Below are positions 1 through 32,000 of a stretch of 32,000 nucleotides of DNA, one piece after another. A program made the position numbers and the translations under genes. The stretch spans positions 120,001-152,000 of the forward strand of contig OZ246420.1 of assembly GCA_965231145.1 (NCBI GenBank), read 5' to 3'. This stretch comes from Candidatus Saccharimonadota bacterium (GTDB taxonomy: Bacteria > Patescibacteriota > Gracilibacteria > Absconditabacterales > Absconditicoccaceae). Under the pieces are notes generated by a model. It had not been told where the DNA came from. It ran no database searches and saw nothing but the letters and a program-made list of their open reading frames with translations. How positions within the stretch are numbered: position 1 is the stretch's first letter; each line of letters begins with the position of its first letter.

Positions 1-762
1 TGTAAGTGGAGTGTCGCGCCCTACCGCAACTCCCTCGAAACATGAGTCTCCGTCAAATCACATCCCTGGCGTATAACTTTGACCAAGTCATCCCATCCCT
101 TGTTGCGTAGGGTCTTCACATCCTTCGATTTTGCTGTAGTAGATATCGAAAGGAGTAATAGACGAAATTGTTCGTAATTCTCCAGAACCCGCGCTAAATG
201 AACCACCTGTTCCACTACAATCAGGAAGTCCAAGACTGATCCATCATACAAATGTGGTTCAAGGAGTACACATGGGACTTGGTAGTATGCTTACAAGCGG
301 AGCTGGTGTACAGATCGCTGTTCATCAAGAAAATCACGCTATCGCTTCTCCTGCAGGACATGAACCATCGCTAAATCAACCAACTCCGCCTCAGAGAGAA
401 TATGATAAAATGTCAAATGCAAACATCTCTGTCGTGAGGCTTCACGAGGCAATGCGAGATCCATCTATCGTATCTGTACGAGAAAAACGTCCGTCCGGAG
501 CGATGAGAATGTCTTCTGTGCCTACAGCGTCAGGAAGCTTTATAAGATGGTCATTCGTTCCTGAAAACTCTACGAGAGCACTGCTTGATGCGTCTCCATC
601 TGTAGTGATAAGGAGTTTTTGAAAATAGGGAATATCCCTCAGGATGCTTGTATCAAGAGTAAGAGCACTTACGCTTTCTGAAATAAGAGCTGCCGCTCAG
701 AGGCTAAGAGCTAGCGTGACAAGCCGCTTTTTGTTTCACTGCTTTTGTTCCATAACGAACAT
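1..762 (-). CDS. secreted Gly/Cys-rich hypothetical protein; the C-terminus runs off the window start; readable only with TGA=Gly
   Basis: The minus frame is open from ATG 762 (alternative 753) to position 1 once about 12 in-frame TGA are read as sense, with no TAA/TAG. The N-terminus MFVMEQKQ(G)NKKRLVTLALSL(G)AAALISESVSA is signal-peptide-like. Track ORFs 21..251(-) and 254..622(+) are a fragment and an antisense artefact of it. Confidence 0.6.
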
Positions 763-1056
763 TGATTCAATGGATAAAACAAATTACTTTATGCTATGTA
801 ATGCTGCTTTCATACAAAATTGCTACTGAAAATATATAGCAAGTGTGAAATTGAGTAACCAAAAAACAGAAAATATTATATAACCATACGCGCAGAGAGC
901 GAGTGCTTCTCTAGCCATAGTTCAATCGCTATTTTGTTTTTTAAGATAAAATAGAATAAAAATTGATTGTTTGATAACTCTTTTTTGTCGCAGTAATACT
1001 GTTTTTTCTTGATTATTTAGTGATGTATTTTATAACGGTATGATTATATATTATAT

Positions 1057-1084
1057 TTGACTTATTTGTCGGATTGTATATAAT
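1057..1084 (+). promoter_or_regulatory. sigma70-type promoter TTGACT-16 nt-TATAAT
   Basis: TTGACT at 1057-1062, a 16-nt spacer, and TATAAT at 1079-1084. This implies a leader of about 140 nt before ATG 1230. Confidence 0.55.
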
Positions 1085-1229
1085 ATAAAAGCGCGTTCCA
1101 TTTCGGTCGAATGCGTGGTTTCTTAACAGCTTACTCTTTCGTTCAAGGTTGCCGGCAAGCTTCCTTGGATAAATTTATGATAAAAAATTTTTCAAACAAA
1201 ACATTCAAAAAAACATTAAATTTGAGAAT

Positions 1230-4200
1230 ATGAAAAAACTACTTATTTTGATGAGCTTTGTTTGCTCATTTTGTGTTCCTGTTTTCGCTCAGTTCGTAAC
1301 GAATGAGATACAGGTTGTTACTAAAGCGCCTATTGTGTGGAATAGTAAAGAACAGTCAGCGGAATTCCTTGAAAAATTTCCTGCGGGTTCTAAGGTTGTT
1401 AACTGTGCTGACATAACATTGTTCAGCCAGCAAGAAGACCTTGTAAGGCAGGGGAGATATTGGGGAACTCTATTTCTTGTTCAACTGCCCACCTCGAACG
1501 CAAGTACACTAGTTTCCACTAAGCAAGCATTGCTTGAAAATGATGAAAGTGTTGTTAAGGACGTCTACTTAAATGTTGTAGGCTCTTCAAACTCGTCTAC
1601 TCCAATTACTTTTTCAGACCCTGTTTTTCCTTATGACATGCAGTATAACGCTGCTGCGATAGCGGGGGGTGTAAAGTACACCGGCTGGCAACATGCTAAC
1701 GGCTATATATTCTATAATACCGATAGAATATTAGTTGGAGTAATAGATGGAGGCGCTAATTTGTCTCACCAGGATGCGGTTAATTCCTATTATATTAATG
1801 CTTTGGAAATAGCGGCAAATGGTATTGATGACGACATGAATGGAAGGATTGATGACGTGAATGGTTGGAATTTTGTTTCTAGTAATAATAATGTTGCTGA
1901 TGACAATCCTATCGGACATGGCACAGTTGTTTCTAGTGAATTGGGCGCTCGTAACAACAATTCAAAGAATACTGTTGGTTACTTGTCAGACTCAATGTCT
2001 GTTTTAGTTCTGAAGGCTGCGAATTCTTCCGGAACTGTTACCGATTTTGCGACAGCGAGTGCGTATTATTATGCATTATCTAAGCATTGCAGGATCGTAA
2101 ATATGTCATTCGGTTTTTCAAGTGTGCCCACAAGCCTAATGGCTGCTATAGCCACAGGTGTTGTAGCGCCTTATAATTGTGTTCCAGTCGCCGCAGTGGG
2201 AAATACGGGCGGTTCTTATACCGCTTACCCCGCGTCTGGGGCTCATGTTCTAACTGTTGGTAATTGCGATAATGGCGGAGTTCGTCATTCTACTTCGAGT
2301 TATTCAACTGAACTTGATATCATGGCTGTTGGGGTTAATGTGGCAGGACATCATCCTACCAGCACAACATTAAACACAACTCTTACTGGTACAAGTCAGG
2401 CTGCTCCTAAAATTGCTGGCGTATGCCATAAAATATTAAAGGCAGATAGTACGCTTACGGTAGATGATGTTATTGATCTTGTGAGATCAAGGGGTTTAAA
2501 TCATGCTTTCCTGCCTATGACAGGCTGGGGACCGTTTAGTGGTTTAGATACTCTTATGCACAATATGATGTCTCCAGACACAGTAGTAACTTTTGCTGCT
2601 TGTTCTGGTAAACAGTGTTTACCTTATAGTAAGCACTTCGCTCCTGTAGATAGTTTAAGGTTTGGATTGGCGGCAATAGCGGGTGATAGTATTAATACTA
2701 ACTTGCTTACCGCTGGCACTTATACTTATAAACTGTCTGTAAAATTTGAACCACGACCAGGCGAGTTCTTTAGGGATACGTTTAACCTTAAAGTTGTTAT
2801 TACTGGTTCTGGTGGCTCTGTCGCTCCAACTATCAGCATAAATGCAACTCCAGGTGGAGCTGTGTGTGCTGGTACATCGGTTAACTTTACCTCAACCATT
2901 ACTGATGGAGGCGCTTCGCCAACATATGTGTGGAAGGTAAATACTGTTACTGTAGGTACTGGAAGTAGTTACTCTTATACACCAGCAAGTGGTGACGTTG
3001 TATATGCGATACTTACAAGTAGCGCAGGATGCGCGTCGCCAGCTACGGTGAACAGTAATACTATAACGATGACAGTGAACCCAAGCGTTACGCCTGGAGT
3101 CACTATTAATGCGACACCTGCCGGAGCAATCTGTGCAGGCACATTAGTTACCTTTAATTCGACTATAGCAAATGGCGGTTCAACGCCATCCTATCAGTGG
3201 AAGAAAAATGGTGTAATAGTTGGTAGTGGTACTACATATACTGACATGACGTTAGCAACTAGTGATATTATCACTTGCAATCTGACAAGCAGTGCTGTTT
3301 GCGCAGTACCAGCTACAGTAGCAAGTAATACCATCACCATGACAGTTAATCCTGTACTGGTGCCTGGGATCACTATCAATGCAACACCTGTCGGAGCAAT
3401 CTGTGCAGGAACATCAGTAACCTTTTCATCTGTCGTAGTTAATGCAGGCTCTTCGCCTGTATACGACTGGAAGGTAAATGGTGTGTCGGTTGGTTCGGGT
3501 ACAAGTTACAGTAGTTCTACTTTGGTAAGTGGTGATCTTGTTACATGTTCATTGGCAAGCAGCGCAACATGTGCGAGCCCATCCAGTGTAACAAGTAACA
3601 CTATTACAATGACAGTGAATCCAAGCGTTACGCCTGGAGTTACTATCAACGCAACGCCTGCTGGTTCTGTTTGCACAGGAACTTCGGTAACGTTTACTCC
3701 AACTATCACTGGCGGAGGATCAACTCCTTCTTACCAATGGTATGTGAATAGCGTTCCCGTAGGTACTGGTACATCTTACTCAAGCTCTAGTTTAGTAACT
3801 GGAGACTTAGTGAGTTGTACACTTGCAAGCAGTGCAGCGTGTGCTACACCGTCTAGTGTCGGTAGCAATACCATTACAATGACAGTTAGCTCATCTGTTA
3901 CTCCTTCTATCATAGTAGCTGCCACTCCTGGCGCTAACGTGTGTACAGGAACTACTGTTACGTTTACTGCGACTCCTTCAGGCGGCGGTTCGACTCCTAC
4001 TTATCAGTGGTATAAGAACTCAATTCCTGTAGGTACAAGTTCAGTAACGTATGTTGATGCTTCTTTGCTTTCAGGAGATGTTATTTCGTGCGAGCTTATT
4101 TCAAGCTTAGCTTGTGTGACAACTTCGACAGCTATGAGTGCAGCAATAACTATGACTGTTAATGCAACAGTCACTCCAGCTGTAGCCGTTGCTGTTTCTC

Positions 4201-5249
4201 CTTCTGCATCTATATGCAGCGGAACATCAGTGACGTTCTCAGCCACACCATCGGCAGGAGGCTCTTCGCCTAGCTACCAATGGTACATAGGAGCAACGCC
4301 TGTTGCTACTGGTAGCACCTTTTCTTCTTCAACTCTTGCAACAGGTGATGCTGTGAAGGTTGTGATGACCAGTAGTGCGGCTTGTGCTTCACCGACTACG
4401 GCTACCAGCGTGATAACCATCATGACTGTTACGCCAAGTGTTGCCCCCTCAGCTACCATTAACGCGACGCCTGGCACAACAATCTGTCCAGGCACTCCCG
4501 TTAGTTTTACTTCCTCTATCACAAACGGAGGCTCTACGCCTACGTACACATGGAAGAAGAATGGTGTTCCTGTTGGAAGTGGCACTACTTATAGCAGCTC
4601 AGCACTCATAAATGGAGATGTTATTGTTCTTACTGTAACTGGTAGTGCTGCGTGTTCAGTACCATCAACAGTTAATAGCAATACAATCACTGTAACGGTT
4701 AATACGCCGGTACCAGTGCCTTCGTTTACTATAAGTGGGACTCCAGTCCTTGTTGGATCTGGTGTTTACAAGGGGATCTATACTGCCACTATACCTAGTG
4801 GCGTATCTACTTATACGTTAGACTGGTACTTAAATGGAGACCTCCAGGCAAGTACTATAACTAATAGTTGGGTTCATGATCCGCTTGTTAGTGGGCATCC
4901 TGACACAGTTTACGCTGTGTTGACGCCTACGAGCGGCTGCTATTCACCAGACACTTTCAAGTCTGGTGCAATTGTTCTAAAGTCTCCCGTTGGCGTTGCC
5001 GCGCTAACGAAAGAGAATGTTAATATATATCCAAATCCAGTACATAATCTTCTTACCATTGAAGGTTTGCATAAAGGCAGCTCCGCTGTCGTTGTAAATG
5101 TTCTTGGGCAGGTGGTGAAAAACTATACGTTTATGAATGACAATTCTGAACAAATAGAATTTACATCGCTTATGCCGGGCATCTATACGTTGCGTATCAT
5201 TGATGAAGAGGGTATGTCGGAGTTGGTATACAAACTAATGAAAGAGTAA
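1230..5249 (+). CDS. secreted subtilisin-like (S8) serine protease with 7+1 Ig-like repeats and a T9SS-type C-terminal sorting domain
   Basis: Uninterrupted 1339-codon ORF with a TAA stop and no in-frame TGA. Signal peptide MKKLLILMSFVCSFCVPVFAQ. Subtilase triad motifs VGVIDGG (Asp), GHGTVVSS (His) and GTSQAAPKIAG (Ser). The C-terminus NIYPNPVHNLLTIEG...GIYTLRII...KLMKE resembles the Por/T9SS tail. Confidence 0.9.
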   Translation: MKKLLILMSFVCSFCVPVFAQFVTNEIQVVTKAPIVWNSKEQSAEFLEKFPAGSKVVNCADITLFSQQEDLVRQGRYWGTLFLVQLPTSNASTLVSTKQALLENDESVVKDVYLNVVGSSNSSTPITFSDPVFPYDMQYNAAAIAGGVKYTGWQHANGYIFYNTDRILVGVIDGGANLSHQDAVNSYYINALEIAANGIDDDMNGRIDDVNGWNFVSSNNNVADDNPIGHGTVVSSELGARNNNSKNTVGYLSDSMSVLVLKAANSSGTVTDFATASAYYYALSKHCRIVNMSFGFSSVPTSLMAAIATGVVAPYNCVPVAAVGNTGGSYTAYPASGAHVLTVGNCDNGGVRHSTSSYSTELDIMAVGVNVAGHHPTSTTLNTTLTGTSQAAPKIAGVCHKILKADSTLTVDDVIDLVRSRGLNHAFLPMTGWGPFSGLDTLMHNMMSPDTVVTFAACSGKQCLPYSKHFAPVDSLRFGLAAIAGDSINTNLLTAGTYTYKLSVKFEPRPGEFFRDTFNLKVVITGSGGSVAPTISINATPGGAVCAGTSVNFTSTITDGGASPTYVWKVNTVTVGTGSSYSYTPASGDVVYAILTSSAGCASPATVNSNTITMTVNPSVTPGVTINATPAGAICAGTLVTFNSTIANGGSTPSYQWKKNGVIVGSGTTYTDMTLATSDIITCNLTSSAVCAVPATVASNTITMTVNPVLVPGITINATPVGAICAGTSVTFSSVVVNAGSSPVYDWKVNGVSVGSGTSYSSSTLVSGDLVTCSLASSATCASPSSVTSNTITMTVNPSVTPGVTINATPAGSVCTGTSVTFTPTITGGGSTPSYQWYVNSVPVGTGTSYSSSSLVTGDLVSCTLASSAACATPSSVGSNTITMTVSSSVTPSIIVAATPGANVCTGTTVTFTATPSGGGSTPTYQWYKNSIPVGTSSVTYVDASLLSGDVISCELISSLACVTTSTAMSAAITMTVNATVTPAVAVAVSPSASICSGTSVTFSATPSAGGSSPSYQWYIGATPVATGSTFSSSTLATGDAVKVVMTSSAACASPTTATSVITIMTVTPSVAPSATINATPGTTICPGTPVSFTSSITNGGSTPTYTWKKNGVPVGSGTTYSSSALINGDVIVLTVTGSAACSVPSTVNSNTITVTVNTPVPVPSFTISGTPVLVGSGVYKGIYTATIPSGVSTYTLDWYLNGDLQASTITNSWVHDPLVSGHPDTVYAVLTPTSGCYSPDTFKSGAIVLKSPVGVAALTKENVNIYPNPVHNLLTIEGLHKGSSAVVVNVLGQVVKNYTFMNDNSEQIEFTSLMPGIYTLRIIDEEGMSELVYKLMKE
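2820..4709 (+). repeat. seven in-frame tandem repeats of about 267-273 nt (about 90 aa), plus a degenerate eighth copy up to about 4985
   Basis: Repeat units start at 2820, 3087, 3354, 3627, 3897, 4170 and 4440. Consensus: VTPgvTINATPaGaiCAGTSVTF.S.i.nGGStPsYqWk.NGv.VGsGt.YsSs.L..GD.v.C.LtSSa.Ca.P..v.SNTITMTVN. Similarity is visible at DNA level, for example 3077-3127 versus 3617-3666. Confidence 0.9.
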
Positions 5250-5270
5250 GCTAATAGAGAAATCTATTGA

Positions 5271-5297
5271 GCGCCCGGTATCTTCCGGGCGCTTTTC
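5271..5297 (+). terminator. rho-independent terminator of the protease gene
   Basis: The arms gcgcccgg and ccgggcgc form a perfect 8-bp stem with loop tatctt, followed by TTTT. Confidence 0.8.
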
Positions 5298-5309
5298 TTA
5301 TTATTCGAA

Positions 5310-5337
5310 TTGTTTTTTAAGGTCGTTTTCTTATACT
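5310..5337 (+). promoter_or_regulatory. possible promoter TTGTTT-16 nt-TATACT
   Basis: The spacer is 16 nt like the other block promoters, but the -35 box is weaker. Confidence 0.3.
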
Positions 5338-5411
5338 GTACAAACGCACAAAGAGAGAAAAAACAAAAATATCGTTAACAAAAATTCCTGAGAAAGGAAA
5401 AAAAATTTATT

Positions 5412-6155
5412 ATGGAAAATAATAGAAGTAGATACAGATTGAGCTTGTTCGTCATTGTAATAATGACGATTATAACAAGCTGTAAAAAGTCTGAACAGTT
5501 TGAGCTGGGGAAAAAAACTGCTGTCCGGCGTGTTCAGACTTTACAGGTGCAAACCCGAGATCAGCAGACCTCGGGCCGAACCTTTCCTATCGATATGCAG
5601 AGTGCTGCCATTTTCAGTCCCATCGAGCTAGTAGCGAAGTCTGATAGCTCAGGGGTGGAGGAAATATTGGTAAATCGTATATTTCAGGATGTGCTCTCTC
5701 AAGGTGAAAAGCTTTGGGGGCGCTACTTTCTGGATGGGCAGTATGCCTATGCCAGTAATATCCGTCGTTATATCGAGAAAAAGTACTCAGTTGTGTGTCA
5801 AAAGTACTTTATATTTGGAGATCTTACAGCTGTTTCACCTCGTTATGGTTGTGTCGCATCATGGAAATATGATGTAGCATGTGCCATCCGAGGTAAAGGG
5901 GGTGTTTTATACATTCTTGATCCGAGGCTCTTCTCCAGTGTGGTTACACAAAACAAATGGATAGAATCTCACCTCTATCCAACTGCTAGTGTACCACAGC
6001 CACGTCTGACTTCTCAGGCGTTGGTAGCTGGCGAATCTTTTACGCCTGTCGACAATGTGCCTTCCGGATATCTTGTAGATGCGGATTATCGCTATACGGA
6101 TATCATGGTAGATTACTATGCTGACAGCGTAGGCTGTAATAATATTCTTCAATAA
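5412..6155 (+). CDS. lipoprotein, protein-glutaminase-like fold with a substituted catalytic triad (likely pseudoenzyme)
   Basis: The signal ends ...IMTIITSC, a lipobox-like Cys24. The segment DGQYAYASNIRRY...KYFIFGDL...CVASWKYDVA...YILDPRLFSS aligns from memory to Chryseobacterium protein-glutaminase DGCYARAHKMRQI...KQFVYGNL...CVAWSYHVA...RIIDPSLFSS. Compared with that enzyme, Cys is replaced by Gln (5739-5741), His by Asp (5871-5873), and Asp is kept (5919-5921). TAA stop, no TGA. Confidence 0.6.
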   Translation: MENNRSRYRLSLFVIVIMTIITSCKKSEQFELGKKTAVRRVQTLQVQTRDQQTSGRTFPIDMQSAAIFSPIELVAKSDSSGVEEILVNRIFQDVLSQGEKLWGRYFLDGQYAYASNIRRYIEKKYSVVCQKYFIFGDLTAVSPRYGCVASWKYDVACAIRGKGGVLYILDPRLFSSVVTQNKWIESHLYPTASVPQPRLTSQALVAGESFTPVDNVPSGYLVDADYRYTDIMVDYYADSVGCNNILQ

Positions 6156-6177
6156 GATAGATTCATCTCTTTGTGCT

Positions 6178-6215
6178 GGGATCTCGTGTTTTCACGGGGT
6201 CCCTTTATTTTATTT
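6178..6215 (+). terminator. rho-independent terminator
   Basis: An 11-bp stem gggatctcgtg / cacggggtccc (with G-U pairs) and loop tttt, followed by a T-rich tract. Confidence 0.7.
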
Positions 6216-6219
6216 TCTC

Positions 6220-6358
6220 TTGCATTTAGCATATATATTGTTATTATAAAGGCGTTGAAAGTTGTCCGAGGTGAGATACGAGACAAAAGACAACATGTAT
6301 TCCATAATAAATTATTAACGATATTCTAAGGGATCTGTTTTGTACAGGACCCTTTTTT
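6220..6358 (+). ncRNA. candidate small transcription unit (promoter + about 105 nt + terminator) with no plausible ORF
   Basis: TTGCAT 6220-6225, a 16-nt spacer, and TATTAT 6242-6247. There is an internal hairpin gttgtc...gacaac. The terminator agggatctg/caggaccct plus T5 at 6329-6358 closely resembles the preceding terminator. Confidence 0.25.
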
Positions 6359-6554
6359 GTATTTGTAATTTATTTGAGCTTGTCTATATTTTCTGAAGTG
6401 ATGAATTTATAGTCGCGTCACCGGAGAGATTTTTCTAGTGATGCAATTTATAAGAGTTGACCTGTTCTCAGGCTGGCTCTTTTTTCTTTTTCTGTTCTTT
6501 CTCACTTTTTTTCGTGGAGATAATAAATAAGTAGGCGGCATTTATTTCCAATGT

Positions 6555-7010
6555 ATGTCGATGAAACATAGTGCTGTCGCGCCTGAGCATCAGGCGATTA
6601 TTTGCCTCGCTGAGCTTGCTCTTGGAGAGGAATGGGAACATATATCGAGAGTAGTGAAAAGCTTGTTGTACCTTTCGCAGAGTGAAAGATGATATCTGAC
6701 AGTTATGTTGCCTGCTGTCTTATTCTTTACTCTCGATGAAGGTTTTCGCTATAATCTTTTAAAAAGCGTTGATACATACAACGATGAGGCTATTGAATAT
6801 ATTTCCTCTCTACAACAAATGCTTCGCGTAGGAAAGTATCTTGATAGTAATGAGTATCGCATGATACATGATGCATTTCTTCTCAATGCTGATCGCGCTG
6901 TGGCGATAAAAGAAATGCAGACTGAGTCTGGTAAGGTGCTCATGAAGCAGAGAAAAGCTGCGCTGAGGATATTTTATAAAAAAGAGAAAAAGGATATGAT
7001 AAGCGTCTAA
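6555..7010 (+). CDS. hypothetical protein (code 25; one TGA-Gly at 6690-6692)
   Basis: The frame of track ORF 6705..7010 stays open upstream to the TAA at 6528. ATG candidates lie at 6555 and 6561. No homology recognised. Confidence 0.5.
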
Positions 7011-7012
7011 GG

Positions 7013-7034
7013 AGACGCACTGCAGTGCGTCTTT
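7013..7034 (+). terminator. palindromic hairpin after the 6555..7010 gene
   Basis: The arms agacgcac and gtgcgtct form a perfect stem with loop tgca. The T-run is short. Confidence 0.4.
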
Positions 7035-7144
7035 ACATATCTTCTCGTTGTTTTTGAGAGGAAGATCAGTAGTATATGTGTGCTGAGCAACAACTCAGAT
7101 ACTAAGGATTCATATCCTTTTTTACTCGTTTCCCGCACAAACGC

Positions 7145-8248
7145 ATGAAAAAATTATTGTACACACTTTTGACGTTCTATAAGTTCGTCGACATACAAGA
7201 CCCTGAGAAAGAGGTAAAGGACCATCTCGCTTTTTGTAAAGACGTCGGTCTGAAAGGCCGTATATATATTGGTGAGGAAGGTATCAGCGCAACACTCACC
7301 GGAAATGATGGACAAATCAAAGCGTATAGGATGTATTTGAATAATAATCCTTATTTTAAAGATATTCCAGATATTGATATTAAAGCGACTCGTGTAGATG
7401 ACTACTATTTTGATCGTATGATTGTGAAGTATCGTAAAGAGATCGTAGCGCTTGGAACTACTGTAACACAAGCCGAAATTGAGGAGTATCGCAAGGAAAT
7501 GTCGGCTGAAGATTTCAAAAAGCTTATTGACTCCGGAGACCTTGAGGACTGGGTGATTATCGACATGCGTAATGACTATGAGTATAAGCTCGGACATTTT
7601 AAGAATGCTATTCCTGCGGGAACTATTAATTTTCGTGAAGTGCCAGACTTGCTTGATAAGTACAAGCAGCTTTTTGGTGAGAAGAAAATTATCTGGTATT
7701 GTACTGGAGGAATCCGTTGCGAAAAGCTTTCTGCTATGGTGTCTAAGGCATGATTCAAAGATGTGTATGCACTCGAGTGAGGTGTTGTGAAGTATGTAAA
7801 TAGTTATAATGACGGTAACTGGCTGGGTAATCTTTACACGTTCGATGGGCGTGTATCGACTCGTGTTGGTGACGATGAAACACATACAACCATTGGTGAG
7901 TGTATCTATTCTGGTATGAAAACGGATAACTGCGAGAATTGCCGCTATAGTCCTTGTAATGCACGCATTATCTGTCGCAAGAAACAGTATAAGCGCCACA
8001 TGGGTTTCTGCTCTCAGGAGTGTTATGAGAATGCGAAGAAGGATCTCCTTATCAAAAATATCGCAGGTGATGAGTTTGATTATCAAGCAATTCGTGATAG
8101 CATTAAAAAGATCGCTGATGAAAACGGAGACAAGGATGCTATAGAAGCGTTGCGTCAGCAGGTAGTGAAGCATCTTGAGGATGAGCTCGGTGTTGTGAAA
8201 TTTAATCACGCTGTCAGTCAAAAAGAGACAGTTATTTTCCAAGATTAA
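7145..8248 (+). CDS. trhO: tRNA uridine(34) hydroxylase TrhO (rhodanese-domain UPF0176/YceA family)
   Basis: ORFs 7145..7753 and 7787..8248 join through TGA at 7751-7753 and 7778-7780. The segment [21 protein letters not shown](G)FKDVYALE(G)GVVKY parallels E. coli YceA [36 protein letters not shown]. A Cys-rich C-terminal tail follows. Confidence 0.85.
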
Positions 8249-8332
8249 CATACATTTTCTAGTCACAATTAGTTCGTTGTTTCGTATACTTTAGTGTCTA
8301 CATTAAGGCAATTTTACTATGCTTATTATTAC

Positions 8333-9484
8333 ATGCAACAAATACAAACTGAGCAATTAAAAGTTTTTCTCGTTGATATAGTTCCACCTACATTTCCCGC
8401 AGACCTTATAGAGCATCGTATGCAGGAGCTCGAATCATTGGTCACAACATACCAGTGAGTTGTCGTGGTAAAGAAAATTCAGAAACGTATGACGCCAGAT
8501 TATCGTTTATATATTGGTTCGGGGAAACTTGAAGAAATTAAAGATGAAATGAAGGCCATCGGAGCCAATCTTTTGGTGATCGGAAATATTTTGAAACCAT
8601 CGCAGGTATATAATATCAGCGAAATACTTCGTAAAGACGAGATCAAGATCCGAGATCGTGTTGATCTCATCTTAAAAATCTTTGAACGCCACGCAAAGAG
8701 TACCGAGGCAAGATTGCAAATAGAACTCGCTGCGATCAAACATATGGGACCTCGTATCTTTGGTATGGGTATGGAGCTTTCGCGTCAGTGATCATCAGGA
8801 TCTGGAGGCGGTTCAGGAGCATCGCGTGGACTTGGTGAAACGAACACTGAGCGTATGCGCCGTCATCTGAGAGACAAGCAACTTGATCTTAAAAAGAAGC
8901 TCGAGCAGTATAAACATACAAGAGCGCTGCATCGTGAAGCAAGAACCCGTCAATGATTTCCTACGGTGGGAATTGTCTGATATACTAACGCTGGTAAGTC
9001 TCGTTTGATGCATGCGTTAACGAGTAAAGATATTCTCGTAGAGAATAAACTTTTCGCGACGCTTGGAACAGCCGTAGGTAAACTCTATGTTCCTTTGAAA
9101 AATACGGACGGTGAGGAAACAGGAAGAGGGAAAGAAATTCTTATCAATGATACGATTGGATTTATCCGTGATCTTCCACCCGATCTGATAGATGCTTTTT
9201 CGTCAACATTGGAGGATAGCGTTCATGCTGATTTGTTGCTTCATGTGATAGATGCGTCCGATGAGTATATTGAGGAAAAAATAGAAGTGGTAGATGCAAT
9301 CCTCGAAAAGATCGGCGCGACACAGCAAAAGCTCTATGTGTTCAATAAGATAGATCTCATTTCGGCTGAGAAAGTGGCTTCTCTCCATGAAAAATTTGCG
9401 AAATTCGAGCCTATTTTTATCTCGGCCAGTAAAGGGGAAGGTTTGGAGATTTTGAAGAAAAAACTAGCAAATATAGTTTTGTAA
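8333..9484 (+). CDS. hflX: GTPase HflX
   Basis: One frame holds 4 TGA-Gly. Recognisable motifs are ...SRQ(G)SSGSGGGSGASRGLGETNTE.. and the G1 motif FPTVGIV(G)YTNAGKS (TGA at 8978-8980), plus DTIGFI and NKIDL. ATG 8333 is the first start after TAG 8270. Confidence 0.9.
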
Positions 9485-9545
9485 AGTGATTGCTAACAAC
9501 GCCCAGATAGTTATAATTTACTTAGTTTAATTTTGTGGCATAAAA

Positions 9546-10655
9546 ATGCGTGGAAGAGCTATTGTGGCGGGAGCATTATTGTGACGAAGTTCGCTGGGTG
9601 GGTGTGAGGAAGACAACCTGTCTGTTATGAATGAGCCACGCGAACAAGTTTCTCAGAGCGAAAAGGTAAATCTTGTGCAGGTGCAGTCTGTACATGATAT
9701 TTTAGAGACTCTTCAAAATCGTCCTGGTGAGATTACGAATCATGGGCTTAAAGCAGAAGTCGCGGAATTAAATATTCCTCAAATCCAGAAAGATAGTCTC
9801 GTAGAAGAAGTTAATCGCATGCCAAATGATGATATTCATGTGATCTCGATGGAGCGCGTAAGAAAGGGACCTTTGGGAAAAATGAGAAATATTAATCACA
9901 ATCTTGCAATCTTGCTTGGAGGAAAATATGCCGATAGTATCATGTTGCGTTATAATAAAGACCTGATAGATGCGCTTATAGCTCAAAATCCTGACATGGA
10001 GTGAAACACATGGCAATGGCTTTGATACGCAAACCTTCAAGACACAAACGTGCCTCATGTTTATCCTTCCTTGAAGGATTTTCTTGTTCCATCGCTAAAG
10101 GATTTTCTTTCAGATAAACCAGAGATAAAAAACCTTGTAGGTGGTGATGAAGAAGTGATTATTATTACAAGAAATACAGATAAGAAACATGTCATAGGAT
10201 ATTATCGCGATGGACATATTGATATATGACATTATATTTCTGCAGGAGTAGGAAGGGATTTTATGGAGCGAGATAATAAGCTAAAAAGAAAGAGAAAGGT
10301 CCATGCGTACACAAAAGAATGACTCTTCTATACAAATTATAATGTAGAGAGAGGTATGAGAGCAGATAGGAGAGATTCAACATATACTTCTTCGACATTT
10401 TGAGCGTCAAAAAAAGGTAAACATGCTGATGCTCCTATGCCATATGCAGTGCCTATTGATGACGATTTATATCAAGATGGAGTCTTTTTGCATACAGGCT
10501 ATGCTGATGGAGAACCACGCTCTCACCAGTGTAATCGTCTGGCTGGTTGGTTAGCGATGTATATGTATGACGTGATAGGTGATAGAAAGGTAAAAGTGGT
10601 TATCCATAACATGTATGATAAAACGAAAAATTCAAAGAGCAAAGAGCAGGATTAA
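9546..10655 (+). CDS. L,D-transpeptidase (YkuD-domain) lipoprotein
   Basis: ORFs 9627..10004 and 10437..10655 share one frame, which stays open through 6 TGA. The N-terminus MRGRAIVAGALL(G)RSSLGGC is lipoprotein-like. The C-terminus APMPYAVPI...GVFLHTGYADGEPRSHQCNRL fits the YkuD His...SHxC catalytic core. Confidence 0.6.
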
Positions 10656-10763
10656 ATAAAGATATACATTCTGTATTATGATTGCTTATTTTTGAATTAA
10701 GATTGGAGTTTTCTAGTAAAATCCTTATCTATAGGATATTCTATTTGATCGAGAAATGTTCAT

Positions 10764-11342
10764 ATGCAAGACGATAATCTTCTGGTAGAAAGGATACAAA
10801 AGGGCGAAAAAGAGCTGTTTAGTGTGCTGTATGAAAAATACTGTCACAAAATTTTGTATTTTCTGTTTTATAAGTGTAATGATATGAGCAAGGCTGAAGA
10901 TCTCGCAGCAGATACCTTTATGAAAGCGTTTGATGCAATAGGTTCTTTCCGTCCACAGAGGGAAAATGGCTTTAGTTCATGGCTTTATACTATCGCTACC
11001 AATATATTTCTGGATAGCGTAAAGAAGAAAAAAGAAGCTTCATTTGATGAAATGGTTGAATTTATACCCGATGATGCTGCGGGGAATATGACTGATAAGA
11101 TTCAGGTGGGTCAGCAGGCAGAAGAGATATTGACATATCTAGACACATTGGGTCCGGACAAGAAAGAATTGTTTGTTATGCGTATCTGGCAGGATATGAG
11201 CTGGGAAGAAATAGAAGCGGTAACGAAGAAATCAAGCGCTGCGCTTAGAAAAGAATATAGCAGACTTGTACAAAAGCTGATAGAGAAATTTGGATATATG
11301 GCAGTTTTATCTTTACTGTATGGAGGACGATGGATAAAATAA
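10764..11342 (+). CDS. ECF-type sigma-70 family RNA polymerase sigma factor
   Basis: Region 2 (EDLAADTFMKAF...FSSWLYTIATNIFLD) and a region 4-like C-terminus. It overlaps the next gene (ATGGATAAAATAA). Confidence 0.8.
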   Translation: MQDDNLLVERIQKGEKELFSVLYEKYCHKILYFLFYKCNDMSKAEDLAADTFMKAFDAIGSFRPQRENGFSSWLYTIATNIFLDSVKKKKEASFDEMVEFIPDDAAGNMTDKIQVGQQAEEILTYLDTLGPDKKELFVMRIWQDMSWEEIEAVTKKSSAALRKEYSRLVQKLIEKFGYMAVLSLLYGGRWIK

Positions 11343-12370
11343 ATGCGCTCTATGAAGAGCTGCTCTCATACGATAGCTCGCTGTCAAAAGACAAAGAGAG
11401 AGTTTTGCAACTCATACAAAAGATGGTAGCAGCAAAGCCTACGATCGTTGTTAATGAACAATGGAAAAAAACTTTTGCTGAAAAACTTTCTGATCATATT
11501 GCTATAAGCAAGGCTGTAGCTCATTCATCTTCATCATTTTTCTCGTTTTCAAGATGGTCAGTCTCTGTTCTTTCTACATTTATCGTACTAACACTTGCGG
11601 GAGCTAGTTACCGGGGACTGACTTATAATAACTCAAAGCTCAAAACTCAAAGCTCAAAACCACATACTGCAGATTCATTGAATCATTCGCAAAATTCGCA
11701 TTATAATACAGAAGAGTCGGCACATGTGTCAGATTCTATCGGAGCACAAGAGCCATCATTCAATTCACACGCGAGGGAAAATGTAACCGTTGCTATAGAT
11801 AATAAATGACCAGTTGTAGATGCAGAAGTAAAACAAAGTGACTTAACTAATACGCAAACAATCTCGCAATTTGCTAAGGAGGCGCCTGTTGCCTATGATG
11901 CATCTGTGAGTAACGCCAATACGATGTCGACAGATGTCGACAAAGAGGGCGCTCGTATGATGATGCAGTCAGAAGAAGCAATATGAGGAGGAATTGATGG
12001 CGTTGCTCCTGATATGCAAGCGACGTCGTTAGCAAAAACTTCTGTAGAACAGAAACTTATTGCGTTCGTTGTGATAGATCCTTCATGAACATGACTGAGC
12101 GCTTCAGCTCTTGAGATTATTGCTGAGCAAGATCTGCCTATCACATATGTATCATCGCAGGAAAAACTTTTTGCTACAAACCTTTCGGGGAGTATTTATG
12201 CTGTTTCTGAAAATAATATTTCTACCATTTCATCGGCTATCGAAGCAAGAACTATGCTTGTGTTTGAAAGAAATTATGTTTCTAACCACACTGAGCAATT
12301 TGGAATGCTTGTAAGAGAGCTGAAAGTTCAGTGATATGTGTTCGTTAGTCTTTCGTTTATGCTGCAATAA
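11330..12370 (+). CDS. putative anti-sigma factor, single-pass membrane protein
   Basis: Translationally coupled to the sigma gene. TM segment WSVSVLSTFIVLTLAGASY. The frame continues past TGA 11807-11809 and four more TGA to TAA 12368-12370. Confidence 0.5.
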
Positions 12371-13559
12371 TTTCTTTGAGCGCAGTAAAGAAAAGATCAA
12401 TATCTTCTTTAGTATTATACAGATAGAGGCTCATCCTGCATGAGCCGTTTTTTTGTATATGCGCGAAAAATGGATGTGTACAGTGGGCTCATGTACGAAT
12501 GCAAATTCATTTCTGTGCAAGTTTTTCCCCAAGCTGAATATGATTTGGATGTGATGGTATGACAAAAGAAAAAACTCCAATTCTTCATGTGGCTTCTTTC
12601 GGTCCAATAAGTTGAATAGAGTCTCATAGAGTGTTGAACTTATCGAGAGCATATTGCACGAGCTCGTGTTCGTGAGCTTGTATTGCTTTGTATCATCCTA
12701 TGCTATCCATGTATTCTATAGCTTTTAGAAGTGAGAGAGCACCTATGATGTGAGGTGTTCCTGGTTCAAATTTTTCTGTAGTTTCTTTTAGCTTATAATT
12801 ATTGTTTGAGACTTCTTCGATGCTTCCGCCTCCTCATATGCTTGGAGTCAGTGAATGCAGAAGCTCTCTTCTTATGTGCATTATTCCTAGCCCTGTGTCT
12901 GCCATCATCTTATGTCATGTTCCTATCAGTGCATCGCATTGTAGCTCTTCTACGTCCAATGCAAAGTGTGGTAGCGCTTGTGAAGCATCTACAATAAATA
13001 TCGTGTCGTCGCGAAGGAGTGAGGAAATCTTTTTCAAATCATATATCTTTCACGTTACATTTGATGCGGCACTGAGCGAAACTATTTTCACATTGCTTGT
13101 ATACTTCTTTGCAAAATCGACTACGTCGATATCATACTTATCATCTATGTTTACTCGTTCGATCTCAATTCACTGAGCCTTTGATGCTATTTGCCATGGA
13201 ACAATGTTTGCATGATGTTCTGCAACTCATAGGAGAATCTTGTCTCAAGCTTGCAACTTTTTAGAGGAAATAAGAGCTTGTACCAATAGATTGAAAGCAT
13301 AGGTAGCGTTGTATGTATAGACAATGTTTTCTTTCTTTGTTCCTATGATCGCTGCAAATGCTTCTTTAGAAGCGTCATATATTTCTTCTGCTTGCTCACT
13401 GAGTTCGTATGAGCCACGATGTATGCTTGCGTAATTATGTTCCAGAAAATATTTCATGCCGTCGATAACATGAGCTGGTTTTTGTGCAGTAGCGGCGCTA
13501 TCCAGATAGACAAGCGATGGGTTATTTGTGAGAAGAGGAAAGTCTTTTTTATGATTCAT
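12357..13559 (-). CDS. sufS: cysteine desulfurase, SufS/class V aminotransferase
   Basis: I checked every codon by hand: no TAA/TAG and 11 TGA-Gly. Motifs: FPLL..LVYLDSAATAQKP, (G)DKILL(G)VAEHHANIVPWQ, SNVT(G)K, GT(G)HKM, FEPGTPHIIG, and HCTHPF...CRMSLYLYNTKEDID. Confidence 0.85.
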
Positions 13560-13701
13560 CTTATGCAACGTACGAGATGATAAATAATAAATAAATGATA
13601 TGTAATTGAGCACTAAAAACTAGGTTTTCTTATGATTGTTTTTCTTGAAAGAACTATTATTATCTATTGGTAATTTATAACTCCTAACTCGTAATTGAAA
13701 T

Positions 13702-14565
13702 ATGTTGTGGTATGGGAAACCAGTTGCTGAAAAGCTAGAAAAGGAAGTAAAAGTATTTGTTCAGAAGCAATGACGAACAGATAAGTATGTTGCTATTATT
13801 ATGTTGTGAGTAGATCATCCATGAGCTGCATATGTTTCTAGTAAGCAAAAATTTGCTGAACGTGTATGAATGTCGGTAAAGATTTTCTGAAACCAAGAAA
13901 CAATTTTGACACAAATAGACATCCTTAGTGTGATAGAAACATGCAACAACGATGTAGGGTGTGTATGAATTATTTTGCAGCTTCCGTTGCCGGCTGATCT
14001 TGTACATGTGCAGCAAAGAATGCTTGATGCAATAGATCCGAAAAAAGATATTGATGCGCTATGAACCCTTCATCAAAAACATTTTGGTTTGCTTCCCGCA
14101 ACGCCAATAGCAGTTCTGCAGATGATTGATTTTTATGAGTATGATGTGCAGGGAAAGACTATTGCGATGATCTGAAATAGTAATCTGATAGGAAGACCAT
14201 TAGCGTTTGCCTTGGAGTATAAGTGAGCCTTAGTAAGGGTTTTCACTATCGAGAGTGATCAGGAAGAGATGAAAAGATTCTGTCGTGAAGAAGCTGATAT
14301 GATCATCTCTGCGACATGACATATACACTTAGTAACAGAAGAATTTGTGCGTGATGATAAGTCGCAAGTTGTAATAGATGTTGGACGATGATATAAAGAT
14401 GGTAAAGCTGTTGGTGATGTTGATCGAGAGAAAATAGAAGAGAAGATTGCCGCTATTACGCCTGTGCCTGGAGGAGTTGGCCCTGTGACAGTAGCATCGC
14501 TTTTTGCAAACATTATTTCTTTGCATGAAAATACAGAAACTTTTTGATCAGTTATTAAGGAGTAA
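13702..14565 (+). CDS. folD: bifunctional methylenetetrahydrofolate dehydrogenase/cyclohydrolase FolD
   Basis: 12 TGA-Gly. Motifs: [19 protein letters not shown](G)NSNLIGRP (TGA 14173-14175), ISAT(G)[18 protein letters not shown]. Confidence 0.85.
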
Positions 14566-14566
14566 G

Positions 14567-15283
14567 ATGTATTATATCTATGTCGACGAAGCAGGAAGAT
14601 GACCGATAGCGTGACCAGTGTATGTTGGGGTAATTATAGAACAAATAAAAAATAAGAGATGAAAAATAAAAAATAGAAAATGATTAATTAGGAATTATAC
14701 ATGAGATAATGCTGCTGATCATTTGTCATTGTTTGCTAAATACAAATGATATGATGATAGTAAGGTGTTCAAAGAAGTACAAAGAGAAGAGTTTTATAAT
14801 AAGATAGATACTGATACGAGATACAGATACAGTTCTGGATCTTGTAGTTCGACAGATATAGACAGGAGGTGAATTGTTCGAGCAATCCGTACTTCGATTG
14901 CAAAAGCTCTCTATACAAAGCTTTGAGAAGATAAGAAGTTTTCGGAGAAAACATTTCTTCAGTGGATTCAATTTCATGCCTCTGATTTCACGCTGGTGAT
15001 TGATGGTAAGACAGACTTTGGAATAAGAAAATTATGGGGAGTTGAAGTGGAAACTATTGTTGATGGAGATGCTATTGTGCCGATGATTAGTGCTGCAAGT
15101 ATCGTGGCAAAAGTAGAGCGTGATAGAGAGATGAGAGAACATGCGATCAAGTTTCCGCAATATGGATTTGAGAAACATAAATGATATGGCACTAAGTCTC
15201 ATTACGCAGCTATAGAGCAGTATGGTATGAGTAAATTGCATAGAAAAAGCTTTCTGAAGAAGTTGCTTGAGAGTGATAAATAG
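14567..15283 (+). CDS. rnhB: ribonuclease HII
   Basis: VDEAGR(G)PIA(G)PVYVG with TGA at 14600-14602 and 14612-14614. Further motifs: [23 protein letters not shown](G)YGTKSH, HRKSF. 9 TGA-Gly in total. Confidence 0.85.
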
Positions 15284-15436
15284 CACAAAATAACTGTAAG
15301 TCATCTTATCTTTATAGTAGCAAAATCTGCTGTCAACATATCGCATGTCATTTTACGTTTTCTTAGGCTAACGGAAAGTTTGCGGAAAGTGATATGCATT
15401 GGTTGATTTTTGAAGTCGATTGTGTATAAGCTAGGT

Positions 15437-15590
15437 AAGTCTAAGTTAAAAGTGTGACTCCTTATCTCCTTCCCATCGCTAATTATCTGGGGGCCGAAAA
15501 ATGTTCCGGGTGTAGACCTGGACTGAGCCTACCACTTTCGTCTTTGGGGTCCGAGAACCGTCGGTCCACGTTACCTTGGATTTTTTTTAT
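15437..15590 (+). ncRNA. candidate about 150-nt structured small RNA (class unknown)
   Basis: Promoter TTGATT 15403-15408, a 16-nt spacer, and TATAAG 15425-15430. The region is GC-rich and non-coding. It contains hairpins ccgggt-gtag-acctgg (about 15506-15521) and ggtccga-gaaccg-tcggtcc (about 15548-15567) and ends in T8 at 15581-15588. The longest ATG ORF is 4 codons. Confidence 0.35.
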
Positions 15591-15614
15591 TGTAAAAATA
15601 CAGATCTTCTTTGG

Positions 15615-15642
15615 TTGACTTGGGGCATTTTCTTGATATCAT
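15615..15642 (+). promoter_or_regulatory. promoter TTGACT-16 nt-TATCAT
   Basis: The boxes lie at 15615-15620 and 15637-15642, about 25 nt upstream of ATG 15668. Confidence 0.5.
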
Positions 15643-15667
15643 TACAGGCAATAAAAAATAAAATCTT

Positions 15668-15994
15668 ATGCGAAAATATATATACTGGTTACTTATCGTG
15701 ACAGTTCATATTCTGGTCTTTGCTCCAGGAGATCTTATACATGAATATTGGCTTATATCATGTTTTATAAGCTGTGTATTTGGACTGTGGGGATTTCTTT
15801 CTCTTCGGACAAGAGAGTATTGGAGTTCATTGGGCTATTTCATCTCTGATGTATTGCTGCTTATAAGCTTCGCATGGCCGCTCAATAGCTACGATAAAAT
15901 CTGTCCTTGGGTATCTATTCATCTTTGCTTTATTGTCTATATTCTCATAGCATTATACGTCAAAATCCGAAGAAAAGGATATGAAAACATCTAA
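15668..15994 (+). CDS. small integral membrane protein (about 4 TM)
   Basis: 108 aa with four hydrophobic segments, a TAA stop, a terminator immediately downstream, and no TGA. Confidence 0.65.
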   Translation: MRKYIYWLLIVTVHILVFAPGDLIHEYWLISCFISCVFGLWGFLSLRTREYWSSLGYFISDVLLLISFAWPLNSYDKICPWVSIHLCFIVYILIALYVKIRRKGYENI

Positions 15995-15998
15995 TGAG

Positions 15999-16022
15999 GC
16001 CCTGGATTCCGGGGCTTTTTTT
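15999..16022 (+). terminator. rho-independent terminator
   Basis: The arms gccctgg and ccggggc with loop att, followed by T7. It lies inside the spurious N-terminal extension of track ORF 15981..16865. Confidence 0.75.
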
Positions 16023-16036
16023 GTTGCAAAAGGGCT

Positions 16037-16064
16037 ATTGACAAAGTTGGCTCAATGGTTATTA
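16037..16064 (+). promoter_or_regulatory. promoter TTGACA-16 nt-TATTAT
   Basis: The boxes lie at 16037-16042 and 16059-16064. Confidence 0.5.
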
Positions 16065-16091
16065 TATTTGCACAATAAAAAAGAAAACAAT

Positions 16092-16865
16092 ATGAAAAAC
16101 AAAATGATGACATTCCTCAGTATTATATTGCTTTTTGCATGTAGTGTGAGTGCTCAAAAAGTAGGACTCTTCTTGAAGCAAGGAGAGCGTGAGCTGATCA
16201 TAAGTCAGCTTAAGAAAATGACCTATCTTGGTACGCCGGCTCAAACCGAACTGCGTTTGCCTGGGAGGGTAACTGTCCAAGTTTCATACAGTACAAAACT
16301 TAACATACTAAAGGCAGAGAAAGACTCTGATATGGTATGGATGGAATTCAGCCAAGGAGCGCGTACATTTACTGCGATCGTATTCAATGAGTACGTTCAG
16401 GCTACTGTTCCGGGGAAGTTTACTGTCGCTGAGATGGGAAAATATTTCAGGATGACAGTAGATTCACTTATGCCGTCGCTCAGCAAGGATCCTTTCGATA
16501 AGGTTCTTGCTATGAAAGTGCCGGATACCGTATTTGATAAAGTACTACAGAAAGTATTGAGGGCGGAAAATCATATGATGGACTGTCCTGTGAAAAATAT
16601 GAATATTCAGCCGAAAATTAAATACGTTCCAATGAATAGTAGTTACAATCCTGATGATCAATTACAAATCATTTCTTCTGAAAACGTTGGTCAGGATAAA
16701 CCCGCTACTATGAAGATAGCAAAAAATGGTGTGTCAGCCTTTACCATTATCATCACGAAGCAGGGTGTTACCGCTCAGTTCTACAACAAGCGAGCGTACG
16801 ATCTTATAGGTGACAATGATGAGGCCATTGAAAATCTTGTTAAAGAAGTATTTGGTATGAATTGA
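16092..16865 (+). CDS. secreted hypothetical protein
   Basis: The start was moved to ATG 16092, after the terminator and promoter. Signal peptide MKNKMMTFLSIILLFACSVSAQ. It ends in TGA 16863-16865, and TAG follows 4 codons later. No internal TGA. Confidence 0.65.
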   Translation: MKNKMMTFLSIILLFACSVSAQKVGLFLKQGERELIISQLKKMTYLGTPAQTELRLPGRVTVQVSYSTKLNILKAEKDSDMVWMEFSQGARTFTAIVFNEYVQATVPGKFTVAEMGKYFRMTVDSLMPSLSKDPFDKVLAMKVPDTVFDKVLQKVLRAENHMMDCPVKNMNIQPKIKYVPMNSSYNPDDQLQIISSENVGQDKPATMKIAKNGVSAFTIIITKQGVTAQFYNKRAYDLIGDNDEAIENLVKEVFGMN

Positions 16866-16890
16866 TATTACTATTAGGGTCTCTCAACAG

Positions 16891-16919
16891 CCGTCTTGTG
16901 TTCTACAGGCGGTTTTTTT
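16891..16919 (+). terminator. rho-independent terminator
   Basis: A ccgtct/aggcgg stem (one G-U pair) with a 10-nt loop, followed by T7. Confidence 0.6.
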
Positions 16920-16989
16920 ATTGCAAAAATCAATTTTTATAAATAGTTTACGAAGGTTACTATCCTTGTATTAACAAAAATACTCATTG

Positions 16990-17015
16990 CTTCCGTGTCA
17001 CTCACGGGAGTTTTT
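16990..17015 (+). terminator. orphan terminator-like hairpin
   Basis: The arms cttccgtg and cacgggag with loop tcact, followed by T5. No gene sits upstream. A possible TTTACG-16 nt-TATTAA box lies about 35 nt upstream. Confidence 0.35.
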
Positions 17016-17022
17016 CTTTTAC

Positions 17023-17046
17023 AAAAAAACCTCCGGATGCCGGAGG
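17023..17046 (-). terminator. rho-independent terminator of the 17065..17934 gene
   Basis: The arms cctccgg and ccggagg, with A7 on the plus strand, which is a T-run on the minus strand. Confidence 0.7.
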
Positions 17047-17064
17047 TTAAAGTGTTTCGAATGC

Positions 17065-17934
17065 TTAGAGAAATAAAAGCTTTACGGTATTGCCGTCGTG
17101 CAATAGAGCTCCGTAAGAGTGCGAAATAACTTCGATTTCTTTAGGTTCAAAACATGACAATAGGGTTTCTTCTCCAAGATAAGAAAGATATCGCCAGCTA
17201 CTTTCATAGTATAAGAGTATACCTTCTTTGCATGGCCAGAAATCTTCGTACTCGTTAGTGAGTGCATAATGCCGTTCCTCATCTTTGTTTTCCTGTCTTA
17301 CATAGATGAGCGATTCTTCTGTGGTGAGTATGATGGCCGGACAAGGTGAGCTTTGATTGATGAGCCAGTCTGAGTATTTGTCAGACTCTTTATCTGCTAG
17401 GTGGCCTGTGTAGTTACTACAACAGTAGAATATTTCGCTATATGTGTCTACGATAACCCCTTCCCAGCCGGCTTCCCATTTGAAATCTTTTGCGCTCGAG
17501 AACAATAGCGTTTCTTCTTGTGTTCTAAGGTCGAAAGAAAACAGAGTTTTGCTTTCTTGGTTGTACAATATGAGTCCCTTGTTATTTAATCCCCAAAAAG
17601 TTACTTCTCTTGTAGATGAATATACCAGCTCTTTACCTCCTTTTGTGAGTCTGAAGAAGTCACGATCAACTTGTATGATGATGTAGGGTTCGATATTATT
17701 GTAAAAGACATCCCATCCATCATGTTCTTCGTCGGCAATGATCTCTCCGTCTGTGGATTGTATGAGGTTTCCACTACAAATAATAGCTCCTCCTTTGTAA
17801 GCTGAAACTAGCTGACATTCTCCTTGGTAGAGTATGGTAAAATCTCCTGTACAAGGCCTGTTTTCTGCTATGAGAGCCGGAAGACTGTCATTGTTCGCTA
17901 CAGCGCGATGTAGCCAGAATTTTTGTTTTTTCAT
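17065..17934 (-). CDS. cytoplasmic beta-rich repeat protein, function unknown
   Basis: The start was set at MKKQKFWL (ATG 17934). It is 289 aa with no signal peptide. Blade-like segments recur (IIIQVDRDFFRL, LILYNQESKTLFSF, VIVDTYSEIFYC, AIILTTEESLIYV, ILLYYESSWRYL). TAA stop, no TGA. Confidence 0.6.
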   Translation of the reverse strand: MKKQKFWLHRAVANNDSLPALIAENRPCTGDFTILYQGECQLVSAYKGGAIICSGNLIQSTDGEIIADEEHDGWDVFYNNIEPYIIIQVDRDFFRLTKGGKELVYSSTREVTFWGLNNKGLILYNQESKTLFSFDLRTQEETLLFSSAKDFKWEAGWEGVIVDTYSEIFYCCSNYTGHLADKESDKYSDWLINQSSPCPAIILTTEESLIYVRQENKDEERHYALTNEYEDFWPCKEGILLYYESSWRYLSYLGEETLLSCFEPKEIEVISHSYGALLHDGNTVKLLFL

Positions 17935-17986
17935 TTTAGTATAATTGTTTTTTAGGTGTTTGTTAATGATCTTGTTGACAATAGTC

Positions 17987-18014
17987 ATTGTAATTCGTTC
18001 CTATCTAATGTCAA
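17987..18014 (-). promoter_or_regulatory. promoter TTGACA-16 nt-TACAAT (minus strand)
   Basis: The -35 box is at 18009-18014 and the -10 box at 17987-17992. Confidence 0.5.
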
Positions 18015-18072
18015 CCCTGCTTATCGCAGTTTTATCTGGTTTTTTATGGGGAGAATCGCTATAAGCGAGGGT

Positions 18073-18396
18073 ATGAAAAAGATTAATGAATCATTTGAGT
18101 GCTTTGAGTGTAAAAAGCAGGTGCAGCCCGCAGAAAGAACGTGCAGAAACCACTGTCCGTACTGTTTTGCGTCACTCCATGTGGATGGCGACGTGCCTGG
18201 TGACAGGCAGTGAATCACTACCTGTGGTGGAGCTATGTATCCGAGAGCGTATGAGATTAGAAATGGCATCACCAAGATGCTTTTTCAGTGTTCAAAGTGT
18301 GGAAAAGAGCACTGGAACAAAGTGGCAACAGATGATAATCTCATGACACTTGATGAAAAGATTGTCCAGTATAGGCCAAAATTTTTACTTATGTAA
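18073..18396 (+). CDS. RNHCP domain-containing protein
   Basis: The motif FECFECKKQV..RTCRNHCPYCFASLHVDGDVPGDRQ(G)ITTCGGAM is the RNHCP signature. One TGA-Gly at 18211-18213. TAA at 18394. Confidence 0.75.
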
Positions 18397-18466
18397 CTAA
18401 ATTCCATATAATTAATAAAAGCTGCTAGTCGTTAGCTTATAGACTATGACTAAAAACTAGCGTTTC

Positions 18467-20947
18467 ATGACTTTGTTTAATCACTTCCTTGAAATTGGTT
18501 ATATGCAAGAAGTAGTATGAATTTTAGTTGGTATAGTAGCCTTATGGCTGATAAGTGTGTGACTCTATAGGTCATATATTTTGCAGTGGAAGAAAAGATA
18601 TGGATTACAAAAAGCGCATGAGTTAAGATTTCTACAGGTGAAAATTCCACAGAAGAACTCTGATCAGGACCAGAAAAATGACAACATCCAAAATATGAAA
18701 CAGAATATTGAAGTCATGAACCAGGTGATGAAAAATTTCTATGCGGTCTATTCGAAAAAGTGGAAAGCGAACTTTCTCGTGCAGAACTACGTGAGTCTGG
18801 AGATGCTCGTGGAGAAAGAGATGATTAAGTTTATTATCGGGGTTCCGAAAGATTATATCGATACGATGGAGAAAAGTATCTCATCCTTTTATCCTGGTTC
18901 GGTGATCGACTTTATTGATCAGCCTAAACTTCTTGATGCCGGGAAGTATGTCGGGGGTGGAACGTTTAAGCTTTCAAAGAAAGATGCCTTCCCGATAAAG
19001 ACTTATGAAGCATTTGAAGCAGATCCGATGGAGTCTATTGTCTCTGCGTTTTCACGTGTCGACAATGATGAAAAGCTGTGCTTACAAATTCTTCTCGCGC
19101 CGGTTTCGGAGAAGGAACAGCAGAACATGAGAAAGACCATAGATGATATTAAAGAATGAAAAAAGAAAGAAAGTTTCTGGTCGATGCTGAAAAATATCAA
19201 ACCAAAGAGTGAGAAAAAAGAGGATAAGCCCGAGAAAAAAAATACGAAGTACTCATCTCAGCAGATGAGTGATCTCGATAAGAAAACAGAAGACGAGCTC
19301 TACAATGTGACGATCAAAGCGCTTGCCGTGTCTCCACATCCACATCGTATCGACATCATCTTAAATGATCTCGCCCGTAGTATGAGCCAGTACGCGTATG
19401 TTGGACTCAATACGCTCTGATTTAGCAAGGTGAAGACTGACCTTATCGGCGAGTTTACAGCGGCTTTTGTAAACAGGCTTTTTGACAAAGGGGAAACAGT
19501 GACATCGTTCGTCAAGCGTCAGCTGCTCAATATCAAAGAACTTTCATCTATTTTTCACTTTCCACATTTCCGTTTCAATCGTTCGCCACGTATTAAGTGG
19601 CAGACATATAAGATCGTGCCAGCTCCGGAAGGAGTACCAAGTGAAGGACTGGAGCTTGGATACAACTTATTCGCAGGTGTAAAAAGGGTTATTAAGTTAA
19701 AAGATAAAGATAGATTTCGTCACTTCTATATTATCGGACAGACGGGTACAGGTAAGTCGTCGATCATGGTGACGATGATTAAGCAAGATATGGAAAAGAA
19801 GCGTGGCTTTATGGTGATCGATCCCCATGGAGAACTTTGTGAAACAGTTATGCAATACTTCCCGAAGGAGCGCATAGATGATCTCGTCTATTTCGATGCG
19901 TCGAATATGGACTTTCCATTTGGTCTCAATATTTTCACTGCGCAAAACGAAGACGAAAGAAACCTTATCGTGAGTGATCTTATCGATATGTTCGTGGGTA
20001 TGTACGGTGAAGAAGTGTTTGGTCCGCGTATACAAGATTACTTTTCAAACGCTGCGCTTATGCTTATGGAGCAGCCGGAAGGCGGAACGCTTACGGAGAT
20101 CGTTCGTGTATTTACGGATCCTGCATTTCAAAAAGTGAAACTGAAAAACGTTACCAATCCTGTCGTTCGTAGCTGGTGGGAAAGAACCTATGCAGCCATG
20201 GGTGATCGTGAAAAGGGTGAGATGATTCCATTCTTCCAGGCGAAGTTCGGACCGTTTATTACCAATGGTATCGTGCGTAATATTCTCGGACAACCAAAGT
20301 CATCATTTGATATGTCACAGATCATGCAGGAAGGAAAGGTTATTCTCGTCAATCTTTCAAAAGGATTGCTCGGTGATTTCAACTCACAACTTCTCGGTCG
20401 TATGCTTGTCACGCAGGTGAAGGTAGCGGCTCTTCGCCGCGCAGGTATGCCAGAGCATGAACGTGTTCCGTTCTTCTTGTATGTGGATGAAATGCAAAAC
20501 TATGTTTCGAAGTCTATCGAATCAGTGCTTTCCGAAGCTCGTAAATATAAGCTTGGTATGATCATGGCGCATCAGTATATCGACCAACTTAAGCAACATA
20601 GCATCGGAGGAGACAGCGACCTTTCAAAAGCGATCTTTGGTAACGTTGGAAACATGCTGACGTATCGTGTAGGTCCAAATGATGCAGAGTTCCTCGAGAA
20701 GCAATTCTCTCCGGTCTTCAGTCAGCAGGATCTTATGAACCTCGACCAGTTCAAATGTTGTTTTAAGATGGAAGTAGACGGTCAGTCTATCCCGCCATTT
20801 AGCATGAACTGTATTAAGTTCTTCCAGGAGTATCAGACGATGAACACACCAGAGAAGATCGCTATCATGAAACAGATTTCTGCACTCAAATATGGTAGAA
20901 AGAGAGACCTCGTAGAGAAGGAAATTTATTATAGAGTTGGAGTGTAA
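18467..20947 (+). CDS. membrane-anchored P-loop ATPase, type IV coupling protein (VirD4/TraD)-like, FtsK/HerA superfamily
   Basis: Track ORFs 18581.., 19184.. and 19430.. share one frame, joined by TGA at 19157 and 19418, with two more TGA at 18518 and 18560. The N-terminus has a TM helix. Walker A IIGQTGTGKSS, DPHGEL, Walker B FFLYVDEMQNY, and ARKYKLGMIMAHQ. Confidence 0.7.
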
Positions 20948-21020
20948 ATTTATTTTATATTTTGTATTCTATATTTTATATTATAAAAGGAAGCCGTCCG
21001 AGAGGGCAGTTTTTTTATTA

Positions 21021-21050
21021 AAAAAAAACCACCGGTATGACAGGTGGTTT
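21021..21050 (-). terminator. rho-independent terminator (usable from both strands)
   Basis: A8 followed by the arms ccaccgg and caggtgg, then TTT. On the minus strand the hairpin is followed by T8. Confidence 0.7.
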
Positions 21051-21069
21051 ATTAATCTATTATCTGTTC

Positions 21070-21666
21070 TCATTCGCTTTCATCAAGGCATAGCTTTACG
21101 AGCTTAGGCAGGGCGTGTATGTCCCGTATAAGTTCGGAATGCATATTCCTGAATACACCTTCATGTTTTTTTACTTCCTTAGCAAAAAAGCCATTTTGCC
21201 CCATCTTATCTTGCGTTCTACGATATTGCTCGCGTCCGATTCCCTCGTATTGAGGTATACCCAGGAGAGGAATATTCTTATGCTGGCAGTAGTGTAGCAG
21301 GTCTATATATGGATGCCCTGTCCCGCCAATGCATATTGCCAGGTCTATAGTTTCGCTGTTCAAGATCGCGTTAACGCGATCCTGTGCGAACTGTATAGGG
21401 GGACAATTCATTAGCCTCAGGTAGTCAGTATGAATATACGGATAGTATGTATGTATGTCTTTTTCCGCAATGCCGTGCGAGAGTGCGTATAATGTTACTG
21501 CGGTGCTCATGTACTGGTTAAAACTGATGCCATCCGTGTTTATAAATCGTACATGGTTTTCTCTCAGTATCTGTTGGAATAACAATATGTATTCCCTAGC
21601 ATTTTGATCTGCGAGCAACCGACCTTTTGATGCGCCGAAGAAGAGGATGTTTTTTCTTTGTGTCAT
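21070..21666 (-). CDS. Rossmann-like protein with YpsA/LOG/DprA (SLOG)-like motif order, paralogue 1 of 3
   Basis: NILFFGAS...VRFINTDGISFNQYMSTAVTLYAL...DLAICIGGTGHPYIDLL...NIPLLGIP. It ends in TGA 21070-21072 just before the terminator. No internal TGA. Confidence 0.4.
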   Translation of the reverse strand: MTQRKNILFFGASKGRLLADQNAREYILLFQQILRENHVRFINTDGISFNQYMSTAVTLYALSHGIAEKDIHTYYPYIHTDYLRLMNCPPIQFAQDRVNAILNSETIDLAICIGGTGHPYIDLLHYCQHKNIPLLGIPQYEGIGREQYRRTQDKMGQNGFFAKEVKKHEGVFRNMHSELIRDIHALPKLVKLCLDESE

Positions 21667-21685
21667 AGTATTGTATTTTAGTTTT

Positions 21686-22318
21686 TTAGTTTGTGAGTTT
21701 GAATTCGATAATAGATCTTTCTACAATAGGCCTAAATGAACCTATGCCGGCATCTTTTTGTTCAGCCATGAAAGCAAGAAATAAATCAGCGTCTGTCATG
21801 AGTTCATACATGGTATGTGCGTATGTCCCTGGCTTTGGCATGGTCTTCAGAAGCTCTTTGTAGAGCTGTAAACCTTTGTTCATCGCCTCAATCCCTTCTT
21901 CATAAGGGATGCCCACAACTGGAATAGCTCCATCTGCGGCCATATATATTTGTTCGCTGCAGCCATGAGACTCGCCGATGAAAACTATCAGGGCTGGTTT
22001 AGCCGCCTTGACGATATTTTCACCGATAAGCCGCGAAATAAGTGAGTCAGGCTCATCTTTTGTCTCTGCGATAGCATTTGCAGGAGCATCTATATACACT
22101 TCCATGTAGTCATGTATGGAACGGCTTTTGTCTGCTAATACATACGACCATACAGCAATAGAAATATATTTATCTATGTACAGACCTGCTGCATTTATAA
22201 TGCATACATTTTCTGTAGAGAGGAGTGTTGTGATGGCTCGCATGAAGGTAAGCTTTTCATTTTCCGTCATGCTCTTTGATAGTGATCCGAGGATCATTAA
22301 TCTGATTTTTCCGTTCAT
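21686..22318 (-). CDS. Rossmann-like protein with YpsA/LOG/DprA (SLOG)-like motif order, paralogue 2 of 3
   Basis: RLMILGSL...VCIINAAGLYIDKYISIAVWSYVL...ALIVFIGESHGCSEQIY...AIPVVGIP. TAA stop. There is a 19-nt gap to paralogue 1. Confidence 0.4.
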   Translation of the reverse strand: MNGKIRLMILGSLSKSMTENEKLTFMRAITTLLSTENVCIINAAGLYIDKYISIAVWSYVLADKSRSIHDYMEVYIDAPANAIAETKDEPDSLISRLIGENIVKAAKPALIVFIGESHGCSEQIYMAADGAIPVVGIPYEEGIEAMNKGLQLYKELLKTMPKPGTYAHTMYELMTDADLFLAFMAEQKDAGIGSFRPIVERSIIEFKLTN

Positions 22319-22348
22319 TGTGTTTATCTTTTTTTGGTTTAGAATGAG

Positions 22349-22376
22349 ATTTTATGATTAAATATTTGGATGTCAA
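22349..22376 (-). promoter_or_regulatory. promoter TTGACA-16 nt-TAAAAT (minus strand)
   Basis: The -35 box is at 22371-22376 and the -10 box at 22349-22354. Confidence 0.5.
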
Positions 22377-22394
22377 GACTGAAAATGAGTGTGT

Positions 22395-23345
22395 TTAGAA
22401 AATTTTGTCGTATATCATAAGAGCTTGTTGTGCGATTTTCTTTAGCTCTTCTGGTGCAGAGATAAAGACATTTTCACCGTGTGCTCTATAAGCATTAAGC
22501 CCAGAAGTTTCAAATTCTACAGAGTCGTCGTAAAAAGTGATAATAGTAAATCAGTCTTTTTTACTCACAGAGATTTGATCTTTTACGTGTTCAAAAAATG
22601 CATCATCTGTTTTATTCTCTTTAAAAAGCTTGGTTGTTCTTAGTAAGAGTGACTGTGCATAGTCACTGAACATGCCGAATTCTCCTGTGAATAGATTGAT
22701 GCCGGTTTTATTGAGTTTGTCTGTTTTAAAATAAAATAGTTTATCTCCAACATGTACAAACGTTCCTTTTTGTTCCACAAGGCTTTCGGTAAACGTTTTT
22801 AGAGCAGTATCTGTGCAATACCCTGCATTTAATAGGTATTCAAAAGTATAAGAAAAAACTTGTTTTATATGAGGAGGGAGGGTTTGATAGTTTGCTTCTT
22901 TTAGATAGGTCTTTATACGATGTGATTTTATCTCATTTTTCTCCCCCCAATCAAAATCCTTTCAAAAACTAAAATGATATAGTTTCTCAAAATGATGTTC
23001 GGGGATATGTTCTATGATGCTCATATAGAGACCATTTTTAACTTCAGTGATCAGAAAATCAGGATTGTTTATAAGGAGCTTTTGGAGTCTTTGTAATACT
23101 GTATCTGTTTGGATGCGAAAAAATTTATAATTATATTTTTCCTTTCGTAGATCGGAGCATTTCGTTGTATTCAAGACTAGATCTGTATCCGCCGCAAGAT
23201 CTGCATCTGAGGGGTATTCACTACCAAAAAAAATATCGTTCCCTTCCAGAAGGGCCGCTACATCACATTGTATTTTATTTTCAGGCTCCTTTGTTTCTTC
23301 TTCGAGAGGAGAGCTTCCTAATACGTCCATAATGTGGGCAAACAT
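22395..23345 (-). CDS. hypothetical protein (code 25)
   Basis: Track ORFs 22962..23381 and 22551..22778 are in one frame, joined through TGA 22962-22964 and 22551-22553, ending at TAA 22395-22397. ATG 23345 is the chosen start (a TTG at 23381 is possible). No homology recognised. Confidence 0.5.
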
Positions 23346-23622
23346 AAAAACTGATTTTATCTTTATATTTGTATATGTCAATAAAACTGTGAAGACAGAT
23401 GATAAGATTTTTTCTTAGTTTTGTCGGTTTTTTTCGTGAAAGAGAAAAGTAGAAGATGATTGTTTTTTAAGGGTGAAATTGAATGATATTTATTCTGCTC
23501 CCTTAGTTCAATAAAAAACACCGAAATATGATAACTCTTGGTGGGCGAGAATAAACTAGATTTGGTTGATGTTGTATGATAGTGCGACAATAATAAGCTG
23601 TTTTATCTTATTAATAAATAAT

Positions 23623-25404
23623 ATGAATTCCTTAGAGCTACAGAAAAAACATGCAAAAATTTATGAAACTTTCTTTACAAATAATTCTATTGTAGTCTCT
23701 GCTCCTTTTTTGATTAATCGATCTGGAGACTTACATCCGGATTTTAGTGGTGTAAGTATAAAACAAAAGTTGCCCTTACGTTTGTATATATGAATTCATC
23801 AGAATAGCTTATGAGAGAATAAAATATGACAAACATTCTCGTATGATTACCAAGATGATGTTTTTGAAAAATATGAAGGAGAAAACTATGCTGCTTATGG
23901 AATGCTATTGCTGCAAGAGATAAATAAAAAAATTCCAAAAGATTTATGAGGAATTACAATTAATATTTTAACAGAAGTCCCTAGGACTCTTTGACTTTGA
24001 TATAACTCTATACTTTCTCTTTGCCTTAGTGTGATAATTACATTTTTGAACGATAAAGAGTCGTTTCATGAAATACTTTCCTTACCTAAGGCTCATATTC
24101 AAAATTCACTAGAAAATAGTAAGACACTTAATAAGTTGATTTCGACTTCTATGGAGCTTGATGCTGTTATTAATGGTAAGATGTGAGTCTCACTTAAGAT
24201 TTCAAGTTTCTTTGATGGATATTATCCAACAGTTTCTTTTAAAGATAGGTCTGAACATATTATTCAATATAAGGATTTGTCAAATGTGGGTTTCTATGGA
24301 TTAAGGATGAATGAAATACGAGAGCATTTACAAGATGTATCTTTCCCTTTTGACTTTTGAATTATTATTTCTGATAAGCCTATTTTAAGAGAAAATTTAA
24401 AAAATATAGATCATGTGTCGAATATATCTATAGAGGAAAAAAAACATTTAAAATCGGTTTTTGATAAAATAATTCCCAAGAATAAGGCGTCGGCGGAAAG
24501 GGGACCCAAATTTTATCATTTTCTTGATGGTTTAAAAGATAATGTATATAGTGCTTATGGTTTAATGATGTGAGCTATAAGTATAGAAACACTAAATATT
24601 TTTGGTAAAATTCTTTCTTCTTATTATAATCATGACGTTCTTTGAAGTTTCTTATCTACTATTAATAAAATCAGATATGGAAATAATATAGTTAGAAGAT
24701 CTTCTCACGATTTTTTATGATTTATAGACAGTTTTTTGTCTATTATTAATCTTCCTTCTTCTGAATTTGCGGTTTTCCCGAATGACACGCTAATTATGTG
24801 ATGAACACTGACTTATGCTTCGTCATCAGTAAAAAATAGAAATGTAGTTACTTCTTCGATAGAAAAAATTAAGACCTCTCATTCTTGAGCTGGAATATTG
24901 TATTCTAATTTTTCCGATGGAATAGCCCATAAAGGGCTTATTATAGAGCAGTATATAGGTAATGAAGTTTTTTCTAAACACTTCATTGGCAATTCGTGGG
25001 AGCTACAGGATTATACTGGAAAAAGAACGATAGGAGACTTTAACTGCTTGGTTAATAAGGAAGAATATGATCTTATACTGGATGTGTTTAATGGGAAGAT
25101 TTATCATAAAGGCCAAAAACTTACTTCTCAAGATTTGAGTTCGCAATCTACTACGATAGAGCTTGTTAAATTGCTTTTCTCTTCTCCAACTAAAGAAATA
25201 TTGAATAAGGATATGTCGTCTTCTAGTTATTCAAAAAATAAAAATGAAATGACTAGCAAAATTATTGTCCCTCTTGAGAGATGGGTGAAAGACACTATAG
25301 GAAAGGATTGCATTATTAAAGCCTCTGGCTCTCTCTCAGAATATTCTATCTATATCAAATATAATAGCTTGAGGATTGCTTTTTTAGATAAAAAGAAATT
25401 GTAA
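23623..25404 (+). CDS. GHMP-kinase-like domain fused to a C-terminal OmpR/PhoB-type winged-helix domain
   Basis: All codons 23791-24900 were read by hand: 14 TGA-Gly and no TAA/TAG. The GHMP motifs are VVSAPFLINRSGDL, EVPRTL(G)L(G)YNSILSL (the PxGSGLGSS-like motif) and IM(G)(G)TLTYA. The C-terminus LDVFNGKIYHKGQKLTSQDL..IELVKLL....IIVPLERWVKDTIG..IIKASGSL.EYSIYI follows the Trans_reg_C pattern. Confidence 0.55.
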
Positions 25405-25517
25405 ATTCTTATTTTTTCCATTTTTTTCTCTAAACATAAAAATATCTTTTCGGAGAACTTTTATAGTGGTTTCTTAGAATAAGTATCAAATATTTTATTT
25501 GTTCATTAATTTTTTTA

Positions 25518-26210
25518 ATGAATACGCTTACCATAGGTTTTGAATGATTACATAGATCTTGAAAGGGCACTCAGATGGAGCTTCTAAAAAATCACCTCAA
25601 TAATAAACTTATAGAAACTATTTCTATTAGGTGAGAATATTATAGAAAATGAAATTGAAATTGAGATTTTTTTGATCCCTATTCTAAACGATGGCAAAAT
25701 AATTGGAATAATGACGAAATTAATTTTGAAAAATCTCAGAGAATAAATAGAGAAATCAAGATTTTATTCGATAAGATTTTGCCGGCTCTTTCTGAAAAAA
25801 CATGAATAAAAGACTTTGCGGTTTTATTCGATAGAACAGTTGTTTCTAGATATTTTATAGATTCTTTATCTCAAGAAAATGTTTCATTTCAACACATAAA
25901 ACACATTTATACGAAATCTTGAAAGTTAATTGAGAAAATTGTGCCAGATATAATATTTATATTTAAGTGTAATAAAAATGTTTTGTTAAAGAGATTGTTT
26001 TTTGATAAACTTTCTGAAGAGGATTTAATCTATAAAAGACATATTATTTCTATGTTTACAGATAGATTTAATAAGTGTATTGAGGGTGATATGCCTGATG
26101 AGTTAAAAACAAGAATGGTCGTGATTGATGGGAATGCTAGTCCTATTGATATTCACCAAGAGATTATTCAACATTTAAATCCATATATCAATGCATGCAT
26201 ATGACAGTAG
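25518..26210 (+). CDS. thymidylate kinase-like P-loop nucleotide kinase
   Basis: 9 TGA-Gly. P-loop IGFE(G)LHRS(G)KGTQ, a DR-motif-like VLFDRTVVSRYF, and PDIIFIFK. It ends at ..INACI(G)Q TAG 26208-26210. Confidence 0.5.
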
Positions 26211-27388
26211 TGAGTATTAAAGATTTAGATGCAATAAGAGCCATAGAAAGCTATCTTAAGTGATGTGTGAGTTTCGCCATTCCTAAATTTATAACTAGAA
26301 ATATTGCAGTTTTGGTAATGAAATCTAATAGTTTGAAGGTTGCTTGTAAGGAAATTTATTTTTATTTAACTAGCGTGGCACAACAGGGTATAGTAAAAAA
26401 TGCAAATCTGTTATGAAATATAAACAAGATTTTTTTAGACATTGGTGTTGTTAAGTGATTATGGGAGTCTGCACATAATATAGATTATGCTAAGTTAGCT
26501 TTAGAAAAAAAAGCTTTATTGGGAGAGGAGCGAAATGATAAATATGAGCTTTCTCAAAATAAAAATAGATGATTAACAGATCTTTTAAGAAGCTGAATTT
26601 CTATTAAAATAAATGTAAGTACATTAAAAGATATTCAAAAAAAGCCTTCTTGTATAGCGGTTCCATTGATTGAATACTATAGCAATTATAGATTACTACA
26701 AATAAATAATTTCTCCCATTCGAAGCTTTCGCACCTTGTCCATGATTTATTTGATCATCTATATTTTTTCTCAGAGTTAGACAAAGAACAATTCTTTTCA
26801 TTATCTTCATCTTTTTGGTGTAAGGTTGGCAATCCTCAAGAAAGAGATGTTTTTTCTAGAGAGTCTGAGCTGATAGCCTCTATTGCGTATGAACGAAGGT
26901 ATTACTTGCAAAATCAGGAGAAGTTTAATTTATGTTTAAATAATGCTCATATAAGCGCTATGGTGAGCAAAGCTTTTTGAGCCATTAAGAATGAATATAT
27001 TGATAAAATTGAATATATAACTAGAAAGAACATAAGTGTTTATCATATATATTATAATGTCATATGTGAATTATATGAGCAGATTAGAAAAGTTGGGGCA
27101 ATAAAATTAATTAACGATAAATGAGAGTTCGAGGGAGATATAACAATGATGCTAAAAAATGATTATTTAAAAGTGATTATAGATGTGTTATATTTTATTG
27201 CTCACAAAGAAACACAGCTAAAGAAGATGTTATTGAAGATATATTCCTATATAGAATCTTTGATTTATAATAGCTTGAATAGTAGCCTAATAGAATATAA
27301 TTTAGTTATAAATCTGAGTATGCTAAAAACTCATTCCATAAGAAGGACCAAGCATGTTGCTAATTTGAAAAACTTCTTTAATTTATAA
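26201..27388 (+). CDS. hypothetical protein (395 aa, code 25)
   Basis: ATG 26201 overlaps the end of the previous gene (ATGACAGTAG). Track ORFs 26666.. and 27146.. are in the same frame. 7 TGA-Gly. It contains HLVHDLFDH. No family recognised. Confidence 0.5.
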
Positions 27389-27399
27389 ATCCATTACCT

Positions 27400-27984
27400 A
27401 TGAAAATAGAATATGAAGCTAAATTTTTATCTATTAATTTAACTGCTATTCGTAAGGCTTTTAAAGCTATAGGAGCTCATTGTGTTCATCAGAAATTGCT
27501 AATGAAGAGGGTTTTATTTGATCATCCTACCCTTGATAATGCTTTCATTAGAATTAGAGATGAAGGTAATCTTATTACGATGACATGAAAGCACATCGTT
27601 GATTATGAAAAAGTTGATGGCACGAAAGAAGTTGAACTTGAAGTAAATGATTTTAACAATGCAAAAGCCTTTATTAATTTTCTTTGAATCAAAACTAGAT
27701 CCTACCAGGAGACTTATAGAGAAATTCGACAACTGAATGATATAGTCTTCGCTATAGATGAGTGGCCTGGTATAGAACCATTTCTTGAGGTTGAGGGTGC
27801 TAGCGAAGATATAGTAAAATGAATTGCTGAAAAACTCTGACTAGATTTTAATAATGCTTATTTTTGAGCAGTAGATCTTATTTATGAAAAAGTGCTTTGA
27901 ATTTCAAAGAGTGATTTTAACAACTTAAAGTTGATTACTTTTGATAATCCTCCTTATAGGTGAATGGATGTTTATTCCGTTTAA
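27400..27984 (+). CDS. CYTH-domain protein (class IV adenylate cyclase / triphosphatase fold)
   Basis: The N-terminal EYEAKFL matches the ExExK signature. Further motifs: IRIRDEG..ITMT(G)K and IDEWPGIEPFLEVEG. 7 TGA-Gly. TAA at 27982-27984. Confidence 0.65.
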
Positions 27985-28024
27985 TATTAAGTTTGTACAA
28001 TGTAATTTATTCTTACTATACGAG

Positions 28025-28567
28025 ATGTCTAGATGAAATATAACATTAGTAATAAAGGATGAATATTTGCTGTTTTCTGATAGATTACAAGAAATGCATA
28101 GGGAAAAAGAAGAGATTGCTCAATTGTGAAGAGATGCGAATTTGCAATGAAGTGAAACCTTTGGACATGATAATCCTATTCTTGAATCTAAGCATGAAAA
28201 GTCTATGCTGCTGTCTATGCAAAGATCGAAATTTGCTGAAATAGAGAGGCACTTGTCGACATGTCTTATCACTACTGAAGAAGAGATTTCAAAAAGAAAA
28301 CAAAGTGAATTAATAGAATTTGGTAAAATCTCTATAGATGTTTGATCAATCGTCAAATTGAAAATAGCGGACTCGCTTCAAGAGAGCGAATTTCTTATAA
28401 CGGGACTTACCCAAGGAACAAAAATAACTTTTATGTGAAAAAAATATTTAACCATATGTGCGACCTCTCCAATACGAGCATGAATAAATTGAAAATACGC
28501 GGGGGAGGAGGGATTTTTCTTTCATGATTGAAAAAAGAAGTTAATATCAATTATAGATGTAAAATAA
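28025..28567 (+). CDS. greA: GreA/GreB-family transcript cleavage factor-like protein
   Basis: 7 TGA-Gly. A coiled-coil N-terminus (..RLQEMHREKEEIAQL(G)RDANLQ(G)SETFGHDNP..). The C-terminal FKBP-like part IEFGKISIDV(G)SIVKL...ICATSPIRA(G)IN(G)KYAGEE parallels SPIARALIGK. Confidence 0.6.
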
Positions 28568-28620
28568 ATTTCAAATAGTTGTCTTGTAAATATATTTCTT
28601 TGTTCTAGACTTCAGACAAC

Positions 28621-28643
28621 AAAAAACCTCCTGAAACAGGAGG
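28621..28643 (-). terminator. rho-independent terminator
   Basis: A6 followed by the arms cctcctg and caggagg with loop aaa. On the minus strand the hairpin is followed by T6. Confidence 0.7.
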
Positions 28644-28666
28644 CTTGTTTAATGTGGGGAATGTTG

Positions 28667-28984
28667 TTAGTCTTCAGGAAGTTCGGTTACTTTTTCGCCT
28701 TCTTCCAGAATTTTGTTGTACAGTTCTTCAGCGATCTCTTTTGAGCCTTCGGCGTGTGCCTGGTCTTTGTCGTCATACATGTTTTTATCGTCTAAATCTT
28801 TTGGGAAGTAGACGCAGGCAACACTTTTTTCCGACAGTTCAGGTATTTCACCGGAAATGCAGAGGATGGCGTCATCCGTTTGTTCCTTTTGTAGAATGCC
28901 GAACTCTTTGTAAAGAGGACTGTCTGTCGGGATTCGCACGAAATAACAAGTGGCGAATAATTGTTGGATATTATTTATATGCAT
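28667..28984 (-). CDS. small acidic cytoplasmic protein, unknown function
   Basis: The start was set at ATG 28984 (MHINNIQQLF..). 105 aa with an Asp/Glu-rich C-terminal half. TAA stop. Confidence 0.5.
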   Translation of the reverse strand: MHINNIQQLFATCYFVRIPTDSPLYKEFGILQKEQTDDAILCISGEIPELSEKSVACVYFPKDLDDKNMYDDKDQAHAEGSKEIAEELYNKILEEGEKVTELPED

Positions 28985-29004
28985 ATAGATGTGTTTAGGT
29001 TTCA

Positions 29005-29032
29005 ATATTACTACTGAGAGAGTGTAAGTCAA
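29005..29032 (-). promoter_or_regulatory. promoter TTGACT-16 nt-TAATAT (minus strand)
   Basis: The -35 box is at 29027-29032 and the -10 box at 29005-29010. Confidence 0.5.
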
Positions 29033-29050
29033 TATCTCCTTTTTTGTATA

Positions 29051-29073
29051 AAAAAACTGCTGAGGATCAGCAG
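29051..29073 (-). terminator. rho-independent terminator
   Basis: A6 followed by the arms ctgctga and tcagcag with loop gga. Confidence 0.7.
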
Positions 29074-29092
29074 TGAATAGAATGGGATTGTG

Positions 29093-29758
29093 CTATGTTG
29101 TGATAAGTTGAGATTGTCCTGCGAGGCGGATCCGCTCGTCCAGGTTAAATACGCCCTGTATCCAGGTGGTAACAGTTGCTTTAAAGTAGGAGATAAATTT
29201 TTGCCCAATCGTGTCGAGATAACCTTTGAGCTCCAGTAGTTGTATGCATTGTTCATAATTAGAAGCCGCGGGTAGAGAGCCTTCTAGCATCTGTGATATG
29301 CCCATGTTCAAGTGGTCCTGTAATACTTTGCTTGATACATAGTTTCCAAGTGTGCCGTTGCGTGGGAAACTAATACTGATGATGTGGGGTTGTTGCCAGA
29401 GGAATCTGGTAGTCGGATCTATGTCCCCTAACGCAATCATTAATTGTGGATGATGCAGAGCAAAATCATTTAATTTTTCTTGAGATATGAAATGTCTGCT
29501 TCTGCGTCCCGGTAAGGTTTTGTGGGTGTGTAGTGTTCCGATGTTCGCGCAAATATCTTCGCGTTTCCTTCTTTGTTGCATCGCTGCTTCCATAACAGCC
29601 ATCCTGATATACGCATCGAGATGTTGTCCACAAACGTTGATGATTTTAATGCGTCTGTTCTCCAGGATGTGCATTAGCCATTTCGTCAGACGAGTGACTT
29701 GTTCAATGTTGAGCGGTTCGTTGAGTCGGCCGCTTAATACGAGTGCTATTTGTGCCAT
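29093..29758 (-). CDS. Rossmann-like protein with YpsA/LOG/DprA (SLOG)-like motif order, paralogue 3 of 3
   Basis: The start was set at ATG 29758 (MAQIALVLSGR), downstream of its own promoter. Motifs: IKIINVCGQHLDAYIRMAVMEAAM...QLMIALGDIDPTTRFLW...HIISISFP. TAG stop. Confidence 0.4.
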   Translation of the reverse strand: MAQIALVLSGRLNEPLNIEQVTRLTKWLMHILENRRIKIINVCGQHLDAYIRMAVMEAAMQQRRKREDICANIGTLHTHKTLPGRRSRHFISQEKLNDFALHHPQLMIALGDIDPTTRFLWQQPHIISISFPRNGTLGNYVSSKVLQDHLNMGISQMLEGSLPAASNYEQCIQLLELKGYLDTIGQKFISYFKATVTTWIQGVFNLDERIRLAGQSQLITT

Positions 29759-29787
29759 AAGCGCGAATTTTGTTTGGGTGAAATGTA

Positions 29788-29815
29788 ATTGTATCCATTG
29801 AAAGGTATATTTCAA
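29788..29815 (-). promoter_or_regulatory. promoter TTGAAA-16 nt-TACAAT (minus strand)
   Basis: The -35 box is at 29810-29815 and the -10 box at 29788-29793. Confidence 0.45.
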
Positions 29816-29830
29816 TATTCTTTCACTATA

Positions 29831-29854
29831 AAAAAAGCCCCCGAATCCGGGGGC
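29831..29854 (-). terminator. rho-independent terminator
   Basis: A6 followed by the arms gcccccg and cgggggc. It starts 3 nt after the TGA stop of the 29858..30292 gene. Confidence 0.75.
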
Positions 29855-29857
29855 AAA

Positions 29858-30292
29858 TCATTCGTTAGTGTCTTCTGGTTTTTTCTCTTTTCTCTTGTCA
29901 GGGTCAAATATCTTGTCGAGTTTATCCACGCTTAGTTGGCGATGGAGAAATTTACTTACTCTCTCGGCTGGAACTCTCATGTTGAGGTGGATTCCTGTTA
30001 TGATCCCAAAGCCAATACAGTAGATCAGAAAAGGAATCATTTCGGGCTCACCCCAGGCTATGAGTCCTATGAAGCCATTTATGCAGATGATGCCAAATGC
30101 CCATAGTAACCATAAGTCAGCTTTCTCTTTCTTATCACGCACAGCATCTGTTATAAAGTATGCTATGAGGATATTAAACAAGAAGCCAAATTTACATATG
30201 GTTGGATCAAATAGTTCATATGGAACTTCATAATAGATGATAAGATTAAATACCACCAGGAGAACTATGGATATAAGGTCTTTGAGTCCCAT
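29858..30292 (-). CDS. small integral membrane protein (4 TM) with a Lys/Asp-rich C-terminal tail
   Basis: 144 aa with four hydrophobic segments. It ends in TGA 29858-29860. It overlaps the upstream gene by 28 nt. Confidence 0.6.
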   Translation of the reverse strand: MGLKDLISIVLLVVFNLIIYYEVPYELFDPTICKFGFLFNILIAYFITDAVRDKKEKADLWLLWAFGIICINGFIGLIAWGEPEMIPFLIYCIGFGIITGIHLNMRVPAERVSKFLHRQLSVDKLDKIFDPDKRKEKKPEDTNE

Positions 30293-30681
30293 GCTGTTTT
30301 GTTTAGGTAGTGAGCAAATCTTTGTTTTATTTCCCTTGTTGTTTTGATGTGCTGGCGTATCTCAGTTATAAGATAGCCGATGAATACTTCTGTTGCATAG
30401 GCGCAGAGAGTGACGTCGAGCTTATGTGCTACCAGGCCGGCCGTTATGAACATGCCTAAGCAGAACAGAAGAAAGAATACGGCCATGAGTATGAAGCCGG
30501 TTTCTTTTTCTTTCCGTGAGAGATATGCAGCAGAACCGACGATAACTATGCCGTTTTGTATGATGCCCCACCAGAGCTGTAGTGGATCGGTTGGGTCAAG
30601 CATAATGTGTTCGTCGCTTATTGCCAATGCAGGCAAGCAACACAGGAGCAGTATGCTCAAAAGTAGTGTAGTCTTTTTCAT
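30265..30681 (-). CDS. small membrane protein (signal peptide + 3 TM)
   Basis: The start was set at ATG 30681 (MKKTTLLLSILLLCCLPALA). TAG stop. Confidence 0.6.
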   Translation of the reverse strand: MKKTTLLLSILLLCCLPALAISDEHIMLDPTDPLQLWWGIIQNGIVIVGSAAYLSRKEKETGFILMAVFFLLFCLGMFITAGLVAHKLDVTLCAYATEVFIGYLITEIRQHIKTTREIKQRFAHYLNKTAWDSKTLYP

Positions 30682-30710
30682 GATATTTTTCTTTTGGTTT
30701 GATGCTGCAA

Positions 30711-30738
30711 ATGATACGCGCATGCTATGCAATGTCAA
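30711..30738 (-). promoter_or_regulatory. promoter TTGACA-16 nt-TATCAT (minus strand)
   Basis: The -35 box is at 30733-30738 and the -10 box at 30711-30716. Confidence 0.5.
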
Positions 30739-30764
30739 TAGTTCTCTTACATACATTCACTTAT

Positions 30765-30795
30765 AAAAAAAGTCTGCCTGAGATTCAGGTAGACT
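30765..30795 (-). terminator. rho-independent terminator
   Basis: A7 followed by an 11-bp stem agtctgcctga / tcaggtagact (one G-U pair) with loop gat. Confidence 0.75.
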
Positions 30796-30831
30796 TCGTG
30801 TTTCGTATGAGGCTCTGAGTTTATTTTTCTT

Positions 30832-31203
30832 CTATGCTGTTGGGCCTGCGGCTCTTTTGTAGAGCCAGCACAGAAAGACCCCCACAGCTATTTCTAATAG
30901 GTAAACAATAGAACCAATAAGAAGGCTATGGATGCCTGCCATGTTTAGGCCTATTAGCGCTGCAATTATTAAGCCTAAGATAAGGCTTGACGTGTTAGAC
31001 GGCATGAGATCCCAGAGAAAGGAACATCCTATGAGTAGCACGCCGATAGTGATAACAGCTATCATATGAGCTTGGTGGTCCAAACCTGCATGAAATATAA
31101 CCTTGCCGAGATAGTGGACTGACAAGCCAAATGCTAGTACTGTTAGGCAAATGTATAAAAGCTCTGTAAGTTTTGTGCTGTTCTTTTTGGTAGATGTGTT
31201 CAT
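30832..31203 (-). CDS. small integral membrane protein (4 TM)
   Basis: 123 aa with four hydrophobic segments. TAG stop. Confidence 0.6.
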   Translation of the reverse strand: MNTSTKKNSTKLTELLYICLTVLAFGLSVHYLGKVIFHAGLDHQAHMIAVITIGVLLIGCSFLWDLMPSNTSSLILGLIIAALIGLNMAGIHSLLIGSIVYLLEIAVGVFLCWLYKRAAGPTA

Positions 31204-31227
31204 TTTTCTTTGTTTTTGTGTATTATG

Positions 31228-31255
31228 ATTATATTCGGAGATTTGTGTAAGTCAA
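31228..31255 (-). promoter_or_regulatory. promoter TTGACT-16 nt-TATAAT (minus strand)
   Basis: The -35 box is at 31250-31255 and the -10 box at 31228-31233. Confidence 0.55.
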
Positions 31256-31385
31256 TAGCTGCTGTCTTTCTCGTTCTTGCAATCTTATGGCTAAAATTTA
31301 CTATCTTATCTATCGATTCTTCAATAGAAAATGGAAAATAAAAAATATTTTCTATCTTCTATTTTTTATTAGATATTGAGTAGCG

Positions 31386-32000
31386 ATGTTAAGTTCAGAT
31401 CAAATTAGACAGAAATATATTGAGTATTTTCAGAAGCAGAGGCATGCGCATATTGAAGCATCGAGACTTTTGCCACAGGGTGATAGTTCGCTTTTGTTCG
31501 TAAACTCGGGAATGTTCCCATTGGTTCCGTACCTATTAGGCGCTGATCATCCACAGGGGACAAGACTCGTGAACTATCAGAGATGCTTCAGAACAGACGA
31601 TATCGATGAGGTCGGAGATCAGAGACATACGACATGTTTCGAGATGCTTGGTAACTGGTCTCTTGGTGACTACTTCAAGAAAGAGCAGATTCACTTCTGG
31701 TACTCATTTCTTTTTGACGAATTGAAGCTTGATCCATCAAAAATTTACCAATCAGTTTTTGGAGGAAACGACGAAGTTCCAGCAGATGAAGACTCTATCG
31801 AATTTCTGAAAGCAGAGTTTGCGGCTCGTGGTATAACAGCGGAAGTAGGACCAAAGACAACAGGAAAAGGTGAGGATGGACCTGGTGTTGCATGTGATTT
31901 CTCTACCCAAAGAATCTTCCAATACACTGACAAAAATTGGTGGCAGAGGGGCAAGGTAGTTGGTGAGGTTGGAGGTCCTGATACGGAAACTTTTTACGAC
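31386..32000 (+). CDS. alaS: alanine--tRNA ligase, N-terminal part (continues past the window end)
   Basis: MLSSDQIRQKYIEYFQKQRHAHIEASRLLP..DSSLLFVNSGMFPLVPYLLG...QRCFRTDDIDEVGD.RHTTCFEMLGNWSLGDYFKKE is the AlaRS class II core. The frame is open to the window end and is missing from the ORF track. Confidence 0.9.
   Translation, partial: MLSSDQIRQKYIEYFQKQRHAHIEASRLLPQGDSSLLFVNSGMFPLVPYLLGADHPQGTRLVNYQRCFRTDDIDEVGDQRHTTCFEMLGNWSLGDYFKKEQIHFWYSFLFDELKLDPSKIYQSVFGGNDEVPADEDSIEFLKAEFAARGITAEVGPKTTGKGEDGPGVACDFSTQRIFQYTDKNWWQRGKVVGEVGGPDTETFYD

Follow-up and report, generated by a model that had tools for sequence, protein, structure and literature searches.

Gene blocks without sense TGA codons among the TGA-recoded genes of a Gracilibacteria-type chromosome

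Liu et al. (2023, mBio; PMC10746230) described phages, with Gracilibacteria or Absconditabacteria as predicted hosts, that have no in-frame TGA and whose TGA stops have back-up stops nearby. The authors favored kept compatibility with the standard code over recent arrival, and they found integrated prophages of these bacteria to be densely TGA-coded (PMC10746230). Borges et al. (bioRxiv 10.1101/2021.08.26.457843) described stop-codon-recoded phages with standard-code-compatible early genes, a split between genes that separates translation according to the decoding machinery present.

We analyzed a 32,000-nucleotide (nt) stretch of DNA (the window) in which four blocks of genes without sense TGA are interleaved with code-25 genes, the backbone, in which TGA is read as Gly (Table 1). 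The original prediction held that nothing similar had been described; this has to be tempered by the code-11-compatible Gracilibacteria phages of Liu et al. (2023; PMC10746230), which are the closest precedent.

TABLE 1 Features of the window
Positions	Strand	Feature	Details
1057-1229	+	Sigma70-type promoter TTGACT-16-TATAAT (1057-1084) and ∼145-nt structured 5' leader of the S8 gene	
1230-5249	+	Block 1 gene 1, 1339-aa secreted S8 (subtilase) protease	0 TGA/116 Gly codons
5269-5294	+	Intrinsic terminator of the S8 gene	Near-identical in the window, L015, and L016
5412-6155	+	Block 1 gene 2, 247-aa protein-glutaminase-family lipoprotein	0 TGA/14 Gly codons; terminator 6178-6203
6555-15283	Not single	Code-25 backbone: rhodanese/UPF0176, HflX, ECF sigma factor, SufS-type aminotransferase, FolD, RNase HII, others	
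15424-15598	+	Conserved noncoding RNA-like element	Its terminator tail bounds the Block 2 insertion on the left
15668-15994	+	Block 2, 108-aa membrane protein	Promoter 15615-15642; terminator 15996-16018; 0 TGA
16092-16877	+	Block 2, 257-aa secreted protein	Promoter 16038-16065
17065-17934	-	Block 2, 289-aa orphan (B2_307)	Promoter 18014-17987; terminator 17048-17028
18467-20947	+	VirD4/TraG-like coupling ATPase, backbone, between Blocks 2 and 3	4 TGA
21052-21666	-	Block 3, SLOG-like protein, 198 aa (B3_198)	TGA 21070-21072
21686-22318	-	Block 3, SLOG-like protein, 210 aa (B3_210)	Promoter 22376-22349; 0 TGA/13 Gly codons
23569-28567	+	Contrast segment, five genes, 27-31% GC	TGA at 45/91 Gly codons
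28667-28984	-	Block 4, 105-aa acidic protein	Terminator 28646-28624
29093-29758	-	Block 4, third SLOG-like protein, 221 aa	Promoter 29815-29788; terminator 29074-29056
29837-30292	-	Block 4, 144-aa membrane protein	TGA 29858-29860; terminator GCCCCCGGATTCGGGGGC + T7, 29854-29837
30265-30756	-	Block 4, secreted or membrane protein, 138-163 aa	Promoter 30738-30711; overlaps start of the 144-aa gene
30832-31255	-	Block 4, 123-aa membrane protein (30832-31203)	Promoter 31255-31228

Genetic code of the window and absence of sense TGA from the blocks

The window is a genuine contiguous piece of a code-25 Gracilibacteria-type chromosome. The genes for HflX, SufS, FolD, and RNase HII, among others, are broken under table 11 and full-length once TGA is a sense codon; in the code-11 gene calls of public records the backbone genes are fragmented. 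Facing a backbone TGA, orthologues had TGA 284 times, GGN 273 times, Ser 43 times, and Trp 3 times, and backbone TGA was confirmed to mean Gly, not Trp. P-loop glycines are written as TGA in backbone genes. Overall, TGA accounts for 69 of 4,381 codons (1.57%) and 22.8% of Gly in the backbone (∼40% GC), and for 4 of 826 codons (0.48%) in the VirD4-like gene. The backbone from 6555 to 15283 is syntenic with relatives L010, L015, L016, and L018, and TGA makes up 0 to 52% of its Gly codons. The contrast segment is an island of the code-25, low-GC type.

The twelve block genes, as modeled in the original prediction, comprise 3,379 codons (1339 + 247 + 108 + 257 + 289 + 198 + 210 + 105 + 221 + 144 + 138 + 123), 237 of them for Gly. 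The claim that none is a sense TGA proved exact on recounting. At the backbone rate ∼53 TGAs are predicted (∼50 had been claimed), and at the VirD4-like rate ∼16 (∼17 claimed). A logistic model that allowed for the codon optimization of each gene gave ∼70 expected TGAs in the window's blocks, with a log10 probability of zero TGAs of -36; across the block genes of relatives it gave ∼170, and no internal TGA was observed. The 8,120 codons of block-class genes in five genomes included 3 in-frame TGAs, all terminal, while out-of-frame TGAs numbered 191 and 210, which is normal. Thus, the depletion is frame-specific.

The eight junctions between blocks and backbone are all intergenic, as claimed. 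Eight compositional junctions in 32 kb, and a GC content of 42 to 46% in the blocks versus ∼39% in the backbone, are what would be seen if standard-code contigs had been joined to a code-25 genome, and the original prediction listed both an assembly chimera and an in-silico chimera as possible. However, the junctions are spanned at 100% identity in four per-run assemblies (ERR4405439, ERR4405440, ERR4405441, and ERR7850080), and every tested block and backbone protein lies on one 1,107,293-bp NCBI contig. In addition, the flanks of Block 1 match in assemblies of four other samples, and the GC3 of the S8 gene (0.32) equals that of the backbone. The independent 100% assemblies and the single contig refute a chimera of either kind, and its probability is practically nil.

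Conservation, codon usage, and affinities of Block 1

In the S8 protease (Peptidase_S8 profile, E = 2e-28), some nine repeats of Ig/PKD-like type are followed at the C terminus by a type A sorting domain of the T9SS (TIGR04183 score 35.9 bits, cutoff 23; PF18962 score 37 bits, cutoff 27). Its promoter is the sole 11/12 match in positions 1 to 15000; promoter and leader are kept in L016, and the hairpins change on both sides. The second protein of the block matched PF18626 (E = 5e-9) and, under the cutoff, NF040782 (Chryseobacterium protein-glutaminase; E = 5e-18). It has 12 homologues in a graded series, and those examined are syntenic and TGA-free.

The gene order surface protein, S8, glutaminase, rhodanese, HflX is common to L015, L016, and L018; the S8-glutaminase pair is also present in L017, and synteny is partial in L010. 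Block 1 therefore persists in at least five code-25 genomes, namely the window's and L015 to L018. TGA occurs at none of 446 S8 Gly codons in five genomes (0/116, 0/94, 0/128, 0/94, and 0/14) and at none of 62 glutaminase Gly codons (0/14, 0/11, 0/15, 0/12, and 0/10), so that sense TGA at its normal frequency was found in no Block 1 orthologue of the related code-25 genomes. The proteins diverge down to 29 to 85% identity between genomes, all copies being TGA-free. Between the compared genomes dS is 0.7 to 2.3, i.e., synonymous sites are saturated, and dN/dS of S8 is 0.14 to 0.20. Block 1 is older than the split of these genomes.

The rate at which TGA is gained was estimated from nine neighboring genes in three genomes. 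Among the Gly columns of these neighbors that are conserved in the window, L015, and L016, 76 of 140 have GGN in all three. A two-state model predicted 21 to 35 TGA gains in S8, and none was seen; zero gains require an equilibrium TGA share below ∼2%, versus 28% in the neighbors. Being long and secreted does not by itself exclude TGA from a protein's gene, since a 1249-aa neighbor has 42. Because Block 1 gained no TGA while its neighbors swapped GGN and TGA freely, purifying selection appears to remove TGA from it. Its TGA-free state in at least five genomes argues that selection, beyond recent gene transfer, maintains readability in the standard code.

Ordinary translational selection would make the standard code irrelevant: TGA would be a poorly decoded Gly codon purged from strongly expressed monocistronic block genes. 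Among backbone genes the TGA share indeed drops as codon optimization rises (Spearman -0.74), and there are native-looking genes free of TGA, namely AtpA of L011 (0/47; Nc 41) and a conserved lipoprotein beside alaS in two genomes (0/26 and 0/33). Of the seven best, near-consensus sigma70 promoter matches in the window, six lie upstream of block genes, all of which also have a strong terminator, and S8 prefers GGT (48% of Gly), so that a cost of TGA tied to expression keeps some plausibility. However, the codon bias of the block genes is the weakest in the data set (Nc 50 to 61, versus 41 for AtpA). Their optimization index matches that of backbone genes with 20 to 50% TGA, and at this index the ∼70 and ∼170 TGAs given above are expected. 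S8 uses ATA (35% of Ile), AGG (39% of Arg), and TTA (19% of Leu) as much as or more than TGA-rich genes do. There is, then, no general codon optimization of the block genes, and since this holds for Block 1, the selection acting there appears to be specifically against TGA. Translational selection also leaves unexplained why in-frame TGAs are found only at gene ends before terminators, and a dozen orphan accessory genes would hardly all be top-expressed. We regard it as unlikely, if still to be taken seriously.

The closest relatives of S8 beyond the clade, P0026 and P0027 (49 to 50% identity, identical architecture), are on contigs from Bacteroidota MAGs; one of these contigs also encodes 5S rRNA and carries a DUF805b RNA motif, and the GC content of the other is 49%, with a neighboring gene that stops at TGA. 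A neighbor-joining tree (316 to 432 columns) placed both inside the S8 diversity of the clade. The S8 proteins of the window, L015, and L016 were recovered as a clade in all 200 bootstraps, so they are not separate imports of recent date.

To our knowledge, neither an outer membrane nor a T9SS is known in Patescibacteria, and T9SS machinery is not expected there. Published descriptions limit the T9SS to Bacteroidota and the FCB group, and the sorting domain is kept in the window, L016, and L017. The block genes might at times be translated by standard-code ribosomes, e.g., in a Bacteroidota host; DNA or RNA would enter the host, whose Sec system and T9SS would export the protease and the lipoprotein. 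Besides the sorting domain, the nesting of Bacteroidota homologues in the clade's S8 diversity, the VirD4-like coupling ATPase between Blocks 2 and 3, and the absolute avoidance of TGA, as if it were a stop, are in keeping with such cross-decoding. Bacteroidota promoters are not known to be of the sigma70 type, and sigma70-type promoters and Shine-Dalgarno-like sites are not known to be used efficiently there; the sigma70-type promoters, with Shine-Dalgarno-like sites at some genes, thus argue against transcription in a Bacteroidota cell. Moreover, no oriT, relaxase, or other transfer mechanism was seen, and it is not apparent what the SLOG-like proteins and the small membrane proteins would do in a host. 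Cross-decoding is very improbable. It is likewise a long shot that a code-25 episymbiont keeps genes standard-readable because they are decoded by, or shuttled through, Bacteroidota host cells. If it were so, the protease with its T9SS signal would make sense only in such a host, and the genetic-code boundary would be an address label dividing "self-only" genes (TGA = Gly) from "host-compatible" ones.

Blocks 2 to 4 and their gene ends

The original prediction proposed to check whether sibling genomes carry the blocks at the same loci. This is true of Block 1 in L015, L016, and L018, but not of Block 2 or of positions 29093 to 31203 of Block 4. In place of Block 2 (about 15599 to 18058), L010 has 54 nt, and L011 and L018 have an ATP-synthase operon; the Block 4 genes at 29093 to 31203 have no counterparts in L010 and L011. 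Their absence from these loci in relatives marks Block 2 and the greater part of Block 4 as recent lineage-specific insertions at hot spots. The 105-aa protein of Block 4 has a distant counterpart adjoining alaS in L011, a weak match (25% identity, E = 0.01).

The RNA-like element to the left of Block 2 is 83 to 85% identical in four relatives and has a rod-like fold; an Rfam search gave no match. Contrary to the claim that the blocks lack obvious direct repeats, an AT-rich 18-nt repeat (15582-15599 and 16913-16930) brackets two Block 2 genes, and the block itself is located directly 3' of this small-RNA-like element. A family search with the 257-aa protein gave no match. For B2_307 (307-aa ORF model, 0 TGA/18 Gly codons), one distant relative, P0014, was found among 1.84 billion representatives (29% identity, 0/23 TGA). 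In Block 3, B3_198 has a homologue at the same position in L010 (26% identity, 0/12 TGA), and B3_210 remained an orphan in a search of 5.8 billion proteins. The claimed paralogy of the three SLOG-like proteins is real but weak (BLASTP E = 6e-6 and 1e-3). Profile searches gave a match to ThsA STALD (E = 0.009) and none in Pfam. With a low-confidence AF2 model (pLDDT 54.5), the top Foldseek matches were the ThsA SLOG domain, Moco carrier protein, and DprA (E = 4e-3, TM 0.43 to 0.48).

Domain and tRNA searches of the window found no integrase, transposase, or tRNA gene, as the original prediction had stated, and no att site was found in the window. The common origin proposed for the four blocks was not borne out: their sigma70 and intrinsic-terminator style is that found elsewhere in the genome, and most block proteins are orphans. 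Since Blocks 2 to 4 have no identifiable donor (B3_210 and B2_307 are orphans), only their format suggests an origin in the standard code.

All three predicted TGA stops are at their positions (16863, 21070, and 29858), but only the last is compelling. There, 3 nt separate the TGA from GCCCCCGGATTCGGGGGC + T7, and no TAA or TAG precedes the promoter and ATG of the next gene, so a code-25 reading continues into that gene. The other two are ambiguous, each having a further in-frame stop before the hairpin. TGA 16863-16865, the code-11 stop of the 257-aa gene, is backed 3 codons on by TAG 16875-16877, followed by hairpin + T7 at 16890-16919; the TGA of B3_198 is backed 5 codons on by TAATAA (21049-21054, in frame from 21052), followed by hairpin + T9. 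Thus, two of the three terminal TGAs have back-up stops, and one has a terminator only.

These terminal TGAs resemble relics of standard-code stops, as they would be if all four blocks had come too recently from standard-code donors to gain TGA, with no selection. The absence of Block 2 and most of Block 4 from the relatives' loci and the GGC share of Gly (30% in the blocks versus 8% in the backbone) agree with this. So does the rate of TGA gain on the window's own branch, ∼6% of Gly codons (5/81), at which the ∼107 Gly codons of Blocks 2 to 4 could plausibly still be clean. However, the sole homologues of B2_307 and B3_198 (26 to 29% identity) are likewise TGA-free, and the S8 clade described above and the syntenic, diverged, TGA-free copies of Block 1 in L015 to L018 and partly in L010 refute neutral recent transfer for that block. 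The proposed recent uptake from a standard-code donor therefore fits Block 2 and the larger part of Block 4 and fails for Block 1; as an account of all four blocks, neutral transfer is rather improbable.

Preferred reading and comparison with known systems

On balance, we lean toward the reading that the blocks are accessory genes derived from the standard code and kept readable in both codes, Block 1 by selection, with Block 2 and most of Block 4 being young. Such genes would have been inserted at a few hot spots between housekeeping genes. Dual readability would consist of having no sense TGA and of ending at TAA or TAG, or at a TGA backed by a nearby TAA, TAG, or terminator. Block 2 and most of Block 4 would be too young to have gained TGA. 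Block 1 would be old and co-inherited with the backbone, with Bacteroidota relatives outside the clade, and purifying selection would have purged it of TGA. We infer that the target of selection is readability in the standard code. The likeliest reasons for it are that the genes are part of a pool in exchange with standard-code Bacteroidota or that their translation has to proceed at times when the TGA-reading tRNA is lacking. The suggestion of a gene class kept TGA-free holds for Block 1; its decoding by a standard-code system is hypothetical.

Like the phages of Liu et al. (2023; PMC10746230), the block genes have no in-frame TGA in a code-25 host, and the TGA stops at 16863 and 21070 are closely backed by other stops. 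In contrast to these phages, which are whole genomes, the block genes are chromosomal and lie between TGA-rich housekeeping genes; no phage hallmark domains were found in them, and three block proteins had no relatives in IMG/VR. In being TGA-free they are the opposite of the densely TGA-coded Gracilibacteria prophages. The persistence of the blocks was, beyond what was done for the phages, measured against orthologous neighbors.

As in the recoded phages of Borges et al., a study that reportedly appeared in Nature Microbiology in 2022, one genome is split into genes that need and genes that avoid the reassigned codon. There, a recoded phage in a standard-code host is split by its infection program; here, it is the cell that is recoded and its accessory genes that are standard-readable, and neither a temporal program nor a switchable tRNA is evident.

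The blocks resemble genomic islands in their atypical codon usage (the GGC-rich Gly codons, the AGG-rich S8 gene), in occupying variable hot spots, one right behind a small-RNA-like gene, and in the patchiness of Blocks 2 and 4. They differ from islands in lacking mobility genes and in comprising one to five genes, every one equipped with a promoter and a terminator of its own. In Block 1, GC3 has ameliorated but TGA use has not, a combination not predicted by neutral amelioration. Finally, the S8 protease is built like the T9SS cargo proteases of Bacteroidota, with a signal peptide, an S8 domain, Ig/PKD repeats, and a type A C-terminal domain, but its gene is in a Patescibacteria genome and has a sigma70-type promoter.

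Code of the backbone and absence of TGA from the blocks

The housekeeping genes between the blocks (the backbone) were fragmented when read with table 11 and full length when TGA was read as sense. In alignments of orthologues, TGA stood opposite TGA 284 times, GGN 273 times, and Trp only 3 times, and the P-loop glycines of HflX and of a kinase-like protein are written TGA. Thus, the backbone uses code 25. In the ∼40%-GC backbone genes, 69 of 4,381 codons are TGA, and these make up 22.8% of the Gly codons. TGA accounts for ∼20 to 28% of Gly codons in the ∼40%-GC lineage (the backbone of the window and of L010, L011, and L015 to L018, loci of related genomes) versus ∼85% in L013, from a low-GC Gracilibacteria relative. 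TGA is a disfavored (reassigned) Gly codon in the ∼40%-GC lineage. A scan with the VirD4-like protein gave 82 to 83% identity in L010 (“Patescibacteria group bacterium Gw_Eff_bin_18”) and L011 (MAG 7_bin.55) and a ∼41% match in L013 (a Gracilibacteria MAG); the GTDB scan returned JAGOPC010000002 (“Patescibacteria group bacterium Gw_Eff_bin_18”) and JAUIDC010000001. The window and its relatives share the gene order rhodanese, HflX, sigma factor, SufS, FolD, RNase HII, and then VirD4.

Twelve genes in four blocks had been described as free of TGA. The recount gave exactly 3,379 codons, of which 237 encode Gly and none is a sense TGA. About 50 TGAs had been expected; the depletion holds, and a logistic model that includes per-gene codon optimization predicts ∼70 in the window's blocks. 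Among block-class genes of five genomes (8,120 codons), TGA occurs 191 and 210 times out of frame and 3 times in frame, all 3 being the gene-terminal TGAs that the original prediction had named. The normal out-of-frame counts rule out depletion of the TGA trinucleotide as the cause.

The mosaic had also been considered a possible chimera, of assembly or in silico. This is excluded by identical separate assemblies, a single NCBI contig, and conserved synteny. The per-run assemblies of ERR4405439, ERR4405440, ERR4405441, and ERR7850080 are 100% identical to the window and cross the junctions, block and backbone proteins are both recorded on one NCBI contig of 1,107,293 bp, and the neighbors of Block 1 are unchanged in contigs of four other samples.

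Other parts of the region differ in their use of TGA (see the table). Three very large surface-protein genes, all with abundant sense TGA, lie to the left of Block 1, beside its protease gene. Between TGA-free Blocks 3 and 4 is a segment of five genes with 27 to 31% GC that lacks a counterpart in both L010 and L011 and resembles an island acquired from a code-25 donor of low GC content. Its products include a CYTH/class IV adenylate-cyclase-like protein and a dTMP-kinase-like P-loop protein. A 316-aa orphan gene (35% GC) with a near-consensus promoter, one of seven in the window, is between block and backbone in character.

Features of the window and of related loci. Positions are those of the window unless a locus is named; L021 and L022 are sequences of the same genome to the right and left of the window.
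Feature	Location	TGA/Gly codons
Surface protein, 1249 aa	1-762 / L022:2-10119	42/151
Surface protein, 561 aa, Peptidase_S74 domain	1-762 / L022:2-10119	4/73
Surface protein, >1489 aa	1-762 / L022:2-10119	14/85
S8 5′ leader, ∼145 nt	1085-1229; L016 upstream of 5813	
S8 protease gene (Block 1)	1230-5249 (+)	window 0/116; L015 0/94; L016 0/128; L017 0/94; L018 0/14
Glutaminase gene (Block 1)	5412-6155 (+)	window 0/14; L015 0/11; L016 0/15; L017 0/12; L018 0/10
RNA-like element, 150-170 nt	15424-15598 (+); L010:9399-9568; L011:3467-3636; L016:20282-20451; L018:10194-10365	
18-nt direct repeat	15582-15599; 16913-16930	
Block 2 insertion	∼15599-18058	
F-type ATP-synthase operon	L011:3768-9061; L018:10438-11514	L011: AtpA 0/47; a subunit 0/20
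Small cysteine-rich protein gene	18065-18400 (+)	
316-aa orphan gene	22395-23345 (-); promoter 23381-23354	2/15
Low-GC segment	23569-28567	45/91
Block 4 genes lacking counterparts	29093-31203	
399-aa ORF in code 25	29093-30292 (-)	
408-aa lipoprotein gene	L021:2182-3408 (-); L011:19474-20742	0/26; L011 0/33

Avoidance of TGA in Block 1

Block 1 is a pair of genes, for an S8 protease and a protein-glutaminase lipoprotein. The pair is syntenic in L015, L016, L017, and L018, and the glutaminase C terminus is found in L010. Across genomes, protein identity is 29 to 66% for S8 and 45 to 85% for the glutaminase. A gene class kept free of TGA was one of the explanations put forward originally, and it holds for Block 1: the pair lacks sense TGA in all five code-25 genomes compared, and the genes that flank it on these contigs have 10 to 45% TGA.

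We compared the window, L015, and L016. In neighbor orthologues, 76 of 140 conserved Gly columns were GGN in all three, and all mixed patterns were present; in S8, all 60 of 60 conserved Gly columns were GGN. The dS values are 0.7 to 2.3, and because the dN/dS of S8 is 0.14 to 0.20, the gene is functional. A two-state GGN/TGA model fitted on the backbone with a three-taxon tree predicted 21 to 35 GGN-to-TGA events in S8, and none was observed. Zero events require an equilibrium TGA share of less than ∼2%, versus 28% in the neighbors, and therefore TGA is selected against in the Block 1 cassette.

A serious rival explanation, which we consider unlikely, is that a TGA-specific cost to expression explains the absence of TGA. 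Among backbone genes, the TGA share falls as a codon optimization index (based on non-Gly codons) rises (Spearman's coefficient, −0.74), and AtpA of L011 has no TGA among 47 Gly codons, with an Nc of 41; TGA thus behaves as a nonoptimal codon in this lineage. Some contribution of expression is also favored by the promoters, since block genes follow six of the window's seven best matches to sigma70, and by the richness of S8 in GGT. However, block genes sit in the index range in which 20 to 50% TGA is seen in backbone genes, their Nc is 50 to 61, and S8 uses ATA for 35% of Ile, AGG for 39% of Arg, and TTA for 19% of Leu, at least as much as TGA-rich genes do. These three facts rule out general codon optimization as the sole cause. 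Protein length and secretion are ruled out by the neighboring secreted giants, which carry 14 to 42 TGAs.

The expression signals of Block 1 are of the native type: the sigma70 promoter is conserved, the leader is structured, and both Shine-Dalgarno-like sites and intrinsic terminators are present. The S8 leader forms two hairpins, with both sides of the stems differing between the window and L016, and contains the invariant stretch TTAACAGCTTACTCTTT. It has no match in Rfam and may be a cis-regulatory RNA.

A 408-aa lipoprotein gene by alaS, ∼2.5 kb past the right end of the window, is TGA-free both here and in L011, although the two proteins share only 48% identity. It has native-like Gly codons, GGC being absent, and represents a second case of a conserved exported protein that evolves fast and is free of TGA. 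An ORF at L021:2143-3450 (+) was dropped because relatives and public gene calls spoke against it.

S8 has a T9SS type A sorting domain that scores above the curated cutoff, and the Block 1 lipoprotein is related to Chryseobacterium protein-glutaminase. Nearly all named homologues of the S8 protease domain are from Bacteroidota. The two nearest S8 relatives outside the clade, P0026 and P0027, are 49 to 50% identical with the same architecture, and their contigs are from Bacteroidota MAGs; one carries a 5S rRNA gene along with a DUF805b RNA motif, and the other has 49% GC and an adjoining gene that stops at TGA. In a neighbor-joining tree, S8 of the window, L015, and L016 formed a clade in 200 of 200 bootstraps, and P0026 and P0027 joined it before L017. 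Therefore, the S8 family has moved repeatedly between the code-25 lineage and Bacteroidota that use the standard code.

Blocks 2 to 4 and the terminal TGAs

Recent uptake, also proposed originally, fits Block 2 and the 29093-31203 part of Block 4, which are absent in relatives, but fails for Block 1, which is syntenic and diverged. Block 2 is an insertion between an RNA-like element and a small gene; in L010, the counterparts of these two are only 54 nt apart, and the site is taken up by an ATP-synthase operon in L011 and L018. In every genome, different cargo directly follows the element, which therefore marks a hot spot of insertion. Of 81 backbone Gly codons, just 5 (∼6%) turned to TGA on the window's own branch; thus, lack of time suffices to explain the absence of TGA from the young insertions.

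Counterparts of the Block 4 genes at 29093-31203 are missing from both L010 and L011; the sole likeness to Block 4 in L011 is a distant relative of the 105-aa protein, adjoining alaS. At the Block 3 site behind VirD4, L010 has a TGA-free SLOG-like gene with 26% identity. The 210-aa SLOG-like protein of Block 3 and the minus-strand gene B2_307 of Block 2 (17065-17934) are orphans; B2_307 has a single distant homologue (29% identity; TGA at 0 of 23 Gly codons). PADLOC gave only one marginal match, to ThsA, and three IMG/VR scans for a phage or moron origin gave no match.

The blocks had been described as lacking obvious direct repeats. This was right for Block 4, whose apparent repeats (29022 and 31245) are merely a shared −35 region, TTGACTTACAC, and wrong for Block 2, whose first two genes are flanked by an 18-nt repeat, TTTTTTTATTG(T/C)AAAAAT. 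The first copy is the T-tail of the RNA-like element, and the repeat could be an insertion scar or a chance likeness of terminator tails.

The RNA-like element is noncoding, lies directly 3′ of rnhB, and is 83 to 85% identical between genomes, above the identity of the adjoining coding sequence. It has an upstream TATAAG box, a long rod fold with three compensatory pairs, and a terminal hairpin plus T8; neither Rfam nor a tRNA search gave a match. The ATP-synthase operon at this rnhB-VirD4 hot spot is TGA-poor. The small gene, which L010 and L011 also have immediately before their VirD4-like gene, encodes a cysteine-rich protein that is probably of the RNHCP type, judged by eye from the L011 counterpart. 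A longer minus-strand ORF (18021-18407) was rejected as spurious on the evidence of relatives and of public gene calls.

Three block genes, encoding 144, 257, and 198 aa, end in TGA (at 29858, 16863, and 21070, respectively), and all three had been taken for table 11 stops. The TGA at 29858 is convincing; those at 16863 and 21070 are acceptable in either code, with an in-frame TAG or TAATAA 3 to 5 codons on, before the hairpin. At 29858, TGA is followed by 3 nt and then a 7-bp all-GC hairpin plus T7, and the frame has no TAA or TAG up to the promoter and ATG of the next gene. Therefore, the code-25 frame crosses the terminator into a 399-aa fusion, a single ORF that spans a perfect intrinsic terminator and a promoter. 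Should transcription halt at the terminator, the upstream mRNA, having no in-frame TAA or TAG, would be a nonstop message in a code-25 cell. The predicted C terminus of the 144-aa protein is ...EDTNE if the TGA or terminator ends it and ...EDTNEGFAPGFGG upon readthrough; the corresponding ends of the other two proteins are ...GMN versus ...GMNGYYY and ...DESE versus ...DESEGEQIID.

Proposed compatibility with two codes

The mosaic is real and consists of recent insertions in standard-code format plus an old xenologous cassette that actively avoids TGA. Preserved readability in both codes is the best-supported reading, with a chance that we put slightly above even. The block genes might belong to a gene pool exchanged with Bacteroidota, or they might have to be translated while tRNA-Gly(UCA) is limiting or under attack. 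A more radical reason, decoding of the block genes in a host cell, we regard as improbable.

Alternative codes are usually seen as a genome-wide property and a firewall to gene exchange. Here, one chromosome holds two gene classes, one that needs the reassigned codon and one that has stayed free of TGA over a divergence with saturated synonymous sites. This is a measurable signature, at the level of genes, that code compatibility is selected for in a cellular genome as well as in phages. Gain of TGA at Gly codons can serve as a clock-like marker to date transfers into recoded genomes, and the Bacteroidota are indicated as donors to this uncultured lineage, as its partners, or as its hosts. Codon-based partition of translation in recoded symbionts becomes testable, with tRNA availability, phage pressure on the special tRNA, and host exchange as candidate causes. 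If a TGA-specific expression cost were the only cause, the reassigned codon would still be disfavored (20 to 28% of Gly versus ∼85% in the low-GC relative), which informs how reassignments settle.

We found no literature report of chromosomal, nonphage, TGA-free genes in a code-25 bacterium, and no paper tying T9SS-tailed proteins to Gracilibacteria. The architecture had been thought undescribed, which stands, in the literature searched, for chromosomal nonphage genes but not for phages, as related code-11-compatible phages exist (PMC10746230). These phages, predicted to infect Gracilibacteria, have no in-frame TGA, their TGA stops are backed by nearby stops, and the authors argued for retained compatibility; integrated prophages are densely TGA coded (PMC10746230). 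The block genes resemble the code-11-compatible phages (PMC10746230) in having no sense TGA and in the near stops that back the TGAs at 16863 and 21070.

Follow-up and report, generated by a model that had tools for sequence, protein, structure and literature searches.

How does a bacterium that reads TGA as glycine come to carry TGA-free genes, each apparently equipped with its own promoter and terminator? The window analysed here, a stretch of 32,000 nucleotides, lies in a Gracilibacteria-like genome (Patescibacteria/CPR) of ~1.1 Mb, of which 45.6 kb of sequence was read. TGA corresponds to glycine in this genome, since Gly occupies 141 of the 205 aligned positions and Trp one. Within the window, the TGA-free blocks A, B, C and D, whose GC content is somewhat higher (0.42–0.45), alternate with recoded backbone DNA, and the block units are flanked by trhO, hflX, folD, rnhB and alaS. 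The initial annotation had described the block genes as regular cassettes and proposed three sources for them: a donor with canonical sigma-70 signals, selection for autonomous expression, or engineering.

All listed promoters had been assigned a 16-nt spacer, and base-by-base reading confirmed this at 12/12 cited sites. Seven predicted sites in the window match TTGACA-N16-TATAAT at 11/12 positions, versus 0.45 ± 0.65 expected from 200 dinucleotide shuffles, none of which reached seven (0/200). At spacers of 14, 15, 17 and 18 nt the window holds no 11/12 match. With the shuffles and the other spacer lengths as internal control, a chance origin of the promoter pattern is excluded. The sites resemble sigma-70 promoters in their TTGACA-like −35 and TAnnAT −10 boxes in the right orientation, and GC-rich hairpins with T-runs after the stops resemble Rho-independent terminators. 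Unlike the E. coli sigma-70 consensus with its 17-bp spacer, the preferred spacer here is 16 bp, exclusively so at the 11/12 level. An extended −10 TG does not occur consistently at the sites. Among relatives (127 kb of sequence), 16 likewise tops the spacer classes, with a modest enrichment (6 versus about 2.1 expected; shuffle maximum 7).

These promoters are not evenly distributed. Within 180 nt upstream, 8/10 block units have a site of at least 10/12 at spacer 16, where 0.31 would be expected. The claim that the regular cassettes are concentrated in the TGA-free blocks is borne out by the promoters of at least 10/12, present at 8/10 block versus 2/16 backbone units (Fisher p = 0.001), and by the terminators, present at 10/12 block versus 6/22 backbone genes (p = 0.003). 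Most backbone units reach a best score of 7–9/12, with no recognisable promoter; trhO, hflX, sigma, folD, virD4, GHMP and alaS, reported to lack comparable boxes, indeed score 8–9/12. Two terminator scans found 25 and 24 terminators versus 10.2 and 8.7 expected. As had been proposed, a stem-loop with a T-run follows each block unit (10/10), with stems of 8–13 bp and dG of −10 to −21 kcal/mol, and six backbone unit ends also carry intrinsic terminators.

The description of the blocks as uniform single-gene modules with short, Shine-Dalgarno (SD)-less leaders needs some adjustment. The regular architecture is real and 8/10 block transcription units are monocistronic, but C1-C2 and D2-D3 (2/10) are bicistronic. 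Most block leaders are indeed short, with 20–30 nt from the −10 box to the ATG, but those of A1 (~145 nt), A2 (~74 nt) and B3 (~52 nt) are longer. The block leaders are A-rich and SD-less. Their A-richness differs from the backbone (p = 3e-5), whereas the lack of SD is not block-specific but typical of SR1 and Peribacter, SD-scarce lineages without a conserved CCUCC anti-SD (PMC10783764). All features are collected in Table 1.

Table 1. Predicted promoters, leaders, genes and terminators of the block units and of the backbone loci used for comparison. Promoters are written as −35 box, spacer length and −10 box.
Feature	Position	Strand	Basis or remark
A1 promoter TTGACT-16-TATAAT (11/12)	1057..1084	+	Orthologous sites L010 +5644 (11/12), L011 +6261 (12/12)
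A1 long conserved 5′ leader, two hairpins and invariant TTAACAG	1085..1229	+	Comparison of 3 genomes
A1, S8 peptidase, PKD/Ig repeats, T9SS C-terminal sorting domain	1230..5249	+	Pfam
A1 intrinsic terminator, 11-bp stem, dG −21.1	5268..5295	+	Predicted hairpin
A2 weak promoter-like site TTGTTT-16-TATACT (8/12)	5310..5337	+	Base reading
A2, Gln_deamidase_2 lipoprotein, 0 TGA	5412..6155	+	Pfam
A2 intrinsic terminator, 12-bp stem, dG −19.4	6177..6204	+	Also in L009, L010
Conserved small non-coding (sRNA-like) unit: promoter TTGCAT-16-TATTAT 6220-6247, ~100 nt RNA, hairpin and T-run 6330-6358	6220..6358	+	Conservation
hyp369 (backbone gene, 6 TGA) promoter TTGCTA-16-TATAAT (10/12)	9490..9517	+	28 nt to ATG
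Backbone ncRNA gene: promoter TTGATT-16-TATAAG 15403-15430, ~155-nt rod-like RNA ending in T-run	15403..15590	+	Alignment
B1: promoter TTGACT-16-TATCAT 15615-15642, 25-nt A-rich leader, ORF 15668-15994, terminator 15995-16019	15615..16019	+	Predicted
B2: promoter TTGACA-16-TATTAT 16038-16065, 26-nt A-rich leader, ORF 16092-16865, terminator 16988-17012	16038..17012	+	Predicted
B3: promoter TTGACA-16-TACAAT 18014-17987, ORF 17934-17065, terminator 17049-17027	17027..18014	−	Predicted
Module C, bicistronic: promoter TTGACA-16-TAAAAT 22376-22349, 30-nt A-rich leader, C1 22318-21686, C2 21666-21070, terminator 21050-21026	21026..22376	−	Predicted
hyp316 promoter TTGACA-16-TAAAAT (11/12)	23354..23381	−	Accessory gene with 2 TGA
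D5: promoter TTGACT-16-TAATAT 29032-29005, 20-nt leader, ORF 28984-28667, terminator 28646-28624 (perfect 10-bp stem)	28624..29032	−	Predicted
D4: promoter TTGAAA-16-TACAAT 29815-29788, 29-nt leader, ORF 29758-29093, terminator 29074-29056 (perfect 8-bp stem)	29056..29815	−	Predicted
D2-D3, bicistronic, overlapping ORFs: promoter TTGACA-16-TATCAT 30738-30711, D2 30681-30265, D3 30292-29858, terminator 29855-29836	29836..30738	−	Predicted
D1: promoter TTGACT-16-TATAAT 31255-31228, 24-nt A-rich leader, ORF 31203-30832, terminator 30797-30769	30769..31255	−	Predicted

Next, we asked whose signals these are. Most listed sites are, as annotated, block-gene promoters, but those at 6220 and 15403 appear to drive conserved backbone non-coding RNAs. 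The ncRNA and its promoter (TTGnnn-16-TATAAG) align in the window, L003 and L004, and L010 and L012 have the RNA too; it has no Rfam match and is neither tRNA nor tmRNA. The sRNA-like unit after A2 has equivalent promoters in L011 (10793) and L012 (1692) and no conserved ORF. Genes that contain TGA carry the same promoter type as well. The L010 ortholog of hyp369 has TTGACT-16-TATAAT (11/12), with TGA at 6 of its 28 glycine codons, and at L006, a distant Gracilibacteria locus, TTGACA-16-TATAAA with a 22-nt leader precedes a gene in which 26 of 30 glycine codons are TGA. Since hyp316 also has such a promoter, the promoter type is not bound to TGA-free genes. At the A1, hyp369, ncRNA and sRNA loci, promoter position and orientation are conserved in relatives; the A1 promoter is kept in L010 and L011, where A1 itself is only 63% and 32% identical. 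Because most backbone units have no recognisable promoter, the native consensus rests on a few conserved backbone cases. These comparisons show the predicted promoter/terminator grammar to be native to the lineage.

Block A is syntenic and diverged (32–85% identity) in four other metagenome genomes, and is old and stably inherited across the clade. The A1 leader shows compensatory changes at 10/20 predicted pairs in three genomes. All 116 glycine codons of A1 are GGN and none is TGA, and its orthologs are likewise TGA-free (0/128, 0/96 and 0/94). With an N-terminal signal peptide and a C-terminal Por_Secre_tail domain (PF18962, E = 4e-9; also in the L010 and L011 orthologs), A1 is predicted to be T9SS cargo; Gln(+1) and a YPNP motif are conserved among its orthologs. 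The A1-A2 intergenic region is 84% identical in L009. Orthologs of A2, at 84–45% identity, are all TGA-free and syntenic, and their divergence is discordant with the backbone: although L010 and L012 have similar backbone identity, A2 is 73% identical in the former and 52% in the latter. Block A retains putative sorting signals of Bacteroidota style, namely the T9SS sorting domain, signal peptides with Gln(+1) and, at the lipoprotein N-terminus, C-x-K-x-(D/E), conserved among A1/A2 orthologs.

The other blocks consist of orphans with no donor among 5.8 billion proteins. Block B begins ~20 nt past the conserved ncRNA terminator, a junction at which relatives hold other content: the block is missing in L003, and ATP-synthase genes occupy its place in L004. 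B1, a 108-aa membrane protein with 0 TGA, lies within the insertion missing from L003. B2 is a predicted secreted protein (signal peptide ...VSA|Q, Gln(+1)), and B3 has 289 aa and 0 TGA, with the 289-aa form on record at NCBI. C1 is an orphan, while C2 has a TGA-free homolog of 26% identity at the same position in L003. D1 is a 123-aa membrane protein; in L004, an analogous gene adjoining alaS is TGA-free and carries TTGACA-16-TAAAAT. None of 10 block proteins matched PHROG, and neither mobility repeats nor shared imperfect inverted repeats nor direct-repeat att sites were found at the unit flanks.

Of the glycine codons, 0/235 are in-frame TGA in block genes and 121/621 in backbone genes. Conserved glycine columns switched between TGA and GGN number 0/238 in block A orthologs versus 131/621 (21%) in backbone orthologs, and therefore we conclude that selection keeps TGA out of the block genes. 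TGA is tolerated only at gene ends, as the stop codon of three block genes. B2 has a backup TAA four codons on and C2 a backup stop six codons later; after the TGA of D3 the terminator begins 2 nt later, with no in-frame TAA/TAG before it under code 25. TGA-free genes of relatives all stop directly at TAA/TAG. Short units of one or two genes, A-rich leaders and the strict absence of in-frame TGA are the class-specific traits.

Our best explanation, which we consider quite probable on the sequence comparisons, is that native sigma-70-type promoters and intrinsic terminators, as predicted here, insulate individually acquired or fast-evolving accessory genes. The native housekeeping (sigma-70-type) promoter of the lineage would be TTGAC(A/T)-N16-TA(a/t)AAT, in which a spacer of 16 bp is preferred. 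RNA polymerase would start a few bases 3′ of the −10 box and produce a very short, A-rich, unstructured 5′ leader, which would be translated without SD interaction, as is normal in this group, before a GC-rich hairpin and U-tract end the transcript. Accessory units would be gained, lost or replaced singly, in intergenic slots among conserved operons. Since such units moved one at a time, each would have its own near-consensus promoter and terminator, and the terminators may also shield adjoining housekeeping operons. Backbone genes would belong to longer units whose −35 boxes are weaker. On this view, the signals seem to cluster in the blocks since these are mosaics of short accessory units with one or two genes each. 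We infer the insulation or autonomous-expression rationale from this arrangement. Selection for autonomous expression, one of the originally proposed sources, fits the presence/absence pattern: besides the absence of block B in L003, a complete unit of promoter, ORF and terminator has been added between sufS and folD in L012.

Several known systems share parts of this organization. Like phage morons, the block units are autonomous, each having one or two genes between a promoter and an intrinsic terminator of its own, and they show presence/absence polymorphism among close relatives and a composition unlike their neighbours; unlike morons, they lie outside prophages, among housekeeping genes and without phage matches, and block A is stably inherited clade-wide. 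The position of block B just past an ncRNA terminator, with variable content there, recalls islands at small-RNA 3′ ends (tRNA/tmRNA hotspots), but the junction has no integrase and no direct-repeat att. Integron gene cassettes are promoterless ORFs with attC, whereas each block unit has its own promoter and the units share no flanking inverted repeats.

Selection against TGA and the A-rich leaders form a separate class property that travels with most units, and native signals do not in themselves explain why both go together with near-consensus promoters. One possible answer, held tentatively, is that the block genes are the most strongly expressed ones, so that promoters, leaders, terminators and UGA avoidance all follow from expression-scaled selection, the UGA codon being slow or error-prone. 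The co-occurrence of strong promoters and A-rich leaders with TGA-free ORFs is consistent with this, as are the TGA-poor ATP-synthase genes of L004 (0–1 TGA) and the restriction of TGA to the last few codons of block genes. However, for other amino acids the block genes show no stronger codon bias; if anything they are less biased, and they use more CGG, AGG and CCC. The L010 ortholog of hyp369 combines an 11/12 promoter with TGA glycine codons, and gene E is TGA-free in two genomes although it has a T-rich leader and no canonical promoter.

Alternatively, and in our view rather unlikely, the genes must stay readable when TGA means stop, with autonomous signals making them self-sufficient units. 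Either a partner with the standard code, be it a Bacteroidota-like host or code-11-compatible phages, would express these genes or trade them with the bacterium, or the genes would have to keep functioning once UGA decoding is disabled, as in an infection by a standard-code phage. The selected absence of TGA, its restriction to gene ends (in D3 right before the terminator), the leaders unlike those of the backbone, the sorting signals kept in A1/A2 orthologs and the discordant divergence of A2 are in line with such dual-code use. Gracilibacteria/Absconditabacteria are the predicted hosts of code-11-compatible phages (Liu et al., mBio 2023, PMC10746230), and TGA-free phages with backup stops that these lineages target are documented, while integrated prophages were found to be TGA-rich (PMC10746230). 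The block genes share with these phages the lack of in-frame TGA in a code-25 setting and the close backup TAA/TAG at B2 and C2, but they are chromosomal, non-phage and vertically inherited with native promoters. Against dual-code use, the promoter type belongs to the recoded bacterium itself and not to Bacteroidota, phage/defence libraries gave only a marginal ThsA/STALD match (C1, E = 0.009), the units have no flanking mobility repeats, the TGA-free genes of relatives all end in TAA/TAG, and there is no known mechanism for delivery to a host. It is improbable that the cassettes are 'bilingual' genes. Their products, or the genes or transcripts themselves, may on this reading act in a partner with the standard code or pass through it, the most plausible one being a Bacteroidota-like organism that hosts this episymbiont and whose secretion signals (T9SS tail, Gln+1, lipoprotein export motif) and A-rich start-site context the genes have kept; or they would have to stay translatable through a shutdown of UGA-to-glycine decoding (e.g. 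by standard-code phages), their packaging then being part of a self-contained expression unit rather than a side effect of piecemeal gain.

An import of whole cassettes, promoter and terminator included, from a donor that uses the standard code and has textbook sigma-70 signals is very improbable; a donor with canonical signals was one of the sources that the initial annotation had put forward. The TGA-free genes, three of them stopping at TGA, and the somewhat higher GC would fit an import, and the A1 and A2 domains are Bacteroidota-type, with Bacteroidota-labelled loci (L013, L014) as the closest outside relatives of A1. SD-less A-rich leaders, Por_Secre_tail in A1 and Gln(+1) in A1 orthologs and B2 are likewise Bacteroidota-like, but they sit in the genome of a recoded CPR bacterium. 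Promoters of Bacteroidota, the only donors indicated, consist of TAnnTTTG at −7 and TTTG at −33. TAnnTTTG is found in only 2/12 block upstream regions, at about the chance rate (0.54 per kb per strand). L013 and L014 lack both TTGACA-16-TATAAT and the A1 leader, whereas the same 16-nt-spacer promoter serves hyp369, the TGA-rich L006 gene and the backbone ncRNA, an RNA present in five genomes; the age and clade-wide synteny of block A and the orphan status of blocks B, C and D also argue against import.

An engineered construct, an assembly chimera or chance has next to no probability despite the synthetic-looking regularity of parts and the alternation with recoded DNA: multi-sample, multi-genome comparison refutes an engineered or chimeric origin, as two sequencing runs and, independently, a 1.1-Mb contig at NCBI encode identical block proteins and MAGs of unrelated samples contain diverged orthologous cassettes, and regulatory parts are not re-used, since promoter spacer, leader and hairpin are unique in every cassette and promoter-leader segments outside the hexamers reach an identity of at most 0.44 (null 95th percentile 0.46, shuffled controls), so that the cassettes are not mutual copies.

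Artefact and engineering are ruled out. TTGACA-16-TAnnAT, a ~25-nt SD-less leader and intrinsic terminators make up the first comparative promoter grammar for a UGA-recoded CPR lineage, useful for annotation and for genetic tools in organisms not yet grown alone. The cassette regularity marks a real class of accessory genes from which selection has long excluded the reassigned codon on an evolutionary scale. An old question, how a changed genetic code affects gene flow and host-parasite interaction, thereby becomes directly testable.

Reading the single sites yielded some smaller points. The promoter placed at 16037 was confirmed and starts at 16038. A 12-mer reported as identical at two block D promoters is indeed GTGTAAGTCAAT at both 29022 and 31245; the 9-mer copy assigned to 15294 exists and lies at 15295. 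In addition, two sites absent from the earlier list were found, one on the minus strand at 23381 (11/12, at a gene with 2 TGA) and one on the plus strand at 9490 (10/12, at a gene with 6 TGA).

When translated with the standard code, the window contains mostly short ORFs, and read-through of TGA yields long ORFs with 4–14 in-frame TGAs. Orthologs carry glycine at 141 of the 205 aligned positions facing a TGA codon and tryptophan at one; the code in use is therefore genetic code 25. In reverse complement, the window matches part of a 76-kb Logan contig (ERR4405439_61), its proteins are also found on an NCBI contig of 1,107,293 bp, and a search with the VirD4-like protein recovered relatives that carry the labels Patescibacteria, Gracilibacteria or Peribacteria. 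Along the window, blocks of TGA-free genes (A–D) are interspersed with a conserved, TGA-containing backbone. The stretch between blocks C and D seems to be a variable region of code-25 type with a composition of its own, judging from its low GC, its high TGA usage and the absence of counterparts of its genes in L003 and L004, two loci of related metagenome genomes. A stop-free and TGA-free ORF antisense to trhO is probably spurious, since it has an odd composition and no family match.

Coordinates of features (window numbering unless a locus is named)
Feature	Position	Strand	Remarks
Block A	1230-6155		TGA-free
Block B	about 15594-18059		TGA-free
Block C	21070-22318		TGA-free
Block D	28667-31203		TGA-free
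C1	21686-22318	-
C2	21070-21666	-
D3 terminal TGA and terminator hairpin	29836-29860	-
Low-GC stretch	22395-28567		GC 0.27-0.35; TGA = 50% of glycine codons
ORF antisense to trhO	7154-8266	-	370 codons
A1 5′ leader	1085-1229	+
sRNA-like unit between A2 and hyp151	6220-6358	+	promoter, about 100 nt RNA, terminator
Second conserved hairpin	about 6440-6500
Rod-like ncRNA after rnhB	15432-15590	+	about 155 nt, own promoter and terminator
Gene E	33452-34678 (outside the window, L008); ortholog L004 19474-20742	+	between alaS and LytR-family gene
Antiporter-like and F-type ATP synthase genes	L004 3762-9061; L012 10438-11514		TGA-poor (0-3 TGA)

The initial annotation described the block genes as uniform single-gene modules, each with a promoter of exactly 16-nt spacing, a short leader without a Shine-Dalgarno (SD) sequence and a hairpin terminator. 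All 12 promoter sites that it listed are present with that spacer, though one starts at 16038 rather than 16037 and the 9-mer that it cited lies at 15295, not 15294. At spacer 16 we found seven sites matching 11 of the 12 hexamer bases, where 0.45 are expected, and none at spacers 14, 15, 17 and 18. When only the 180 nt preceding each transcription unit were counted, a spacer-16 site of at least 10/12 was present in 8/10 block units (0.31 expected; at most one at any other spacer) vs 2/16 backbone units (Fisher p=0.001). A hairpin followed by a T-run closes all ten block units, and terminators were detected at 10/12 block genes compared with 6/22 backbone genes (p=0.003). The 24 aligned sites pooled to TTGAC(A/T)-N16-TA(a/t)AAT, with 20–30 nt between the -10 box and ATG. 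The spacer-16 pattern is real, lies far above chance and is confined to this one spacer length. Most units are indeed single-gene, but C1-C2 and D2-D3 are bicistronic, the predicted promoter of A2 (a Gln_deamidase_2 lipoprotein gene) is weak (8/12), and a short leader is not seen in the S8 peptidase gene A1 (about 145 nt), in A2 (about 74 nt) or in B3 (about 52 nt). An excess of 11/12 matches at spacer 13 was attributed to compositional chance, because all of them fall within the AT-rich 24–28.6 kb stretch and none lies upstream of a gene start.

Two features set the block genes apart from the backbone: A-rich leaders and strict avoidance of TGA. Block leaders contain 0.55 A and 0.21 T vs 0.31 A and 0.43 T in the backbone (p = 3e-5). 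TGA accounts for 0/235 glycine codons in block genes, 121/621 in the backbone and 54/109 in the low-GC stretch. This avoidance is no relic of recent import, since block A is syntenic in L009–L012 (and present as a fragment in L003), is diverged (A2 identity 85–51%, or 84–45% by BLAST; A1 66–32%) and is TGA-free in every relative that has it. Moreover, conserved glycines switch between TGA and GGN in 131/621 columns of backbone orthologs vs 0/238 in block A (P about 3e-25). The divergence of the A block is discordant with that of the backbone: trhO, hflX, sufS and folD are about equally similar in L010 and L012 (62–90%), whereas A2 is 73% identical in L010 and 52% in L012, which suggests allelic replacement or accelerated evolution.

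TGA occurs in the TGA-free genes only at the very end, at codon -4 in B2, at codon -6 in C2 and directly before the terminator in D3, where the hairpin begins 2 nt later. Under code 25, D3 has no in-frame TAA or TAG ahead of the predicted transcript end, so that only termination at this TGA would give its message a stop codon. General translational codon optimisation was rejected as the cause of TGA avoidance, as block genes show no stronger bias in the remaining codon families. A strong promoter and freedom from TGA can each occur without the other: the backbone gene hyp369, the accessory gene hyp316 and a gene in the distant Gracilibacteria locus L006 combine strong promoters with TGA, while gene E, a conserved lipoprotein gene, is TGA-free and has no canonical promoter. 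In two genomes at 50% identity, gene E uses TGA for 0/26 and 0/33 glycine codons; its leader is T-rich, and a conserved TGcATAAT upstream replaces the promoter. That selection keeps the cassettes free of the reassigned codon is the remaining puzzle, and in the literature searched no Gracilibacteria genes were described as T9SS-tailed, or as both chromosomal and TGA-free; a metaproteome paper added nothing on this point.

Several block proteins have Bacteroidota-like traits. The named relatives of the S8 domain of A1 come from Bacteroidota, and A1 also carries a T9SS sorting tail. All A1 orthologs keep a Gln directly after the signal peptide and a YPNP tail motif, B2 has Gln(+1) as well, and the lipoprotein N-terminus C-x-K-x-(D/E) is conserved among A2 orthologs; these motifs are linked to Bacteroidota sorting. 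Together with TGA-freeness and A-rich leaders, these traits would also fit a less likely reading of the cassettes as "bilingual genes". Such a reading relates them to the code-11-compatible phages reported for these lineages (PMC10746230), but simple expression by a host RNA polymerase is made less likely by the promoters being native.

Promoters, SD-less leaders and terminators here follow a grammar that belongs to the ordinary machinery of the lineage itself and that favours a 16-bp spacer. Two sites assigned to block genes serve other units: 15403 precedes a conserved backbone ncRNA and 6220 a conserved sRNA-like unit. The -35 box of the ncRNA is TTGATT in the window, TTGTAA in L003 and TTGAAA in L004, each with -16-TATAAG. 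TGA-containing genes use the same signals, namely hyp316 (11/12), hyp369 (TTGCTA-16-TATAAT; its L010 ortholog, with 6 TGA, has TTGACT-16-TATAAT, 11/12) and the L006 gene, with TGA at 26 of 30 glycine codons (TTGACA-16-TATAAA, 22-nt leader). The promoter and structured leader of A1 are kept, with compensatory changes, in L010 (A1 63% identical) and L011 (32%), and intrinsic terminators also occur at backbone unit ends. SR1 and Peribacter are SD-scarce lineages in which a CCUCC anti-SD is not conserved (PMC10783764). The proposal of a donor with canonical sigma70 signals is rejected, because these signals serve conserved backbone RNAs and TGA-containing genes, and the closest outside relatives of A1 (48–49% identity; one labelled Bacteroidetes) have neither the promoter nor the leader. 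A Bacteroidota -7 motif was found upstream of block genes only at chance level. An engineered origin, suggested from the regularity of the cassettes, and an artefact are both rejected, as the same block proteins occur in two sequencing runs and an independent 1.1-Mb assembly, unrelated metagenome genomes hold diverged orthologous cassettes, and cassette similarity outside the hexamers, at or below shuffled controls, gives no sign of regulatory-part re-use.

Comparison with relatives showed that the blocks occupy slots of variable content that separate conserved operons. L003 lacks block B, with about 54 bp between the ncRNA terminator and the next gene, and F-ATPase genes take its position in L004 and L012; an antiporter-like gene is also found in relatives at this position, and the L004 operon ends after the alpha subunit. 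In L012 a whole promoter-leader-ORF-terminator unit has been gained and lies between sufS and folD. L004 has an analogous TGA-free gene next to alaS (TTGACA-16-TAAAAT), and a small membrane protein there is preceded by a 12/12 site. A singly gained unit would require its own promoter, and its terminator would shield neighbouring genes. We infer that the cassette organisation, with signals clustered in slots filled by singly gained units, is the outcome of piecemeal accessory-gene turnover. The logic is common to phage morons, although a prophage is absent here. A search for direct or inverted repeats, att sites and target-site duplications flanking the units gave only short A/T-rich matches and no att-like or cassette repeats. 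Promoter-leader duplication, suggested by a 12-mer shared by D1 and D5 and by the likeness of the B1 and B2 leaders, was rejected, as global similarity does not exceed shuffled controls. Pfam, PHROGs and PADLOC returned no matches for ten small block proteins except a marginal one for C1 (ThsA SLOG/STALD domain, E=0.009), which is an orphan in homology searches. A weak paralogous relationship links C1 with C2 (21% identity, E=4e-5); BLAST does not support D4 as a further paralog, an impression gained by eye.

An Rfam scan of the whole window (E<=1) gave no matches at the ncRNA, the sRNA-like unit or the A1 leader, and a tRNA/tmRNA scan found none. The rod-like ncRNA is also present in L003, L004, L010 and L012 at 80–85% identity; its predicted fold has 45 pairs, of which 3 covary, and block B begins about 20 nt past its terminator. 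The promoter at 6220 is conserved in L009–L012; its short transcript with a conserved terminator looks like an sRNA rather than a block gene. Another conserved hairpin, GGCCTGTTCTCAGGCTG, lies further downstream, with a T-rich tract behind it. The A1 leader, with two hairpins upheld by compensatory changes in three genomes and an invariant TTAACAG, is a candidate cis-regulatory RNA.

Follow-up and report, generated by a model that had tools for sequence, protein, structure and literature searches.

Organization of the SLOG genes

The window, meaning the whole 32-kb stretch of DNA analyzed here, encodes three small proteins of the SLOG superfamily, all on the minus strand. Paralog A (21070-21666) has 198 amino acids and paralog B (21686-22318), a member of the family by its HMM, has 210; both are single-domain SLOG proteins. 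Paralog C (29093-29758) is a divergent SLOG protein of 221 amino acids. The initial annotation called these three ORFs and quoted motifs from each, and both the ORFs and the motifs are present. It also held that the three proteins align with one another, which pairwise BLASTP and a family profile bear out. A and B match with an E value of 1e-7 across 178 amino acids, B and C with 3e-5 across 64 amino acids, and A and C with 0.005. A, B, and C are paralogs, and an HMM scan of the window recovers exactly these three copies of the family. C is the weakest family member, and its AlphaFold model has a pLDDT of 69 with a disordered C-terminal third that is left unmodelled. The model of A reaches a pLDDT of 89 and a pTM of 0.87.

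B is the first gene of a B-A unit. A sigma-70-like promoter site is predicted upstream of it at 22349-22376 on the minus strand (TTGACA-16-TAAAAT) by consensus match only, with 11 of the 12 consensus positions present and 30 nt between the end of the -10 element and the B start codon. B stops at TAA and contains no in-frame TGA. The stop codon of A is TGA (21070-21072), and five codons further on lies TAATAA (21049-21054). A candidate terminator follows at 21020-21048 (minus strand), where ACCACC and GGTGGT pair across a 9-nt loop ahead of T9. This loop exceeds the limit of the terminator scanner and the hairpin, which was read by eye, is absent from the scan list. The terminator is likely to be common to A and a convergent ATPase gene. 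C has its own promoter-like site (29788-29815, minus strand; TTGAAA-16-TACAAT), which sits between the terminator of the neighboring gene TM1 and the C start codon, and an intrinsic terminator at 29056-29074 on the same strand, consisting of an 8-pair stem and then T7.

Membrane and acidic protein neighbors

C is flanked by genes for small membrane proteins and a small acidic protein, which exist as the initial annotation described them. TM1 (29858-30292, minus strand) encodes 144 amino acids with about 4 TM segments and a charged tail. The gene ends in TGA and its intrinsic terminator (29837-29854, minus strand; GCCCCCGGATTCGGGGGC followed by T7) comes directly after, with no backup stop codon ahead of it. 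TM2 (30265-30681, minus strand) encodes a 138-amino acid membrane protein and has a promoter-like site at 30711-30738. Because TM2 overlaps the start of TM1 by 28 nt, the two genes are probably co-transcribed. TM3 (30832-31203, minus strand) encodes a 4-TM protein of 123 amino acids, with a promoter-like site of its own (31228-31255). Another TGA-free block holds a plus-strand gene (15668-15994) for a membrane protein of 108 amino acids; it is 5 kb from A, past the ATPase gene, and has no homolog near other SLOG genes. By a simple Kyte-Doolittle hydropathy scan, the only basis for the TM segments given here, each of these four proteins has 3-4 hydrophobic segments. The acidic protein (28667-28984, minus strand; 105 amino acids) has a promoter-like site at 29005-29032 and a terminator at 28624-28646. 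TM2-TM1, C, and the acidic gene are separate transcription units in the window, each with its own promoter-like site and terminator. These elements are placed as expected for functional genes, and promoters and terminators are conserved. The reading frames of TM1 and C are in register, and read-through of the TM1 TGA would give a 399-amino acid fusion. This was judged unlikely, since the two genes are separated by a strong terminator and a promoter, and their orthologs in the syntenic locus L003 are not arranged side by side like this.

Several of these genes are under purifying selection, with dN/dS values of 0.08-0.15. C and its ortholog P0004 are 71% identical, with a dN/dS of 0.10 and a dS of about 1.9. 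The L003 ortholog of TM1 is 57% identical (dN/dS 0.08) and keeps the layout of a TGA stop followed by a terminator. For the acidic protein, dN/dS is 0.15.

The initial annotation proposed that SLOG genes are linked to small membrane effectors, and the proposal is supported in part. Small TGA-free multi-TM genes adjoin family members at C (in the window and L003), in L017, and in L018, which amounts to three of about nine independent sites. In L018, a gene for a 220-amino acid 2-TM protein and the SLOG gene form a single promoter-to-terminator unit, a two-gene operon. The 2-TM protein has a homolog in the L003 island and none in the window, and homologous 4-TM genes adjoin the SLOG genes of L017 and L018. 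No small multi-TM neighbor was found at A/B, P0008, P0006, P0010, or P0013. The adjacency of C to TM1-3 is real, but in the window they are separate units, and no SLATT match was obtained for TM1-3, the 15668-15994 protein, or the TM proteins of L017, L018, and L003 at E values up to 10. The layout of two TM segments plus a tail is confined to the 220-amino acid family of L018 and L003. PADLOC gave no match for the TM proteins, and Pfam gave none except a weak match of TM2 to DUF2339. Even L003, which is syntenic, has no conserved TM2 or TM3, and no homolog of TM3 was found in other loci.

The acidic protein is the most recurrent neighbor of the SLOG genes, occurring in the window, L003, and L017. 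Its homologs lie on both sides of the C ortholog in L003 and just upstream of the SLOG gene P0014 in L017. It has no match in Pfam, PADLOC, PHROGs, or the PDB. A/B and several family relatives have neither a TM nor an acidic neighbor.

In the window and some 130-180 kb of related code-25 loci, a search for genes that could make a signal turned up neither a TIR nor a cyclase nor any other enzyme of this sort. The window and the related loci covered also yielded no SIR2 domain. For a thsB (TIR) neighbor specifically, there was no Pfam TIR match in the window or related loci, and a phmmer search with ThsB against all ORFs of the code-25 loci returned nothing. We looked at a CYTH-domain gene (27400-27984) as a possible signal synthase and set it aside, as it is a TGA-rich gene of a housekeeping block that is conserved independently of the cassettes.

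Fold and nearest family

The initial annotation assigned the three proteins to the Rossmannoid SLOG fold and named YpsA, LOG, and DprA as relatives. The fold was confirmed. A 16-sequence family profile matches the SLOG domain of the Thoeris protein SeThsA (residues 305-473) in the PDB with an E value of 3e-13, and a second ThsA in the PDB with 0.016. When the model of A was searched with Foldseek, the nine best PDB matches were all ThsA SLOG domains (E 1e-5 to 3e-4), with TM scores normalized to the query of 0.64-0.70, against about 0.45 for LOG. TRPM, LOG, DprA, and the MoCo carrier protein come after ThsA in this list, and PpnN is also among the lower matches. The best match of the C model is the SLOG domain of BcThsA (E 1.8e-3). 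By structure comparison, A and C thus belong to the SLOG superfamily, which is recognizable by a three-layer Rossmannoid fold with its own strand order.

Among the 16 family members, four match Pfam STALD (best E 1.7e-6) and four match LD_cluster3 (best E 7e-5). Membership in STALD (PF18185) is thus seen at the level of the family, through its profile; A, B, and C searched singly had no Pfam match and nothing usable in NCBIfam, PADLOC, or PHROGs except a weak match of B to ThsA. The PADLOC ThsA models match P0013 (1e-8), P0012 (6e-6), and B (0.009). No member matched the Pfam models for Lysine_decarbox/LOG, YpsA (DUF1273), or DprA at E values up to 1-10, and the LOG catalytic motif PGGxGTxxE is missing from A, B, and C. 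The relatives that the initial annotation named therefore stand at the superfamily level only; because of the profile, Foldseek, Pfam STALD, and PADLOC ThsA matches, the nearest family is STALD, the sensor domain of ThsA, and not YpsA or LOG. There was no Pfam match to a SIR2 domain, and A, B, and C (198-221 amino acids) align over their full length to the SLOG domain alone. The nearest sequences outside the family that carry the motif E[FY]xLCK[KE]H are streptococcal-type ThsA genes with ThsB next after, and a metagenome scan with canonical-subgroup patterns found only bona fide streptococcal-type ThsA+ThsB loci, without family members. A, B, and C are new, divergent members of the known SLOG/STALD kind.

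Ligand-contact residues

The SLOG (STALD) domain of ThsA binds 3'cADPR, a signal made by TIR proteins. The residues of BcThsA that contact 3'cADPR (G289, S290, L326, Q359, R371, K388, G399, and E403) were compared with the family by sequence alignment. G289 is invariant and S290 is frequent, and this G(S) of strand 1 is the only contact that is general in the family. The loop that bears K388 is deleted in all members. The ribose-binding motif G-[TS]-x-x-E-[FY], which includes E403-F404, is kept in 5 of the 16 members and is missing from A, B, and C; P0011-P0013 carry a GGxGTxxE-like motif. The full set of 3'cADPR contacts of type I Thoeris ThsA is not conserved in the family, and A, B, and C keep the fewest. 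The ligand loops are degenerate, as the initial annotation had remarked. With the ThsA contacts conserved only in part, 3'cADPR is probably not the ligand of A, B, and C.

Distribution and evolution of the family

An exhaustive search of 1.84 billion representatives with the profile of A, B, and C recovered only 15 proteins, in 15 clusters. These are 177-224 amino acids long and the order of motifs is common to all. Word-indexed searches for homologs recovered only the proteins of the window and P0004. The family is tiny and unannotated, in line with the initial expectation of a divergent and probably unannotated family. Every informative family context is a Patescibacteria genome that reads TGA as glycine (code 25), and the distribution is so far restricted to TGA=Gly Patescibacteria of the Absconditabacteria/Gracilibacteria type.

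The SLOG genes are accessory and fast-evolving in character. A is 35% identical to its positional counterpart in L003, P0005, and B is 21% identical to P0016 (orthology is assumed from position), while the housekeeping DNA that flanks A/B and these counterparts is 76% identical. The SLOG gene is missing from the same site in L013, and tandem copies are present in the window, L003, and L004. A VirD4/TraG-like coupling ATPase adjoins the SLOG genes in the window and L012, and is not adjacent in L004, L011, or L018. A genome scan anchored on this ATPase found four loci, with a SLOG gene in only one. The SLOG cassettes are variable, compositionally distinct, and located between housekeeping genes. 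They are TGA-free, in a genome that uses TGA for 28% of its glycine codons. Neither tRNA genes nor direct repeats at their flanks mark the cassettes as integrated elements. A phage origin of the family was rejected, as there is no tblastn match in 50,697 phage records and no PHROG, and BFVD returned only generic SLOG folds.

Possible functions

In the reading that we favor, and to which we give about even chances, A, B, and C are stand-alone STALD-type SLOG modules that bind a nucleotide or ADP-ribose-derived ligand and sense in trans for a conflict-related function. They are cytoplasmic, single-domain proteins without an effector domain, and most likely bind a small molecule, a nucleotide or an ADP-ribose derivative. 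Dimeric assembly is probable, as in the SLOG domain of ThsA. Each could act in trans as a sensing or regulatory subunit, with separately encoded multi-TM proteins and the conserved acidic protein of ~105 amino acids as putative partners, and may be coupled to the membrane through the former.

A more complete arrangement would be a two-part abortive-infection system in which the SLOG protein senses a nucleotide alarm and gates the adjacent small membrane protein, permeabilizing the membrane. The bicistronic L018 operon resembles the pairing of a 2TM protein with SLOG that Burroughs et al. reportedly described in 2015 as part of the SLATT paradigm. Homologous 2-TM and 4-TM genes lie near SLOG genes in L003 and L017, and TM1-3 flank C. 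TM effectors, TIR-associated SLATT among them, have been documented for Thoeris-like systems (bioRxiv 10.64898/2025.12.03.692087). However, the TM proteins match neither SLATT nor PADLOC models, with weak DUF2339 in TM2 as the only Pfam signal, and about six of the nine independent SLOG sites lack such neighbors. Terminators and promoters separate the units around C, TM2 and TM3 are not conserved in L003, and no signal synthase is linked, which makes this arrangement rather unlikely. We consider it improbable that the proteins are instead decoys, functionally like Tad1/Tad2, that soak up an ADP-ribose-derived immune signal and so weaken a Thoeris-like response; this response could be that of the episymbiont, to the benefit of a mobile element residing there, or that of its bacterial host. 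An effector-less protein with the architecture of the ThsA sensor domain alone would suit this role, as would the fast evolution, patchy distribution, and tandem duplication of the genes and the coupling ATPase beside them in the window and L012, and sponge proteins for such signals exist (PMC12043709). Yet A, B, and C retain few of the ligand-contact residues, the SLOG proteins have no secretion signal or sign of export, the phage genomes, PHROGs, and BFVD hold no homolog beyond generic SLOG folds, and the ATPase is not adjacent at three other loci.

Membership in the SLOG superfamily, the LOG, PpnN, and MoCo carrier structures among the lower Foldseek matches, and the GGxGTxxE-like motif of P0011-P0013 would fit a LOG-like enzyme, a nucleotide or nucleoside N-glycosidase or related hydrolase that serves salvage in a genome-reduced symbiont. 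This role is quite unlikely for A, B, and C, which lack the motif. No member matches Lysine_decarbox, the ThsA SLOG domain scores far above LOG, and an identity of 21-35% between syntenic genomes and absence from close relatives are unexpected for housekeeping salvage. The foreign composition and TGA-free reading frames of the cassettes, the degenerate ligand motifs, and the TM1 stop codon without a backup could also be the marks of standard-code DNA that was acquired horizontally and is now decaying without a function. Such decay is very improbable given intact ORFs in several genomes, conserved promoters and terminators, low dN/dS for C, TM1, and the acidic gene despite saturated synonymous sites, and three paralogs kept in a 1.1-Mb genome. 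One further idea, speculative and of low probability, is that the SLOG, acidic, and membrane cassettes form a code-independent module that can be translated without decoding UGA as glycine, and that the SLOG protein senses or sequesters a signal of the ADP-ribose type that is produced in trans, perhaps by another organism. In-frame TGA is avoided across saturating synonymous divergence, and some genes end in TGA followed by a terminator. Such a module could be useful during takeover by a standard-code-compatible phage, or in a standard-code host cell once DNA has been transferred by the VirD4-like machinery encoded next to the cassettes.

Significance

With genomes of about 1 Mb, code-25 Patescibacteria (Absconditabacteria, Gracilibacteria) live as obligate episymbionts or predators. 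To our knowledge, defense and host manipulation in these organisms are largely uncharted. Three copies of a ThsA-type sensor under purifying selection, with no effector or TIR partner found nearby, are a concrete and cheaply testable entry point. They add a new lineage, and with it a stand-alone form, to the SLOG/STALD family. The SLOG cassettes are also clear chromosomal examples of TGA avoidance, which bears on how genetic-code change relates to mobile and conflict genes.

Comparison with known systems

The Rossmannoid SLOG fold is common to the family and to SLOG cluster 3 (PF18180), LOG, YpsA/DUF1273, DprA, and the N-terminal domains of TRPM. LOG differs in the catalytic motif that A, B, and C lack, and no member has a LOG, YpsA, or DprA match in Pfam. 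The Tad1/Tad2 anti-Thoeris sponges are a possible analogy in function only, in that a SLOG protein, small and soluble, could bind a TIR-derived signal; the folds are unrelated, and no viral homologs of the family were found. The gene-pair architecture of L018 is the same as that of SLATT 2-TM effectors encoded with SLOG/SMODS genes, as in ThsH of type VII Thoeris. Encoded directly upstream of the SLOG gene, the L018 2-TM protein has its two TM helices at the N terminus and a cytoplasmic tail that is helical, but it has no sequence match to SLATT models and no homolog in the window.

The closest likeness is to the SLOG domain of ThsA (STALD, PF18185; PDB 7UXT, 7UXS, 8BTO, 6LHX), on which the whole protein superposes with the same order of strands and helices. 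The two have several motifs in common: G-S in strand 1, h-h-N-x-x-G in the loop that follows strand 2, P-h-x-x-T/G-G-x-x-K/G-E-h-Y in the loop that follows strand 5, and, for part of the family, G-[TS]-x-x-E-[FY]. Unlike ThsA of type I Thoeris, the family has no SIR2 domain and no adjoining ThsB/TIR gene, and the K388 loop is deleted. Neither Q359 nor R371 is conserved in the family, nor is E403 in A, B, and C. ThsA structures have been solved for proteins of Bacillus and Streptococcus species, whereas the family is found in code-25 Patescibacteria. ThcA of type III Thoeris (NF058525; ~184 positions, with several TIR genes alongside) is also a short SLOG-type protein with no recognized enzymatic effector domain. 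With a cutoff of 110 bits, its model matches P0012 (24 bits) and P0013 (19.5 bits) only weakly and in part, and A, B, and C not at all. No TIR neighbors were found. ThcA shows that a defense system can include a SLOG-only protein.

A rare family of SLOG paralogues

The window encodes three SLOG proteins on the minus strand: A (21070-21666, 198 aa), B (21686-22318, 210 aa), and C (29093-29758, 221 aa). The open reading frames and motifs described in the initial annotation are present, and the mutual alignment claimed there is borne out by pairwise BLASTP and by a three-sequence profile. A and B align over 178 residues (E = 1e-7), B and C over the first 64 residues (E = 3e-5), and A and C with an E-value of 0.005. 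A, B, and C are genuine paralogues of a very rare family. In an exhaustive search of 1.84 billion representatives, only 15 proteins match the A/B/C profile, all 177-224 aa long and with an identical motif order. Scanned with an HMM built from the 16 family sequences, the window contains these three copies and no others. The family had been considered probably unannotated, and its sole named member indeed carries the NCBI label "hypothetical protein." Locus L004 encodes, in tandem with family member P0006, a second and very divergent SLOG-like paralogue of 228 aa (L004 6940-7626), which the family HMM matches over part of the domain at E = 2e-6. A basic ORF of 68 aa separates the two.

Relationship to the Thoeris effector ThsA

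Scanned singly against Pfam, A, B, and C match no family. Against the PDB, the family profile matches the C-terminal domain of Streptococcus equi ThsA, the SIR2- and SLOG-containing effector of Thoeris (7UXT, residues 305-473; E = 3e-13), and a second ThsA (8WC0; E = 0.016). Pfam STALD ("Sir2- and TIR-associating SLOG") matches four family members (best 1.7e-6), as does SLOG cluster 3, and the PADLOC ThsA/STALD models match P0013, P0012, and, weakly, B. From the 16-sequence alignment, AlphaFold2 gives a confident model of A (pLDDT 89, pTM 0.87), in which three helices come after a beta-alpha Rossmannoid core. The best nine Foldseek matches of this model in the PDB are ThsA SLOG domains, free or 3'cADPR-bound, aligned over the whole length (E = 1e-5 to 3e-4; query-normalised TM 0.64-0.70), after which come the SLOG folds of TRPM, LOG, DprA, and MoCo carrier protein. 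C is modelled with less confidence (pLDDT 69, residues 161-221 unmodelled); the best match of this model is the SLOG domain of BcThsA. The SLOG fold first proposed is upheld by these profile and structure matches, which for both models lead to ThsA and not to an unrelated fold. The nearest relatives then named have to be replaced: YpsA, LOG, and DprA give no profile matches to the family, and STALD/ThsA is nearer. A, B, and C are divergent, lineage-restricted new members of this known domain family.

The residues of BcThsA that contact 3'cADPR (bioRxiv 10.1101/2022.05.07.491051) were compared by aligning the BcThsA sequence with the family. The strand-1 glycine of this set is invariant, and a serine commonly follows it. 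The loop bearing K388 is deleted in all family members, and for Q359 and R371 no clear counterpart is seen. Only five members (P0007 and P0010-P0013) retain G-[TS]-x-x-E-[FY], the motif holding the distal ribose. This motif is lost in A, B, and C; an acidic residue lies one position earlier in A and B, and C has none. The ligand loops are therefore degenerate, as originally described, and judged from this alignment 3'cADPR is an unlikely ligand of A, B, and C.

TGA-free cassettes in a recoded genome

TGA is a sense codon in the window's genome, which belongs to the Absconditabacteria/Gracilibacteria radiation and in which many housekeeping ORFs are intact only when TGA is translated (as glycine, code 25). 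It accounts for 100 of 351 glycine codons (28.5%) in the TGA-rich surrounding and housekeeping genes and for 0 of 237 in the 12 genes of the higher-GC blocks, or cassettes, which use GGC four times as often as their surroundings. By codon count, these TGA-free, GGC-rich blocks span 1230-6155, 15668-17988, 21070-22318, and 28667-31203. All 11 SLOG genes locatable on DNA are TGA-free, and every informative family context is a TGA-recoded genome. Integration-site marks (tRNA genes, flanking repeats) were looked for around the cassettes, and none were found.

The first block holds a 1339-aa subtilase (1230-5249) that has PKD/Ig repeats and, at its C-terminus, a type IX secretion sorting domain, a Bacteroidota-type signal, as well as an adjoining protein-glutaminase-like protein (Gln_deamidase_2; 5412-6155). 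Because both genes are TGA-free, they look imported from a standard-code donor.

A different assembly holds a locus syntenic with the window, L003, with 76% DNA identity across the TGA-rich block at 23.3-28.6 kb and 96% protein identity for AlaRS. The L003 orthologue of C, P0004, is 71% identical. Relative to L003, dN/dS is 0.10 for C, 0.08 for the small multi-TM gene TM1 (29858-30292), and 0.15 for the 105-aa acidic gene (28667-28984), and their synonymous sites have reached saturation, with dS between about 1.4 and values above 3. By this substitution pattern, the three genes are functional and were already present in the common ancestor with L003. The L003 orthologues likewise lack TGA. Since these genes are synonymously saturated, recent import does not by itself account for the pattern, and the avoidance of TGA looks maintained rather than a mark of recent import.

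The TM1 gene itself ends in TGA, and a GC-rich hairpin with a T-run comes directly after; neither TAA nor TAG precedes the T-run (29837-29860). The L003 orthologue keeps this layout with a different hairpin sequence (L003 4174-4206). In a cell reading TGA as glycine, a non-stop transcript is predicted for both; in the window, the frame past the TGA would continue into C and yield a 399-aa product. Gene A ends in TGA, five codons, and TAATAA (21049-21072), and the cassette gene at 15981-16865 ends in TGA, three codons, and TAG (16863-16877). Both ends resemble those of phages of these bacteria that are compatible with the standard code, which have no in-frame TGA and carry back-up stops (PMC10746230). 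Prophages are TGA-rich in that study, and chromosomal cassettes of the present kind are not described there.

Distribution of the SLOG genes

At the positions of A and B, L003 has P0005 and P0016. Their orthology is a positional assumption, and they share only 35% and 21% identity with A and B, respectively. P0008, in "Patescibacteria group bacterium" (L007/L012), is convergent to the same ATPase gene as A/B, and L013 has an ATPase 84% identical to the window's with the SLOG gene absent from that site. The SLOG genes of L004, which carries the divergent tandem copy, and of L011 are instead preceded by MFS and DUF4012 genes. Such patchy presence, tandem duplication, and fast divergence would be typical of conflict-related accessory genes. 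The ATPase (18467-20947, 826 aa, four in-frame TGA codons) combines DUF8128 with a DUF87/TrwB/TraG-like coupling ATPase. It is syntenic with sigma-70, SufS, FolD, and RNase HII in L008/L012 and L013; convergence between it and SLOG genes is limited to the window and L012.

Membrane and acidic neighbours

Upstream of C lie the TM2-TM1 pair (TM2 30265-30681, overlapping TM1 by 28 nt) and, further upstream, TM3 (30832-31203); the acidic gene is downstream. In consensus scans, TM3, TM2, C, the acidic gene, and B each have a sigma-70-like promoter 27-30 nt upstream, and intrinsic terminators lie 3' of TM1, C, and the acidic gene. From this placement, B-A form one unit, and no operon joins TM2-TM1, C, and the acidic gene, each of which is its own unit. 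A 24-nt near-repeat (GTGTAAGTCAATA...) over the -35 element occurs in two promoter regions, that of the acidic gene (29005-29045) and that of TM3 (31228-31268), and suggests that these promoter cassettes are related.

The clearest operonic TM-SLOG pairing in the family is in L018, where a compact TGA-free cassette of another code-25 contig (4960-6746) holds a bicistronic unit. Its promoter is followed by the gene of a 220-aa protein whose N-terminus carries two TM helices, then by SLOG P0015 and a terminator. Ahead of this unit, a separate gene, with a promoter and a terminator to itself, encodes a 121-aa 4-TM protein. A homologue of the 2-TM protein lies in the L003 cassette (30% identity, E = 2e-18), and one of the 4-TM protein directly downstream of SLOG P0014 in L017 (E = 5e-10). 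The most recurrent SLOG neighbour is the acidic protein, which flanks the C orthologue on both sides in L003 (4270-4584 and 5489-5809) and has a homologue just upstream of P0014 in L017 (3-224; E = 3e-14). Invariant C-x-S-G and V-x-F-P-K-D motifs mark this family of about 105 aa. TM2 and TM3 have no homologues in any other locus examined, and, beyond a weak DUF2339 match of TM2, the TM and acidic proteins match neither SLATT nor any Pfam, PADLOC, PHROG, or PDB sequence. The linkage to small membrane proteins initially proposed thus holds at about three of nine independent sites, including the L018 operon, but is not operonic in the window, and neither TM nor acidic neighbours were found at A/B, P0008, P0006, P0010, or P0013. 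A SLOG and membrane-effector system is plausible but unproven for part of the family.

Search for a signal-making partner

Pfam scans of nearly all window genes reveal no TIR, cyclase, or nucleotidyltransferase. The TGA-rich genes encode SufS, FolD, RNase HII, HflX, thymidylate kinase, a CYTH protein, and AlaRS, among other housekeeping functions; the VirD4/TraG-like ATPase (DUF8128 N-terminus), the subtilase, and the glutaminase-like protein are the further identities. The CYTH family includes class IV adenylate cyclases and triphosphatases. The window's CYTH-domain gene (27400-27984) lies some 1 kb from the C cassette, in a TGA-rich block of housekeeping genes, and its conservation in L003 does not depend on the cassette. 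No family match was obtained for the unknown neighbours in L003 and L004, and ThsB, the TIR signal-making partner of ThsA, matches none of the ORFs of roughly 130-180 kb of code-25 loci.

The nearest non-family metagenome sequences are streptococcal-type ThsA genes, each with ThsB directly after it. On standard-code contigs (L019-L028; e.g., L022 7527-9071), a 348-aa ThsA-like gene is followed by a 165-aa ThsB-like gene. Its SLOG is near that of S. equi ThsA and its N-terminal region is ~150 aa shorter than in full-length ThsA, and it may be a truncated or variant Thoeris effector.

Possible roles and comparison with known systems

In the best-supported reading, A, B, and C are ThsA-type SLOG modules that stand alone and would bind a small-molecule ligand, either a nucleotide or an ADP-ribose derivative. 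They are probably dimeric, as the ThsA SLOG domain is, and would work in trans, for defence or counter-defence, through partners encoded by separate genes: the multi-TM proteins, the acidic protein, or both. Among the less likely rivals, a full abortive-infection system of sensor and pore would be in keeping with the L018 operon and less so with the separate units around C. A signal sponge, functionally analogous to Tad1/Tad2, would suit a sensor domain that stands alone, and against it are the degenerate ligand loops of A, B, and C. For a LOG-like salvage enzyme there is the place of LOG in the Foldseek list, behind ThsA, and against it the missing profile match. Relics without function would fit the degenerate ligand loops; the low dN/dS of C, TM1, and the acidic gene argues otherwise.

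A, B, and C differ from ThsA in consisting of the SLOG domain alone, without SIR2, TIR, or TM segment. The NCBIfam model of type III Thoeris ThcA, itself a short SLOG-type protein, matches two relatives (P0012 and P0013) weakly and only in part.
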